DNA of 64,000 nt, from the NCBI GenBank assembly GCA_963699755.1, contig CAVOVB010000001.1, positions 1,696,001-1,760,000 of the forward strand, read 5' to 3'. The position numbers and the translations under genes are program-made. The notes beneath the pieces were generated by a model. It did not search any database and had not been told where the DNA came from. It saw only the letters and a program-made list of their open reading frames with translations. Numbering within the stretch: position 1 is the stretch's first letter; each line of letters begins with the position of its first letter. Source of the DNA: an uncultured delta proteobacterium. Its GTDB lineage: Bacteria; Myxococcota_A; Polyangia; Polyangiales; Houyiibacteriaceae. Of the stretch, positions 1 through 64,000 are shown piece after piece.

Positions 1-912
1 TTCGCCGCGCTGCTCGAGGCCGAGGAGCACGAGCTTGGCGGACACAGCCGCCTGAAAGATTTCGGCGCGCAGGTCTTGGTTGCCTTTGGGGACGACTTCG
101 ACCAGAAGCTCTCCAGGCGCTCCGCCAGCCTGCTCTTTCACGCTCTGCGCATCGCCGATGACGGAAAAGACTTCGCGGACTTCGCTGGCACTGTGGCCGT
201 TTTGCTTGAGCGTCGCGATGAATCGCGGTTTCCCGGCGCGCGCGGCGAGCTCGTCGGGGGTGTCGTCGGCCACGAGTTGCCCCTGCGAGATGATCAGAAC
301 GCGACCGCAGGTCACCCGAACTTCCGCGAGATTGTGGGTGGATAGAATGATGGTCCGCTCACGACCAATCTCGCGGATCAGCTCACGGATCTCGGAGGCC
401 TGGTTCGGATCGAGGCCGCTCATCGGCTCATCGAGGATCAGCACAGGAGGCTCGTGAATCAGTGCCTGCGCAAGACCCACACGTTGACGAAAGCCCTTAG
501 AAAGCTCGCCAATACTCTTGCCGATGACTTCGCCGAGGCTGGTTTCCTCGACCACCCGGCGGAGTCTCGCCTCGAGACCTGCACCGCGAAGGCCGCGCAT
601 CTTGCCCACGAACTGCAGGTACTCGAGCACCAACATCTCGGTGTAGAGCGGGGTGCTCTCGGGCAGATAACCGATGAGCTCGCGGACCGCGATGGGGTCC
701 TCGAAGATGTCGGCGCCGCCGACCCGAGCCGTCCCTCCGGACGGCGCGATGAAGCAGGTCAGGATCTTCATCGTCGTGGTCTTCCCGGCCCCATTGGGTC
801 CTAGGAAACCGACGACCTCCCCCCGATTCACTTGAAAACTGGCGTTCTTTAGCGCGGCGACCGTACCGTAGTGCTTGGTCAAGTCCCGCGCATCGATCAT
901 CACATCGCTCAT
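1..912 (-). CDS. ABC transporter ATP-binding subunit (ABC-2/GldA-like), 3' end runs off the window
   Basis: Not in the ORF track (no stop in window). Manual translation from ATG at 912 gives MSDVMIDARDLTKHYG...GFLGPNGAGKTT (Walker A), LSKGFRQRVGLAQAL (signature), LILDEP (Walker B), LSTH (H-loop). GGGAG RBS upstream. Confidence 0.92.
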   Translation of the reverse strand, partial: MSDVMIDARDLTKHYGTVAALKNASFQVNRGEVVGFLGPNGAGKTTTMKILTCFIAPSGGTARVGGADIFEDPIAVRELIGYLPESTPLYTEMLVLEYLQFVGKMRGLRGAGLEARLRRVVEETSLGEVIGKSIGELSKGFRQRVGLAQALIHEPPVLILDEPMSGLDPNQASEIRELIREIGRERTIILSTHNLAEVRVTCGRVLIISQGQLVADDTPDELAARAGKPRFIATLKQNGHSASEVREVFSVIGDAQSVKEQAGGAPGELLVEVVPKGNQDLRAEIFQAAVSAKLVLLGLEQRGE

Positions 913-1068
913 AAACTCCCTCGCGCGTGATCCGTTGCTTTTCCCAGGGCTGGCGGAGGTTAGCCCCGGCTCTAGGGCTGTCAAGACACCTCCGGAGACC
1001 CAAACCCGGGTCCCCGTGGCCTTATTCCAATGGTTGAGCTCGACGACTCCCGTGGCACGATCGCACTC

Positions 1069-2391
1069 ATGAGCCCGCTCCAGGCAGTTTCGCCGCCCAA
1101 AGTGCCGCCGATGGCGCGCATCCGGGGTGTCGCTCGCCGCGTCTCCGATCTTTGGCCGCTCACCTGGCTGGGACTGGCCCTCGCCCTCGTCGCGTCGGTG
1201 GCCCTCATCAGCTTCGGCTTCAAGAAGCTCGATTTAGTCCTCCTAGTGCTTGGCTATGGGGGAGCCGGCCTGCTGCTGATCTCGACTTTGCTGGTCGTGT
1301 CGAGCGCGCTCGGGCTTTTTTTCTGGCTCCGGCGCGCATCGTTTTCATGGCGCACGTCGACCTTCGAGACCGGGATGCCTTTGCTGACCGGATTTTCGCT
1401 GCCGTCCATGTGGTGGTTGCCCTTGGTGCAGTTGCGCTGGTCGTGGGAGGCTCCGGACGCGCTGCCCGTCGAGCCAGAGCCAGGTGCCGGACGTCTCAGA
1501 GAACGGGTGACCCTTCGTCAGCGCGGCATCTTCGAATCCGTCACGCGGCGATTGGTGATTCAAGACGCCTTCGGTCTGGCGCGGATCGTGTGGAGGCATC
1601 GTCAGCTAGGGCCGATTCAGGTGCTTCCCCACCTCGGCGGCATTCGGCGTCTACCGGTCCTGACCTCTCTCACAGGCGGGGAGGAGTTTCCGCACCCGAT
1701 GGGGCTCGAGGACGGCGACCGGGTCGAGCTCCGAAGATATGTCCCGGGCGATTCAGCACGCTTCATCCATTGGAAAGTGTTCGGCCGCACGAGGAAGCTG
1801 ATGGTGCGTGTTCCGGAGCGGGCCTTGAGCCGTGCTCGAAGGACGGTGGCCTATCTCGTCGCTGGCGTCCACGACGAAGCCGCCGCTGCAGCGGCGCGGG
1901 CGGCCATCGAAGAAGAGGCGCTCGGCACGGAATGGCAGTTCGGAGCCGATGGCTCACCGGACGCGACCTCCGATCGCTCCGAGGCCCTCCACAAGGTGAT
2001 GACCTCCTCACGACATGCGGTCGCGAGCGGCAGCGGGATGAAGCGCTTCCTGGCAGAGGTCGACCCGCGCGGGCCCGCAGCGCTCGTCGTGTTTGCGCCT
2101 CCGACCATGGGCGCCTGGCTCGATGAGATGCGCTCGCTGACCATGAGGCGCTACGGCCGCGTACGCGTGGTCATCGCGGTCGACGCCGTTCACGACCCGG
2201 ATCGTCAGCCGGGTTGGCGCCGATTTTTGCTGAGGCCATCTCGGGTCTCGGGCATCGACCGTGCTGATCTCGAGAGAGTCGGGCGCGCGCTCGGTCAGCT
2301 TCGTTGCGAGGTCGTCATCATCGACCGCGTCAGCGGGCGCCTGCTCGGAGACGGGACCCATCTCAGCTCGCCGTGGAGAAACGCCGCATGA
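1069..2391 (+). CDS. DUF58 domain membrane protein (MoxR-associated)
   Basis: Two N-terminal TM helices; DAFGL and LRRYVPGDSARFIHWKVFGRTRKLMVR DUF58 motifs. Start uncertain (1030/1069/1111). Confidence 0.85.
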   Translation: MSPLQAVSPPKVPPMARIRGVARRVSDLWPLTWLGLALALVASVALISFGFKKLDLVLLVLGYGGAGLLLISTLLVVSSALGLFFWLRRASFSWRTSTFETGMPLLTGFSLPSMWWLPLVQLRWSWEAPDALPVEPEPGAGRLRERVTLRQRGIFESVTRRLVIQDAFGLARIVWRHRQLGPIQVLPHLGGIRRLPVLTSLTGGEEFPHPMGLEDGDRVELRRYVPGDSARFIHWKVFGRTRKLMVRVPERALSRARRTVAYLVAGVHDEAAAAAARAAIEEEALGTEWQFGADGSPDATSDRSEALHKVMTSSRHAVASGSGMKRFLAEVDPRGPAALVVFAPPTMGAWLDEMRSLTMRRYGRVRVVIAVDAVHDPDRQPGWRRFLLRPSRVSGIDRADLERVGRALGQLRCEVVIIDRVSGRLLGDGTHLSSPWRNAA

Positions 2392-4565
2392 CGGCAGACC
2401 CCCATCCGGAAACGAGCGGGATCGCCGCCGCCGTCGCCGAGCTCGGTCGGGCCATGATTCACGGCCTCGCCTGGGCGGTTCTGGTCGCCACGATGGCTCC
2501 ATTGAGCTCGGTGCTCGTCGCGTTTGCAGGAGGCTTCGGTGGCTGTCTCGTGGGATCTCAGCTCGGACAGTCGCGCATCCGTACGCCCGCGATCTTCGCA
2601 GGAGCCGTGATTCTAATCGCCTTGGCTGCCTGGTTTCGTGCTTCGCTGACGCATAGCTCGTTCTTGGCGGCCTCCTTCGGTCCGGCTGGCGCCCTTCGCT
2701 TGGCCGGCATGCTCGCGGCGCTGCTGGTCGCTGCGATCGGCAGCGCCGCGATCCGAGCGGGTTCCACGCGTCGGGCGATCTTTTCGGTTTTGGAGTTACT
2801 TCTCGTCGCCGTTGCGTTCGGGCAGCTCTTCATCGCGCACCGACACGGCGCGATCAATCGACCTTTCTACTTGGCCGACTGGATCATCGCGCTTGGCTGG
2901 GACCCGACCTGGCTCTTCCTCCTCATGGGTGGGACGGCAACGGTATTCGGCCTCGTGCTCTTGCTTCGAGAGCAGCGCTTCGGGCGGGCCGTTCTCAACC
3001 TCGGTGTGATCGGGTTCCTGCTCGCGTTGATCGTCGTCGCCACGCCCCTCGTCGGAATGCCACCACCGCCCGACGGTGGAGGCGGGCTCGGTCTTCGTCC
3101 CGACGAGTCCGAAGCCAAGGAAGGCAAAGGTCAGCAGCAAGAGCGAGGCGGGGCTTCCGCCAGCGAGCTCGAGTTTCGGGACAAGTACAACCCCGGCGGT
3201 GCCCGCGTTCCCGTTGCGGTCGTCCTCTTCCACGACGACTACTCCCCGCCGAGCGGCGTCTACTACTTTCGACAGGGCGCGTTCAGTCAGTACAACGGGC
3301 GAAAGCTAGTGGTCTCCGGGCGCCAGGACGTCGATACCGATCTCATCCCGTATTTCCCAGCACGACTCACCGAGATCGAAAACGCGCCCGAGGTCAATGA
3401 GAATCGCGGGCCACTCGAGACGACGATCGCACTCATGGCCGACCACACCCAGCCGTTTGCGCTCGAGTCGCCGATCGAGGTCGAGCCGATGCAGAACCCC
3501 TCACCGAATCGATTCCGTCGCGTCTACCGCGCGCTGTCCGGCGTGCTCACCGCCGACTACACTTCCATGCTCGACGCAAATCCGGGGTCTTCAGAGTGGT
3601 CCAAAGAACAATGGGCGCACTACACCGAGACACCGCCCGATCCGCGCTACGCCGAGCTGGCGAACGAGCTCACCGCCGAGCTGCCTGCGAGGCTAGCGAA
3701 GAATCCGGTCGCGAAGGCCTTCGCGGTGACCGGCTGGCTCGGGCGCGAAGGCATCTACAGCCTCAAGAACGAGCACAGCAACGCCGAGGATCCCACTGCG
3801 AGCTTCTTGTTCGGCGATCGAACGGGCTATTGCGTGCACTTCGCCCATGCCGCGACCTACCTGATGCGAAGCCTCGGCCTTCCGGCCCGGGTGGCAACCG
3901 GCTATGCAGTAAGCGAATCGGCGCGGCAGGGCGGCTCCTCGTTGCTTCTGTCTGGCTCAGCGTCCCACGCTTGGCCCGAGATCTTCATCGATGACTTCGG
4001 CTGGGTGGTCTTGGATGTGTATCCGGAACGCGCGCTCGATCCTCCCGAGCAGCCCATGGACGCCGACTTGCAGCGGCTCCTCGGAGAGCTTGCCCGCGGT
4101 GCGTCTCCCATTCCGCTGTCTGCGACCGACTTGCCCAAGCTCAAAGAGTTGGCGCGTCGCATCTCGTTGACGTTCGGGACGTGGGTCTTGGCGCTTTTCG
4201 CCTTCGTACTGCTCCTGCTCTACTTGGGGAAGCTCTGGCGCCGAATGGCGCCCAGCTTGGCTCCGGCTGCTTCGCTGCCCAGGGTGATCTATCGAGCCGA
4301 GCTCGACCGCATCGGCGAGCTCGATGTTCGAAGAGGTCCCGGCGAGTCGCGAGAGGCCTTCGCGCGACGTGTGCGGGGCCGATTCCCTGCATTCGAGCCG
4401 TTGACCAATGCGCACCTTGCAGCGGCATTCGGCAGGCACCAGCCCGATCCCGGCAGCCTGCGCGATCAGGCAGCGGAGGTGCGCAGCGACATTCGCAAAG
4501 GATTCCCGCTTTGGAAGCGGTTTTTGGGGCTCCTCACGCCCTGGTCTTGGTTACGGTCAAAATGA
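2388..4565 (+). CDS. Multi-TM transglutaminase-like domain protein (TgpA-like)
   Basis: About 8 N-terminal TM helices; GYCVHFAHA, HAWPEIFIDDFGWVVLD (Cys-His-Asp triad); C-terminal TM followed by RRGPGES. ATGA overlap with the upstream gene fixes the start at 2388. Confidence 0.88.
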   Translation: MTADPHPETSGIAAAVAELGRAMIHGLAWAVLVATMAPLSSVLVAFAGGFGGCLVGSQLGQSRIRTPAIFAGAVILIALAAWFRASLTHSSFLAASFGPAGALRLAGMLAALLVAAIGSAAIRAGSTRRAIFSVLELLLVAVAFGQLFIAHRHGAINRPFYLADWIIALGWDPTWLFLLMGGTATVFGLVLLLREQRFGRAVLNLGVIGFLLALIVVATPLVGMPPPPDGGGGLGLRPDESEAKEGKGQQQERGGASASELEFRDKYNPGGARVPVAVVLFHDDYSPPSGVYYFRQGAFSQYNGRKLVVSGRQDVDTDLIPYFPARLTEIENAPEVNENRGPLETTIALMADHTQPFALESPIEVEPMQNPSPNRFRRVYRALSGVLTADYTSMLDANPGSSEWSKEQWAHYTETPPDPRYAELANELTAELPARLAKNPVAKAFAVTGWLGREGIYSLKNEHSNAEDPTASFLFGDRTGYCVHFAHAATYLMRSLGLPARVATGYAVSESARQGGSSLLLSGSASHAWPEIFIDDFGWVVLDVYPERALDPPEQPMDADLQRLLGELARGASPIPLSATDLPKLKELARRISLTFGTWVLALFAFVLLLLYLGKLWRRMAPSLAPAASLPRVIYRAELDRIGELDVRRGPGESREAFARRVRGRFPAFEPLTNAHLAAAFGRHQPDPGSLRDQAAEVRSDIRKGFPLWKRFLGLLTPWSWLRSK

Positions 4566-4598
4566 TGCCATCCTTCTCAACTGGAGACCGGAGCTGAA

Positions 4599-5612
4599 AT
4601 GCAGCAAGCGATTCAATCACCCATCGATGACAGCCTCAGTGGCGCGCGCGAGGTCGCCGAACGCCTGGGCGCCCGCCTGAGAGCCGCCGTTCGAGGTCGG
4701 GACGAGGTGGTCGAGCTGGTGCTCGTCGCGCTGCTTTCCGACGGCCACGTGCTTCTCGAAGACTATCCGGGCTCCGGCAAGACGACACTTGCACGCGCGC
4801 TTGGCAATGCGCTCGAAGAAGGAGACGGCACCTCCGGCGTTGCCGCGTTCCGCCGCATCCAGTTCACACCGGATCTGCTTCCCAGCGACATTACGGGCAC
4901 GAACATCTTCGACGTGGAGACGAGCCGCTTCGCATTTCGTCGTGGCCCCGTGTTCGCGCACATCGTACTGGCGGACGAGATCAACCGCACCTCCCCAAAG
5001 GTGCAGGCGGCCATGCTCGAAGCAATGGCCGAGAAACAGGTCACGGTCGACAACCACTCGTATCTGCTCGACGACCTGTTTTTCGTCATTGCCACGCAGA
5101 ACCCGCTCGACTTGGCCGGTACGTACCCGCTTCCGACGCCGCAGCTCGATCGTTTCCTCTTCAAGATCGAGATGAAGCACATCGACCGCGCCTCCGAGCT
5201 CGAGGTGCTGGATCAGTATCCACGGGCCAGCCTCGAAGTCGCCCGCGATCATCCCGGCGTGACCCGCGGGGAAATTCTCGCGGCGCGGCGGCAGACCCGC
5301 GGTGCAGTTCACGTCGCCCCTGTCGTGAAGGAGGCCTTGGTGGACCTGGCGCGCCTGCTTCGAAGCGATTCCCGTGTCCTTCAGGGGGCGTCGACCCGCG
5401 CGCTGGTCTTGATGCTGCCCGCACTTCAGGCTCGTGCCGTCATCTACGGGAGGGACTTCGTTTCCCCAGAAGACATTGCGGCGCTGGCGCCGTACGTGTT
5501 CAAACACCGACTCGAGTGTGCGCCCGGCGTAGAAGACGTGGACGCGCTCATCGAAGAGGCTACCGCCGTCGAGGTCGAAAAGCTCGCGCGGGCGAGCCTG
5601 CGTCGCGGTTGA
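4599..5612 (+). CDS. MoxR-family AAA+ ATPase
   Basis: HVLLEDYPGSGKT, RIQFTPDLLPSDITG, LADEINRTSPKVQAAMLEAM, ATQNP, YPLPTPQLDRF motifs. Confidence 0.95.
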   Translation: MQQAIQSPIDDSLSGAREVAERLGARLRAAVRGRDEVVELVLVALLSDGHVLLEDYPGSGKTTLARALGNALEEGDGTSGVAAFRRIQFTPDLLPSDITGTNIFDVETSRFAFRRGPVFAHIVLADEINRTSPKVQAAMLEAMAEKQVTVDNHSYLLDDLFFVIATQNPLDLAGTYPLPTPQLDRFLFKIEMKHIDRASELEVLDQYPRASLEVARDHPGVTRGEILAARRQTRGAVHVAPVVKEALVDLARLLRSDSRVLQGASTRALVLMLPALQARAVIYGRDFVSPEDIAALAPYVFKHRLECAPGVEDVDALIEEATAVEVEKLARASLRRG

Positions 5613-5614
5613 CG

Positions 5615-7588
5615 ATGCCCGCCACCGAGTCAGCTCGCGTCGTGCAAGTGATGCTGGCAGCGCTGCTGGCGGCGATTTGCGTCGCCGTCCACCCGGCTTC
5701 TCCTGCGGCCGCGGACGATATGATGGCGCCGCTGCTGCTCGAGGGGGAAGAGGCCGAAGTCGAAGAGCTCGCGCTGTGGGAGCTGATCGAACGCGAGCGC
5801 TATGTGAGATCTCGCGAGGAAGCCGAGAAGTACTTGCAAGAGCACCCGAGCTCGTACGTTGCACACCTCGTTCTCGGCATGGCGCAGCACTACGGTGAGG
5901 CGAATTTCCCCAAGGCCCTATTTCACGAAGCCCGCGCCCTCGCGCTTTTCGAGGCGGCCGAAGGCGTACAGCCGACGCCGAGTCAGCCCTGGCGATGGCA
6001 CGCGAGAATCTTGACCGCGCTGACCCGGGCGCACGGCGACCTCGAGCACTACGACGAGCAGCTTGGTTTCATGTACCGGTACAACGAGCTCTACACCCCG
6101 CAGCTCAAGGCCGAGCTCGCCTGGCCCTTGATGAAGAAGCGAGACTTCGCAAAGGCGCGACTCGCAGCAGAAGAGGGATTGGCCACCGCCGATCCCTATC
6201 AAATCGAGCGCGCAAAGAACGCCCTGTGTGCCATCGAGTATGAGGCCGGCGACGACGAGAAGGCCTACGAGGTCTGCGCCGACGCAGTGGAGTACGGGCG
6301 CACGCATTTCGGCAGCGCGACGGCGGTCGACCTTGGGAACTTCGCCGAAGCGGCCAGGTCGGTCTTTCGGTTCGACGAAGCGGAGCGCCTCTTGATGGAC
6401 GCATCGAAGGGCGGGCTTTCCTGGTATGGGAACCCCTGGCTCGAGCTAGCCGATCTCTACATGAGAGCGGGCCGCTTTGCCGAAGCCTTGTCGGCCCTCC
6501 GGGAAGTCCCACGCCATCGGGCAGCTCGGCCGGCGCACGTGCGCGACTCGGATCGCAACGAGGCGCGCCGGTCTCTGGCGGCGTTTCTTCTCCTGATGGG
6601 ACGGCCCGACGAAGCGCTGCGCATCACCGACAAGGCTGCCGTGCTTCCGGACCGCCGTGCGCACAACAGCCGCGATCCGGAGCAAGATCGGAGCATCGTC
6701 GCACTGCTCGATCGGCAAGCGCGCTTGATGTTGGCCGAGATGACCTTGGAGCGGGCCGCTGCCAAGCCGTTTCACCTGCGCTGCTGGGCGCATGGAAAAG
6801 CGCTTTTGCTGCGGTTCCAGGCCTGGATGAGCGCTCGGCAAGTCGTTCGCTTCCTCGACGACGAAACGAGGCTGGTAGGTACCTTTGCTCTCGGGACCGC
6901 GCGGAGCGCAGTCATGCCATCTTGGCTTTTGGGCGAGCTCATTGGTGTTCTCGGTCCCGGAGTGGTCAGGGCGGCGGTGACCGAGATGCGCCGTGAAGAC
7001 CGGAGGCAGGGCGCGGCCCCCTACTATGACGCCGTGCTTGCCGAGGTGTCGTTGGCGCAGCGAGAGTACGACGAAGCGATCGAGCACGCGGAGAAGGCGC
7101 TCCGCCAGTTGCCGCCGGGAGACGCGCTCCTGCGGGAACGCGTTCGTGCGGTCTTGGGGAGGTCACTGTCTGATCCACGCGAAACGACGTCGCTCTACGA
7201 AGAAGTTCTCGGAACCGACCCAGGTTTGTTCCGTCGCTTGGGCTGGGCGCTTCCCGCCGAAGTCGAGTCGGGCGACGCTGAAATCGACCGGACTCTGGCA
7301 AGCGCGGTGATGCGATCTCCGCGTTTCGAGCGATCGAGCAACGGCCTTCGCATCCAAATCGACAGCGCACGAATTTGCTTGTTCGGCCGCACTGGCGCGG
7401 CTTGGGGCTGCAGCGACGTGGGGCTTCAAGAGGACGAAAGCGCGGAGACCTACGCGGAGCGCATCGTCGACTCGTTTCACGCCGCGATCTTTTCGCCTCG
7501 CGTCGACCTGAGTCGCATCGACATCAATTCGCTCGATGGCTCGAATCGGGTCACCCGCAATCCGCTCGATATGCTCCTCCCCCCATGA
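5615..7588 (+). CDS. Exported TPR-like helical repeat protein
   Basis: Hydrophobic signal peptide (VMLAALLAAICVAVHPASPAAA) followed by Ala/Leu-rich helical repeats; starts 2 nt after the moxR stop. Confidence 0.7.
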   Translation: MPATESARVVQVMLAALLAAICVAVHPASPAAADDMMAPLLLEGEEAEVEELALWELIERERYVRSREEAEKYLQEHPSSYVAHLVLGMAQHYGEANFPKALFHEARALALFEAAEGVQPTPSQPWRWHARILTALTRAHGDLEHYDEQLGFMYRYNELYTPQLKAELAWPLMKKRDFAKARLAAEEGLATADPYQIERAKNALCAIEYEAGDDEKAYEVCADAVEYGRTHFGSATAVDLGNFAEAARSVFRFDEAERLLMDASKGGLSWYGNPWLELADLYMRAGRFAEALSALREVPRHRAARPAHVRDSDRNEARRSLAAFLLLMGRPDEALRITDKAAVLPDRRAHNSRDPEQDRSIVALLDRQARLMLAEMTLERAAAKPFHLRCWAHGKALLLRFQAWMSARQVVRFLDDETRLVGTFALGTARSAVMPSWLLGELIGVLGPGVVRAAVTEMRREDRRQGAAPYYDAVLAEVSLAQREYDEAIEHAEKALRQLPPGDALLRERVRAVLGRSLSDPRETTSLYEEVLGTDPGLFRRLGWALPAEVESGDAEIDRTLASAVMRSPRFERSSNGLRIQIDSARICLFGRTGAAWGCSDVGLQEDESAETYAERIVDSFHAAIFSPRVDLSRIDINSLDGSNRVTRNPLDMLLPP

Positions 7589-7674
7589 AGTCGACCCCGT
7601 AGAGTCGTCGCTTTGCGTCGACCACGGGGCTTCGCCTCTGGTCTTGTGGGCAAGGGTGTGTCTTACTGCGGGCC

Positions 7675-8235
7675 GTGAGCAATACCTGGGTTCGTCTCGC
7701 GCTTCTGGCGGCCTTTCTGATTGGCGTCTACCTGATCGGTCGAGCCACCGGTTTCACCGACCAGCTCACTGTCGACGGCATTCGCGCATCGATGCGGGCC
7801 GCAGGGGTCGGAGGATTTGCCGTTTTCGTGGCGGTCTTCTGCGTGGGCCAGCTGCTCTACATCCCGGGTTTCGTTTTCGTCATGGTGTCGGGGCTTGCTT
7901 ACGGTCCATTCTGGGGTTCTCTCGCCTCGGTGATCGCAGCCACGATATCGGTTGCCGTTTCGTTCTTCATCGTGCGCACGATTGGTGGTCAGCCCCTCAA
8001 GAACCTCAACATCAAGCGCCCGTTTCTCCAGAAGCCTCTGGACCGCCTCGAGCAGCAGCCCATTCGCTCGATGATCGTCATCCGGCTCTTCCTCTGGGCG
8101 ATTCCCCCGGTGAACTACACTCTGGCCATGTCCGGGGTGACCTTCCGCGACTACATGATCGCTGCAATCATCGGGATGACCCCGCCTTTCGTCGCGCTTT
8201 CGGTGGCGGCGGGCTTGGGGTTCAACCTCTTGTAG
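7675..8235 (+). CDS. TVP38/TMEM64 (DedA/VTT) membrane protein
   Basis: IPGFVFVMVSGLAYGPFWG, IRLFLWAIPP, NYTLAMSGVTFRDY pattern of the SNARE_assoc/VTT family. Confidence 0.88.
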   Translation: MSNTWVRLALLAAFLIGVYLIGRATGFTDQLTVDGIRASMRAAGVGGFAVFVAVFCVGQLLYIPGFVFVMVSGLAYGPFWGSLASVIAATISVAVSFFIVRTIGGQPLKNLNIKRPFLQKPLDRLEQQPIRSMIVIRLFLWAIPPVNYTLAMSGVTFRDYMIAAIIGMTPPFVALSVAAGLGFNLL

Positions 8236-8238
8236 CGA

Positions 8239-9285
8239 CTATTTCCGCCGGGTGAGGGGGATGCTGGTGTCGGGGAGGGTTTGTTCGGCCGAGTCGGCTT
8301 TCTCCAGGGCGTCCCGGGCAGCGAATGGCTTCGTCGGTGGCTCGCTGAGCTGCGCGCGCTCGAGTTGGGCAGTGGCCCATCGCACGCTTTGCGCGATCAC
8401 ATGGGAGTCGGTGACCTCGTCGGTCGCGCGCAGAAGCATCGCGAGGTCCCGCGCCATCTCCCGGCTCGAGGTGTAGCGTTCGATCGGGTTTCGGCGAAGT
8501 GCCTTGTTGATGATCTCGACGAGGCGCTCGGGCAGGTCGTCGCGAAACTCCCCGAGGTCAGGCGCGTCCGACGCGCGGATCGTGCCGAGGACTTTGAGCG
8601 GGTCCTCGCCCTTGAAAAGCTTCTCACCTGCCAGAATCTCCCAGAGCACGACGCCGGCGCTGAACACGTCGGTCTGCGCGCTTGGTTCCGCTTCGTAGGT
8701 CAGCTCGGGTGCCAAATAGGAAATCTTGCCCTTTACGAAACCGGGCTTGGTGATCGAGCTGCGATCCATCGCGCGAGCCAGACCGAAGTCGGTTAGCTTC
8801 ACGACGCCGCAGTTGCTCAACATCACGTTTTGCGGAGTGACATCTCGATGAAAGACCGGGGCCGGCCTTCCTTCCGCATCCAGGCGCGCATGCGCTGCGT
8901 GAAGAGCCTCGAGGACTTCGATTCCGATCGCGGCGGTCAGGCTCCAAGGGGTATGGTGCCCGTGCGCCCTGTGGGCTCGACGCCACTCGGAAAGCGTCAG
9001 GCCTTCGACCCACTCGAGAACCAGATAGTACTCGCCGTTGCGATCCCGATCGAAGTCGTGAATCTGAGCGATGTTCGGGTGATCGAGCTCGGAGACGACG
9101 CGCGCCTCTTCGACGAACATCTTGAGAAACTCGGGGTTCTGACTGAGCGGCGCAAGCACGCGTTTGATCGCGACAGGCCGCGTGAAGCCGGCCGCTCCGT
9201 GCGTCTGCCCGCGATACACCTTGGCCATCCCGCCTTCGCCGGCGAGCTCTAGGACCTCGTATTTTCCGCCAAGCAGTTCCACCAT
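8239..9285 (-). CDS. Hanks-type Ser/Thr protein kinase, cytoplasmic
   Basis: GEGGMAKV, VAIK, HRDVTPQN, DFG, YLAPE, DVFSAG subdomains; no TM segment. Confidence 0.95.
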   Translation of the reverse strand: MVELLGGKYEVLELAGEGGMAKVYRGQTHGAAGFTRPVAIKRVLAPLSQNPEFLKMFVEEARVVSELDHPNIAQIHDFDRDRNGEYYLVLEWVEGLTLSEWRRAHRAHGHHTPWSLTAAIGIEVLEALHAAHARLDAEGRPAPVFHRDVTPQNVMLSNCGVVKLTDFGLARAMDRSSITKPGFVKGKISYLAPELTYEAEPSAQTDVFSAGVVLWEILAGEKLFKGEDPLKVLGTIRASDAPDLGEFRDDLPERLVEIINKALRRNPIERYTSSREMARDLAMLLRATDEVTDSHVIAQSVRWATAQLERAQLSEPPTKPFAARDALEKADSAEQTLPDTSIPLTRRK

Positions 9286-9303
9286 AGGAGGGCGGCTGAA
9301 CCC

Positions 9304-9624
9304 TCAACTTTCTTTAGCAGAAAGCAGGGCCTCGAGTTCACCCTTCTCGTACATCTCACGAATGATGTCACAGCCGCCCACGAACTTACCCCGGACGTAA
9401 AGCTGCGGGATCGTTGGCCAGTTGGCGAACTCCTTGATTCCCTGCCGGATGGCCTGGTCTTCGAGGACGTTCACATCCTGGAACTCCGAGCCGGAGCGGC
9501 GCAGGACCTCGACCACGGTCGCGGAGAAGCCGCACTGCGGAAAATGCTTGGTGCCTTTCATGAAGAGCACGACCTCGTTGCCTTCGATGATGCCCTGAAT
9601 CCGTTCTCGCAAGGTATCTTCCAT
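9304..9624 (-). CDS. grxD: Monothiol glutaredoxin Grx4
   Basis: LFMKGT, PQCGFS, NWPTIPQLY, GGCDI. Confidence 0.96.
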   Translation of the reverse strand: MEDTLRERIQGIIEGNEVVLFMKGTKHFPQCGFSATVVEVLRRSGSEFQDVNVLEDQAIRQGIKEFANWPTIPQLYVRGKFVGGCDIIREMYEKGELEALLSAKES

Positions 9625-9627
9625 CGT

Positions 9628-9882
9628 TTAACCCTCTGCCTTAGCCCAACTCTCGGGCGAGTAGGTCTTGAGCGCAAGTGCGTGGACCGGCCCGGCCATC
9701 AGCTCGCCCAGGGCAGCGTAGACCATTTGGTGCTGCTCGATGGGGGTTTTTCCAGCGAAAGCCGCCGAGACGACCAGCGCCTCCCAATGGTCCTTGGTGC
9801 CGGTCAGGTCCCTGATTACCAAATGGGAGACCTCTCCGAGACCTTCACGAATTCGCTGTTCCAAGACCTCTGCTTCAAGCAT
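9628..9882 (-). CDS. bolA: BolA/IbaG family protein
   Basis: DHWEALVVSAAFAG, QHQMVYAAL, VHALALKT; adjacent to grxD. Confidence 0.93.
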   Translation of the reverse strand: MLEAEVLEQRIREGLGEVSHLVIRDLTGTKDHWEALVVSAAFAGKTPIEQHQMVYAALGELMAGPVHALALKTYSPESWAKAEG

Positions 9883-9959
9883 CGCGGCGCCTCCACTGCA
9901 ATCCCCGGGCTACGGCCCGTGAACGTGCTTGTCAATCGCCAAGAAAGTCACTGAGCGAG

Positions 9960-10424
9960 TCAATGCACTCCGAACAGCCGCTTCACCGAGGGCCGCGCAA
10001 GGACGATGATCGTGAAGATGCCTAGAACCGTACCAAAGGGAAACATGAGGCATTCGCCCCAGCCCGTGAGGTAGCAGAACGTCCACCAGCGACGTTTGCG
10101 GATCTGAACCCCGACCAGGGCGAGGTGCACGGCGCTGATCAGCGCGAGCAGGAGCCCGGCGACGATCATGGTCGTGATCAGGGTGTTGAGGTCTTGAGCC
10201 ATCGCTTCGGGGCTGCCTCCGAATGTGTCGGTGACGACTTGTCCCGGGATTTCACCCATCGCCATCCCGAGATCACTTCCGACCTCATCGATGAGCTTCG
10301 CGCCGGCTACCCCGAACATCAGCGTCGGAATTCCACCGAGCACGGCCACCCCGGCCAAGATGAAATGGCCGATCGAAAGCGCGCTCAGGTGCTCTCTGTC
10401 TTCCGCGGTTGGCTCTTCTTCCAA
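9960..10424 (-). CDS. Hypothetical membrane protein
   Basis: 3-4 TM segments; C-terminal CLMFPFGTVLGIFTIIVLARPSVKRLF; TTG start. Confidence 0.65.
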   Translation of the reverse strand: MEEEPTAEDREHLSALSIGHFILAGVAVLGGIPTLMFGVAGAKLIDEVGSDLGMAMGEIPGQVVTDTFGGSPEAMAQDLNTLITTMIVAGLLLALISAVHLALVGVQIRKRRWWTFCYLTGWGECLMFPFGTVLGIFTIIVLARPSVKRLFGVH

Positions 10425-10461
10425 GCGATCCCCTTTTCAGATCGTGCTATGCCGCCAGCCC

Positions 10462-11391
10462 ATGGGCAAGGTCGCATTTGTTTTCCCGGGTCAAGGCAGC
10501 CAAAAAGTCGGCATGGGTCGCGACGCATTCGAGGCGTCCGATGCAGCACGCAGTGTCTTCGAAGAAGCCGATGAGGCGCTCGGCGAAAGCCTCTCGCAGC
10601 TCTGTTTCGAAGGTCCCGAGGAAGACCTGAAGCTCACCTCCAATACCCAGCCCGCGGTTCTGACCGCGTCGATCGCGATCCTGCGTGCGCTCGACGCGCC
10701 GTTCGACGTCGTGGCCGGACACAGCCTCGGTGAGTACTCGGCGCACGTTGCAGCGGGCACGCTCGAGCTTGGCGACGCGGTGCGGCTCGTGCGAAAGCGC
10801 GGCGAGTACATGCAAGAGGCCGTGCCGTATGGCGAGGGCTCGATGGCTGCGGTGCTCAAGGCTGACCGCAGTCTCGTCGAACGGATCTGTGCCGAGGTCC
10901 CCGGCCTCGTCGAGGCCGTCAACTACAATTCCCCTCAGCAAATCGTGATCGCCGGCGAGACGTCCGCTGTGAGCGAGGCCGGGACGAAGCTGCAAGCCGC
11001 CGGCGCACGAGCGAGCACCCTTCCGGTCAGCGCGCCGTTTCACTCCAGCTTGATGGAGCCCGCCGAAGCGCGGTTGCGCTTAGACATCGAACAAATCGCG
11101 CTCTCGGATCCGCGCGTGCCGGTGTATGTCAATGTGGACGCCAAGCCGATCCGCGATTCCGCCGCGGCAAAGGACGCGCTGGTCCGACAGGTGAGCCGGC
11201 CGGTTCTTTGGGAGGAGAGTGTCCGCAAAATGATCGACGACGGGGTTTCGCTCTTCGTCGAAGTGGGTCCGGGTAGGGTCCTGACCGGTCTCTTGGCTCG
11301 AATCGACAAGCGCGCGGGCCGGGTCAGCGTCCAGGGCCCGTCCGACTTCGCCGCGGCCAGAGACGCCATCGCGGAAGTCCACGGTGGCTGA
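10462..11391 (+). CDS. fabD: Malonyl-CoA:ACP transacylase
   Basis: AFVFPGQGSQ, NTQPA, GHSLGEYSA, VSAPFHS, EVGPG; start placed at MGKVAF. Confidence 0.96.
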   Translation: MGKVAFVFPGQGSQKVGMGRDAFEASDAARSVFEEADEALGESLSQLCFEGPEEDLKLTSNTQPAVLTASIAILRALDAPFDVVAGHSLGEYSAHVAAGTLELGDAVRLVRKRGEYMQEAVPYGEGSMAAVLKADRSLVERICAEVPGLVEAVNYNSPQQIVIAGETSAVSEAGTKLQAAGARASTLPVSAPFHSSLMEPAEARLRLDIEQIALSDPRVPVYVNVDAKPIRDSAAAKDALVRQVSRPVLWEESVRKMIDDGVSLFVEVGPGRVLTGLLARIDKRAGRVSVQGPSDFAAARDAIAEVHGG

Positions 11392-11519
11392 TTTCGCTGT
11401 AATTCCAAGGCCGTGACCGAAACGGGCCGGCTGCGTTTGACCTAATTTCGAAATCTTGTAAAAACGCGCCGCCCGCCAGCATTTAACCGGGGTCGGGCTC
11501 GAATAGAGGTTCAGCGGAT

Positions 11520-13601
11520 ATGCAAAATCTGATTTACGCAGCCCCAGCAGCGGGTGTGCTTGCTCTGATCTTCGCCTGGGTGAAGGCGAACTGGGTTTCT
11601 CGGCAGGATCCTGGCGACGCCAGCATGGTTGAAATCGCTGGCCTGATTCAGGAAGGTGCCCTGGCATTCCTTCGGGCGGAGTACCGCGTGCTTTCGATTT
11701 TCGTGCTCGTCGTCGGCGCGATCCTGGGCGTTGCCTACTACGGCGACCCTCAGCGCGGCTGGCAGATCGCGGGCGCATTCGTCCTCGGGGCGGCAGCGTC
11801 GGCCTTGGCAGGCTGGGCCGGCATGAAGGTGGCGACCAACGCCAACGTGCGAACCACCGCCGCGGCTCGAATCGGGCTCTCGCCTGCGCTCGACGTCGCG
11901 TTCTCCGGCGGCACCGTCATGGGCATGACCGTCGTCGGTCTGGCGACCATTGGTCTCAGCGGGCTCTACCTGCTCTTCACCAACGTGCTCGGCTGGGAGC
12001 TCGCCCGCACGGTCAACGTGATCACCGGGTTCTCGATGGGTGCTTCCTCCATCGCGCTCTTCGCGCGTGTCGGCGGCGGCATCTATACCAAGGCCGCGGA
12101 CGTCGGCGCGGACCTCGTCGGCAAGGTCGAGTCCGGCCTCCCTGAGGATGACCCCCGCAACCCTGCGGTCATCGCCGACAACGTTGGTGACAACGTTGGC
12201 GATGTCGCCGGGATGGGCGCCGACCTTTTCGAATCCTTCGTCGGCGCGATCATCGGCGCCATGGTCTTGGCGCTCGGCTTTGCCGCCGTGAAGAGCGGGG
12301 CGAGCGTCGGCCCGGTCGTCCTGCCGCTGGTCATCGCTGGAGCGGGGATCCTCTGCTCGATGGTGGGTACCTTCTTCGTGCGCACCAAAGAAGGCGGCAA
12401 TCCGCAGCACGCCCTGGACATGGGCGCGTTCGGTGCAGCGGGGGTCATGGCGCTCGCCACCTTCGGCATCGCCAAGTACATGTGGCCGGAAGGCGGCACG
12501 ATGAACGCCGCGGGCAAGGTCGTCACCTGGATGAATGTGGGTTGGGCGACGGTTGCAGGCCTTGCCGCAGGCGTTCTCGTTGGTCTGATCACCTCGTACT
12601 ACACCTCGATGGAGAAGCCTCCAGTCGATAGCATCGCCGAGCAGAGCAAAACCGGCACCGCCACGAACATCATCGCGGGTCTGGGTGTCGGCATGCAGTC
12701 GACGGCCCTGCCCATCATCGTCATCGCAGCCGGCGTGGTCGTCGCAGCCGAGGTCGCAGGCCTTTACGGCGTCGCGATCGCGGCGCTCGGCATGCTCTCG
12801 ACCACGGGCATTCAGCTCGCAGTCGACGCCTACGGCCCGATTGCCGACAACGCTGGCGGCATTGCCGAGATGAGCCATCAGGCACCTGAAGTCCGTCAGC
12901 GCACCGACAAGCTCGACGCCGTGGGCAACACCACCGCTGCCATCGGAAAGGGCTTTGCCATTGGCTCCGCAGCCATGACGGCTCTCGCGCTCTTCGCGGC
13001 ATTCGCTCAGACGGCAGGCATCACCGGCATCGACATCTCCAAGCCGCTCGTCATGGCCGGCCTGTTCCTTGGCGGGATGCTGCCCTTTCTCTTCTCTTCG
13101 ATGGCGATGAAGGCCGTCGGTGTCGCAGCGATGGACATGATCGAGGAGGTTCGTCGTCAGTTCCGTGAGATTCCAGGGCTGCTCGAGGGCAAGGCCAAGC
13201 CGGACACCGCGCGCTGCGTGAAGATCTCCACTGAGGCGTCGCTCAAGCGCATGATCGCGCCTGGCGCGCTTGCCATTCTCACCCCCGTTCTCGTGGGTTT
13301 CACCATGGGCCCGGAGCCGCTGGGCGGCTTGCTCGCTGGCGTGACCGTCTCGGGCGTGACGATGGCGCTTTTCATGGCGAATGCTGGTGGTGCTTGGGAC
13401 AACGCCAAAAAGTCCTTTGAAAGCGGGGGCTACAAGATGAAGGATGGCACGGTCCACCCGAAGGGTAGCGAGGCTCACAACGCCGCGGTCGTCGGTGACA
13501 CCGTCGGTGACCCTTTCAAGGACACCGCGGGTCCGTCGCTGAACATCCTGGTGAAGCTGATGAGCATCGTGGCGCTCGTTCTCGCGCCGCTGCTCGTCTA
13601 G
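11520..13601 (+). CDS. hppA: Membrane-bound ion-translocating pyrophosphatase, K+-dependent type
   Basis: [64 protein letters not shown]. Confidence 0.97.
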
Positions 13602-13658
13602 ACCCTCGTAAAGCCGATGCTTTGCATCGGCCGCGGGGCTTCGCCCCAGTGCATGCAT

Positions 13659-13700
13659 GAGAAGACCCCGTCAGCCTTTGGCCGCGCGGGGTTTCTCTTT
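13659..13700 (+). terminator. Probable intrinsic terminator after hppA
   Basis: GAGAAGACCCCG ... CGGGGTTTCTC stem followed by TTT; preceded by two smaller hairpins (13613-13631, 13635-13647). Confidence 0.55.
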
Positions 13701-13727
13701 GGGCCTTGCCGGGGTTAGGATTGTCCG

Positions 13728-15377
13728 ATGGTCGACCCAAGCCGAACCGCTGCCTGGAAGGCCCTGCGCACGCATCACGAAGCGGTTGCCGACCTCGAGA
13801 TGCGTCACCTCTTCGGCGAGGATCCCGAACGCGCATCCCGCTTTTCCCTCATGCTCGGTGATCTTCTTTTCGATTACTCCAAAAATCGGATCACCGATCA
13901 GACGCTCACTTTGCTCGCCGCGCTCTGTGAACAGTGCGGAGTGCGCGATTGGATCGCTCGCATGTTCTCAGGCGATCCGATCAACGAAACCGAGGGGAGG
14001 GCCGTCCTCCACACGGCCCTTCGTAATCGCGGCGAGCGTCCGGTGATGGTCGGGGGTGTGGACGTCATGCCGGACGTGCGACGTGTGCTCTCGCAGATGC
14101 GTAAGTTCGCCGTCTCGGTTCGAGAAGGAGCCTGGCTAGGGCACAGCGGGCGCGCGATCACCGATGTCGTGAACATCGGAATCGGTGGCTCCGATCTCGG
14201 TCCGGTCATGGTCACGGAGGCGCTGCGCCCCTATTGGAAGCAGGGGCTCCGCGCGCACTTCGTGTCGAACGTCGACAGCAGCCATCTGAGCGAAGTGCTG
14301 CGCCGGGTGCAGCCTGAAACCACGCTTTTCATCGTGGCCTCCAAGACCTTCACCACGCAAGAGACGCTCACGAACGCGCGTTCTGCGCGCCAATGGCTCG
14401 TCGAGCGACTAGGCAGTGAAGACGCCGTGGCAAAACACTTCGTCGCGCTTTCAACGAACCGCGACGCGGTCGTGAAGTTTGGAATCGACCCGGAGAATAT
14501 GTTCGAATTCTGGGATTGGGTGGGTGGCCGGTACTCACTCTGGTCGGCCATTGGCCTTTCGATCGCCACCGTAGTCGGCATGGACAACTTCGAAGAGCTG
14601 CTCGCCGGGGCGTACGAAGTGGACGAGCACTTCCGAACTGCTCCGCTGCAGGAGAACATTCCCGTCGTCATGGCGATGCTCGGGGTCTGGTATCACAACT
14701 TCTTCGGCGCGCCTTCGCATGCGGTGCTGCCCTATGACCAGTATCTGCATCGCTTTCCGGCGTACCTTCAGCAGGCGGACATGGAGAGCAACGGCAAGAG
14801 TGCGTCGCGCGATGGGGAAATCATCGACGACTACACGACGGGGCCGATCGTTTGGGGGGAGCCGGGGACGAATGGGCAGCACGCGTTCTTTCAACTCCTG
14901 CACCAGGGAACACATTTGGTTCCTTGCGACTTCATCGTAGCGGCGCAGAGCCAGAATCCGATTGGCGAGCACCAGGACATCCTCGTGGCCAATTGCATTG
15001 CGCAAGCCGAGGCGATGATGCGTGGCAAGACGTCTGTCGAGGCCCGCGCCGAGCTCGAGGCGAGTGGTGCTTCTGCAGAGCGGGTCCAAGCGCTCGTCCC
15101 GCACAAGACCTTTGCGGGCAATCGTCCAAGCAATACGTTCATGCTGGACCGGCTCACACCGAGAGCGCTCGGCCGATTGATCGCGCTCTACGAGCATAAA
15201 ATCTTCGTGCAGGGAGTCATCTGGAACATTTACAGCTTCGATCAGTTCGGGGTCGAGCTCGGGAAGCAGCTCGCCAAGGTCATTCTTCCCGAGCTCGGTG
15301 GAGCCGACGGAGAGCATGATGGCTCCACCGACCAGTTGATCTCGTACTATCGAAAGCATAAGAAACCCGACCAATGA
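13728..15377 (+). CDS. pgi: Glucose-6-phosphate isomerase
   Basis: [53 protein letters not shown]. Confidence 0.98.
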
Positions 15378-16066
15378 CGACGCTTGCAGTCGATATCGGC
15401 GGGATGAGCCTCAAGCTCCTCGTGCTTGACGAACAGGGCGAGCCGCAATCGGAAACCGTGGCGCGACCCACGCCCGTGCCATCGAGTCCGGAAGCGCTAT
15501 TCACCTTGATTGACGACATGGCCGACACGCTGCCGCCCCACCAGCGAGTTTCGGTTGGTTTTCCGGGGGTGGTCAAAAACGGGGTGACCTGGAACGCGCC
15601 AAATCTCGGAGACGAGCTCTGGCATCGCGTTCCATTGAGCGAGACGTTGGGCTATCGCCTCGAACGCCCCGTTCGCGCGGTCAACGACGTCGATCTTCAG
15701 GGGCTCGGTGTCGTCCAAGGCGATGGCGTCGAGCTGGTGTTGACGCTTGGAACTGGAATGGGTGCGGCGCTGTTCACCGATGGCGCGCTCGTTCCAAACC
15801 TCGAGCTCGGGCACCATCCGTTTCGGGACGGACAAACCTACGAAGATCTCGTACGCGACAGCGAGCTCAAGCGCATCGGTCGGGTCGAATGGACGGCGCG
15901 GGTCCTCGATGCAATCGAGCAAATCGAGCCGATCTTCAACTACGATCGGCTCCACCTCGGCGGGGGCAACGCTCGGAACATTCAATCCGAGCTTCCCGGG
16001 AACGTCCGCGTCTTCTCCCTGGCAGAAGGGCTTCGCGGTGCGTTGAAGCTCTGGGACGACGCTTAA
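15374..16066 (+). CDS. ppgK: ROK-family sugar kinase, polyphosphate glucokinase-like
   Basis: [45 protein letters not shown]; lacks the Cys-rich Zn motif of other ROK proteins; ATGA overlap with pgi. Confidence 0.8.
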
Positions 16067-16704
16067 GCGCCGCCGACGAACGGGTTCAAGCGGCGCTCTT
16101 CGCCGATCGTCGTGTTGGGGCCGTGGCCGCAGATCACCAGCGTTTCATCCGGCAACGCGAAGAGCTTGCGTTTGATCGAGTCGACGAGCTGCGACTCGTT
16201 GCCGCCCCAAAGGTCGCTGCGGCCGACGCTGCGCGCGAAGAGGGTGTCGCCTGCGATGACAACGGGTCGATCCCCCTCCAAGGTGAGGCAAATACTGCCC
16301 GGCGAGTGCCCCGGCGTGTGAACGACGTCGGCCTCGAGCGCGCCCGCCAAGACCGTGTCGCCGTGTGAAAGAAAGCGATCGACCGCCGCCACCTCTGGTG
16401 CGCGAAAGGGCGCCCCGAAACCATCGAGCTGCATCTGCACGCCTTCATAGAGGAACAGATCTTCTTCGTGAATCATGATCGGCGCATGGGTCCCGTCCTG
16501 AACCTCTTTGGTGGCGCCGATGTGATCGAAGTGCGTGTGCGTGTGGACGATCCCCTCACATTTGAGCCCCAGCTCCTCAAGGCGAGCAAGAATCCGGGGC
16601 GCCTCGCCCCCGGGATCGACGACGATCCCCGTCCCCCGCTCCTCGTCGCCTAGAATCACGCAGTTGCAGCCCAGCGGCGCGACGGAGAAATGCTCGATGA
16701 TCAT
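16063..16704 (-). CDS. MBL-fold metallo-hydrolase (glyoxalase II/YcbL-like)
   Basis: THTHFDH, HTPGHSPG, GDTLF, GHGP, ERRLNPF. Confidence 0.92.
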   Translation of the reverse strand: MIIEHFSVAPLGCNCVILGDEERGTGIVVDPGGEAPRILARLEELGLKCEGIVHTHTHFDHIGATKEVQDGTHAPIMIHEEDLFLYEGVQMQLDGFGAPFRAPEVAAVDRFLSHGDTVLAGALEADVVHTPGHSPGSICLTLEGDRPVVIAGDTLFARSVGRSDLWGGNESQLVDSIKRKLFALPDETLVICGHGPNTTIGEERRLNPFVGGA

Positions 16705-16745
16705 GGGGGGTCCATAGCATCTTGGGGGTGACAGCGTCAGCGTTG

Positions 16746-16878
16746 GTTACACCGCCCACCCACCCCCACCCGTAATCCTCCGTGGCGCGGCGGGCGCTGC
16801 GCTCCGCCTTGCCGGCGCGTTGCGCCGGGCTTCGCCCTTCGGGCTCGCGCTGCCGCCTGCCGTTTTGGGCAGGTTGTT
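16746..16878 (-). repeat. ~130-bp intergenic repeat, copy 1 (inverted relative to copy 2)
   Basis: Reverse complement shares an identical 44-nt block (16813-16856 vs 18455-18498) and a 36-nt block with 2 mismatches with 18529-18564. Confidence 0.9.
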
Positions 16879-17015
16879 CGCCCTGTTAGCTGCAGTGTCA
16901 GCGCCAGCGCCACTGCCGCGCCGGTACTGACATGGCGCCGGGGTCGTGCTACGCCCGCGCTCGTAGGCGGCAGCGCGATGGAGACCGCGGCGCCGATGAT
17001 CCCGGGAGAGTGAGC

Positions 17016-17297
17016 ATGCTCGACGTCAATGAGTACTTCGATGGCAAGGTGAAGTCGATCGGCTTTCAGACCGAAACCCTCCGCGCCACGGTGGGCGTGA
17101 TGGCCCCCGGGAACTACGAGTTTGGAACCACTGACAAAGAGACGGTGACCGTCGTCAGCGGGGCGCTGACGGTGAAGCTTCCAGGCTCCGACGACTGGGC
17201 GCGATACGATGCAGGTGCGAGCTTCGTGGTCGATGCACAGCGGAAGTTCCAGCTGCAGGTCGCCGTCGACACGGCCTACCTCTGTACCTACGAGTAG
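17016..17297 (+). CDS. ppnP: Pyrimidine/purine nucleoside phosphorylase (DUF1255 cupin)
   Basis: [35 protein letters not shown]. Confidence 0.92.
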
Positions 17298-17309
17298 GAA
17301 CGCGTCCTC

Positions 17310-18434
17310 GTGCGACTCCTATTCGTCTCCCATTCGTTTCCGCCGTCCGACGCTCCATTGAGCAACTTGGGAGGCATGCAGCGCGTGGCGACGGAGCTCC
17401 ACAGCGTGCTCGAAAAACGCGACGACGTGGTGATGCGAACCCTGGCACTTCGTTCGAGTTGGAAGTGGGTGCACATCAAGGCGGTACCGTTCTTGGCTTC
17501 GCTTGCGGTTCGACTTGGGCGCGAGGCCGCCGCGCACCGGGCCGATGCGATCCTTTTCACCAGTATGACCACCGCGCTTCCGCTTCTGATCGCCGGTCCC
17601 GCACTGAAGAACAGGGGCATCCGGCTCGCCGCGATTGTGCACGGACTGGACGTCACCGATCCGAACCCAATCTATCAGAAGGCGGTGCGGCGTCTCTGCG
17701 GAATGCTCGACGCCGCCATGCCGGTCAGCCACGCCACCGGCGAGCAGTTGGTGGCGCGCGGGTTGCCGCGTGAACGCGTGCATGTGGTTCCCAACGCCGT
17801 CGACCTCGATCGCTTCGAGGGGGTGGCGGCTGCCCGCATGGAGCCCGTCAAGCTGCACATTGCCGGCGCGCCTCCGCTGCCAGATGACGCCTTTCTCCTG
17901 GTCACGGTCGGACGCCAGGTCCGCCGCAAGGGATTCGCCTGGTTCATCGAGAGCGTCATGCCGAAGCTCCCAGACCGCGTCGTCTTCTGGCTTGCCGGTG
18001 ACGGGCCGGAACGGGAGAACATCGAAGCGGCGATTGTACGTTCCGGTCTTCGACGACGTGTTCGTTGCTTGGGCAAGATCTCCGAGGACGAGCTCGTCGA
18101 GCTCTACCGAAGAGGCCAGCTGTTCGTCATGCCGAACATCGTCGTCCCCGGCGACATGGAAGGCTTCGGCATCGTGATGCTCGAAGCGGGCGCCTGCGGT
18201 CTTCCCACGCTCGCCGCCGACCTCGAAGGCATCCGAGACGTGATCGACGAAGGCATCAACGGCTGGTTCGCACCGACCCAAGACGCGGATGCGTTTGCGA
18301 GACGGATTCAAGCTCTAGCGGATGACCCAGAAGGCCTGCGCGCCGCAAGCGAACGCACCGCCGAGTACGTCACCTCGACGTTCCCCTGGGACAACACGGC
18401 GGAACGCTACCTAGCCGTACTGCGCGGACTCTAA
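17310..18434 (+). CDS. Glycosyltransferase family 4
   Basis: GGMQRV, VHGLDV, VGRQVRRKG, EGFGIVMLEA (EX7E). Confidence 0.92.
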   Translation: MRLLFVSHSFPPSDAPLSNLGGMQRVATELHSVLEKRDDVVMRTLALRSSWKWVHIKAVPFLASLAVRLGREAAAHRADAILFTSMTTALPLLIAGPALKNRGIRLAAIVHGLDVTDPNPIYQKAVRRLCGMLDAAMPVSHATGEQLVARGLPRERVHVVPNAVDLDRFEGVAAARMEPVKLHIAGAPPLPDDAFLLVTVGRQVRRKGFAWFIESVMPKLPDRVVFWLAGDGPERENIEAAIVRSGLRRRVRCLGKISEDELVELYRRGQLFVMPNIVVPGDMEGFGIVMLEAGACGLPTLAADLEGIRDVIDEGINGWFAPTQDADAFARRIQALADDPEGLRAASERTAEYVTSTFPWDNTAERYLAVLRGL

Positions 18435-18564
18435 CACCGCCCCCCAAGACATGCGCGGCAGCGCGAGCCCGAAGGGCGAAGCCCGGCGCAACGCGCCGCC
18501 AAGCGCAAGCGCAGCGAAGCGCGCGGAGGGAGGATTACGGGTGGGGGTGGGCGGGCGGTGCAAC
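18433..18564 (+). repeat. ~130-bp intergenic repeat, copy 2
   Basis: Matches the reverse complement of 16746-16878; contains GCCCGAAGGGCGAAGCCC hairpins and GGGTGGGGGTGGGCGGG. Confidence 0.9.
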
Positions 18565-18614
18565 TAGATACCGACCAATTGACACCGCCCATTCCCGGTG
18601 CTGATCTTCGCCCC

Positions 18615-19244
18615 ATGAAGCTCCGCAGCGACAGTTTCAACGACCGGGATTTCCTTCCAATCCAATACGCGTTCGGCAAAAGAAGCGCCGACGCGCAGAT
18701 CGATCTTTCCGACAATCGCAACCCTCACTTGGCCTGGTCGGACCTGCCGCAAGGCACCCAATCGATCGCGCTACTCTGTATCGATGGCGACGCGCCGACC
18801 AAGCCCGACGATGTGAATCAGGTCGGCCGTGTCGTCCCCGCAGCGCTGCCGCGCACCGACTTCAGTCACTGGGTTCTCATCGATCTCAAACCGGATGCCA
18901 CCGTTGCCGAGGGAGCGTTCTGCGACGGCATCACGGCAAAGGGAAAGCATGGGCCCGAGGGTCCTCAGGGCAGCCGTCAGGGCATCAACGACTACACCGG
19001 CTGGTTCGCGTCCGATCCCGACATGGCCGGAGACTACTACGGCTACGACGGACCCTGTCCGCCGTTCAACGACAGCATCGTGCATCACTACCGCTTCACT
19101 GCCTATGCGCTGGACGTCGACCGTCTCGGCGTAGACGGCAAGTTCACGGCCACAGACGTGCTGGCTGCCATGGAGGGCCACATCCTGGGCGAAGCGACCA
19201 TGGTCGCGAAGTACGCGATCAACGCCGATGCCGAAGAGCTGTAA
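18615..19244 (+). CDS. YbhB/YbcL (PEBP/Raf kinase inhibitor-like) protein
   Basis: NPHLAWSDLPQGT, DGDAP, FSHWVLID, YDGPCPP, HHYRFTAYALD; TTGACA at 18579-18584. Confidence 0.92.
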   Translation: MKLRSDSFNDRDFLPIQYAFGKRSADAQIDLSDNRNPHLAWSDLPQGTQSIALLCIDGDAPTKPDDVNQVGRVVPAALPRTDFSHWVLIDLKPDATVAEGAFCDGITAKGKHGPEGPQGSRQGINDYTGWFASDPDMAGDYYGYDGPCPPFNDSIVHHYRFTAYALDVDRLGVDGKFTATDVLAAMEGHILGEATMVAKYAINADAEEL

Positions 19245-19253
19245 CCCCCCGCG

Positions 19254-19907
19254 ATGACCCGTCGGGAAAAAGCCGACCGCATCGGAGAAATCCTCGACAC
19301 GCTCTACCCCGAGCCTCCGATTCCGCTCGATCACCAGGATCCATTTACGCTCCTCGTGTCGGTCTTGCTGAGTGCGCAGACCACCGATAAGAAGGTCAAC
19401 GAGGTTACCCCGGCTTTGTTTTCCGAGGCTCCGGATCCCGAGTCCATGGCTGCCCTGCCCGTCGATCGGATCCTTGCTCACATTCGCACGGTGGGACTCG
19501 CACCCACCAAGGCAAAGAATCTCAAGTCGATGGCCGGCTTGCTGGTTGCGCGCCACGGTGGCCGGGTTCCCGACGACATCGACGCGCTCGAGGCGCTTCC
19601 GGGGGTCGGGCACAAGACGGCCTCCGTCGTCGTGTGCCAAGCTTTTGGACGACCGGCGTTTCCGGTTGACACGCACATTCATCGCCTCGCCGCGCGCTGG
19701 GGGCTCTCGGACGGAAAGAACGTCGTCAAGACCGAGGCCGATCTGAAGAAGCTTTTTCCCGAAGACACTTGGATTCGCCGCCACCTGCAGATCATCTACT
19801 TCGGCCGCGAGCATTGCCCCGCGCGAGGACACGACCTCAGCGAGTGTCCGATCTGCGGCTGGGCGGCGACCAAGAAGCGAATTGCGGAAGAATCGCGTCG
19901 CCGCTGA
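19254..19907 (+). CDS. nth: Endonuclease III
   Basis: LLSAQTTD, LPGVGHKTA (HhH), VDTHIHR, C-terminal C-X6-(D)-X3-CPIC remnant of the Fe-S motif. Confidence 0.93.
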   Translation: MTRREKADRIGEILDTLYPEPPIPLDHQDPFTLLVSVLLSAQTTDKKVNEVTPALFSEAPDPESMAALPVDRILAHIRTVGLAPTKAKNLKSMAGLLVARHGGRVPDDIDALEALPGVGHKTASVVVCQAFGRPAFPVDTHIHRLAARWGLSDGKNVVKTEADLKKLFPEDTWIRRHLQIIYFGREHCPARGHDLSECPICGWAATKKRIAEESRRR

Positions 19908-19953
19908 CTGCCGGTACTGGTCGTTGGCCCGGCCGCGACCCATATTCGGAGCG

Positions 19954-20976
19954 ATGAGTATCGAATTCAGCCTGTTTCGAATCCCAATCCGCATCCATTT
20001 GTGGTTTTGGCTGATGGCACTCTGGCTTTGGACGCTGAACAGCGAACAGGGCTGGGCGGGGCTTCTGATCTGGGTCGTCGTCGTATTCCAGGGGATTCTC
20101 ATGCACGAGCTCGGCCACGCCATCGTCGGGCGCGTGTTCGGCAGGCAGCCGCGAATCGAGCTCATCGCGCTCGGCGGTCTGACCTGGTGGGAGCAACAAG
20201 AGCCGATGAGCCCTGGGCGAAGCCTGATGGTGAGCGCCGCGGGTCCCGCCGTGGGCATTTTCATCGGGTCGCTCGCCCTGGTCCTGATGGACGCGCTACG
20301 CATTCCCGACCCTTCGCTTGCGCGCTATGCGTTTCGCTCGCTGATCTTCGTCAACCTCGGCTGGGGAATCTTGAACCTCTTGCCGGTGCTACCGCTCGAC
20401 GGAGGCAACATCGTGGCATCGCTCATGGAGCTTCTCGCCCCGTCTCGCGGGCGATTGCTTGCCTGCTACGTTTCCTTCGCAGTCATTGGCTTGCTCTTCG
20501 CGGTGACGGTCACCTTGCGACAGTACCCGATGACCATTCTCCTTTTCCTGCTGGCGTTCAGCACGTACCAAGCGTTTCGAATTGAACGGCAGCGCCTCGC
20601 CTCACCAGCCGAGCAGGGTGCGCCACCCCCGGGCTTGGTGCAGCAAGCGTTCGAAGCGCTCGAGCGCGGCGACGGCCAGGGCTTGATTCGCGCAGCGTCG
20701 GAGCTCATCGCCAAAGCCGATTCGACCCCAGAGCTCGATGAGGCCTTTCACCTCTTGGCCTGGGGGCGGCTCATCAATGGGGAGCCGGGCGAGGCCCATC
20801 AAGCGCTGTCCTCGATGTCTGGGGAGCGAAGCGCCGATCCGGCTCTCGAAGGCGCCGTTCTCGTGGAGCTCGGGAAGCCCGCCGACGCCGTGCCCTTCCT
20901 AGAACGGGCCTGCGAGCGGGGAGGGGACTTCGCGCATGCATACTACCTACGCGCACTAGAAGAGAAAAACGCATAA
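19954..20976 (+). CDS. Site-2 protease (M50) with C-terminal TPR-like region
   Basis: HELGH, AAGP, NLLPVLPLDGG; helical C-terminus. Confidence 0.9.
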   Translation: MSIEFSLFRIPIRIHLWFWLMALWLWTLNSEQGWAGLLIWVVVVFQGILMHELGHAIVGRVFGRQPRIELIALGGLTWWEQQEPMSPGRSLMVSAAGPAVGIFIGSLALVLMDALRIPDPSLARYAFRSLIFVNLGWGILNLLPVLPLDGGNIVASLMELLAPSRGRLLACYVSFAVIGLLFAVTVTLRQYPMTILLFLLAFSTYQAFRIERQRLASPAEQGAPPPGLVQQAFEALERGDGQGLIRAASELIAKADSTPELDEAFHLLAWGRLINGEPGEAHQALSSMSGERSADPALEGAVLVELGKPADAVPFLERACERGGDFAHAYYLRALEEKNA

Positions 20977-21048
20977 TTTCAGATGTTTGTACGAATTGTG
21001 GGTTCACCTAGCTTGCATCCATGCGAATGAGGGAATATATGATCTCCG

Positions 21049-22023
21049 ATGACTGTGGCCCTCGCCGAATCCCCGCGCTGGGAGCTCTACCGACTTCTCG
21101 GCGAGCCGAGGCGACTCCGTTTGCTCGGCCTCACTTCTGAAGACGAGCTCTCGATTGGCGAGCTCGCGGAGCTTACCCGGGAAGCGCAGCCGAACGTCTC
21201 CAAGCACTTGAAGCTGCTCCGTGAGGCGGGGCTGGTTGCCGTTCGGCGTCAGGGCACGCGCGCGTTCGCGAGGCTGTCGCCCGACTTGAACGGGGATCCC
21301 CTCTTGGCGGACGCGATTCGGTCCGGCCGAGCACTTTGCAGCGAAGATGGCAGCCTCGAGCGCGTCGCCACGGTGATTCGGGCGCGCGACGAAGATGCGC
21401 GCGAGTTCTTCGAGCAACCGGCGGACGATGCATCTCCAAGGTCGGTGTCCGAATGGTCTGCCTACCTCACGGCGATTCGCACTCTGCTGCCCCGACGTTC
21501 CCTCGCGGTCGATCTAGGCACCGGCGACGGCGCCCTCGTCGAGCTCCTGGCGCCTCTGTTCGACCGGGTCATTGCAGTTGACCGTTCCGCAAAGCAGCTT
21601 GCAGCCGCGCAGCGCAGGCTTTCGAGCCATGGCTACGATCACGTCGAGCTCATTCAAGCCGAGTACGACGATCCAGCCGTTTCGGATCGGGTTTGCGAGC
21701 TCGGCGGGGCCGATGCGGTGTTCGCCGTCCGCCTGCTCCACCATGCGCCGAAACCCCAGCAGGTGATGTCGCTTCTGGCCTCGCTCGTTCGCCCAGGCGG
21801 CCAGGCGGTGGTCATCGACTACTGCTCCCACGATGACGAGCTCATGCGCGAGCGCCAGGCCGACCTCTGGCTCGGATTCGACCGCGATGAGCTTTCTGGT
21901 TTCGCAAAGTCAGCGGGGTTGATTCACCCCGACATATTTGAAATTCCCGCGGCGCGCTACGGGCCTGGGCCGGACGCCCATTTGAAGTGGCAGGTGCTCG
22001 CAGCGCGACGTGGACCGAAATAG
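21049..22023 (+). CDS. sahR: ArsR-HTH / SAM-methyltransferase fusion regulator (SahR/SamR)
   Basis: N-terminal ArsR HTH ([17 protein letters not shown]), DLGTGDG SAM motif, LHHAPKP, ADLWLGF; directly upstream of ahcY. Confidence 0.88.
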
Positions 22024-22037
22024 GAGACAACACGATC

Positions 22038-23366
22038 ATGAGCCCAAATCCAGATCTGAAGCACAAAGTTGCCGACCTTTCGTTGGCCGACTGGGGACGA
22101 AAGGAAATCGCAATCGCCGAGCATGAAATGCCCGGACTGATGGCGCTTCGGCGCGAGTATGGCGCTCAAAAGCCGCTCGCTGGCGCGCGGATTGCTGGCT
22201 GCCTTCACATGACCATTCAGACAGCCGTTCTCATCGAGACGCTCCGCGAGCTCGGCGCCGAGGTCACCTGGACGAGCTGCAACATCTACTCGACTCAGGA
22301 CCATGCTGCGGCGGCCATCGCCGCAACCGGCGTTCCCGTCTTCGCCTGGAAGGGGGAGACCGAGGAAGAGTACGACTGGTGCATCCAGCAGCAGATTCGC
22401 GCGTTCGACGGCGGCAAGGCGCCGAACATGCTGCTCGACGACGGCGGTGACCTCACGGCCATTGTCCACCAACAGTATCCAGAGCTGTTTCAAGGCCCCG
22501 ATCGCATTCTTGGCCTCTCCGAAGAGACCACGACCGGCGTGCATCGTCTCTATGAAATGGAGCGTGACGGCGTGCTCAAATGCCCCGCCATCAACGTGAA
22601 CGACTCGGTGACGAAGGCGAAGTTCGACAACCTCTATGGCTGCCGCGAGTCACTCGTCGATGGCATCAAGCGGGCGACCGACGTCATGATCGCCGGCAAG
22701 GTGGTCGTCGTCGCTGGCTACGGCGATGTGGGCAAGGGTTGCGTCCAAGCCGTGGCCCGCGCAGGCGCTCGCGTTCTGGTGACTGAAATCGACCCGATTT
22801 GCGCGCTTCAGGCGACGATGGAGGGTCTCCAGGTCGTCACGATGGAAGAGGCCGCTCCCATCGCCGACATCTTCGTCACAGCCACGGGCTGCTGTGACGT
22901 CGTGACCGGCGAGCACATGAAGCAGATGAAGAACGAGGCCATCCTCTGCAACATCGGTCACTTCGATTCGGAGATTCAAGTCGCCTGGCTCACCGATCCT
23001 GCCAACGGCATCACCGAAGAGGAGATCAAGCCGCAGGTCGACCACTTCATCTTCCCCGACGGCAAGCGCATCATCTTGCTTGCACGCGGTCGCCTGGTGA
23101 ACCTCGGCTGCGCCACGGGCCATCCGAGCTTCGTGATGAGCAACTCGTTCAGCAACCAGGTGCTGGCCCAGATTTCACTCTGGACCGAGCGCGATCGCTA
23201 CGAGGACGGAAAGGTCTACGTGCTCTCGAAGGAGCTCGACGAGAAGGTCGCCGAGCTCCATCTCGGGCAGCTCGGCGCCAAGCTCACCAAGCTCACGCCG
23301 GCCCAATCCGAGTACCTCGGGATCTCACCTCAGGGTCCGTTCAAGCCGAGCTACTACCGCTACTGA
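22038..23366 (+). CDS. ahcY: S-adenosylhomocysteine hydrolase
   Basis: [70 protein letters not shown]. Confidence 0.98.
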
Positions 23367-23372
23367 GCCACG

Positions 23373-24275
23373 ATGGTCTCGCTTTTGATCGAGACTTGGC
23401 GCTACTTTGCGTCGCATGATGGGCGATTGCTCTCCGGGGCAATCGCCTTCTATGCGTCTTTGGCGATCGCTCCGCTCGGGGTCGTCGCCTTGCTGATCGC
23501 CTCGCTCGTCATGTCGGAGTCGGCGGCCCGGGAGGAGCTCGTCGGGCAGGTCGGGGCCTTTCTCGGGCCCGACCTGGCTGCGTTCCTCATCGACACGATC
23601 GTCAAGCTCGGCGATGAAGCGACGAGCTTCGCAGCTCCCGTACTCGGCGCGATCTTCATGCTCTACATCTCCGCGCGCCTGTTCTCCATGCTCCGGCGCG
23701 CGCTCAATCACATGTGGGGCATTCGACCCAAGCTCTTGGTTCACGCCAGTCGTTCCGAGACCTTGCATCTGGTACAGCGGCGACTGCTCGCGTTTGCAAT
23801 GGTTCTGGTGTTCGGAAGCTCGCTGATCGCCTTGGTCTTGCTGCACTCCGGCGCCGCAGCGGCGGCCCACCTCTTCGGCGACAGCCGCTACATGCTGACC
23901 TTGGCCGAATTTGGCAGCGCGTTCGCGGTCATGGCGCCCCTGATCGCCCTGGTTTACCGCTGGCTTCCGGACGCCGTCATCGCCTGGCGTGACGTCTGGG
24001 TGGGCGCCGCGGTGACTTGCCTGTTCGTCCTTGGCGGCTCCTTCTTGATCGGCATCTACCTCGGCTACGCAAGCCCGGCTTCGATTTACGGAGCGGCTGG
24101 ATCGCTGATCGTCTTGCTTCTGTGGATCTACTATACGACGCAGATCTTCCTGATGGGCGCGGTGTTCACGCGGGCCTGGGCGCGACGGCATGGAAGAGCG
24201 ATCGAGCCGCTACCTTTTGCCGAAGCGGTCGAAACCCGCGACTACTCGGCAAACGTCTCGGCCAGCGAAACGTAG
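23373..24275 (+). CDS. YihY/virulence factor BrkB family membrane protein
   Basis: AIAFYASLAIAP, ALNHMWG, YGAAGSLIVLLLWIYY. Confidence 0.92.
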   Translation: MVSLLIETWRYFASHDGRLLSGAIAFYASLAIAPLGVVALLIASLVMSESAAREELVGQVGAFLGPDLAAFLIDTIVKLGDEATSFAAPVLGAIFMLYISARLFSMLRRALNHMWGIRPKLLVHASRSETLHLVQRRLLAFAMVLVFGSSLIALVLLHSGAAAAAHLFGDSRYMLTLAEFGSAFAVMAPLIALVYRWLPDAVIAWRDVWVGAAVTCLFVLGGSFLIGIYLGYASPASIYGAAGSLIVLLLWIYYTTQIFLMGAVFTRAWARRHGRAIEPLPFAEAVETRDYSANVSASET

Positions 24276-25285
24276 TGCGGCGCATGCTTGGGCGCTTCCG
24301 TCGAGCTGCCGTGCATGTGCTTGTCGAGGAAATCAAACAGAGCGCCCCATTGCTCGCGCGCAGCGGCGCGCCAGAGCAGAACGTTGAAGGCGTGGATCTC
24401 CCCGCGGAATACGTGCATCTCGCAGTCGGTGCCGCGTTTGGCAAGCGCGTCGTTCAGGCGAATGGTGTCGCCCAAGAGCGGGTCAGCCGTGCCGACGGTA
24501 GTGAAGAACGGCGGGAGCGGACGGCTTCCAGGCACTGCTGGCCTTTCAAACAGGCGCAGTGGGCTGGCCAGCGGGAACTGAAGCGCTCGCTTCACACGTC
24601 GGCCCAGGTAGGAGTAGGCGGTGCCTCGTATCTCGCCCTTGATCCAGCTTGCCATGCGCCGGCTCTTTTCTGGGTCGCGCCAGAAGCGTCGGACGTCGTG
24701 AACGTCGAGCAAACCGTACAAAGGAGCGACGCAGGAGATCTTCGCATCACGCTCGAAGATGCTCCGAGTGAACGGCTCGGGGCGTGGGTGCGTTGCGCAA
24801 TACGCGAGTGCCGCGGTGAGATTCGCGCCGGCGGACTCTCCGATGATCGCCAGCCGCGAGGTATCGGCACCGTACTTGGCCCCGTTGTCGAGCACCCACT
24901 CGAAAGCTGCGATCGCATCCTTGAGGGGTTTCGGATAGGTGTGCACCGGGCCGAGCCGGTAGTTGATGTTGAAAACCTGATAGCCCTGGGCCGCCAGGAC
25001 GTAGGCCATGATTCGGTGGGTGTCTTTCGACATCATCGAGAATGCGCCGCCGTGGACGTAGACGATCGTCGGCAGGGACCCAACGGCGTCTCTGCTTCGG
25101 TAGATGTCCAAAAGGTGTGAGCGCCTACGCGTGTTTCGGTACGGCACGTTGTGTTCGACGTGAACACGGCGCCAACTCTGAATCACCCAGGGAAGCACGC
25201 CGTACCCGAGGTGCGAAAGGCGATTCGCTGCCTTGTCCACGCCGTTGCGCACCAACGGCATGAGGGAGTCACGGGGACGGGCCAT
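24242..25285 (-). CDS. Alpha/beta hydrolase (HSL-family esterase/lipase)
   Basis: HGGAF oxyanion motif, GESAG nucleophile, GTADPL, EIHAF. Confidence 0.9.
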   Translation of the reverse strand: MARPRDSLMPLVRNGVDKAANRLSHLGYGVLPWVIQSWRRVHVEHNVPYRNTRRRSHLLDIYRSRDAVGSLPTIVYVHGGAFSMMSKDTHRIMAYVLAAQGYQVFNINYRLGPVHTYPKPLKDAIAAFEWVLDNGAKYGADTSRLAIIGESAGANLTAALAYCATHPRPEPFTRSIFERDAKISCVAPLYGLLDVHDVRRFWRDPEKSRRMASWIKGEIRGTAYSYLGRRVKRALQFPLASPLRLFERPAVPGSRPLPPFFTTVGTADPLLGDTIRLNDALAKRGTDCEMHVFRGEIHAFNVLLWRAAAREQWGALFDFLDKHMHGSSTEAPKHAPHYVSLAETFAE

Positions 25286-25311
25286 GCCTCAATGATAGGG
25301 GTAGAAGCCGC

Positions 25312-26853
25312 TTACGAAAAGAAGCCGAGCTTCTTGAGCGCACTCCCATAGATGAATCGAATCATTCCATCGATTTCCTCTATGGTTTTCGCGGTATGTG
25401 GGTACCAAACCCGCTCTTTGTTTGCGGCCCAACGGTCGATGAAAATGGGCTGCTGATGGGTATATCCGCGAAGCCCTCCGAGGCCGTTGACCTGGCCCAC
25501 ACCGCTGTCCTTCATGCCGCCGAATGGCGCTTCGGGTGCGCCATAGGCCATCGACGCATCGTTGATCACGACCGAGCCCGTTTCGAGTCGCTTTGCGATC
25601 TCGATGCCCTTCTCAATGTTGCGCGTCCAGACGCTGCCGCTCAGCCCGTATTGTGAATCGTTGGCAAGACGAATCGCCTCTTCTTCGTCGGCGACACGCA
25701 TGACCGAGACAATCGGACCAAACGTTTCTTCCCGCATCAGCTCCATCGTGTGGTCGAGTTTGCGCACGAACGTTGGCTTGTAGAAAAGGCCCTTGCGCGT
25801 GTCGGCTTCTCCACCGACCACGATCTCAGCGCCTTTTGCTTTCGCGTCCTCGATGTGGCGCTCGATGATCGGCAATTGGCGATCCCAGAACACCGAACCC
25901 ACATCGACGTCATCGCCAGAGCCGTATCGGAGCTCGCTGACGATCTTTCGTACGCGATCTTCGAACTCGTCGGCCACGGATTCGACCACGTAGACCCGCT
26001 CCACACCCATGCAGACATGGCCCGAATTGAGCATGGAGTTGAAGACCGCACCGCCAGCAGCGCGTTCGAGATTGGCGTCCTCGCAGACGATCATGGCGTC
26101 TTTTCCGCCGAGCTCCAGCGTGCACGGGATCAGCTGCGCTGCGCACGCCGCCGCGATCTTCTTGCCCGTCCGGACGCTGCCGGTAAACGAGATCTTCTGT
26201 ACCCCGCCCTGAACCAGCGCTGCTCCCGTTTCTCCATCCCCGTGCAAGGTCTGTACGACGCCTTCGGGCACCCCCGCTTCCCTCAGGAGTCGGATAGCCC
26301 AGTCGCCGGAATACGGCGCGACTTCCGAAGGCTTCAAGATGACCGCGTTGCCCGCGAGTATCGCCTGCACCGTCGGATTCATCGCCAAGGAAAAGGGGCC
26401 GTTCCAAGGTGTGATGATGCCGACCACGCCAAGCGGTCGGTAGTGCATCATGAGCTTTTTGTAAGGGCGCAGATAGCCGTGGAGCTTTCGCTTCTCGTCC
26501 GAGAGCTCCTTCAGCGCGCGCCCGCACCAGAAGTTGATGTAGTCGCAGGATGGAAGGACCTCCATGATCAAACACTCGAGCTTCGTCTTGCCCGTTTCGT
26601 CGATGATCGTCTTCACCACCGCTTCGCGCTGCTCGACCAGAACGTCGATCGCGCCTCGGACGATGCGCGCACGTTCCGCTATCGGCACCCGAGCCCATTC
26701 CCTCTGCGCATCTCGCGCCTTGGCGATCGCTGCTTCCACATCGGCTTGGCCGTTGACGAGGATCTCGCCCACGGATTCGCGCGTTGCCGGGCTCCGAATT
26801 CCGAGCCTGCGGCGCCCCTCGGAAGTTGGGGAAAGTGGTTCGACGATGGCCAT
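25312..26853 (-). CDS. Aldehyde dehydrogenase
   Basis: ITPWN, KPSE, FTGS, LELGGKD, GHVC (catalytic Cys), EETFGP, PFGGMKDSG; AGGAG RBS supports a start at MAIVEP. Confidence 0.95.
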   Translation of the reverse strand: MAIVEPLSPTSEGRRRLGIRSPATRESVGEILVNGQADVEAAIAKARDAQREWARVPIAERARIVRGAIDVLVEQREAVVKTIIDETGKTKLECLIMEVLPSCDYINFWCGRALKELSDEKRKLHGYLRPYKKLMMHYRPLGVVGIITPWNGPFSLAMNPTVQAILAGNAVILKPSEVAPYSGDWAIRLLREAGVPEGVVQTLHGDGETGAALVQGGVQKISFTGSVRTGKKIAAACAAQLIPCTLELGGKDAMIVCEDANLERAAGGAVFNSMLNSGHVCMGVERVYVVESVADEFEDRVRKIVSELRYGSGDDVDVGSVFWDRQLPIIERHIEDAKAKGAEIVVGGEADTRKGLFYKPTFVRKLDHTMELMREETFGPIVSVMRVADEEEAIRLANDSQYGLSGSVWTRNIEKGIEIAKRLETGSVVINDASMAYGAPEAPFGGMKDSGVGQVNGLGGLRGYTHQQPIFIDRWAANKERVWYPHTAKTIEEIDGMIRFIYGSALKKLGFFS

Positions 26854-26950
26854 CGATCTGCTCCTGTTGATTCGCCTCGCCGGGGGCGACGACTGAAACA
26901 TGTTCTACTGACCAGCCGCCCAAACGCAAGCAGGCCCCTAGAGTTGGCAT

Positions 26951-26968
26951 AACTGTAATATTACACTT
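26951..26968. promoter_or_regulatory. AT-rich palindromic operator in the divergent aldH / FG-GAP promoter region
   Basis: Perfect 12-bp palindrome TGTAATATTACA (26954-26965) extended by AA/TT flanks, in an otherwise GC-rich genome. Confidence 0.55.
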
Positions 26969-26980
26969 ATATTTCAAAGC

Positions 26981-29695
26981 ATGCGCGCATCGATTTGTGT
27001 GGCCCTGCTTTGCGTGGCCGTGGCTGGCTGTGGAGATGCTTCAACGAGCTTTCCCCCTCGTCTCGGCACAGCGGGAAGCGGCGGGACGCCCAGCCCCGAT
27101 GGCGGCATCCTCTTCGGTTGCAACTGCCCGTTTGGAGAAGCGTGTTCTCCCGAGGGTCTATGCACTTCGATCTGCGGCGACCAAGCCGCCTGTGTCTTCG
27201 GTGGGACGGCTCAATGCTGTGGTGCCGGCAGCGTCTGCCAGGACGGGAGCTGCGTCACGGATTGCGGAAACGAAGTCGAGTGCAACGGGTCGTGCTGCGA
27301 AAGCACGGAGATGTGTTTCGAGGGAGCATGCGTCGCGCAATGCGATGATCCGTTGCAGCTCTGCGGAAATGACGATGAGCTCTGCTGTGCGAGCGGCGAG
27401 GGCTGTATCGGCAGCGCTTGCGTCCCGCTCCTGAACGACTGCACGTTCAGCGAGGATTGCGAGGTCGACGAGCTTTGCGAGCCCAGTCTCGGCGTGTGCA
27501 TTCCCCGCGATTCCGTCGACGTCTGCGAGTATCGGCCTCCAGTTGGGGACTTCGCGCCGACCATCGCCTGCAGGTGGACACCTCCCGAGGCACCGTCCGG
27601 CGCCAACGCCGAAGCCATCGAGCTCGCGAGCATGAGCGACGTCGTGATGACGCCGTCGGTGGCCAATCTCACCGACGACAACGGAGATGGCGTCACCGAC
27701 GTGTTCGATACCCCCGACATCGTGTTCGTGAGCTTCAACCGCACTGCGAACGGCTGCTGCACCAGCCGAGGCGTGCTGAGGGTCGTGTCCGGCGCCTGCA
27801 ACGGCGACGGAACGATGAACACGCACGCCACGCTCAAAGGCCTAGGAGCGGGGGATTGGATTGGGAATTCCACGGGTATTGCACTGGGCAACCTGCACCC
27901 CGACGACATGAGCGCAGAGCGTGTTCCTGAAATCGTCGCCACCTTCAAGAACGGGGGCACCATCGCCTGGCGGCGAACCGCGGATGACGGCTCGGTCTGG
28001 GAAGTCATGTGGCAAAACGACGAGCTTCCGAGTAACCAGCACACCCGCGGCGGCGCTCAACCGTCGATTGCCGACTTGAACGCCGACGGAAGGCCCGAAG
28101 TCATCGTCGGTAACGTCGTGCTCGATGGTCTGACGGGAAAGGGGCCAAACGACGCCGACTTGCCGGCGGAGGCGCTGGCCTGGGATGGGCGCGATCTCGA
28201 ATCCGCGACCCCCGGGTCCAATCTTGGAATCGGGAACAACGCGTTCCTCGGTCCGGTGTCGACCGTCGCGGATCTCGATCGGGATGGGCTCCAGGAAGTG
28301 ATCGCCGGGAACACGGTCTACAACTACGACGGGAGCCAGCGCTGGACCTACGAGTACACGACGGTCAACTCTAGCTGTGGGGGTTCGCTCGATTGTGACG
28401 GCTACAATGCAGTCGGCAATTTCGATGGCGACGACGACGGAGAAGTCGTGATCATTCGACAGGGTGAGCTCTTCATTCTCGACCACGATGGCTCTCCCGT
28501 TGCTGGAATTCCACTGCCGATTCGCATTCCCGGTGCTCCGGCAGACGTCGCGGAGCCCACGTACGCGCCGGCCGCCTACGTGCCCTCGGCCCCGCTCTAT
28601 GACGAGGACGGGGACCTTCTTCCACCGGAGCGGATTCTCTGTGGCGGAGCGCTGCATCTGCCCGCTTTCGACTCCGCAGGAAATCCAATCATGAGCGGGG
28701 GTTCCCAGGTCGTGGTCGACACGGCCGGTGCGAACGAAAGCGGACCGCCGACCGTGGCGGACTTCGACGGAGACGGATTTGCCGAGGTCGGTACGGCGAG
28801 CTCGACCGCCTACGTGGTTTTTGATTTCCAGTGTACGGGGGACCCGCTACCCCCCGAGTGTGAACGCGAGTGGGTCCGCTGGATGGTCGAGAACGACGAC
28901 TGCTCGAGCCGCGCGACCGGGTCGAGTGTCTTCGACTTCGAGGGAGATGGCTCCGCCGAGGTGGTGTATGCGGACGAAACGACGTTTCGCATCTTCAGAG
29001 GGTCCGACGGTACCATTCTCTATGAGGACTCTACCCACAGCAGCAACACGCGTGTGGAAATGCCCATCGTCGTCGACGTCGACAACGACGGGAAGTCCGA
29101 GGTCGTGATTCCCGAGCCGAATACCAATCCGGGTCTCGGTGGCATCGAGATTTGGGAAGATGCCGACAACAACTGGGTCCGAACCCGACGCATTTGGAAC
29201 CAGCACGGCTACAGCGTCACCAACGTCACCGAGGATGGTCAGATTCCACGCGTTCCAGCGACGAACTGGACGCGCTCGAGGCTCAACAATTTCCGGCAGA
29301 ACGTTCAACCCGGGGGGCTTTTTGATGCTCCCGACTTCGTCGTTCGCGAGATTTCGAGACTCGATTGTGACGAGAGTCATTTCGTCTTGGCGATCGTCGT
29401 AGGCAATGATGGCTCGTTGAGCGTCCCGCCGGGGATTCTCACCCACGTCGTGGTGACCAGCGACGATGGGCGGGTCTTCGACCTCGGCACAGCTGCGACT
29501 TCTGGATGGTTGCTCCCGGGACAGTCCGAGCAGCTCGAGGTCGTGTTCGCAATCCCGGATGGGCCCTCGATTGGCACGATCGTCGTTTCGGCCACGGTGG
29601 ACGAAGACGGGCTGGGCGGCCAGCAGTACAACGAATGTGACGATGAAAACAACGCTGCGGCGTCGAATCCGCTGAGCTGCCCGTCGGTCGAGTAG
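26981..29695 (+). CDS. Cys-rich lipoprotein with FG-GAP/VCBS Ca-binding beta-propeller and C-terminal CARDB-like domain
   Basis: Lipobox VAGC; Cys-rich repeats; seven DxDxDG-type loops (DDNGDG, DLNADG, DLDRDG, NFDGDD, DFDGDG, DFEGDG, DVDNDG); IWNQHGYSVTNV; ECDDENN. Confidence 0.85.
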   Translation: MRASICVALLCVAVAGCGDASTSFPPRLGTAGSGGTPSPDGGILFGCNCPFGEACSPEGLCTSICGDQAACVFGGTAQCCGAGSVCQDGSCVTDCGNEVECNGSCCESTEMCFEGACVAQCDDPLQLCGNDDELCCASGEGCIGSACVPLLNDCTFSEDCEVDELCEPSLGVCIPRDSVDVCEYRPPVGDFAPTIACRWTPPEAPSGANAEAIELASMSDVVMTPSVANLTDDNGDGVTDVFDTPDIVFVSFNRTANGCCTSRGVLRVVSGACNGDGTMNTHATLKGLGAGDWIGNSTGIALGNLHPDDMSAERVPEIVATFKNGGTIAWRRTADDGSVWEVMWQNDELPSNQHTRGGAQPSIADLNADGRPEVIVGNVVLDGLTGKGPNDADLPAEALAWDGRDLESATPGSNLGIGNNAFLGPVSTVADLDRDGLQEVIAGNTVYNYDGSQRWTYEYTTVNSSCGGSLDCDGYNAVGNFDGDDDGEVVIIRQGELFILDHDGSPVAGIPLPIRIPGAPADVAEPTYAPAAYVPSAPLYDEDGDLLPPERILCGGALHLPAFDSAGNPIMSGGSQVVVDTAGANESGPPTVADFDGDGFAEVGTASSTAYVVFDFQCTGDPLPPECEREWVRWMVENDDCSSRATGSSVFDFEGDGSAEVVYADETTFRIFRGSDGTILYEDSTHSSNTRVEMPIVVDVDNDGKSEVVIPEPNTNPGLGGIEIWEDADNNWVRTRRIWNQHGYSVTNVTEDGQIPRVPATNWTRSRLNNFRQNVQPGGLFDAPDFVVREISRLDCDESHFVLAIVVGNDGSLSVPPGILTHVVVTSDDGRVFDLGTAATSGWLLPGQSEQLEVVFAIPDGPSIGTIVVSATVDEDGLGGQQYNECDDENNAAASNPLSCPSVE

Positions 29696-29774
29696 CCCGC
29701 AACTCCCAGTTTTTCGAGCAAGCGATCATGGCTATTGTTCAAAAGGGCCATCTAGGCGCATACTCGTCGATCCG

Positions 29775-30299
29775 GTGCTTCGTACATCCACGATCCCGCC
29801 GGCAAGCCGGCTGATTATCCGACAGGGAGGGGTTTCTGACCTCGGCGGGATCGTTCGGCTCTGCGAAAAGCATGCGGAGTATTGGGATGGCCTGCTCCCC
29901 AGTGCGATACGGTTGACTCGCTTTTTCGAGCGCGCTCTGAAGTCACAGGACGAGATCTTTCAGTTCTGGATCGCTGAAAGCGGGCGCGGCGCGATGGTGG
30001 GCTGGGAGATGCTGTCCGCCGAGACTGCTGATCCGGCGAATCGACGTCTGACTGCCCAAGCGACCACCTGTCTTGGCCGGGAAAGCTCTGCACTTGGTCG
30101 CATGTTGGCGACCCACGCGATTCGACACGCGGTTCGTACACCGCTTCAGTACGTGTTCGCACGGGTGCCGACTCGCAACACGCTGATGCTCAGCGTGCTC
30201 GAAGCGGTGGGTTATCAAGAAGTGGGTCTGATTCCCGAAGCGGCCAAACCGCCCACGCGTCCCGAGCAGCTCGAGTTCGTGTACGTCGTCGAGCGCTAG
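29775..30299 (+). CDS. GNAT-like N-acetyltransferase
   Basis: IIRQGGVSDL start, LGRMLA, NTLMLSVLEAVGYQEVGLIP resemble GNAT motifs A/B. Confidence 0.6.
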   Translation: MLRTSTIPPASRLIIRQGGVSDLGGIVRLCEKHAEYWDGLLPSAIRLTRFFERALKSQDEIFQFWIAESGRGAMVGWEMLSAETADPANRRLTAQATTCLGRESSALGRMLATHAIRHAVRTPLQYVFARVPTRNTLMLSVLEAVGYQEVGLIPEAAKPPTRPEQLEFVYVVER

Positions 30300-30361
30300 G
30301 GGCATCGTCCTCGCTTGCCCTCGGCACTGTTTCGGATAAGGTGCCCGATCTGGGAGGCGCC

Positions 30362-30847
30362 ATGGCGACGAAGCGAACGCCGAAGAAGAGAACCCCGAAG
30401 AAGGCGACGAAGAAGCGAGCGAGCAGAGCGCCCCGCAAAGAGACCGCGACGCGCTCTCCACGGGGCGAGGAGCCCCAGAAGAAGAGTGCGAGCAAACCGT
30501 CGGCCAAGAAGCGAGCGAGCAAAGCGCCCGCGAGCCGGGCGACCGTGCCCGCAAAGCCACGGGCGAAAAAGAAGGCAGCGGGAGTGTCAGCGCCAGTGTC
30601 CGCGCCAGTGCCACCGTCAGGGCCAGTGTCAGCGCCAGCGTCAGCGTCCGTGTCCCCGCCAGCGTCGGGGTCTGCGACAGCGGCCTCGTCTCGTCCGCCC
30701 TCTTATCTGGAGGGGGTGCCTCAGGATCCCGCTGAGCTCGTTTCGGGCCTCTTTCAGGTGTTTCGGGGGGCCGCCAAAGACCTCAAGACCCTCGTCACGC
30801 AGGCGATTGCCATCAGCAATCACAAGGACGATCCCTTCGATCGATGA
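30362..30847 (+). CDS. Histone H1-like Lys/Arg/Ala-rich protein with Pro/Ser linker and short C-terminal helix
   Basis: MATKRTPKKRTPKKATKKRAS...; GGAGG RBS; stop overlaps the next start (ATGA). Confidence 0.65.
   Translation: MATKRTPKKRTPKKATKKRASRAPRKETATRSPRGEEPQKKSASKPSAKKRASKAPASRATVPAKPRAKKKAAGVSAPVSAPVPPSGPVSAPASASVSPPASGSATAASSRPPSYLEGVPQDPAELVSGLFQVFRGAAKDLKTLVTQAIAISNHKDDPFDR
30584..30668 (+). repeat. Degenerate 12-bp tandem repeat (GTGTCAGCGCCA; VSAP units) within the H1-like gene
   Basis: gtgtcagcgcca gtgtccgcgcca gtgccaccgtca gggcca gtgtcagcgcca gcgtcagcgtcc gtgtccccgcca. Confidence 0.6.
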
Positions 30848-32049
30848 ACGGAATGAAGCGGATCGTCGTCGTCGGGGCATCCCTGGCGGGGTTGCGGGCA
30901 GTCGAATTCATTCGGCGCGCGAAGTTCGACGGCGAGCTCGTCTTAATCGGAGAAGAGAAACATCGCCCGTACGATCGACCGCCACTCTCAAAAGAAGTGC
31001 TCCGCGGCGAGGCGGAACAAGAGCGCCTGTCGCTTCGGCGGAAAAGCTACGATGAGTTGAACGTCGACCTGAGGCTCGGGCACCGCGCTCAGTCGCTCGA
31101 CACCCGCGCCGGCGCGGTGCTACTTCAAAGCGGCGAGGTGGTTTCCTATGATGGCTTGGTGATTGCAACTGGCGGTGCGGTGCGTGCGCTTCCAAATCAG
31201 CCACCGCTCGAGGGCATCCACGTGCTTCGAACGCTCGATGATGCGTTGGCAATCCGCGCTGCGCTCGATGCCAAGCCTCGGGTGGCCGTGATCGGTGCCG
31301 GTTTCATCGGCGCCGAGGTCGCGGCGTCGGCCCGGCAACTGGGGCTCGAGGTCACCATGATCGAAGCCTTGGAGACGCCGCTTGCCCAGAGCTTGGGGCC
31401 GCGGCTTGGACGTATTCTGCAAGGGGTGCACGAGCGTCGCGGTGTGCGGGTGCTCTGCGGACGGCGCGTCGAACGGTTTGGCGGTGCTCGCCGTGTCGAA
31501 AGCCTATGGCTCGACGATGGCAGCCGAGTGGATTGCGACCTGGTCGTGGTTGGCGTCGGGGTCGCCCCTGCGGTGTCCTGGCTCGAGGGCTCTGAAATAG
31601 AGATCGAAGATGGCGTGCGATGCGACGCAACGCTCGCGACCAACGTTCCTGGTGTCGTTGCCGCCGGGGACGTCGCGAGTTGGTACAACCCACTGTTCGA
31701 GGAGCGGATGCGGGTCGAGCATTGGACCAACGCTGTCGAGCAAGCGCGTCACGCCGTCTCGACGCTGTTCGCCGCGCCTGGCGAAGCAAAACCGTTCGAA
31801 TCGGTGCCGATGTTCTGGTCCGATCAATTCGACCTGAAGATCCAGGGCGCCGGCAAGCCCAAGCCTGGCGATGAGCTCACCATCGTCAAGAGCGGGCCCG
31901 ACGATGAGAAGCTCGTTGCCCTCTATAGCCGCGTTGGCCGCGTGGTTGGTGCGGTGGCCTTCAACCAGCCTCCCAAGCTCGTCCAGCTTCGCATGCTGAT
32001 CGAAAGGCGCGGTGGACTTGATCAGGCACTAAAAATCGTGGATTCTTAA
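30844..32049 (+). CDS. NAD(P)/FAD-dependent ferredoxin reductase-type oxidoreductase
   Basis: VVGASLAG, PYDRPPLSK, IATGG, IGAGFIGAE, AAGD, RVEHWTNA, PMFWSDQ. Confidence 0.93.
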   Translation: MNGMKRIVVVGASLAGLRAVEFIRRAKFDGELVLIGEEKHRPYDRPPLSKEVLRGEAEQERLSLRRKSYDELNVDLRLGHRAQSLDTRAGAVLLQSGEVVSYDGLVIATGGAVRALPNQPPLEGIHVLRTLDDALAIRAALDAKPRVAVIGAGFIGAEVAASARQLGLEVTMIEALETPLAQSLGPRLGRILQGVHERRGVRVLCGRRVERFGGARRVESLWLDDGSRVDCDLVVVGVGVAPAVSWLEGSEIEIEDGVRCDATLATNVPGVVAAGDVASWYNPLFEERMRVEHWTNAVEQARHAVSTLFAAPGEAKPFESVPMFWSDQFDLKIQGAGKPKPGDELTIVKSGPDDEKLVALYSRVGRVVGAVAFNQPPKLVQLRMLIERRGGLDQALKIVDS

Positions 32050-32052
32050 GCC

Positions 32053-32964
32053 TTGAGCGTTCGCCAGGTCGATGTCGAGATTCGAAGCGGTGACGACGTC
32101 TGCCGTGCTTGGTTCTTTTTTCCGGTCGCCCGGAACGACTCCAGCGCGTGCATCGTGATGGGGCATGGGCTTGGCCTGACGCGCCACTGTGGCTTGCGCG
32201 AGATTGCGGTCGCCTTCGCCACCGCGGGGTATGCGGTCCTGCTCTTCGACTATCGTGGCTTTGGGGACAGCGGCGGTGAGCCTCGCCAGCTGGTCTCGCT
32301 CGGCAAGCAACTCGTGGACTGGGCGGCTGCAATTGACTACGCGCGCTCTCGAGAGGAAGTCGATGCGAATTGCATCTTCACTTGGGGGTTTTCGCTCGGT
32401 GCGGGTCATGCGCTGACGGCCGCTTCCAGGGACGAAGGAGTGGCCGCTGTCGTTGCGGTGGCCCCGATGTTCGATGGCCTCGGCAGCACCCTGGCAGCCA
32501 TGAAGAGATGGGGCCCGCTCAACTTCCTTCGGATGATTGCGCGAGCCATGAAGGATCTTCTCGGTTCATTCCTCGGTCGCTCTCCGACCTTGGTCCCGCT
32601 CACTGCGCCTCCGGGTGACCTCGGATTGCTCACCTCGCCTGATGCTCATCCAGGTTACAAGGCGCTGGTACCGTCAGACTTCAACTACGACACCGCCGCC
32701 CGTATCGGTCTAGTCTTCTGGAGCTACTTCCCCGGCTTGCGGCTCCGTCGATTCTCTCGCCCGATTCTGATCCTTCCTTCGAGCATCGATCGGATCAACC
32801 CACCGGGGCCGACACTTCGTCACGCTAGCAAGTGCAAGTCCGCCACCATCATCGAGCTCGAGTGCGAGCACTTGGAAGCGGTGATCGAGCCAACGCGGAG
32901 CCGGGTCGTGCGCGCCACCCTCGACTTTCTCAATCAGCGCGCACCGTCAAGACAAGTCCAGTAG
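32053..32964 (+). CDS. Alpha/beta hydrolase (peptidase S15/FrsA-like)
   Basis: MGHGLG, FDYRGFGDSGGEPRQ, WGFSLGAGH. Confidence 0.88.
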   Translation: MSVRQVDVEIRSGDDVCRAWFFFPVARNDSSACIVMGHGLGLTRHCGLREIAVAFATAGYAVLLFDYRGFGDSGGEPRQLVSLGKQLVDWAAAIDYARSREEVDANCIFTWGFSLGAGHALTAASRDEGVAAVVAVAPMFDGLGSTLAAMKRWGPLNFLRMIARAMKDLLGSFLGRSPTLVPLTAPPGDLGLLTSPDAHPGYKALVPSDFNYDTAARIGLVFWSYFPGLRLRRFSRPILILPSSIDRINPPGPTLRHASKCKSATIIELECEHLEAVIEPTRSRVVRATLDFLNQRAPSRQVQ

Positions 32965-33672
32965 CCAGAGCGGCGCGAGCTCGGCCGCGTGACGCTCGAC
33001 TGAGATTCGCGCCAGGTTGAGCCAGTCGTCGCATTCATCGAGGATCGCGCTGTCGGCGCTTGCGACCACCGCAGTCGAGTCCTTGAGGATTTCGTCGACT
33101 CGGTCCGCGGTCGTCGCTTGAATACACGATCCTTTGCCGGCTGCCGTCGTCCGTACAATCTCGGCAAGTCGGCCTGAGTTCGAAACCGGGCGGTCGATGT
33201 ACACCGTCACCCCGGACGGCCGCAGCGAGTCGACGACGTCGACTAGGATTTCGACGGCGCGCTCGCTCTCCTGGACCAAGCGATAGCTGCCGTGGAAGCT
33301 TGCCATGTCCCGCAAACAGGTGTCGCGGCCGAGCAGCAGAACGCCTCGGGCCAAGGCCACCTCGATCGTGGTGATCACGTTGAGGCCGTCGATCAGCAGA
33401 TGCCGCGCGTTCATCATCTCGGGGGCGCATCGCCTCGACGCTCGGTCCCGTTGGGCCGAATCGGAGCAGGCACACCTCTTTGCCGCGGTGCGTTGACGAC
33501 TGCGCAGTCGATAGCGGTCCCCGACGAGCTTGACTGCCGAGCCGTCGGAGTATCCTCGCGTCCGGAGCCAGCTCAGGTCCGCGACCGCCGGTATCAATGC
33601 GGAGAGCGCTTCCTTGGAAAACAATTGTGCATCGGTGGGATGCGGCCCACGGTGACGCCGGGAATCACCCAT
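32947..33672 (-). CDS. DUF434 domain protein
   Basis: RRHRGPHPTDAQLF, LVGDRYRL, IDGLNVITTIE, RDMAS, DRPVSNSG, SADSAILD; start placed at MGDSRR. Confidence 0.8.
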   Translation of the reverse strand: MGDSRRHRGPHPTDAQLFSKEALSALIPAVADLSWLRTRGYSDGSAVKLVGDRYRLRSRQRTAAKRCACSDSAQRDRASRRCAPEMMNARHLLIDGLNVITTIEVALARGVLLLGRDTCLRDMASFHGSYRLVQESERAVEILVDVVDSLRPSGVTVYIDRPVSNSGRLAEIVRTTAAGKGSCIQATTADRVDEILKDSTAVVASADSAILDECDDWLNLARISVERHAAELAPLWLLDLS

Positions 33673-33700
33673 GCGCGAGCTTAGCCCTCGAAGCGTCCGG

Positions 33701-33743
33701 CGCAAAAACTGCGTATTTGGAACTTTGCCCGCAAGTATTTCCG
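33701..33743. promoter_or_regulatory. bEBP enhancer box CGCA-N5-TGCG plus a partial second box
   Basis: CGCAAAAACTGCG at 33701-33713; CGCAAGTATTTCCG starting 29 bp downstream. Confidence 0.7.
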
Positions 33744-33785
33744 AACGGCGAAAGACCAACGTGCTCTCGCACGGGGTTTCTGGAG

Positions 33786-33801
33786 TGGCACGCACCTTGC
33801 T
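33786..33801 (+). promoter_or_regulatory. Sigma54 -24/-12 promoter (usp)
   Basis: TGGCAC-GCACC-TTGCT, consensus match. Confidence 0.85.
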
Positions 33802-33820
33802 GGAGGTCTGACTGGGTTCC

Positions 33821-34297
33821 ATGTTTGATATGGCGGCCAACATTCTAGCGGTTACCGATCTGACGTCTGCGAGCTACAAGCTCGTGAGCTTTGCCGCGCT
33901 CATTGCAGGCACGACCGACGGCGAGGTCATCTTGGTTTCAACCTACGGAGGCGGTGGGAGCCGGCGCTCCGAGCCTCCCGCTTCGATGCGGGACAATGCC
34001 GACGGCTGGCGCGACCGGGTCGAGTCCAGGCTTCGCCAGGAGGGACAGCTGCTCGAGCGACAGCGGCAATGGTGCGCTGATCGTGGAGTTCGATGCAGGG
34101 CGGAGCTCTACGAAGAGGGGCACTGGCCGGACTACGTACTGCAGAGCGCCAAGCGTTCCCACGTGGACCTGATTCTGCTTGGCATTCAGCTCAGCGGCGG
34201 TGCCGATCAGCTCAGTCCAATCGACATTCGGAGGCTCGCCGAGGACGCTCCCTGCCCGGTGAGCATGGTCAGGCTCCCAGCGCTTGCCTCCTTTTGA
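33821..34297 (+). CDS. Universal stress protein (divergent)
   Basis: ILAVTD start, EGHWPDYVL, VDLILLG, LAEDAPCPVSMVR. Confidence 0.8.
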   Translation: MFDMAANILAVTDLTSASYKLVSFAALIAGTTDGEVILVSTYGGGGSRRSEPPASMRDNADGWRDRVESRLRQEGQLLERQRQWCADRGVRCRAELYEEGHWPDYVLQSAKRSHVDLILLGIQLSGGADQLSPIDIRRLAEDAPCPVSMVRLPALASF

Positions 34298-34320
34298 TGG
34301 GGGTCGCGGCCTGCCAACGC

Positions 34321-34349
34321 TTGACAGGAGGCTCGCAGTTTCTTAGCCA
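34321..34349 (+). promoter_or_regulatory. Sigma70-type promoter of the globin kinase (likely leaderless)
   Basis: TTGACA-N17-TAGCCA, then 6 nt to the ATG at 34356. Confidence 0.55.
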
Positions 34350-34355
34350 AGCCGG

Positions 34356-35537
34356 ATGGTCGACGCCAGCCTGCTCCCCGCTCTCAAGGACTACGTCGGG
34401 TTCGACGCCGAGTGCGCCCGTCGCCTTCAGGCGATGAGCGCTCGGGTGGAGCCGTATCACCGTCCCATCGTCGATCGATTCTACGAGGCCATCCTCGAGG
34501 ACCCGAGCACGCGCGCAGTCCTCAAGAGCGAAGATCAGGTCCAGCGCCTCCGGTCGTCCTTGCTGCACTGGCTCGAAGGACTTTTCACCGGTCCGTACGA
34601 CACCGCGTACTACGAGAAGCGCGCCCAAATCGGACGCGTTCATGTGAAGGTTGGGCTCGAGCAGCGCTACATGCTCGGCGCGATGAACTTGATTCGAATC
34701 GGGCTTCATCGCGCAGTGTCGGATTCCGCTCCCGATGGCCTCGGGATTTTCGAAGATCACAGCGTCATCGATCAGATTTGCGACATCGAGCTCGCGATCA
34801 TGCTCGAGACATACCGAGAAGACTATGTGCTCAAGAAGACCGCCGAAGCGGAGTCGCTCGCGGTCATGGGGAGGCTGACGGCGGGGCTGGCCCACGAGGT
34901 CCGAAATCCTTTGAACGCTGCCAAGCTTCAGCTCGATGTTCTTCGACGCACGGCCTCCCACGTCGAGGACGCTTCGACGCGCCGGAAGATCGAAAGGCGA
35001 ACCAACGTCGTGCAGGACGAGCTCCGACGCTTGTCACTCTTACTCGACGATTTCCTGAATTTGGCGCGTGCGCAGCGGATGGAGCCCATCCGTTGCAATG
35101 CCAGAACGCTGCTCGGCGAAGTGCTCGAGCTGCGAGGTCCCGAGATCGAATCGCAGGGGATTGAGTTCATCGAAGACGTCGATTCGGTTTCCTGCATCCT
35201 GTTCGCAGAGCGCGATCGCCTCAAGCAGGTCGTCAACAACCTGATCACCAATGCAGTCGAGGCGGTGGCCAGCTGCGATCGGCCATCCATTCAGATCGCT
35301 AGCCGGATGCTCGGCGATGACCGGTGGGAGGTCGCGGTGATCGACAACGGTCCAGGGGTTTCGAGCGAGGTCGTCGGGCGGGCGTTCGAATCCTTCGTCA
35401 CGACCAAGGAGGCTGGCACCGGGCTCGGCCTTGCGATCGTCAAGCGAATCGTGGACTTGCACGGAGGCGCAGCGAAGCTCAGCCCAATCGCCGAGGGCGG
35501 CACCTGCGCGTCGTTTTGGATTCCGACAGGGACCTAG
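34356..35537 (+). CDS. Globin-coupled (protoglobin) sensor histidine kinase, AfGcHK/NmpU-like
   Basis: YVGF...IVDRFYEAIL (B10 Tyr), IGRVHVKVGL (proximal His), ELAIMLETYRED; AHEVRNPL H-box; NLITNA, DNGPG, GTGLGL. Confidence 0.92.
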   Translation: MVDASLLPALKDYVGFDAECARRLQAMSARVEPYHRPIVDRFYEAILEDPSTRAVLKSEDQVQRLRSSLLHWLEGLFTGPYDTAYYEKRAQIGRVHVKVGLEQRYMLGAMNLIRIGLHRAVSDSAPDGLGIFEDHSVIDQICDIELAIMLETYREDYVLKKTAEAESLAVMGRLTAGLAHEVRNPLNAAKLQLDVLRRTASHVEDASTRRKIERRTNVVQDELRRLSLLLDDFLNLARAQRMEPIRCNARTLLGEVLELRGPEIESQGIEFIEDVDSVSCILFAERDRLKQVVNNLITNAVEAVASCDRPSIQIASRMLGDDRWEVAVIDNGPGVSSEVVGRAFESFVTTKEAGTGLGLAIVKRIVDLHGGAAKLSPIAEGGTCASFWIPTGT

Positions 35538-36961
35538 TCCATGATTGGATTCTGGTAGCCCCATTCCTTGACTCGGTATTGGATCTTCCGCTGGCTGATC
35601 CCGAGGATCTCCGCTGCGCGAGCGGTGGAACCATCGACTGCATCGAGAGTCCGTAGGATCGCGACCCGTTCGAGCTCGGACATCGTGATGCCTGGAATCA
35701 GCGCCATCACCGAACCGTTTTGCAGGTCCCCGTGAGCGGAGGTGGGCAAGTCGTCGCGTTGGATCAGCTCGTTTTCGCACATGACGACGGCTCTTTCGAT
35801 CGCGTTCTCCAGCTCTCGAACGTTGCCGGGCCAGGGATAGATCATCAGGTGCTGCAATGCCTCTTCGGAGAGACCTTGCACCGGGCGGTCGTTCTCCCCT
35901 GCGTACTTGCGCAGAAACGCATGGGCTAGCAAGGGGATGTCGCTTCGGCGAACGCGGAGTGGCGGCACGTCGAGCTGGACTACCTTGAGCCTGTAGTAGA
36001 GGTCTTCGCGGAATCGTCCTTCGTCTACCCGATGCTTCAAGTTGCGATTGGTTGCGGCCACGACCCGGACATCGACCTTGAGCGTTTCATTGCCTCCGAC
36101 CCGCTCGAGCTCGCGCTCTTGAAGGAAGCGCAGGAGCTTGATTTGAACGCTCGCCGGGATTTCGCTCACCTCGTCGAGAAAGAGCGTGCCGCCATCGGCC
36201 TGCTTGAACCGCCCTTCACGCCGGGTCATCGCGCCCGTGAAAGAGCCGCGTTCGTGGCCAAAGAGCTCGGACTCGAGCAGAGTTTCGCTCAGGGACGCGC
36301 AGTTGAGCTTGATGAAGGGCTTGTCTTTGCGCTTCGAGTTCTGGTGGATTGCCGCGGCGATCAGCTCCTTGCCTGTCCCGGTTTCGCCGTGGATCAGTAC
36401 GGTCGCGCGGCTCCGAGCGACCTGCGCGATGTTTTTCATCAGCCGCTGCATCGAGGGGTGCTCGCCCAGGATGTTGCCGAGTTGAAAGCGATCGTCGAAT
36501 CGTTCGCGGAGCTGCGCAGCTTCCCGCGAGAGACGGGTTCGATCGAGTGCGCGGTCGACGATCGCCATCACTGCATCGAGCTCGAGGGGCTTGGTGAGAT
36601 AGCTTTCGGCGCCGAGCTTGATCGCTTTGACGGCGGTGTCGATGGTTGCGAACGCCGTCATCACGATGAACGTGGTATGGGGCGACATCGGTCGTCCGCG
36701 TTCGATCAGCGACAATCCGTCCATCCCCGGCATCTTGAGGTCCGTCAAGACGACATCGGGGTCGACCTGCTCCAATTGCAGGAGCGCCGTACGGCCGTCA
36801 GCAGCGGTGCTGACGGAATAGCCGGCGTCGTCCATGAGCTCGGCGAGCGCATTTCGCGCGTTCGCTTCGTCGTCGACGATTAACACGCGACCTTTGGAGA
36901 TTGCGACGTTTGGACGTCTGGCGGTGTCGGAGAAGTCGGATGCGGTGTTTACACTAGTCAT
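35534..36961 (-). CDS. Sigma54-dependent response regulator (REC-AAA+-HTH), NtrC/NmpR-like
   Basis: LIVDDE, TDLKMP, GETGTGKE, ESELFGHERGSFTGA, LFLDE, FREDLYYRL, WPGNVRELEN, AAEILGIS. Confidence 0.96.
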   Translation of the reverse strand: MTSVNTASDFSDTARRPNVAISKGRVLIVDDEANARNALAELMDDAGYSVSTAADGRTALLQLEQVDPDVVLTDLKMPGMDGLSLIERGRPMSPHTTFIVMTAFATIDTAVKAIKLGAESYLTKPLELDAVMAIVDRALDRTRLSREAAQLRERFDDRFQLGNILGEHPSMQRLMKNIAQVARSRATVLIHGETGTGKELIAAAIHQNSKRKDKPFIKLNCASLSETLLESELFGHERGSFTGAMTRREGRFKQADGGTLFLDEVSEIPASVQIKLLRFLQERELERVGGNETLKVDVRVVAATNRNLKHRVDEGRFREDLYYRLKVVQLDVPPLRVRRSDIPLLAHAFLRKYAGENDRPVQGLSEEALQHLMIYPWPGNVRELENAIERAVVMCENELIQRDDLPTSAHGDLQNGSVMALIPGITMSELERVAILRTLDAVDGSTARAAEILGISQRKIQYRVKEWGYQNPIMD

Positions 36962-36974
36962 GATTACTCTGCTT

Positions 36975-36991
36975 TGCAGTTGCTGTGCCAA
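36975..36991 (-). promoter_or_regulatory. Sigma54 promoter of the bEBP gene
   Basis: Minus strand TTGGCAC-AGCAA-CTGCA. Confidence 0.7.
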
Positions 36992-37009
36992 GATTTGGCA
37001 CTTCGATTT

Positions 37010-38437
37010 CTAGGCGTGGGCGGTCGCGTCTTCGCTTCCCGAGAGTCTTGCCGCGCGGCCGGCGGCGAGCTGTGTGTACTCCGCGAACGAAGCTTCCAGA
37101 TCCTCGACGAACTCGTGGACGTCCGGAAAAGACTCCCAGTCTGCGTTCAGACCAAAGTGAAGTCCACCGGCGTAACTGAACAAAGCGATGCCGAGATTCT
37201 GGTTCTGCATCAACGGCACCATCGGATAGATCGACTTCATGGGAGAGCTGAGCAAGTAGAGGGGGAACGGCGGCCCGGGCACGTTGGTGATGATCAAGTT
37301 GTAGGTGCGCAGCTTCATCGCCATCAAGTAGAGCTCTGAGACGATCCGTTTGGTCGTGAGGTCTGCGACTTCTTCGATCAGCGCAGCTCCACCCGTTTGG
37401 TTCGACTCCTTCTTCAGCTCGGTCGTCACATGAATGACCTTCCGGAGTCGTTCGATGGGATCTGGTTCGGACACGGGCAGGTCTGCGAGTAGGAGGGCCA
37501 CCTGATTGCCGACGGTCGACCCTCCAGCTTTGCGAATGTTCACCGGCAGAGCGGTGCGAAACCCTTCCATCGAATCGACGTCCGAGCCCCTCCGCAACAG
37601 GAAGCGACGTACTGCGCCGGTCACCGTGGCGACGACCGCGTCGTTGATCGTTCCACCCAAGGTGTTCTTGACCGCCTTGACGTCGTCGAGGGCGAATCGC
37701 ACCCAGTCGAATCGGCGGTAGGGGCTGATATCCTGCTCCGTAAAAATCGTCCTTGGCGCTGGCTTCATGCCGGAGCGAAGCAAGCTCGATAGGCCCTGGA
37801 AGTTCTGCCGAACCCGCGGCAAGAAGTGGCTGAGCTTGCGAAGGCCGTCGATGCGGTGGTTGGTTTCACCGACGAGAAGCTGTGTTCGGCTGGGGGCCGG
37901 GCGCGGCTTCCATTCCTCTGGTTCGCGTTCCGGAGCGTCTGGGCTGACCGTCAACAAGGCTTGCAGCAGCTCAACGCCTGCGATGCCGTCGACCATGCAG
38001 TGGTGCACTTTGATAATCAGGGCAAAGCGGTCGTTCTCGACACCCTCGACCACCCAAAACTCCCAGAGTGGCCGGCTCCGATCGAGATGCTGCGAGAAGA
38101 GCCGACCCACCAGCCGTTTGAGCGAACGCTCATCGCCGGGCAGAGGCAGGCGCGTGTGGCGCAGATGAAAGTGCATGTTGAAACGGTCGTCATCGACCCA
38201 AACCGGGTGTCCATATCCCGGGATCCACTCCACTCTCTGTCGGTAACGGGGAATCGAGTCTACCGCCGCCTTGGTGTATCGGGTGAGGCGTTCGATATCG
38301 AGGCCTCCGTGCTCGAGCGTGAGAGGCTTCGCGTCAAAAATCAGAGCGGCGCCGACATGCATCGGAGCGGACTTGCTCTCGACGTCGAGAAACGTCGCGT
38401 CCAGAGCGCTCAAACGCTCGTAGAATGTTTCCGGCAT
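37010..38437 (-). CDS. Wax ester synthase / diacylglycerol acyltransferase (WS/DGAT, Tgs-like)
   Basis: ERLSALDATFL, PMHVG, LDRSRPLWEFWVVEG, HHCMVDG catalytic motif, TINDAV, ITNVPGP. Confidence 0.95.
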   Translation of the reverse strand: MPETFYERLSALDATFLDVESKSAPMHVGAALIFDAKPLTLEHGGLDIERLTRYTKAAVDSIPRYRQRVEWIPGYGHPVWVDDDRFNMHFHLRHTRLPLPGDERSLKRLVGRLFSQHLDRSRPLWEFWVVEGVENDRFALIIKVHHCMVDGIAGVELLQALLTVSPDAPEREPEEWKPRPAPSRTQLLVGETNHRIDGLRKLSHFLPRVRQNFQGLSSLLRSGMKPAPRTIFTEQDISPYRRFDWVRFALDDVKAVKNTLGGTINDAVVATVTGAVRRFLLRRGSDVDSMEGFRTALPVNIRKAGGSTVGNQVALLLADLPVSEPDPIERLRKVIHVTTELKKESNQTGGAALIEEVADLTTKRIVSELYLMAMKLRTYNLIITNVPGPPFPLYLLSSPMKSIYPMVPLMQNQNLGIALFSYAGGLHFGLNADWESFPDVHEFVEDLEASFAEYTQLAAGRAARLSGSEDATAHA

Positions 38438-38452
38438 AGCGTGAAGAGGACT

Positions 38453-38469
38453 AGCAAGATGTGAGCCCA
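38453..38469 (-). promoter_or_regulatory. Sigma54 promoter of WS/DGAT
   Basis: Minus strand TGGGCTC-ACATC-TTGCT (GG-N10-GC). Confidence 0.6.
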
Positions 38470-38516
38470 CGCATCTGGGAGCCAATAACCCAATACGTGG
38501 GCGTCAGAGGCCTTTG

Positions 38517-38564
38517 GGAAACGCATATTATGCGTTTCCGGTCTGGGCAAGCGCAAAATATGCA
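38517..38564. promoter_or_regulatory. Paired enhancer boxes between the divergent WS/DGAT and CBS promoters
   Basis: Perfect inverted repeat GGAAACGCATA-T-TATGCGTTTCC (38517-38539) and CGCAAAATATGCA (38552-38564), 30 bp apart. Confidence 0.8.
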
Positions 38565-38588
38565 GCCGCTGGCTGCTGGGGTTGACCA

Positions 38589-38604
38589 TGGCACAGAACA
38601 TGCT
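38589..38604 (+). promoter_or_regulatory. Sigma54 promoter of the CBS gene
   Basis: TGGCAC-AGAAC-ATGCT. Confidence 0.72.
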
Positions 38605-38617
38605 TCGAATACAGGGC

Positions 38618-39049
38618 ATGACGCAGCTCTTGGTCCGAGATCTCATGACGCAGCCGGCGAAGACCGTTGGTCCGACGAGCCCGCTTCGGGAGGTCATTCA
38701 GCTGATGGAGGCGAGCCATATCCGCCACGTGGCTGTCGTGGAGGACACTGGGCGCCTGCTGGGGCTCATTTCGCACCGCGATGTCTTACGCAGCCAGGAA
38801 GGAAGTTTGTCTGGCGCCTTGTCGACCGAGCAGGCCCACATGAACCGATGGATCGAAGCCCGATGGGTCATGACGAAAGACGTGCGCACGGTGCATCCCG
38901 AGACGCCTGCCTTGGAAGCTGCACAGATCCTCCGGTCGCACGCCTACGGTTGTGTCCCCGTGGTCGAGGATGGGCGTCTCATAGGCATGTTAACCGACTC
39001 GGATTTCGTCGAATACGCGATTCAGACGCTCTCCGATCCCGGTCTGTGA
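38618..39049 (+). CDS. CBS-pair domain protein
   Basis: VRDLMT, IRHVAVVE, LLGLIS, VMTKDVRTV, GCVPVVEDGRLIGMLTDSDF. Confidence 0.9.
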   Translation: MTQLLVRDLMTQPAKTVGPTSPLREVIQLMEASHIRHVAVVEDTGRLLGLISHRDVLRSQEGSLSGALSTEQAHMNRWIEARWVMTKDVRTVHPETPALEAAQILRSHAYGCVPVVEDGRLIGMLTDSDFVEYAIQTLSDPGL

Positions 39050-39089
39050 ACGGGCGGACGGCCAACCACCAGATCGTCCCGCACCAACC

Positions 39090-39105
39090 TGGCACGTTGC
39101 TTGCT
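39090..39105 (+). promoter_or_regulatory. Sigma54 promoter of the tandem USP
   Basis: TGGCAC-GTTGC-TTGCT, consensus match. Confidence 0.85.
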
Positions 39106-39118
39106 CTACGTTGGACCC

Positions 39119-40027
39119 ATGGCCATCAAGACGATCGTTGTGGGGACAGACCTCGGAGAGTCTGGCCATCGCGCGATGCGGCTCGCGATTGCAACGGCTA
39201 GGGCGACCAACGCTACCCTTTGGCTCGTGCATGCGAGCGAGATGGGCTTGGAGCATCCATGGTCCGACCTTCCCGTCGGGGCGAGGTCGGCCGCTCAAGC
39301 GCTTCGCGAGCGATTGAAGGGCCGCTTCGAGAACTCGCTTCAAGAGCTCGAACGCGAACGCAAGGCATGCGAAGACCTAGGCTTGAGTTGCCAAACGTCC
39401 TGTGAAGAAGGGCGTCCCTGGGAAACGATCCTGCGCACCGCCGTTTCGGTCAATGCCGACCTGATCGCCGTGGGTGATCCCGTCGGAGCCATCGGCCTCC
39501 CGGAGCGCTTGCTTGGCTCGACGGCGGAACGCGTCGTCCGGCAAGCCCCGTGCTCGGTGCTGGTTTCATGTGGCCGCCTTCGCGCGGACTACAGCGGGGC
39601 GCGTATCGCCGTGGGTGTCGATTTCTCTCCGCACGGGGTCGAGGCCGTTCGCTGGGCGCGCGACGTGGCCAACGCGATCGAAGGCGAGGTGTCGCTGCTC
39701 CATGTCGTACCGCACCCGATCACCGAAAGTAGGATGCCGACGGAGTGGCCAAGTGTGCTCGAAGGCCTCGCGTCCATGGCACGCTCGCGGCTCGAGCAAC
39801 TCGTCCTGACCGAAGGTCTGAAACCGAGTACGACCATACAGGTATTAGACGGATCGATAGGAAAGACGATCTGCAATGCGGCGGCGAGCATCAACGCAGA
39901 CCTGGTGTTTGTCGGCTGTAGGGGGCAGGGCAGGCTCCGCGGCATGATGCTTGGCAGTGCCTCGCAGTACTGCCTTCGCTATTCACCGGTTCCGGTTCTC
40001 ACAGTTCGTCCGGGACTTCAGCGCTAG
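39119..40027 (+). CDS. Tandem-domain universal stress protein
   Basis: TIVVGTD, LLGSTAERVVRQAPCSVLV, IAVGVDFS, GCRGQG, MLGSASQYCLRYSPVPVLTV. Confidence 0.93.
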   Translation: MAIKTIVVGTDLGESGHRAMRLAIATARATNATLWLVHASEMGLEHPWSDLPVGARSAAQALRERLKGRFENSLQELERERKACEDLGLSCQTSCEEGRPWETILRTAVSVNADLIAVGDPVGAIGLPERLLGSTAERVVRQAPCSVLVSCGRLRADYSGARIAVGVDFSPHGVEAVRWARDVANAIEGEVSLLHVVPHPITESRMPTEWPSVLEGLASMARSRLEQLVLTEGLKPSTTIQVLDGSIGKTICNAAASINADLVFVGCRGQGRLRGMMLGSASQYCLRYSPVPVLTVRPGLQR

Positions 40028-41567
40028 CCCTTCAATGTTGCTTCGAGCAGGCTCCGGATCTCGTCCAACGGCCGGGACGTATCCAACCGGAGATGCTCGG
40101 ACGCCCGAAGCTCGTCGATCGGATCGAAGTGCGTTTCGAACTCCTCCAACAGTTCGGTTCGCGCGTCACTCTCATGTGGTCCCCCTCGTTCGCGCGCGGC
40201 CAGGCGGTCCAAGATCAGCGCTCGGGGTGCACTGCACTCGACCAGGATGAATGGGACTCCGTGCTGGTTCGCCAAGCGGTAGGCTGCATCCCGCATCGCC
40301 GCTGTGCGAAAAGAAGCGTCGATCACGACTGGACGTCCGGACGCGAGCACGATGTCGGCAAGCCGAAAAAGCTCCCCGTAGACGTCTTTGGTCGCGCTTG
40401 GCGAGTAAGCTCCGGACCAAGCTTTACCCGCGAGGGATTCGGTCGGCTCGGTGGCTCATGAGCTGCTTGCGCGTCCGGTCGGAGCCGAGCACCGGAGCGG
40501 CGAGCAAGTCGCCGATCGTCGCCGAGGTCTGGCTCTTCCCGGCGGCGATCATCCCTCCGACCGCGACGACCCGCGGTGGCACGAGCGGTGGGCGCTCGAA
40601 CGCCAAAGCTAAAACGAAGTAACGCCTGGCCTCTCGCCGCGCCCGCTCCCTTGCCTCAGGGGATGCCTCGGTGTCCGAGGCTAGCAGTGATGCAACCTTG
40701 CCGCGCACGTATGCGCGGTAGCTCTCGTAGAAATTGACCACCGAATAGAGCTCATAGTCGTTCGATTCGCGGGCGTACCGCGCGAGAAACCGTTCGGCGA
40801 GGTCCACCCGCCCGTGCCAGGCGAGGTCCATCGACAGGAACGCGATGTCCGCGCAGACATCTCCGTATCGGAAGCGGTCGTTGAACTCGATGCAGTCGAT
40901 GATCGAAATCGAGACGTCGGACTCGAAGTACACGTGCTCGAGCCTCAAGTCACCGTGTCCGTCACGGACACGCGCGGCCGCAATTCTCGCCATGAAAGGA
41001 GCATCGTTCCGGAGTGTCCGCACTTGCCAAGACTCGACCTCGAGAGCCTGGTCCGGCGTCAAGATAGTCCCCGATCGAGGCCCGTGTTTGTTCGAAGTTC
41101 TCCTCCACGTTTTTTCGGATCGTCTCGATTCGACCGTGCTCGGACGTTTCCGCGTCGCAGCGTACGCCTTCGTGGAATCGCGCGATGTGAGCCGCGAGCG
41201 CGTCGATGTGTTTCGGCATCAACAAGCCGGCTCGCAGGAGCGCGTCTGCACGCCGTTCAACTGCGAGACGACGCATTCGAACCGCCCAGTCCACGGCCGC
41301 GCCAGCTCCTGCGATCCGGTGAACGCCGGAAGCGTCGATCGTGATGGGCACGACATCGAGGTAGACGTCCGGTGCGAGCCGCCGGTTGAGCTGCAGCTCT
41401 GCGTCGCACGCGGCTCGGCGCTTCTCGAGCGTCGTGAAGTCGAGGAAGCCCAAGTCGACGGGTCGTTTGACCTTGAACACCTCGTCCGCACCCAAGAAGA
41501 TCCAAGAGATATGCGTCTCGACCAGCTCGAAGCCGCTTGCCTCGAGATCCGCTTTCAGCTTTCCCAT
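40024..41567 (-). pseudogene. Bifunctional aminoglycoside-phosphotransferase-like / AAA_33 P-loop kinase (Rv2004c-like), interrupted by two +1 frameshifts
   Basis: ETHISWIFL, KVKRPVDLGFLDFTT, ELQLNRRLAP in one frame; DGHGDLRLEH, IDCIEFNDRFR, DIAFLSMDL, GMIAAGKS in a second; VVIDASFR, ESDA in a third. Junctions at about 41065 and 40455. May be intact in vivo. Confidence 0.85.
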
Positions 41568-41640
41568 CACATCCCTGAGGGTGAGGCTGCTAGTATACCC
41601 ATCCGAGCAACTCCCGCCCACGCGCTAGGCTTCCGCGCTA

Positions 41641-41682
41641 CGCAATTCTATCGCCAGGTCCGCAATTCGCGCATCATTTGCG
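41641..41682. promoter_or_regulatory. Enhancer box with partial partner
   Basis: CGCATCATTTGCG at 41670-41682; CGCAATTCTATCG 29 bp upstream at 41641. Confidence 0.7.
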
Positions 41683-41722
41683 TCACTCGTCTGGAATGGC
41701 AGCCAAAGCAGGAGACTCCACT

Positions 41723-41738
41723 GGGCACGGGGTTTGCT
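41723..41738 (+). promoter_or_regulatory. Sigma54 promoter of the DUF5335-baeRF12-CBS operon
   Basis: GGGCAC-GGGGT-TTGCT. Confidence 0.75.
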
Positions 41739-41769
41739 TCCTCTGAAGCATCAGCACTGGAGGCAAGCG

Positions 41770-42105
41770 ATGACGACACGGAAGTTAGAGAGCCCGGAGT
41801 GGCAACGGTACTTCGACGAGGTTTCAAAGCACCTCCCCACGATGCGGGTAGGCATTTCGGTCATGGGTGAGAAAATCGGCGTGCAGCCCGAGAGCGAAGG
41901 CAGCGTGTTGGTCGGAGTCAGTTACGACCCGAACGACGACGTTTTCTCGGTCGATGCGGTGAATATTTCGCACCGAGTGCCCAAGCCGAAGGAAATCTTC
42001 GTTCGCGAACAGGCTGGAAGGCTTTCGAGCATCGAGGTCATTGCGCAGGACGGGACGAAGCAAATTATCGAGCTCCGGCCGCTCCCCTCGTTGCCTGCTT
42101 CCTAA
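41770..42105 (+). CDS. DUF5335 family protein
   Basis: WQRYFDEVSK, IGVQPE, GVSYDPNDD, ISHRVPKPKEIFV, DGTKQII; GGAGG RBS. Confidence 0.8.
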   Translation: MTTRKLESPEWQRYFDEVSKHLPTMRVGISVMGEKIGVQPESEGSVLVGVSYDPNDDVFSVDAVNISHRVPKPKEIFVREQAGRLSSIEVIAQDGTKQIIELRPLPSLPAS

Positions 42106-42128
42106 CTTGCGACTACGGAGGTCTGAAT

Positions 42129-42578
42129 ATGGGACAGACATGGATCTTGGTGGCACACGAAGCCGGCGCGCGACTGTTCGCGAACGACGGGATCGGAAAT
42201 GGCTTGGCACTCGTCGAATCGATCGACCACCCCGAAGGCCGGGCGCGCGACCGGGACATCGACTCCGATCGTCCCGGCCGCTCGTTTCACAAGAACAGCG
42301 GTGACCCCCGGCGCGCTTCGATGGGACAAAGCGAGAGTCCGCACGATAGGGTGGTTTCCGACTTCTCGAGAGAGCTGGCCGACAAGCTCCGGCACGCCCG
42401 TGTCCAAAATCAGTTCGATCGCCTGGTTCTCGTCGCGCCTCCGAGATTTCTGGGATTGCTACGATCCGCGCTCGATGGACCGACTTCGCAGCTGGTGATC
42501 GGCTCCATTCACAAAGACCTCGCGACCAGCAACGAGGCCGAGCTGATCCAACACCTCGGTGAAGTGATCGTCATTTGA
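42129..42578 (+). CDS. Host-attachment (AtsE)/baeRF12 family protein
   Basis: TWILVAHEAGARLF, SDRPGRSF, FDRLVLVAPPRFLGLLR, IHKDL. Confidence 0.88.
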   Translation: MGQTWILVAHEAGARLFANDGIGNGLALVESIDHPEGRARDRDIDSDRPGRSFHKNSGDPRRASMGQSESPHDRVVSDFSRELADKLRHARVQNQFDRLVLVAPPRFLGLLRSALDGPTSQLVIGSIHKDLATSNEAELIQHLGEVIVI

Positions 42579-42623
42579 CCGGGCGCTCGTTCGTCGAACG
42601 CATGACAGCAAAAGGTAGATGAG

Positions 42624-43388
42624 ATGGCCAATTTCGAAATGCCTGTGATCGAATATATGACTAGCCCGGTAGAGACGATTCGAATTGGCGAAAGCCTCGT
42701 TGCCGCCGACGCGATGTTCACGGAGCAAGGCGTCTCTGCGCTCGGCGTCGTCGACGACGCCGGTGAGCTCAAGGGCGTAGTCTCGCGGACCGACATCTTA
42801 CACGCAGCGGTGTTCAGCCATGGCGTGACCTTTCGAGTCCCCGATCGTCCCGTCGAGGAGATCATGCAATCTCCGGCGCTTCAGGTTCCGAAGGATGCGT
42901 CCGTGGCCGAGGCCGCCAAGCTGATGCTGAAAAAGCACGTTCACCGCGTTTTCGTCACGAGCGCCGGCAAGGTCGAGGGCGTCATCTCTACACGCGACCT
43001 GATGCGAGCGGTTGGCGACAAGCGCATCAAGACACCGATTTCCGAGATCGCCTCCGGCTCCGTCATCAAGATCAGAGCCGAAGATCCGATCGCCATGGCC
43101 GTCGACCGCCTCGAGCTGTCCAACAAGCATGGTCTGGTGGTCGTCGAAGGAGACTTCCCGGTCGGCATCTTCGATCAGAGTTGCGCGCTGCAAGCGCGCC
43201 GATTGGCCCCGACCACCGCGGTCGAAAACGCGATGAACGTTTGCATTTTGATCCTTCCCGCTGCGATGGGTCTGGGCCGAGCCGCCGCGCAAGCCTTGGC
43301 GATGAACGTCCGCCGCATCTTGATCGAGAACGATCGAGGGGTGATCGGGATTGTTGGCGGGCTCGATTTTGCGCGGGTGATGAAATGA
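42624..43388 (+). CDS. Four-CBS domain protein
   Basis: YMTSPVETI, GVVSRTDIL, VHRVFV, GVISTRDLM, GIVGGLDF. Confidence 0.88.
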   Translation: MANFEMPVIEYMTSPVETIRIGESLVAADAMFTEQGVSALGVVDDAGELKGVVSRTDILHAAVFSHGVTFRVPDRPVEEIMQSPALQVPKDASVAEAAKLMLKKHVHRVFVTSAGKVEGVISTRDLMRAVGDKRIKTPISEIASGSVIKIRAEDPIAMAVDRLELSNKHGLVVVEGDFPVGIFDQSCALQARRLAPTTAVENAMNVCILILPAAMGLGRAAAQALAMNVRRILIENDRGVIGIVGGLDFARVMK

Positions 43389-43421
43389 CAGCCCCAAGCG
43401 TGGCTCACTGACTTCGAGCCG

Positions 43422-46400
43422 TCACAGCCACTTTTGGATATGCATGCCGAGGGCTGCTGGCCTGAGTGGGCTCCTATCCTTCGGCCTGACTCGGAACCGC
43501 AGCTCGTGGCCGCCGCTGGACCGAACGGTGAAGGCGCCCTGCCAGGTGCTCCGCTCTTCGCCGTCCTCCGATTCGAATGGGACGACGATTCTCGACGAGA
43601 GGTCGTGTAGGCGGCTGCCGTAGGTCACCACAGCTTCGACGACCAACTCTCGGGCGTCGAGCCCCGGGTGGTGAAGCGAAAGCTGGGCGGATACCGAAGT
43701 ACCGACGATCAGCTCGTCGCTGCTCAAACCGCCGAAGCGGACGCTTTCCATCGTGATCTCGTTCCAATGGCTTCGGATCGCTTCCGCCAAGTCGGCCAAC
43801 GCAAAGAGAGGGCGGTAGTTCGAGTCGCGCAGGGCGACGGCATCTTGCATGGCCGGCTCGTAGAAGTTGTCGGCATAGTCGGTGACCATTCGGCGAGCGG
43901 AGAACCGCGGAATGATGCTCGACATGCTCGCCTTCATCAGGTCGACCCAAGCGACCGGGACCCCTTCGGCGTTTCGATCGTGGTAGGTCGGCAGGATCTC
44001 GCCTTCGAGGAGTGCCATCGTCACGGCGCGGTCGTAGGCGCTCGGGTCGTGAATCGAAGTGGCCGGCAGGTCGATCACCCAGCCGTTGTTCTCTTCGTAG
44101 CCCTCGAGCCACCATCCATCGTCGACGCTGAGGTTGAGGCAGCCGTTGATGGCTGCTTTCATTCCGGATGTCCCGCTGGCCTCGAGCGGACGGGTCGGTG
44201 TATTCAACCAGACATCGCAGCCGGCCACCATTCGGCGCGCCGAATCGATCGAGTAGCCCTCCATGAAGATGACCCGGCCTGCGAGGTCGGGGTGCTTCGT
44301 GGCTTGGTAGACCCGTTGCAACAGCGCCTGCCCGTGACCGTCGGCCGGATGCGCCTTGCCGGCATAGATGAGCGTTGCGCCGGGGTTGCCGTTGAGCAGC
44401 TTGGAGAGCCGCTCCGGCTCGCTCAGGAGCAAGTCCGCGCGCTTGTAGGGCGCGAACCGTCGGGCAAAACCGATGAACATACGACCTTCGTCGAGCCGCC
44501 CGAGGATATCGCGGAGCAAAGAGAGGTCTTCGCGGCGTCGGGTCCACGTCTCGGTGAGGTGTTCCTTCAACCAATCGATGTAGTTCGCGCGCAGCTCGCA
44601 ATGCGTCGCCCAGATCTCGGCTGGATCGTGATCGCGCAACCATTGCCAGCTGTCCGGGTCGTCGATCTGGTTTTGCCAGTCGTGCCCCATTTGCCGTTCC
44701 ATCAGCCGTTGCCACGAAGGTGCGAGCCAAGTCGAAACGTGCACGCCATTGGTGATGCTCGTGCATGGCACGTCGTCGGGGTTGTCGAACTCCGGAAAGA
44801 ATTGGAGGAACATGTCCCGCGCGACTTCGCCGTGCTTGGCGCTGACGCCGTTGATTCGCCCCGCGTTTCGCACGGCAAGCGCTGTCGTTCCAAACTTGTT
44901 GGCTGCGTCATCGGGCGTGTTTCCCATCGCCATCAAGCGAGGCCAATCCATGCGGAGCACGTGCTCGAAGCGCGCCAAGTACGGGCGTACCATTTCTTCG
45001 GGAAAGTGGTCATGACCGGCGGGCACCGGCGTGTGCGTGGTGAAGACGGTCGTGTTGCGGATGTACTCGAACGCCTCTTGGGACCGGAGGCCGTGCCTCT
45101 TGATCAAGTGGGCCGCGCGCGCGAGGAGCAGGAAGGCGCTATGGCCTTCGTTCATGTGAAAGACGTCGGGTTCGATGTCGAGCTCGGTGAGCAGTTGGTA
45201 GCCTCCGAGCCCTAGGATCATCTCCTGTCGCAGACGGTGCGTAGTGTCCCCGCCATACAGGTGATTGGTGATCGCCCGGTCTTCGGGTCTGTTTTCCGGC
45301 AGGTTCGTGTCGAGCAGGAATAGCGGGACTCTGCCGACCTTCAGTTGCCAGGCCTGTATTTGGACCGGGCCGGTGGGCAGCGGCACGGTGACTCGCAGCG
45401 GCGAGTACCGTCCAACCATGACCTGCTCGAACGGAGGGCTCTCGAAATCGTTCGTGTCTCCGAGGTGCTCTTGCCGTCCATCACGATCGATGATCTGGCG
45501 GAAGTATCCGTCGCGGTAGGCAAGGCCGACCGCGCAGAGGGGCAGGTTCAAATCGCTTGCCGCCTTGAGGTGGTCTCCTGCGAGAATTCCGAGACCTCCG
45601 GAGTAGAGCCTCAAGAAGCCCGCAAGGCCGAACTCCATGCAGAAATAGGCGATTCTTGGGTCCTGCGATTCGGTCGCCTCGATCATCTCTCGATGGAGCC
45701 TCGTAACGTCCGCGACGTACTTCGCGTCGTCCGCTGCCGCCATGAGCCGACCTGGTTTCACCCGATCGAGGAGCGCATGCGGGTTCTCTTCGACCTTGAA
45801 CCAGAGCTCTGGATCGATTCGTTTGAAAAGCGAGGCGACTTCAGGGTGCCAACGCCACCATAGATTGGAGGCGATCTCCTTCAAGGCTTCCAGCTCGACC
45901 GGAAGCGCGTTCGCCACGACGAAGGTTCGGGTGTAGGGCGCGCCCTCTTCGCCTTCCGCCACGGCAGGCTTCACGAACGGGCCAAAAACCCCAGAGGAAT
46001 CGGAGGACCGCGCAGGCATCGAAGGAACGCTCAAGCGTTCCATTGGCAGCTCCTTGCGCCGCGCAGCGCCCGCTGCGAGGGCTCGGCGGTGCGCCTCCTC
46101 GTAGTGCTCCATGAAGTTGGACCAGTCGGTCAGGGCAGCGGTTCTCAAACAGGCTTCACCGAGCGCCGAACGGTCGTGTTCCGAAAGATCGATGAACTCG
46201 AGCAGCGCCGTCTTGAGCGATTTGGTGACTTCTGGTGTGGGCACGCCCTCGCGTTTGAGCACGCGGACGCCCGTGCGGTCCCCATCACCCTGCGCCGCAA
46301 CCCAGCGGCCGAATCCAGCGCGGTCCGTCGTGATCGCGGGGACTCCAAATGCGACTGCCTCGAGCGGCGTATATCCCCATGGCTCGTAGAAAGAGGGAAA

Positions 46401-47679
46401 GACGCCGAGGTCGGCGCCCGGAAGCAAGTCCCAGTACTTGTGACGGATCAACGGGTCGGTTCCGTCGAGGTAGATTGGCACGTGCACGACGTGGACCCGG
46501 CGCCCCAGGCGTGTTTTCGAAGCCGAGCGCATTCAGCTGCTTCGTGATCGGGTCGTTGGCCTCGTCCACGAGGTCGTGCGTACATCGCAGCGGGGGCCCG
46601 GCGAAAGTGCCGTGCGCGCGATCCCAGAGCTGACGCTTCGGCTCGGCATGGCCCGCAGGCAACATCGCATAAACGAGCACTCGCTTGCCGTCGCGCGATT
46701 CGAGCTCTTTTTGGAGGTCGGCCGCGGCGTCGAGGTACACGTCCACGCCCTTGTTGGTGTATTCGTAGCGGCCGGCGAGCGCGAAGATGAGCGTGTTTTC
46801 GCGATCGTACTCGTCGCCCGTGGTGAGCTCGGCGAGCTTGAAGAGCTCGTCGCGGGCGCGTTGCCGCTGTTCGAGCCCGACCGGCCTGGCGCCGAAGCCA
46901 TTGGGCAGGATCACGTCCGGTTTTCTCCCGAGGAGATGTTCGCACTCCAGCGAGGTTATCTCGCTGACCGTGGTGAAGACATCTGCTTCATGGGCTGCTA
47001 CCGATTCCATCGAGTGCTTCGACGAAACGCTCAGCTCCTTGGCCGCAACCTCGGGATCGATGCTTGGCAGTGATTCGTAGAAATTGGGATCGGCTCGCTG
47101 ACCAGCGAGCGAGCGTCCGAGCATCGTGGCATGCGTCGTGAACACCGTCCCGATTTCGGGCGCCGCGGTCTGCAGGTGTAGGATCGCGCCGGCCGACATC
47201 CACTCGTGCGCCTGAACGATCGCCGTCTGCCGTGCCGGAAGCAGAAACCGATCGCGGATGTGCTCGATGATCATACCCGCGCCGTGCGCGAAGAGCACCG
47301 GATCGTAGTAGTCCCAAGCTCCGAACAAGGAATCGAGCCCGTAGCGCTCCCAGTATCGTCCGAGGATCTCGTCCTTTCGCTCGTACAAGCGGGACTGGTT
47401 GATCAGCAGACAGCGCGGTTCTCCTGGAACCAGCCAGCGCCCCATCTCCACGCCCACCTCGTGGTCCTGGAGCGAGTCTTCGAGCTCCCGATCCCAGATG
47501 TCAGGCCGAAACTCAGGTGCGACGCCTTCGCTCCGCGGAACGTCCGGCCCGATGGTGATGTATCCGTCTTCCCCGTGGCGTTGTTGCACGTCCGGGACGC
47601 GGCTCGCCAGCACGGTGTGGATACCGCCCACCATGTTGCAGACCTCCCAAGAGATCTCGAAGAATACGGCCTTACTCAT
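43422..47679 (-). CDS. glgP: Fusion of GT3 (eukaryote-type) glycogen synthase and GT35 alpha-glucan phosphorylase; one +1 frameshift near 46500
   Basis: GT3 motifs FEISWEVCNMVGGI, AHEWM, FTTHATMLGR, FTTVSEIT, GRYEYTNKG, FPSFYEPWGYTPLE run without a stop into GT35 motifs YSGGLGILAGDHLK, HMNEGH, ITNGVH, ARRFAPYKR, EASGTSGMKA (PLP Lys). Removing one base at GCG-C-CGG joins ORFs 46285..47679 and 43422..46532. Confidence 0.88.
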
Positions 47680-48879
47680 ACGTGAGCTTGTCTGTCTGCC
47701 GGGGCTAGCACCGAGAGGTTCAAGTCTTTCATGACGTTCATATAGTGGATGAACGCGTCGTATGGACCCTCGTAAGGACTGAAATAGTCATGCACCGCAG
47801 CGTCGGAGGCCGATTTCGTAGCCATATAGTAGAAATGGTCTGAAGTCTGCAAGCGCCGCCAGAGCGCCATCAAGTGAGAATTATTGCGTCTCCGAATGGC
47901 GCTGCCCAGCGAATAGACCTCGGCCAGGGCCCGCTGTTGCATGGCGTTGCCCTGCCAGGCGCTGATGTCGCGAGCCTCGTCGGCCCAGGAAACCGTCCGG
48001 TTGAATGAGAGCTCCCCAAGCGCCGAATACCGATCGATGACCTGGCTCGGCGTGAGGATGTCCCAATCCGGATGCGTGAAGAGCAGGTCCGGCAAGCGCT
48101 CGAGGAAATCGAAAATTCCGGTTTCCTTCCACTGATGCTCGCCAAACGTTTCGTAGTCCATGAACAGGTTGATGACATCGCCAGCGCTGCTGTGCCCGTG
48201 GACCCAACCGGCGAACTTCTCAGCGGTGAGCGGATAATCGCTCCAGGCCTTGTTCGAGAAGCGGAACGCGATGTCGTCGGAGAGCTTGTAGTTCTTGGCC
48301 AGAAGCTTCATCTCGCGGCCGGCGACGCGGTAGACGAAGTTCGGGCTTCTCCAATCGAGAACGTCGTCCGCACCCTCGATGAGCATCGCATCGAAGCCCT
48401 GGTCCGCGATGAACTGGCCAATCTCGTCGTTGTAGATGAGCTCGGTGTTCCGGAACACCCGCGGCACTTGCCCAAATTCCGACTTGATGAGCTTCAGCTC
48501 CATGTCGATCTGCTCCCGGTACTCGTCCTTGTCGTACAGGGCAGCGAGGCTGTGATAATAGGTCTCCGCAATGAGCTCGACCGCGCCGGTCTCTACGAGC
48601 CGCACGAAGCTGTCGAGCACCTCGGGCGCGTAAAGCTTCATCTGCTCGATCGCCACGCCCGTCACCGCGTAGGAAACGCGAAAACGGCCTTCGGTTCGCT
48701 CGATGATGCGAAGCATCGCCTCGTTGGCGGGCAAGTAGCACTTGTGTGGCCACCTTGCGGAGAACCTCGGCGTTGAGCTTTTCGTCGAAGTAGTCGTGGT
48801 CGCGACCCACCTGAAGCGCTCCGTAGGGCCGCAGACGATAGGGCTGATGCACTTCGAAATAGAAACAGACCGACGACAT
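47676..48879 (-). CDS. GH57 alpha-amylase-family hydrolase; one +1 frameshift near 48745
   Basis: YFEVHQPYRL, ETYYHSL, FRNTELIY, LSDDIAFRFS, FMDYETFGEHQW, LQTSDHFYYM; KVA/KCYLPAN is restored by deleting one base. Confidence 0.9.
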
Positions 48880-48887
48880 GGCTCACC

Positions 48888-50390
48888 TCATCCGCGCAGC
48901 ACGGACTCGTAGACTGGAATGAGTGTTTCAGCGGCGGCATCCCAGTGGATGTGCCGGATTTCTTCACGGGCTCGTTCGACGATGACCCGTCGCAACTCCG
49001 GAAGCTCCAAGAGCGCAACGATTTGGCTCGCCATCTTGTCGACGTCCCAGAAGTCGACTTTGAGCGCGTTGCGCAGCACCTCGGAGACGCCGGACTGCTT
49101 CGACACGATGACTGGGCGGTCGTAACTCATCGCTTCGAGCGGAGCGATGCCAAACGGCTCCGAGACCGAGGGCATGACGTACACGTCCGCGGTGGAAAAG
49201 GTGCGCTCGAGCTCTGCGCCGCGGACGAATCCAGGGAAACGGAACGATTTGGTGATGCCGAGCTCCTCGACCATGGCCTTCATTCGCGGAAGCATGTCTC
49301 CGGAGCCCGCCATGATGAACACTGCGTCGGGGACGTGCTGGAGAACGCGGGCGGCGGCTTGGACGAAGTACTCCGGCCCTTTTTGAAACGTGACCCGGCC
49401 GAGGAAAAGCACGACGGGCCCCTTGGAGCTGCGCTGTTCGGTGTAGGCCTCAACCGTCTCGCGCGTGTACACGCCGTTGTGCACGACCGAGATCTTGTCG
49501 AGTGGCGTTCCGTGGACTCGGTTGATGAGGTTGCGTGTGTAGTAGCTCACCGCGATGACCCGCGCGGCGGCCTCGAGCCCCTGATGCTCGACCGAGACGA
49601 TGTCGTGGTCGGCTCCGTGCCCCGCGCGATCGTATTCGAGGCTATGCACGTGAATGAGCAGTGGGGCTCCAGCGCGGCGCGAGATTTCGATGCCCGCCGG
49701 GAAGGTCATCCAGTCGTGCGCATGCACCAGGTCGTATTGGCGCCCCTGGACGCGGCGCGTGGCCGACATGGCGTAGCGAGCCACCTCGGAAAACAGGTCA
49801 TCGCCGTAGTGCGCCCCACTCGACGACTCTTGGGCATACGCAAAGTCCGCGCCGGGAACGTGAGCATGCTCGAGCCTCGTGAGCTCGCCCGGTGGGCCGG
49901 GCAATGGATGCAAGATCTCGGACGCCAGGATCTCGGCAATGGCGGTTTCGTGAAGCGCTCCCGTCGCGATGAGCTCCCGGTACGTCTTTTGGTCCAGGTA
50001 CGGTTTCAGCATGGCCGGCACGCGGATCATCTGGACTCCCGCCTCGCCGAGCGCTGCCGCCCCTGCACGCGCGGCCTCGGCAGCGGCGGTGAAGATCGGG
50101 TCGGTGGCGAGCGCGGGCTCGGCAGCGATCAATCGACTGAGCGGATGGTCCAGTCCGAAGGGAACCTGGGCCGGAGCTGGGGCCGGAGTTTGAGCCTCAG
50201 CAGTCGAGTCCGCGGACGCCGCCCCCAAGATCTGCATGTGCGGCGCGTCTTCCTCGCCGTACAGCCTCGGTACCAGGAAGTCGATTTCGATGCCCCGTCC
50301 CGCAAGCGCTGTCGTTAGCCCTTCGCACGCAGTCCCAAGCCCTCCACTAATGTGGGGAGGATACTCCCAGCCCAGCATCAAGATCTTCAT
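48888..50390 (-). CDS. GT4 glycosyltransferase (glycogen-operon type)
   Basis: MKILMLGWEYPPHISGGLGTAC, HAHDWMT, HSLEYDR, GRVTFQKGP, SEPFGIAPLEA. Confidence 0.92.
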   Translation of the reverse strand: MKILMLGWEYPPHISGGLGTACEGLTTALAGRGIEIDFLVPRLYGEEDAPHMQILGAASADSTAEAQTPAPAPAQVPFGLDHPLSRLIAAEPALATDPIFTAAAEAARAGAAALGEAGVQMIRVPAMLKPYLDQKTYRELIATGALHETAIAEILASEILHPLPGPPGELTRLEHAHVPGADFAYAQESSSGAHYGDDLFSEVARYAMSATRRVQGRQYDLVHAHDWMTFPAGIEISRRAGAPLLIHVHSLEYDRAGHGADHDIVSVEHQGLEAAARVIAVSYYTRNLINRVHGTPLDKISVVHNGVYTRETVEAYTEQRSSKGPVVLFLGRVTFQKGPEYFVQAAARVLQHVPDAVFIMAGSGDMLPRMKAMVEELGITKSFRFPGFVRGAELERTFSTADVYVMPSVSEPFGIAPLEAMSYDRPVIVSKQSGVSEVLRNALKVDFWDVDKMASQIVALLELPELRRVIVERAREEIRHIHWDAAAETLIPVYESVLRG

Positions 50391-52378
50391 CGACTCGCCA
50401 TCTTAGCGACCCGCAAGACCTCTGCCACACTCCAGGCTTGTGCGGGCGCGCCTCCGGGCCGGTGGGGCGCGTCTCCGTCGAAGACCTCGCTGATTTGTCC
50501 GATACAGCCCTCGGTCCGAAGGTGCGCGGAAAGCGATGCAAGCACCGGGATCATCTCTTCGGTGGCTGCCTGCGGGCCTTCGATCGCCTCGACCGCATCG
50601 GCGTACAGGCCGAGAAGCCAGGGCCAGACGGTTCCCTGATGGTAGGCGCGGTCCCGCTCCGACTGCCCGCCGCGGTAGAACGGCTGATAGCTGGGATCGT
50701 CGGGCGAGAGCGTCCGGAGCCCCACCCTGGTGAGCAGCTTTTCCCGCACTGCAGCAAGCGCCCGCATCTTGTGGGCCTTGTCGATTGAGATACCGGGCAG
50801 GGAGAGCGCCCAGAGCTGGTTTGGCCGCAGCTGTTCGTCAGGGTGGTTTCCATCGTGTGTGTCGGTCAAGAAGCCCTGATCTTGAAGCCAGAACTTTTCC
50901 TCGAAATGATCGGACAGTTTCTTCGCGGTTTCGTCCCACTTCTCCACGAAGGCCGGACGTAGCTTCTTCGCCCATCGAAGTGCGGTCGTGAGCCCGAAAA
51001 GCCAGAGCGCGTTCAGGTCGACGGCGTAGCCCTGACGAGGGGTCACCGGCCAACCATCGAGGCGCGCATCCATCCAGGTGAGTGCCCAGGGCCCGTGATC
51101 GACGAAGAGGAAACCCTGCGCGTCGACGTGCACGCGGGGATCTGCGCCCTCGGCGATGCGTTCGATGAGGTCGAGGCAGACCTGTTGTAGGGCAGCGATG
51201 CGCCGGCTCCGCGTTCGCTTGGCGGTGAGGGCCGTCGCTCGGATGAAGAGCAGCGAGGCGTCGATCGACTCCGTGTTCGCTGGCACGTCACCACTTTGCG
51301 GCATGTTGGGCACGAGGCCGTTCACTAGGCGATCCGCAAGTGACTCGAGGATCGCAAGCGCCTTGTTGACCTCGTTGCGGGCTAGGCAGAGGCCGGGCAG
51401 GGCGATCAAAGAATCCCGCCCCCATTCTCCAAACCAGGGATAGCCGGCGATGATTCCGGTGCGACCCCCGGAAAGCTCGACCAGGTACGCATCGGCCGCG
51501 TCGTCGAGCTCTTGAACGAAGGAACGGCGTGAGCCCAAGACCGAGCTGAGCACCTGAGGCTCGTGGCTGGCTGCCGGCGTCGTACCGAGTCGAATGCAGA
51601 ACGCGCCGTCGTGCTTGAGGACGAGGCGGAACTCGCCCGGCGTGAAGAGGTCTTCCACATCGTCGTAGCCTCGCTCGCGTTCCCATTCGTAGTGAACGCC
51701 TTCGTACCAGTGGCCGTCTGGCCGAAAGACGCCTGCGGCGCCGTGCAGGCTCGCGATGAGGGCCGGTACGTTCTTATAGGGGTGCATGGCCACGCGAAGC
51801 GACTCGCCGTCTTCGATGTCGAGCTCGCCGTTCATGAAGGGGTTTGCAACGGTCAACGCATGGAGCGGCCGACAACGGATCAGCGGACGTAGGCGCAGAT
51901 CGGCCGGCTCGGTGAGCCCTTCGATCGTGTACCGAATCCAGACCGCGTCGGCGTCGTCTTCGAGCCAGAGCTCTCGCGTGAACGTGACCCCGCCAAACTC
52001 GTAGGACCAGCGGGGCAAGGGCTCGAAGCGGTTCAGGTAGTCGACACCGTTCGGCTCGACTGTGTTGCCCCAATTGTAGCTGTGCAGGGCGACTCTTTCA
52101 TCGCCGACCTTGAGCCACTCCTCGACCTCGGCGACCATGTTCAGCGGTTCGCCGACCCCCGGCTCCCGGACCGTGAGAAGTCCGTGGTACTTCCGGCGAG
52201 GGCATCGATCGATCGTACCCATCGCAAACGAACCGCGTGAATTGACACTCAGCCACTCGGCGTCCGGTGTGGTCGCTGCGGTTTCGAGGGCATCCTCTTC
52301 GCTTCCCTGCGCCTTGCGGAGCAGACGCAGCCCCGACGCACTGTCGGAGCGAGATGGGAACCAGCTTGGCAAAATCAC
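50387..52378 (-). CDS. Amylo-alpha-1,6-glucosidase (glycogen debranching enzyme)
   Basis: RKYHGLL, IAGYPWFGEWGRDSLIALPG, LTWMDA, LRPNQL, YHQGTVWPWL, ISEVFDG, AQAWSVAE. Confidence 0.93.
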   Translation of the reverse strand: MILPSWFPSRSDSASGLRLLRKAQGSEEDALETAATTPDAEWLSVNSRGSFAMGTIDRCPRRKYHGLLTVREPGVGEPLNMVAEVEEWLKVGDERVALHSYNWGNTVEPNGVDYLNRFEPLPRWSYEFGGVTFTRELWLEDDADAVWIRYTIEGLTEPADLRLRPLIRCRPLHALTVANPFMNGELDIEDGESLRVAMHPYKNVPALIASLHGAAGVFRPDGHWYEGVHYEWERERGYDDVEDLFTPGEFRLVLKHDGAFCIRLGTTPAASHEPQVLSSVLGSRRSFVQELDDAADAYLVELSGGRTGIIAGYPWFGEWGRDSLIALPGLCLARNEVNKALAILESLADRLVNGLVPNMPQSGDVPANTESIDASLLFIRATALTAKRTRSRRIAALQQVCLDLIERIAEGADPRVHVDAQGFLFVDHGPWALTWMDARLDGWPVTPRQGYAVDLNALWLFGLTTALRWAKKLRPAFVEKWDETAKKLSDHFEEKFWLQDQGFLTDTHDGNHPDEQLRPNQLWALSLPGISIDKAHKMRALAAVREKLLTRVGLRTLSPDDPSYQPFYRGGQSERDRAYHQGTVWPWLLGLYADAVEAIEGPQAATEEMIPVLASLSAHLRTEGCIGQISEVFDGDAPHRPGGAPAQAWSVAEVLRVAKMASR

Positions 52379-52426
52379 AGTAATCCCCTTAGACCCAATT
52401 CCGGCTAGGGTCGAAAGCAGCTCCTA

Positions 52427-52443
52427 AGCAGGAGGCGTGCCAA
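52427..52443 (-). promoter_or_regulatory. Sigma54 promoter of the glycogen operon
   Basis: Minus strand TTGGCAC-GCCTC-CTGCT. Confidence 0.78.
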
Positions 52444-52503
52444 AGCCTGGCAGGTGAACCTGCCTGTTTCCGTCACAACTCGTCAACATTTGCCGCCGGG
52501 CGG

Positions 52504-52546
52504 CGCAACATCTGCGGGGCCGCGCCCCAACAGCGCATTGGCTGCG
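52504..52546. promoter_or_regulatory. Paired enhancer boxes upstream of the glycogen operon
   Basis: CGCAACATCTGCG (52504-52516) and CGCATTGGCTGCG (52534-52546), 30 bp apart. Confidence 0.8.
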
Positions 52547-52554
52547 CCTGCGGT

Positions 52555-53823
52555 TCACGCGCGGGTCTCGCGCCATGCGCGCGCCAAGGCCTCTTGGTCA
52601 TCGGGATGGGCGATGGAGATGAGCAGCTGCGCCCGTTCGTTCAAGGTCTTGCCGTACAGGTCTACCGCGCCGTTCTCCGTGATGATGAACTGGACATGCG
52701 CCCGCGTGGTCACCACACCGGCTCCCGGCCGAAGGGTGGGCACGATTCGCGGAGCTCCTTTGCGGGTCCGGCTCGTCAGGGCGATGATGGGCTTGCCCCG
52801 CTCGGAGGTCATCGCGCCGCGGATGAAGTCCATCTGGCCGCCAACCCCGGAGATGACGCGGTGGCCGATCGAGTCGGCACAAACCTGCCCGGTGAGGTCG
52901 ATTTCGACCGCCGAGTTGATCGCGGTGACCTTGGGGTTCCGGTTGATGACCGAAACCCGGTTGACGTAGCCGATATCGTACTGGGTGACGGTTGGATTGT
53001 CGTCGATGTAGTCGTACACCCGGCGTGTTCCGACGATGAACCCAGAGACCGTTCGACCCGGGTGAACGGCTTTTTGGCTGTTGTCGACCGCGCCGCATTC
53101 GAGCAAGGGCAGCAAGCCATCGGACCACATTTCAGTGTGAACCCCCAGATGGCGATGACCTTTGAGCGAGGCCAGGACCGCGTCGGGAACGGCTCCAATC
53201 CCCATCTGGAGGGTGGCCCCATCTTCGATGAGCTCCGCAGCATGGTGGCCGATCGCCTGTTCTTCCTCGCTCGGCGCCGTCGCTGGGACCTCGGGGAGGG
53301 GCTCGTCGTTCTCGACCAGCCAATCGAGTTGGTCGATGTGCACGAAGCCGTCCCCATGCACACGCGGCATGTGCCGGTTGACCTGAGCGATCACGATTTT
53401 GGCGGAGTCGACCGCAGCCCTGGCGATGTCCACCGAGACACCAAGGCTGCAGTAGCCTCCCTTGTCCGGCGGCGAGACCTGAACGAGCGCCGCGTCGAGC
53501 GCCCGGCGTCCAGACCGGAACAACTGCGGGATCTCCGACAGAAAGCAGGGCAGGTAGTCGACCCGGTCGCCATCCAGCAGGTGGCGCATGTTCTGGCCGA
53601 CGAACAGGTTCGCCACCCGAAAGGAGCGTGCGTGCTCCGGCTTGGCGTAGGCCGCGTCGCCCGAGGTGTGAAGGTGGATTAGCTCGACGTTGCGAAGGCG
53701 GCGCGCGTCTCGAACGAGGGCGTCCACCAGGGCCGTCGGGGTGGCCACGCCCCCGTGGACGAATACGCGTTGATTGGAATTGATGTGGTTGACCGCCTCG
53801 TCAGCAGTGCAGAGCTTGGACAT
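52555..53823 (-). CDS. Acetyl-CoA hydrolase/CoA-transferase (Cat2/ASCT family)
   Basis: QVSPPD, LQMGIGAVP, LGVHTEMWSDG, INSAVEIDLTGQV, SGVGGQMDF, IAHPD. Confidence 0.93.
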   Translation of the reverse strand: MSKLCTADEAVNHINSNQRVFVHGGVATPTALVDALVRDARRLRNVELIHLHTSGDAAYAKPEHARSFRVANLFVGQNMRHLLDGDRVDYLPCFLSEIPQLFRSGRRALDAALVQVSPPDKGGYCSLGVSVDIARAAVDSAKIVIAQVNRHMPRVHGDGFVHIDQLDWLVENDEPLPEVPATAPSEEEQAIGHHAAELIEDGATLQMGIGAVPDAVLASLKGHRHLGVHTEMWSDGLLPLLECGAVDNSQKAVHPGRTVSGFIVGTRRVYDYIDDNPTVTQYDIGYVNRVSVINRNPKVTAINSAVEIDLTGQVCADSIGHRVISGVGGQMDFIRGAMTSERGKPIIALTSRTRKGAPRIVPTLRPGAGVVTTRAHVQFIITENGAVDLYGKTLNERAQLLISIAHPDDQEALARAWRETRA

Positions 53824-53833
53824 CGCACCTTTT

Positions 53834-54139
53834 CTATTCCGGGACGTTCCCGGGTTTGGGTTTCGGCTCAGGTTCGGGCTCCGGCCCGGGGCCGGGCGCC
53901 GGGCGTCTCCGTTCGAGGTCGACTTCGAGGAGCGCAGGGGGGTTGGGCAAGGTAACCGGTCCCGACGTGCGGTCGACGTTGCCCTCGGGCGGGTCGACCT
54001 TGCTGCTGGGCAGGTACTCTTCCTCTTGCTGCATCTCGGTCCCCTGGGCCCCGCGCACTCGGCCCGTCGCGCAGGCGGAGAGCAGCGCCAGGATCAGGAG
54101 CAAGGCCGCGATGATCGAGGTTCGGGCGAGTGGGCTCAT
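53834..54139 (-). CDS. Small lipoprotein with Pro-rich (PG/PE/PK) tail
   Basis: Lipobox LSAC; overlaps the upstream stop by ATGA; fills the operon gap. Confidence 0.55.
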   Translation of the reverse strand: MSPLARTSIIAALLLILALLSACATGRVRGAQGTEMQQEEEYLPSSKVDPPEGNVDRTSGPVTLPNPPALLEVDLERRRPAPGPGPEPEPEPKPKPGNVPE

Positions 54140-54972
54140 GGCGCCTCCCCGCGGCGCTGGCTGGGGGTCATGTCGGGTTCCACGTCGACCAAGCTATGGC
54201 ACTGGCTGCAGGCCGACAAGAGTCGCCCAAAAATGTCGGCCTGCCCTAGCGTGCTGGGCTTGCCCTCCAGGGCTTCGCCGGGCTTTGGCACGTATTCGTC
54301 TTCTCTGGCTTTACCCTCGACAGCGGCCGCGAACGCCAAGTCGTGGACCTCGTAGGCGAGGCGGGTCGTGCCAGGAGGTCTCTCGCTGTCGGGCGATGTC
54401 GGCCCGTGAAGCGGCGACTCGGCTAGAATCCCGGCGGCAGCTTGGAACGCCGACGTCGAGTCGCTGAGCAGCGCCTCCCACATTCGTTCCACCGCCCAAT
54501 AGTGGCGCCGCATGTGCATCTTCAGGTCTCCTCCTTCGGGCGCGGGCTCGAGTTTCATCGCTGGCCCTTGGTCGAGGGCATGGTGGCATTGACCGCAGGC
54601 GTTCGAGAGCAGGGCGAAGGCCATGCATGCTTCTTCGAGGTCGACAGACTCTCGCACCTGGGTCGCAAGCTCCCGGGTGATGCGCGCGTATTCCTTGCCG
54701 TCTTTGGGAAAGGGCACGTGTTCCATGAAAAACGCGAGCTTGCGCATCGACTGCTGGGCGACCGCGAGGTCTCCTCGGATCAGGGCGTTTCGCGCGACCA
54801 GCGAGAGCGCAGCGTGCTCCTGCATGACTTCTTCGAAGCCATCTGGCGTCGCCGGGTCTTCATCGGCGCGCTTCAGCTCGCAATCGCAGCCGCTTGCGAG
54901 CGCAATCGTCAACCCTAGCGCAATGACCCGCCCAAGCATCAAGCCCCCATCATGCGCTGTCCAGGCGCTCAT
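54136..54972 (-). CDS. Di-haem c-type cytochrome (tandem cytochrome c'/c556-like helical domains), probable lipoprotein
   Basis: Two CxxCH motifs (CGQCH, CSQCH), each at the end of a helical domain; LASGC lipobox; start may be MLGRV. Confidence 0.75.
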   Translation of the reverse strand: MSAWTAHDGGLMLGRVIALGLTIALASGCDCELKRADEDPATPDGFEEVMQEHAALSLVARNALIRGDLAVAQQSMRKLAFFMEHVPFPKDGKEYARITRELATQVRESVDLEEACMAFALLSNACGQCHHALDQGPAMKLEPAPEGGDLKMHMRRHYWAVERMWEALLSDSTSAFQAAAGILAESPLHGPTSPDSERPPGTTRLAYEVHDLAFAAAVEGKAREDEYVPKPGEALEGKPSTLGQADIFGRLLSACSQCHSLVDVEPDMTPSQRRGEAP

Positions 54973-54988
54973 TCAAGCAGCTGCGCCT

Positions 54989-55882
54989 TCAACCGTCGTC
55001 GTGGGTGAGAAGGAGCGGCACCTTGCTGTCATGAAGAAGTCGCCTCGCCACGCTGCCGATGAGGAGCCGCTCGATGCCGCTCTTGCCCGTCGTCCCTGCG
55101 CAAATCAGCGTCGCACCCACGTCCTCGGCGACCCTGAGAAGACCCTCCGCAGGGTCTCCGGTGACGAGGTGGGTCTCGATGCCTTTCGAGTCGCTTGAAA
55201 AGAGCTCCGCCGATTCGCTCTTGAGCATCGCTTCGAGCCCGAGACGGAGAGCTTGGCGGCGCTTTTCGGCGGCCTCTCCAACGACGGCGCCCCGGTCCGT
55301 GTACTCGCCCCACACGTCCAAGTAACTGTGAACCATGTGCAGCGGCCCTGGGAAGGAACCGTGAATGGCGCGGGCCACCTCGGCGGCGCGCTTCGCCGGA
55401 GTCGAGAAGTCGTAGGCCACGACGATCGAGCCCGGCATCTTGCCGCCTTCTGGTGGGATGATGATGATCGGGGTGTGGACCGTCTTGATCACGCGCTCGG
55501 TCACGCTGCCGTACATCAGCTTCGAAACGCCTCCGCGACCGTGGGTGCCGACGACGACCAGGTCCACGTCGTGTTCCCTCGCGTAGTCCCGAATCACCTC
55601 GTGCACCGTTCCTTCGCGAATCACCGTGAAGTACTCTATGCCGGCCGCCGCAAGGCCTTTGGCCTGCTGATCGAGCGCATCTTGGGACTCGTTCAGGATG
55701 CGCGTGACCGCCTCCGGGCCTGGGCTGTAGGACAGGTCCATCAGCAGGTACGTCGGAATGACCGGCGTGTGTAGAAGGTGGAGCTTGGCGGAGCACCGCT
55801 TGGCGAGCTCGGTGGCGTAGCTCAGCGCCTGCTGCGCATTCTCCGAAAAGTCGGTCGGGACCAGGATCTGTTTGATCTGCAT
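54989..55882 (-). CDS. Tandem-domain universal stress protein
   Basis: ILVPTDFS, VVGTHGRGG, YGSVTERV, VVAYDFS, GTTGKSGIERLLIGSVARRLL. Confidence 0.94.
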   Translation of the reverse strand: MQIKQILVPTDFSENAQQALSYATELAKRCSAKLHLLHTPVIPTYLLMDLSYSPGPEAVTRILNESQDALDQQAKGLAAAGIEYFTVIREGTVHEVIRDYAREHDVDLVVVGTHGRGGVSKLMYGSVTERVIKTVHTPIIIIPPEGGKMPGSIVVAYDFSTPAKRAAEVARAIHGSFPGPLHMVHSYLDVWGEYTDRGAVVGEAAEKRRQALRLGLEAMLKSESAELFSSDSKGIETHLVTGDPAEGLLRVAEDVGATLICAGTTGKSGIERLLIGSVARRLLHDSKVPLLLTHDDG

Positions 55883-55914
55883 TTGGGCTTGTCCGTCCTC
55901 TCAATCGGGGCTGG

Positions 55915-56376
55915 TTAGCCGCCGAATGGGTCACTGGGGATCAGGTTATCGTTGAGAAGCTTCTCGGTCACGTACTCGCGCTCTTCTTGTTCGATATCGA
56001 TGCGAAGCATTTCGGCGAGCTTGGTAACGCTCGAGACGAGGCCATCCGGCGAGCTGGCCTCCCGAATCGCATCGACGAGCCGGTCCAGCTCCCGACGCTG
56101 TTCGGCATGCTCGGCGTGCAGGTGACGGACCCGCTCAGGGCCGAACCCATCGGCGTCGTTGATAGCGGGCACCATGTGGGTCTCTTCGAAGTTCATGTGG
56201 AGCTCCAGGATGCCGCGAAGCGCATAGGCGGCGCGCTTGACCTGCGCAGCGGCCACGCTTCCCTCTCCGAGCTTGGCAACCCCCGCCTCGAGCTCCGAGA
56301 GCATGAGCTCGATCTCACGGTGCTGGCTCAGCACCTTCCTACGAACCTCGGAAGGCATCAGGGCTTCGTTGCTCAT
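55915..56376 (-). CDS. Hemerythrin/HHE domain protein
   Basis: QH...LHMNFEE...LHAEHAEQ...DIEQEE pattern; AGGAGG RBS. Confidence 0.75.
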   Translation of the reverse strand: MSNEALMPSEVRRKVLSQHREIELMLSELEAGVAKLGEGSVAAAQVKRAAYALRGILELHMNFEETHMVPAINDADGFGPERVRHLHAEHAEQRRELDRLVDAIREASSPDGLVSSVTKLAEMLRIDIEQEEREYVTEKLLNDNLIPSDPFGG

Positions 56377-56412
56377 CTTGTCCTCCTGTAAGGCATCCGT
56401 GCGTTGGGTGTG

Positions 56413-56429
56413 TGCAAGTCCCGCGCCAA
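56413..56429 (-). promoter_or_regulatory. Sigma54 promoter of the hemerythrin-USP-cytochrome-CoA-transferase operon
   Basis: Minus strand TTGGCGC-GGGAC-TTGCA. Confidence 0.8.
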
Positions 56430-56459
56430 GGGTTTAGCAGCATTTCGCGTCAGCGGACA

Positions 56460-56501
56460 CGCAAGTTCTGCGCCGCTCGGGAAACATTCGCAGAACCTGC
56501 G
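56460..56501. promoter_or_regulatory. Paired enhancer boxes between divergent promoters
   Basis: CGCAAGTTCTGCG (56460-56472) and CGCAGAACCTGCG (56489-56501), 29 bp apart. Confidence 0.82.
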
Positions 56502-56544
56502 TCGTTTTCGCTATGCTCGCAGGGCAAAAGCCGTGTCGATCGTC

Positions 56545-56560
56545 TGGCACGAAGCTTGAT
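56545..56560 (+). promoter_or_regulatory. Sigma54-like promoter of the usp pair (variant -12)
   Basis: TGGCAC-GAAGC-TTGAT (GA instead of GC at -12). Confidence 0.6.
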
Positions 56561-56576
56561 AGTGAAGGGTACAAGC

Positions 56577-57056
56577 ATGGACCAGCCACAGACCATTCTC
56601 GTCGGCACCGATTTCTCTGACATCTCGGACGAGGCGCTTCGGGCCGCAGCCCTCTACGCCAAGACCTTCAACTCGCGAGTGCTGGTCACTCATGTATTCG
56701 ACCCGACGCCCAACGTGCCGCCCGTCGTCTGGTCGCGTCCGGACCTTCTCGAGCGGAGCATTCGCGTCGAAATCGAAGAGGCGATTCGGGAGACGCTCAC
56801 CGGCAAGACCGCGGAGCTGCTCCAAGGGGTCGCCGAGGTCGAGCTGAGCGTGGTTCAACACCCCTCTCCGGGTCGTGCCCTGGTCGAGATGGCCGAGGAC
56901 GAGGGCGTGGACCTCCTGATTCTCGGCTCGCATGGTCGAAGCGGCCTGTCCCGCGCGTTCCTCGGTAGCGTCGCGGAACGTGTCGTCCGTCACGCGCCGT
57001 GTCCCGTCTTGGTCGTGCGTGGCCGATGTGATCACAAGCCGAAGGATGGAGAGTAG
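56577..57056 (+). CDS. Universal stress protein
   Basis: ILVGTDFS, LILGSHGRSG, FLGSVAERVVRHAPCPVLVV. Confidence 0.94.
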   Translation: MDQPQTILVGTDFSDISDEALRAAALYAKTFNSRVLVTHVFDPTPNVPPVVWSRPDLLERSIRVEIEEAIRETLTGKTAELLQGVAEVELSVVQHPSPGRALVEMAEDEGVDLLILGSHGRSGLSRAFLGSVAERVVRHAPCPVLVVRGRCDHKPKDGE

Positions 57057-57059
57057 CCA

Positions 57060-57470
57060 GTGTCTTTGATTCCACGTTTGGTCGTCGCCTATGACTTCTC
57101 CGATCCCGCGCGTCGCGCGTTCGAGCTCGGCGTCTTCATGGGGCGTCAACTCGATGCAGACGTCCACATCGTGACGGTCCTCGACTCGAGTGAATCCAGC
57201 GGGTCCACTCTGGGCAAGGAGCTCGACGACCTCGGTCAGCTCCTCGAGATGCGAACCTGCGGCACCATCAAGGCGGACACCGTACGGATCCAGTGCCACG
57301 CGGTGGCCGGCCATCCGGCCGATGCCGTCGTGGCACTGGCGCGCGAGCTCGACGCGCCGCTCATTCTCTGCGGTACGACCGGGAAAGGCGCAGTCGCACG
57401 CACACTGCTTGGCAGCGTCTCTCACGAGCTCGTGCACAAGAGCGGTGCGATCGTGATGTCGGTGCCCTGA
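57060..57470 (+). CDS. Universal stress protein
   Basis: LVVAYDFS, GHPADAVV, GTTGKG, LLGSVSHELV. Confidence 0.9.
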   Translation: MSLIPRLVVAYDFSDPARRAFELGVFMGRQLDADVHIVTVLDSSESSGSTLGKELDDLGQLLEMRTCGTIKADTVRIQCHAVAGHPADAVVALARELDAPLILCGTTGKGAVARTLLGSVSHELVHKSGAIVMSVP

Positions 57471-57480
57471 CGCCTAGCCT

Positions 57481-58869
57481 TTAGCGGCTCGGCCCGACGA
57501 AGGGCGCCCCGACGACACGGCTGCCCTTGCCGTCGTCCCGCCCCTCCATGGAGATCGTGAGCTTCAGCGCGAGACCAGGGCGCATCTGGTCTTGCGGCAG
57601 GATGGCTAGAATCGGCAAGTAGGTGCTGCCAAGCGATTCGAGCTCGATGCGCTTCTGAGGAATGATGTATTCGATGGCGCTTTCGGACTCTGGCTCGATG
57701 ATGAAGGTCTGCTTGTCGCCGGTCTTGTTGACGAGATGCACCCGCAGGGAGTTCCGCACCTTTCCGTCGACCACCATGAATGGTGCCCCCTCGAGGCGCA
57801 GCACGTTGGCTTCGAACGCGGCGCTTTGCGAAAATGCGAGCGTGGCGCCGAGCAGCCAAAGCGTGACGATCCCCCCATAGAAAAACAGGCGAGGCCGCCC
57901 GAAGTGCTTGGGCTTGCCCTCCAGGCCATTGAGCGAGTCGTAGCGAACCAGACCCTCCGGTCGGCCGACTTTGGTCATGATTTCGTCGCAGGCATCGACG
58001 CAAGCAGCACAACCGACGCACTCCATCTGCAGCCCGTTGCGGATGTCGATGCCGGTCGGGCAGACGACCACGCAGCGTTTGCAGTCGACGCAGTCGCCGT
58101 TGCTCGGATCGCTGGCCTTGCCCCTAGGTTCGCCTCGGTTGAAGTCGTAGCCGATGACCATCGTGTCCTGATCGGTCATTGCCGACTGCAGACGGCCGTA
58201 GGGACAAATGATTAGACACAACTGCTCACGGAACCAACTGAAGTTGAAGTAGAGGATCGCCGACATCACAATCACCCAGGTAAATGCGGTCGGATGCTCG
58301 GCGGGGCTCCTCTGAACCATTTCGACCAGCGACGGAAGCGAGACAAAGTAGCTGATGAACACGTGCGAGAGCAAAAGTGCGAGCACGATGTACACGCCAT
58401 GCTTGAGCAACTTGCGCCAAACTTTGTCGAAGCTGAGCCCAGCCGCGTTGCGCCGCATCCGTTGGGCCCTCGGCCCTTCGATTAGACGCTCGACACGTCG
58501 AAATACGCCTTCGAGGAAGACGGTGTGTGGGCAGGCGTAGCCACACCACAAGCGCCCTTTGATCGCGGTGACGATCAGCAGGCTTAGCCCAACGCCGCTC
58601 AGCAAGAAGAACACGAGCCAGAAGTCCTGCGCGTTGAACACGGCACCGAACAAGTAGAAACGCCGGTTCACGATGTCTAGGAAGACCGCCGGGTGCCCTC
58701 CGATCTTGATGAAGGGCAACAGGACGTAGATCGCGATCAGGAGGGTGAAGATCGTGTATCGGAGGCGCGTGAATCGGCCCTTCACATCGGCTGGATGCAC
58801 GTAGTTGCGACTGCCGTCGGAACGCAGTGAGCTGGCATGTTCTTCAACGACGGGCAGCTTTGAAGTCAT
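57481..58869 (-). CDS. ccoG: cbb3 oxidase accessory protein CcoG/FixG
   Basis: GRLWCGYACPHTVF, FREQLCLIICPYGRLQS, CVDCKRCVVVCPTGIDIR, ECVGCAACVDAC. Confidence 0.96.
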   Translation of the reverse strand: MTSKLPVVEEHASSLRSDGSRNYVHPADVKGRFTRLRYTIFTLLIAIYVLLPFIKIGGHPAVFLDIVNRRFYLFGAVFNAQDFWLVFFLLSGVGLSLLIVTAIKGRLWCGYACPHTVFLEGVFRRVERLIEGPRAQRMRRNAAGLSFDKVWRKLLKHGVYIVLALLLSHVFISYFVSLPSLVEMVQRSPAEHPTAFTWVIVMSAILYFNFSWFREQLCLIICPYGRLQSAMTDQDTMVIGYDFNRGEPRGKASDPSNGDCVDCKRCVVVCPTGIDIRNGLQMECVGCAACVDACDEIMTKVGRPEGLVRYDSLNGLEGKPKHFGRPRLFFYGGIVTLWLLGATLAFSQSAAFEANVLRLEGAPFMVVDGKVRNSLRVHLVNKTGDKQTFIIEPESESAIEYIIPQKRIELESLGSTYLPILAILPQDQMRPGLALKLTISMEGRDDGKGSRVVGAPFVGPSR

Positions 58870-58913
58870 CGTGTGCTGTCTTTAGGGTTTGAAGCCCATC
58901 CGGCAAGGCTGGC

Positions 58914-59486
58914 TCAGGGTTCCCAGACCTTCGCGTTCTCTTCGACCGGCTTGCCGCCCTCGACCTTCGTGTTCCGCAGGGTCAGCACATAGGCGACCAC
59001 TTGGTTCACGCCTTGCTCGCCGAGGATTGGTGCCCACGGGGGCATTCCCTTCTCTGCGATGCCGTTGGTGACGATCGCGTGAATGTCGGTCGGCGCTCCT
59101 CCGTGCACCCAATACTCGTCGGTGAGGTTGGAGCCGAGGCCAAGGCGTCCCTGAGCTTGTGTATCGTGGCACGCGACGCATTGCGCCATGAAGGTGGTCT
59201 TACCGGCAGCCACCGCGCTTGCGTCGAGGGAGAGTGCGTCGAGAGAGTCGTCGGTGACGATGCTGCGCTCCGCTTCTGCCGCGGCGACCGCCTCGGCATA
59301 GATCTCGGGCTGCAGCTTCCCAATGTCATAGACGTGATAGTTGAACCAGTAGACCAGCCCGAAGGCGACCGCTCCATAGAAGGTGAGCAGCCACCAGATG
59401 GGCAGGTTGTTGTCGGCTTCCTCGATGCCGTCATAGACGTGCAGGATCTCACCTTGGATTTCGTCGGTTCGTCTTTCATCACTCAT
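58914..59486 (-). CDS. ccoP: cbb3 oxidase subunit III (mono-haem CcoP)
   Basis: HVYDGIEEADNNLPIWW (FixP N-terminus), CVACH, NLTDEYWVHGG, GMPPW. Confidence 0.92.
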   Translation of the reverse strand: MSDERRTDEIQGEILHVYDGIEEADNNLPIWWLLTFYGAVAFGLVYWFNYHVYDIGKLQPEIYAEAVAAAEAERSIVTDDSLDALSLDASAVAAGKTTFMAQCVACHDTQAQGRLGLGSNLTDEYWVHGGAPTDIHAIVTNGIAEKGMPPWAPILGEQGVNQVVAYVLTLRNTKVEGGKPVEENAKVWEP

Positions 59487-59664
59487 GGGGTACCTCCGAC
59501 TCCTCTTCGAGCGGAATGCGTGCGTATTCGTCCACCTCGGATGTCTTCATCCGCATCACGCGAACGATGACGATGAGAAACACGATGAAGAACAAACCCA
59601 GTGCGAGCAGCGGATAGAGCAGCACGGGGCTCTGTTCGAAAAACTCGGAAGCGAATCGGCTCAT
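59479..59664 (-). CDS. ccoQ: cbb3 oxidase small subunit CcoQ-like
   Basis: Single TM plus ARIPLEE; located between ccoO and ccoP. Confidence 0.8.
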
Positions 59665-62006
59665 GGCGCCACCTCCGTCGTTTCGACCCGGGCGAGCGAC
59701 TCGGCTTCGGGGATCCGCCCCAGCCGCTGCAGGTAGGAGATCAGCGCCACCAAGCGGCTGTTGACCAGGAGCTCGCAGCCTTCGGCAGGGGCGTCACAAA
59801 CCTTGACGCCTTCGTCCGTCGCCAGACCAGCCGCGATTGCTGCCGCTGCAGTCTGCGCGTTTTGCTCGGCCATTTGAATCTGCTCGGCCTTGTACGGAAC
59901 GCCGATGTTCCGCATGGCCCGCAGCTTCACCTCCGTGCCCGCGAAGTCGATCGTTTCCTTCGCGAGATGCGCGTAGGGCGGCATGTTCGAGCCGATCGAG
60001 ATCTCGCGCGGGTTGATCATGTGCTTGTAGTGCCAGACGTCGTTGTACTTGCCACCGACGCGCGCCAGGTCCGGACCGATGCGGCGGGAGCCCCACTGGA
60101 ACGGGTGGTCGAAGATCGAGTCGTCCATCGTGGAGACCGCACCGTACCGAGCTGTCTCCCAGGTGAAGGGGCGAATCATCTGCGAGTGGCAGGTGTAGCA
60201 ACCTTCTCGAATGAAGACATCGCGGCCTTCGAGCTCTAGCGGCGTGTAGGGCACGTTCTTCGTGGTGCGGATCGTCTCGGGCACGGAAATGACCATCGGG
60301 ATGATCTCGGCAACGCCGCCAACCAATACACCGATGACGACCAGAACGGTGAAGACCCCGGCACGCCCTTCGATGGCGTGGTGCCAGGAAAGCTTCTCGT
60401 CATTGCGATTGCGCATCGACACCGCAATCGCTGCAACGCCCCACATGACCGCGGCGATCGCAAGGATCGTACTGATCAAGCCGTCGAAGAAGGCCGTCCC
60501 AAAGAGCAAGGCCATGATGATGATCGACGCGATGACCGGCTGACCGAAGACGAGCTTGGGCCACGGGATCGCGCGCTCCCGAGGCTCGGTGACCACGGCA
60601 ACTTCGACCTCGCCGTCCACGGGGGCGCCGCTCCTGGCGGTCGCGATGAGGTTCCAGGCCATCAGAAGAATGCCGGAGAAGTACAGGAGCCCGGAGATGA
60701 GCCGCGCCCAGTACATCGGCCGAATCGCCAGGTAGGTTTCCACGAAGTTCGGGTAGAGAAGCCCGCCGGTCTCGCTAACCGCGCGCCACATCAGGCCCTG
60801 CGTGATGCCGGCAACCCACATCGAAATGGCGTAGATGAGGATGCCCACGGTCGCGATCCAGAAATGGAAGTTCGCGGCCGAAACAGAGCGAAGCTTCGTG
60901 CCGTAGAGCCTCGGAACGAGCCAGTAGAACATGCCGGCGGCCATCAGGCCGTTCCAGCCCAAGGCGCCGCTGTGGACGTGACCGATGATCCAGTCGGTGT
61001 AGTGGGCGAGGCCGCTGATGCTCTTGATGCTGAGGAGCGGGCCTTCGAAGGTGCTCATGCCGTAGAAGGTCACGCCGGCGGCGAGGAACTTCAGCACAGG
61101 GTCGGTGCGGAGCTTGTCCCAGGCGCCCCGAAGCGTGAGTAGGCCGTTCAGCATGCCGCCCCAGCTCGGCGCCCAAAGCATCAAGCTGAAGACCATGCCC
61201 AGGCTCTGCGCCCAGTCGGGTAGGGCGGTGTACAGCAAGTGGTGAGGGCCGGCCCAAATGTAGAGGAAGACGAGGCCCCAGAAGTGGACGATCGAGAGTC
61301 GGTACGAGAAGACCGGCCGTTCGGCAGCCTTCGGGAGGAAGTAGTACATGATGCCGAGAATCGGCGTCGTGAGGAAGAATGCGACGGCGTTGTGGCCGTA
61401 CCACCACTGCACGAGCGCATCCTGCACGCCGGCGAACACCGAGTAGCTCTTGAACATGCTAACCGGGATTTCGAAGCTGTTCACGATGTGCAGAACCGCG
61501 ACCGTGATGATCGTCGCGATGTAGAACCAGATCGCAACGTACAAATGCTTCTCGCGTCGATTGGCAAGCGTCCAGAAGAAGTTCACCGCGAAGACGACCC
61601 AAATCAGGGCGATCGCGATGTCGATCGGCCATTCGAGCTCGGCGTATTCCTTCGCTGCGGTGATGCCGAGCGGGAGGGTGATCGCCGCGGCGACGATGAT
61701 CAGCTGCCAGCCCCAGAAGTGGACCGACGACAAGATGTCGGACGCGAGTCGTGCCTTCGCCAATCGCTGCGTCGAGTAATAGATGCCCGCGAAGAGCATG
61801 TTGCCCACGAACGCGAAGATGACCGCGTTGGTGTGCAAGGGCCTCAGACGACCGAACGACAAATACGGCGGCAGGTTGGCCGGCCACCAGGCCAACTGCA
61901 GTGCGATGATGATCCCCACCAGCATGCCGACGATGCCAAACAGCACCGAGGCCCATAAGAACTGGCGGACGACCTTGTCGTTATAAACGATCCGCTGGGT
62001 TTCCAT
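59661..62006 (-). CDS. ccoN: Fused cbb3 oxidase subunits I and II (CcoN-CcoO)
   Basis: [30 protein letters not shown]; then [44 protein letters not shown] in one ORF. Confidence 0.97.
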
Positions 62007-62181
62007 ACTCGTCCTCTTCCCTCTCCGTCGTTGGGGTCACGGGCTTTTCATCGTCAAGCGGGAGCAAAGCAAGGCGATCGGCTTGATCAAACGTTCCTTG
62101 CCGCACGGTCCACGCGAAGAACGCCACAGCGACGCCAACCAAAATCACGCTAATGAAAATCAGTAAGATCAAGACCTCCAT
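61981..62181 (-). CDS. ccoS: cbb3 assembly protein CcoS/FixS
   Basis: [15 protein letters not shown]...[11 protein letters not shown]...LLPLDD. Confidence 0.85.
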
Positions 62182-64000
62182 CGGAGCCTTTCTCGGGACA
62201 GCATCATCACCGTGTACGCGAGGGTGATGAGCGAGCTGAGCGGCATTAGCACAGCTGCAACCCAAGGCCGCATCAAACCTGCCAATGCAAGGGATACAGC
62301 GACCAAATTGTAAGCAATTGCAAAAGCAAGGATACGACGCACGACGTGCGCGAGCGTATCGGACGCGCGCAGAACTTGCGCCACAGGGTGCAAGCCCGGA
62401 GACACGAAATAGAAATCACATCGTGAGGCCATGAACGGTCGATTGACTGCAGGTGTGCCCGAGCAGGCCGCCGCTCGCATGGCGATCTGGTCGTTCAAAC
62501 CGTCGCCTACCAGCAAAGTTCGTGCCGGTTCGTGCGCCCGCACGTACGCTGCCTTTTGCTCTGGATCTTGACCCCCGATGCAGAGCTGCTCATCCATCCC
62601 CAGGCTCACGCCGAGGTTGACGACGCGAGCCGGCGAATCGCCGCTGAGAATGACCAGCTCGTAGCCAGCGGCTTCGAGCCGTTCGATCTCGGCCCGTGCG
62701 CCCGGGCGCAGCTGCTCGTCGGTGTGTAGCGCGACCCGAACTTTCCCATCGATCGCGAAAACGACGTCGCCCCCGTCTTCAGAAACATGGGCGGCCCAGC
62801 GGGGCGACCCCAGTTTCAGTGCTCGGCCGTCGTGCTCGGCGCTCGTGCCGTAACCGCTCTCTTCTCGTGTATCGAGCTCGATGAAACGGGCGGCCGGGTG
62901 CCCTTCTAACGCTCGCCGAACCGCGACGCTTTTCGGATGCGCGCTTCGGGCCGCGATGCTGTAGAGCAGAGTGATGTCTTCATCGGAGAGCGATTCAAGC
63001 GCGGCTGGGTTGGCGACTTCGAGCATGCCGGTCGTGAGTGTGCCGGTCTTGTCGAACACGATTCGTGTCATCGAGCGAACGCGATCGAGGAAGTCACCGA
63101 CGCGCACGAACACGCCGGCGCGGCGCAACTGTGTGAGCACGAGCTCATAGGCGAGCGGTGCGGCGATACCAAACGCGCAGGGGCAGGTCACGACCAAGAC
63201 CGCCGTGCCCACCTCGATCGCGAAAAGCGGCTCTCCAGTTCGCCACCACCAGTAGCCGATGCCCGCAGCTGCAAGCCCGACGACGCCGATGACGTAGAAG
63301 CGGGAGAGCCGTGACCACCAGCGTGTGGCCAAGGGCCCATCGCCCCGGGCGGCGGGGTCGCGTCCCAGCAATCCCACCAAGGACGACGCGGCGAAGTCGG
63401 TGGAGGCAATGCCGGAAAAAGCCCGATCACCCAGGTTGAAGGCACCTGCGGGCACGGTTTGTCCTTGGTCGAACCGTCGCGGCCGGCTTTCACCGTCGAT
63501 CCAGTCGAGGGAGCAACTCGCCGCACGGTCGAGCACCAGGAGGTCTACCGGAACCAGATCGCCGGGCGCGATGAGCAAGCGGTCTCCATCGCGGATGCCG
63601 ATGCAATGCACGATGCGAACGACGCCATCTTTGATCTCGCGCGTCAGCAAGCTTTGGGTCCCATCGTCGGCGAGGAGTTGCGCACGATTGCGCTCCAGCA
63701 TTCGCTGTTGAAGCCAGCGTCCAACGAGCATGAGCGCAACGAAGACGGTGAGCGTGTCGATGTAAGCCGCGTGCCCAGAGGCAAAGAAGAACGAATAGGT
63801 CGAGCCGGCAAAGGCGAGCGCGATCCCGAGGGCGATCGGCACGTCGAGGTGTAGCACGCGACTGCGAACGGCGCGGAATGCAGAACCGATGAACACCGAA
63901 CCGCCCACGAGAACCGCAAGGACGCCAGCGGCATAGCTCAACTGGTTGAGCAGCACGTAGACCGGACCTTCGCGGAGGCCCAGATACATCGCAGCGCCGA
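62169..64000 (-). CDS. ccoI: Cu-transporting P1B-type ATPase CcoI/FixI, 5' end outside the window
   Basis: PGDLVPVD, LVVTCPCAFG, FDKTGTLT, HP, GDGLND, YNL, LMPLSS; immediately upstream of ccoS. Confidence 0.92.
   Translation of the reverse strand, partial: GAAMYLGLREGPVYVLLNQLSYAAGVLAVLVGGSVFIGSAFRAVRSRVLHLDVPIALGIALAFAGSTYSFFFASGHAAYIDTLTVFVALMLVGRWLQQRMLERNRAQLLADDGTQSLLTREIKDGVVRIVHCIGIRDGDRLLIAPGDLVPVDLLVLDRAASCSLDWIDGESRPRRFDQGQTVPAGAFNLGDRAFSGIASTDFAASSLVGLLGRDPAARGDGPLATRWWSRLSRFYVIGVVGLAAAGIGYWWWRTGEPLFAIEVGTAVLVVTCPCAFGIAAPLAYELVLTQLRRAGVFVRVGDFLDRVRSMTRIVFDKTGTLTTGMLEVANPAALESLSDEDITLLYSIAARSAHPKSVAVRRALEGHPAARFIELDTREESGYGTSAEHDGRALKLGSPRWAAHVSEDGGDVVFAIDGKVRVALHTDEQLRPGARAEIERLEAAGYELVILSGDSPARVVNLGVSLGMDEQLCIGGQDPEQKAAYVRAHEPARTLLVGDGLNDQIAMRAAACSGTPAVNRPFMASRCDFYFVSPGLHPVAQVLRASDTLAHVVRRILAFAIAYNLVAVSLALAGLMRPWVAAVLMPLSSLITLAYTVMMLSRERLRWRS

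Follow-up and report, generated by a model that had tools for sequence, protein, structure and literature searches.

In the 64,000-nucleotide stretch of DNA analysed here (the window), which comes from an uncultured Polyangiales genus, the Nmp regulon appears to be run by a two-protein switch, in which a chimera of the kinases NmpU and NmpS would phosphorylate the activator NmpR and would be on in the deoxy state (probability about 0.6). The new part appears to be the kinase, an NmpU globin carried on an NmpS core. The regulon is mostly known, and its WS/DGAT, glycogen operon and HPF genes would extend it toward storage and ribosome hibernation.

The globin-kinase, a sigma54 activator (bEBP) and low-oxygen and storage genes, identified by Pfam, occupy positions 33700..64000 (Table 1); the kinase and bEBP genes lie tail-to-tail. 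Pfam bears out the gene list of a first-pass annotation of this DNA. There are five USP genes, two of them tandem-domain, and two CBS proteins; the di-haem cytochrome is a protein with two CxxCH motifs, the hemerythrin is an HHE protein and the CoA-transferase an acetyl-CoA hydrolase/transferase. For the protein annotated as an Rv2004c-like kinase, membership of the APH-like plus AAA_33 family is what the analysis supports. Single extra bases at 40448, 41062, 46501 and 48744 frameshift three genes (APH-AAA, glycogen synthase-phosphorylase and GH57). These genes are whole in the 99.4%-identical genome G023 and in a second copy on C7, so the frameshifts are probably assembly errors, and pseudogenisation was rejected on that ground.

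Table 1. Features of the low-oxygen and storage block, in window positions
Feature	Position	Strand	Remarks
NmpR-type box and weaker partner	33700..33714, 33729..33743		Pair kept in 12/18 relatives
-24/-12 of USP1-kinase unit	33785..33801	+	Kept in 18/18 relatives
USP1	33821..34297	+	Pfam Usp
Kinase, protoglobin-HisKA-HATPase, 393 aa	34356..35537	+	Pfam
Kinase residues 1-157, NmpU-type protoglobin	34356..34826	+	
Kinase residues 158-393, NmpS-type pre-His helix, DHp (His180) and CA	34827..35537	+	
bEBP, Rec-AAA-HTH sigma54 activator, NmpR orthologue	35534..36961	-	Pfam, tree
-24/-12-like element before bEBP	36975..36991	-	Weakly conserved, 8/19 relatives; box pair 3/19
WS/DGAT	37010..38437	-	TIGR02946 above cut-off; upstream of and co-directional with bEBP
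Divergent promoter	38453..38604		-24/-12 at 38453-38469 (-) and 38588-38604 (+); box pair 38521-38535/38551-38565, kept in 14/17 relatives
CBS protein	38582..39049	+	Pfam; probable start 38618
-24/-12 (39089-39105) and tandem USP	39089..40027	+	Pfam; element in 17/19 relatives
APH-like + AAA_33 protein	40024..41570	-	Three frames here; 513 aa, intact in relatives
Box pair and -24/-12	41640..41738		Pair 41640/41669 in 9/10 relatives; -24/-12 41722-41738 (+) in 10/10
DUF5335, baeRF12/Host_attach, CBS	41770..43388	+	Pfam
Glycogen operon: GDE, GT4, GH57, glycogen synthase-phosphorylase fusion	43422..52378	-	Pfam; fusion is 1418 aa long in relatives and frameshifted twice here
Glycogen operon promoter	52427..52547	-	-24/-12 52427-52443 in 13/17 relatives; box pair 52503/52533 in 15/17
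Hemerythrin, tandem USP, di-haem cytochrome, small lipoprotein, CoA-transferase	52555..56376	-	Probable single operon, from spacing
Divergent promoter	56413..56560		-24/-12 at 56413-56429 (-) and 56544-56560 (+); box pair 56459/56488
USP4, USP5	56577..57470	+	Pfam
ccoG, P, Q, fused NO, S, ccoI	57481..64000	-	ccoI and operon start run past window end

The bEBP falls within the NmpR clade together with Myxococcus-type NmpR (97/97; 55% identity), and its recognition helix and HTH are near-identical to those of NmpR. A palindromic box is present in five intergenic regions, mostly as pairs 14-15 bp apart, and the published M. xanthus NmpR consensus and spacing are the same (PMC11841059). With a published NmpR site as its box and an NmpR orthologue as its activator, the locus is, judged by its sequence, the Nmp low-oxygen regulon already described, enlarged by storage genes. 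The combination had been thought undescribed. However, the box, the spacing, several cargo classes (CBS, USP, hemerythrin, P-type ATPase/cbb3) and a comparison of the NmpR regulon with M. tuberculosis dormancy are already published, and one NmpR target is raised 6.5-fold in hypoxia (PMC11841059). The WS/DGAT, glycogen genes, APH-AAA protein, baeRF12, CoA-transferase and HPF gene are the apparent additions. Beyond these, the locus shares with the NmpRSTU system of Myxococcus xanthus the sigma54 promoters, protoglobin input and autoregulation (PMC6211767, PMC11841059); it differs in its larger clustered cargo and in having many more promoters before lipoprotein genes, as well as in the absence of NmpT and of a separate NmpS, the globin being fused to the NmpS core.

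All nine -24/-12-like elements and the five box-bearing regions reported in the first-pass annotation were recovered. Relatives conserve both the clustering and the motifs, so the proposal withstands the refuting condition, lack of such conservation, that the first-pass annotation had set. The element before USP2 lacks a dedicated box pair (pair in 4/19 relatives). Upstream of 4414 genes the background rate is 7.5% for a sigma54-like match and 1.7% for a box pair. A combined box-pair and sigma54 PWM gave 33 genome matches, compared with 0 and 0 in two shuffles. The PWM was trained on the cluster, so that matches within it are circular, but 20 of the 33 promoters are located outside the cluster and its C7 copy. 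The proposal of a physically clustered regulon is therefore not supported. Nor is the block a horizontally acquired island: the cluster is syntenic across the genus and promoters of the same design occur elsewhere, GC is 0.60-0.65 as in the genome, there is no tRNA, and the fused kinase is found in 35 of 36 genus genomes. It is a vertically inherited chromosomal cluster. Before ccoN neither a sigma54 element nor a box pair was found (0/10), the cco operon start, past the window, has one conserved box and no clear -24/-12, and a sigma54 promoter was looked for and not found for the cco and nqr operons. A sigma70 scan of 33400-36000 yielded none; a TTGACA before the kinase is also retained in the C7 copy.

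Phosphorylated NmpR would act at paired GCGCA-N5-TGCGC boxes that precede sigma54 promoters by ~85 bp. It would activate the USP, CBS, hemerythrin, WS/DGAT, glycogen enzyme and HPF genes, as well as the transcription units of the kinase and of NmpR itself (autoregulation). The sites are seen in the DNA, and the functions are assigned by homology. RNA run X1 contained a fraction of 0.06 of the words and consisted of contigs only. One globin-kinase/sigma54 switch with a readable low-oxygen and storage regulon, as originally suggested, is supported.

The first-pass annotation treated the kinase as NmpU. In M. xanthus, NmpR is phosphorylated by NmpS and not by NmpU (PMC6211767); here the core is S-type and a separate NmpS gene is absent. 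The NmpU-type globin, ~50% identical to NmpU globins, is joined at residues 157-161 to a core of NmpS type, which has 41-48% identity to NmpS-type cores vs 27-34% to NmpU cores. In a core tree of 64 rows (11 removed beforehand, namely two unrelated hybrid kinases, a long outgroup, a partial U and near-duplicates; six further hybrid kinases, lacking a matching H-box, were never entered), 23 NmpU cores form one clade (100/99), including L156, a Myxococcus-type sequence recognised by three published primers. The window core pairs with the NmpS of G037 (98/94), and the window globin is placed among Polyangiales NmpU globins (83/89). DHp residues Gly177, Leu178, Asn187, Ala189, Leu191 and Gln192 are shared with 90-100% of 29 S sequences and 0-4% of 28 U sequences. 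The haem His96 and distal Tyr43, equivalent to His99 and Tyr45 of AfGcHK, are retained, each in 14 of 14 members of the fused clade.

With at most 40 candidates scored per genome, and many of the genomes being draft MAGs, the NmpS Rec-PAS N-terminus was found in none of 41 genus genomes vs 20 of 24 other genomes of the family (sister genera). The best tblastn match of NmpS in the genome is the fused kinase itself. None of 16 locus sets has a receiver-only NmpT at the locus, and the genome gives only generic receiver matches of 29-39%. The literature searched, which took in few subscription papers, yielded neither a fusion of NmpU with NmpS nor a globin kinase active in the deoxy state.

A deletion-made chimera is strongly supported by these comparisons. 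The ancestor would have had the order nmpU-nmpT-nmpS, tail-to-tail with nmpR, and one deletion would have joined the NmpU haem globin to the NmpS core, with loss of the NmpU kinase, NmpT and the NmpS receiver-PAS. Intermediates are still visible in sequence. G322 has both pre-His helices in tandem, and its congeners G432 and G433 have a split U-T-S and similar neighbourhoods. Could the globin-kinase/NmpR pair instead be ancestral, and the U-T-S relay built from it? Globin plus S-core proteins are widespread (89 of the best 150 representatives), one entire family has this form alone, and the trees lack an independent root within the S clade. Nevertheless, the core tree places the window kinase inside a group of NmpS cores that bear receivers (98/94), the U-T-S order is found in both Myxococcus-type and Polyangiales loci, and junctions vary by lineage, several with remnants of the NmpU helix or NmpS PAS. 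A single origin of four fused groups is also rejected (AU test under LG+G4, p 0.0003; group named after earlier trees had been seen). For the window lineage an ancestral pair was already disfavoured, and we consider it very improbable.

Since the deletion-made chimera carries the NmpS DHp specificity, it would phosphorylate the adjacent NmpR directly, as the M. xanthus specificity data suggest by analogy. O2 turns on the characterised globin-kinase AfGcHK, which as Fe(II) is inactive (PMC8697598), and in M. xanthus NmpU is O2-on and the extra kinase, NmpS, inverts the signal. Removal of the inverter thus predicts either a globin-kinase active in the deoxy state or a regulon induced by O2. Relay-bearing loci have cargo in common with the window (of 26 loci, USP in 17, CBS in 13, cco in 12, hemerythrin in 8). 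Boxes there are in 21 of 60 cargo promoters vs 17 of 134 others; strict box-pair and sigma54 promoters were found in only two of the 26, which counts against the proposed switch. With the same low-oxygen cargo and the inverter gone, the globin must probably activate on O2 release, in reverse of NmpU; with O2 bound, the kinase would be a phosphatase or off.

The reversal may be achieved most simply by a coupling helix one residue longer. The globin-to-His helix, Tyr153 to His180, has 27 residues in the window kinase vs 26 in NmpU types: of 120 U-types, 115 have 26, as does AfGcHK (157 to 183), and of 120 close relatives of the window kinase, 118 have 27. One added residue inverts signalling in YF1 (PMC6798134). 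In an AlphaFold model, however, confidence is lowest in this helix (pLDDT <50 at 165-178). Deoxy-on polarity through the longer helix is suggested by comparison of sequences.

An unlikely, although not negligible, alternative retains the chimera and its direct pairing with NmpR but leaves the globin O2-on. The regulon would then be re-signed, and a facultative host would use it for cbb3 respiration and storage in oxic pulses. The sensor mechanism would be unchanged, some fusions retain the NmpU phase, and anoxic growth is plausible because the genome has, alongside A-type and cbb3 oxidases, two genes that are NorB-like (typing by length and score). Against this, the USP, CBS, hemerythrin and HPF genes are hypoxia-induced targets in M. 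xanthus and are kept beside intact relays, and the +1 linker is strictly conserved in the window clade. A flip of the regulon in each of many fusions is also less likely than selection of junctions that keep the output.

Distinctly unlikely is a chimera weakly gated by O2, either near-constitutive or responsive to NO, CO, haem redox or ATP, with O2 control exerted via phosphatase activity or another factor. As NmpS is active when unphosphorylated, the freed core may be on by default; in addition, many linker lengths are tolerated and NO reductase-like genes are present. The other factor might be an NmpR duplicate (C1:648354) with Glu in place of the phospho-Asp. It could act at the same boxes, which counts against a deoxy-on switch as the best explanation. 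The invariance of His96 and Tyr43 and the constant linker length within the clade argue for gating by O2.

Fusion of this kind is recurrent, with at least seven label changes. Whether the relay collapsed at least seven times into a natural family of deoxy-activated GcHKs, with polarity set by coupling-helix length, we regard as an even proposition. Linkers in 40 direct S-type globin fusions are 17, 21 (12 cases), 26, 27 (4), 28 (3), 31 (2), 32 (8), 33, 34, 35 (4), 41, 51 and 54 residues. The NmpU heptad phase (26, 33, 47, 54) is kept in ~4 of 16-18 fusion lineages, counted by eye; these are single sequences and are no fewer than expected by chance by lineage. A general heptad-phase rule across fusions, tested by lineage, was thus unsupported.

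Without the inverter and with the same targets, the chimera predicts a globin-kinase of reversed polarity. It resembles AfGcHK of Anaeromyxobacter sp. Fw109-5 (PDB 5OHE; PMC8697598) in its globin-HisKA-HATPase order, haem His and distal Tyr, and differs in its S-type core, its coupling helix, its predicted partner (NmpR, not an NmpT-type receiver) and its predicted O2 polarity. Annotation as GcHK/NmpU by domain order can hence hide a different partner and sign. The engineered YF1 LOV-FixL chimeras (PMC6798134) likewise have a sensor swapped onto a foreign DHp/CA, whereas the window kinase is natural and haem-based, and the phase rule is inconsistent across natural fusions. The recurring fusions with varied junction lengths may be a natural match to engineered linker libraries, and represent a phosphorelay simplification. 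If the proposed switch is correct, fused and unfused relatives would provide a series for testing helix phase against sign in sensor kinases.

DosS and DosT are GAF-haem sensors and DosR is a sigma70-type regulator. The window has a protoglobin sensor and a sigma54 activator in their place, as the first-pass annotation stated, and the analogy would be one of output only, with dormancy as a putative role. The DosR regulon of Mycobacterium tuberculosis lists Rv2004c and Rv2626c, a deoxy-active haem kinase is shown (here predicted), and USP and tgs1-type WS/DGAT are among the cargo classes (PMC11203133). At family level the window has USP, WS/DGAT, CBS and APH-AAA genes.

During the search for Myxococcus sequences, the best bEBP matches in family f53 proved to be PilR-like pairs and not NmpR. 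Family f53 (primer match in 1 of 28) is not the Myxococcus family, and the Myxococcus-type anchor was accordingly drawn from metagenome contigs.

The gene cluster in the window is an Nmp regulon. Its palindrome, GCGCA-N5-TGCGC, is identical to the NmpR consensus, and the 14-15 bp spacing is that of promoters reported as bound; M. xanthus NmpR targets described in the same source include a CBS protein, a USP, HemN-hemerythrin and a P-type ATPase-cbb3 operon, the USP target having already been likened there to the M. tuberculosis dormancy regulon (PMC11841059). The sigma54 activator (bEBP) of the window and Myxococcus-type NmpR form one clade (support 97/97) with a common recognition helix. The Myxococcus-type anchor locus (L156) was found by a published nmpU primer, and two further published primers match it. 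All genes named in the first-pass annotation are present, the APH-like+AAA_33 protein being identified to family level. Cargo classes overlap with those of the M. tuberculosis DosR regulon (PMC11203133), which has another sensor and another regulator; dormancy is here only a proposal. Most of the regulon is already known; what merits further work is a variant, a recurrent fusion of an NmpU globin to an NmpS kinase, with a predicted reversed O2 response.

Judged by its sequence, the window kinase is a chimera of an NmpU-type globin and an NmpS-type core. Residues 1-160 share about 50% identity with NmpU globins; residues 161-393 share 41-48% with receiver-bearing NmpS cores and 27-34% with NmpU cores. 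At individual alignment columns its residues match the NmpU consensus up to Tyr157 and the NmpS consensus from about Thr162. The globin falls among Polyangiales NmpU globins (83/89). In the core tree of 64 rows, the 23 NmpU cores together make up a single clade (100/99); the window core falls with the NmpS of one relative (G037) and the fused kinase of another (G054) at 98/94. None of 41 genus genomes yielded an NmpS N-terminus, against 20 of 24 from other genera of the family. There the gene order is NmpU-(NmpT)-NmpS, tail-to-tail with NmpR, and therefore a single internal deletion gives the window arrangement. An AlphaFold model predicts that an unbroken helix, residues 132-201, joins the globin to DHp; confidence is low over 165-178. 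No report of an NmpU-NmpS fusion was found in the literature searched.

The globin/NmpS-core fusion arose repeatedly. Genome G322, where NmpS is absent, has the pre-His helices of NmpU and NmpS in tandem, and its congeners G432 and G433 retain split genes; in four other genomes (G044, G317, G325, G376) the NmpS PAS is retained between globin and core. Fused globin and fused core each group with the NmpU and NmpS of one relay-bearing relative (G322 with G370; G168/G201 with G375). An AU test on four fused groups rejected a single origin (p 0.0003), and on a tree of the 39 direct fusions at least 10 changes of label are required, of which starred branches force 7. The best 150 representatives (50% clustering) comprised 89 with globin and NmpS-type core, 32 NmpU-type, 19 ambiguous and 10 unparsed, but 89/150 is no abundance estimate, the search profile having been built from fused forms.

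In M. xanthus, NmpU is reported to phosphorylate the NmpS and NmpT receivers and not NmpR, which is phosphorylated by NmpS alone, and NmpS is off while NmpU is on (PMC6211767). AfGcHK, the globin-coupled kinase of Anaeromyxobacter sp. Fw109-5, is described as O2-activated, its Fe(II) form being inactive (PMC8697598). NmpU and NmpR on their own would therefore be unable to drive a hypoxia regulon. Relay-bearing loci have the same cargo as the window, with boxes at 21/60 cargo promoters versus 17/134 others, and one M. xanthus NmpR target is reported to be induced 6.5-fold by hypoxia (PMC11841059). With common cargo and a hypoxia-induced target, the simplest reading is that fusion would leave regulon output unchanged, the globin being deoxy-active in the fused kinase. 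This full mechanism, a collapsed relay with a deoxy-active sensor, is given a probability of about 0.6. A fused sensor activated by O2, as AfGcHK is, would entail a changed regulon sign, and beside the common cargo this is unlikely.

Counted from the last globin Tyr, the phospho-His lies 26 residues on in 115/120 NmpU-types and in AfGcHK, and 27 residues on in 118/120 close relatives of the window; 27 was reached separately in a second lineage (globin-kinase representative P0249). YF1, an engineered LOV-FixL chimera, is reported to have its signalling inverted by one added residue (PMC6798134), a parallel to 27 versus 26 in the window clade. Against a simple linker-length or phase rule stand the wide variation of coupling lengths among fusions and the NmpU phase kept in about 4 of 16-18 lineages; those keeping it are single sequences, and the diversified clades (21, 27, 32, 28/35) do not. 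Set beside this spread, a sensor weakly gated or gated otherwise may be considered, though it is improbable; the deoxy-active sensor is preferred.

Both the nine -24/-12-like elements and the palindrome in five intergenic regions, first read from the DNA alone, were found. Promoter elements are retained where surrounding DNA has diverged among the relatives compared, the second copy of the region on contig C7 serving as footprinting control. Upstream of 4414 genes, the background is 7.5% for a sigma54-like match and 1.7% for a box pair. Intra-operon controls were empty (CBSb 0/17, CoA-transferase 0/13, ccoN 0/10). The bEBP is preceded by a weakly conserved element (8/19 relatives). The TTGACA before the kinase, which scores below the scanner's threshold, is possibly a constitutive sigma70 promoter.

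Features of the cluster and related loci, with conservation of promoter elements in relatives (G000, genome bin of the window; L003, locus extending beyond the window)
Feature	Coordinates	Sigma54 element	Box pair	Remarks
TTGACA	34323-34352			17-bp spacer follows; directly before kinase; also in C7 copy
Globin-HisKA-HATPase kinase	34356-35537(+)			393 aa
bEBP	35534-36961(-)			
USP1 promoter		18/18	12/18	
DUF5335 promoter		10/10	9/10	
Glycogen operon promoter		13/17	15/17	
USP4 promoter		9/10	9/10	
Glycogen synthase (PF05693) fused to alpha-glucan phosphorylase	43422-47679			1418 aa; genus-wide; beside GH57 and GDE
Conserved box	65383 (L003)	no clear site		between first cco-operon gene and YwiC-like gene
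nqrA-F (Na+-translocating NADH:quinone reductase)	67414-73276 (L003)			after cluster; CBS genes flank; upstream single box retained in closest relatives, without -24/-12 element
HPF/S30AE + cold-shock domain gene (L179)	G000:C4:37234-37800			box and -24/-12 kept in 7/11 loci
NmpR duplicate (L183)	G000:C1:648354-649748			54% identity; Glu at phospho-Asp position; no kinase adjacent
Second copy of region	G000:C7:211155-311149			about 100 kb; 79-83% identical (82% quoted for region)

The cluster had been called an island, a description at odds with a kinase present in 35/36 genus genomes and a syntenic locus. Kinase and bEBP are tail-to-tail in 16/16 locus sets, with WS/DGAT next in 14 and glycogen genes in 15; cco genes lie <=40 kb away in 11/12. 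A genome scan with a PWM combining box pair and sigma54 element gave 33 matches (two shuffles, 0 and 0). Physical clustering, as first proposed, applies to the seven in the cluster and six in the C7 copy, and not to the 20 elsewhere. These are on C1, C2, C3, C5, C7 and C10, mostly with 83-86 bp spacing, and about 13, judged by eye, precede secreted or lipobox proteins, mostly without Pfam families. The bin (5.35 Mb, 11 contigs, 9% contamination) is mixed, the duplicate region on C7 indicating a second related organism, and some outside promoters may therefore belong to it. The HPF-cold-shock gene, also among the PWM matches outside the cluster, belongs to the regulon; by family, HPF and baeRF12 would protect ribosomes. 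The NmpR duplicate may act constitutively as an activator at similar boxes. In three window genes the reading frame is shifted by single extra bases; G023, a 99.4% identical genome, lacks these bases.

The 99%-complete genome G196 has NmpS next to NmpR (locus L174) and yielded no protoglobin; its relay may have lost its sensor. Two more globin-kinase types (L110, L115-L117, L119; and L111-L114, L127) occur in other classes of the phylum, adjoining cco genes, USPs and unrelated bEBPs. G180 additionally has WS/DGAT, hemerythrin and the APH-AAA gene near a globin kinase. These neighbourhoods suggest the same cargo under different switches.
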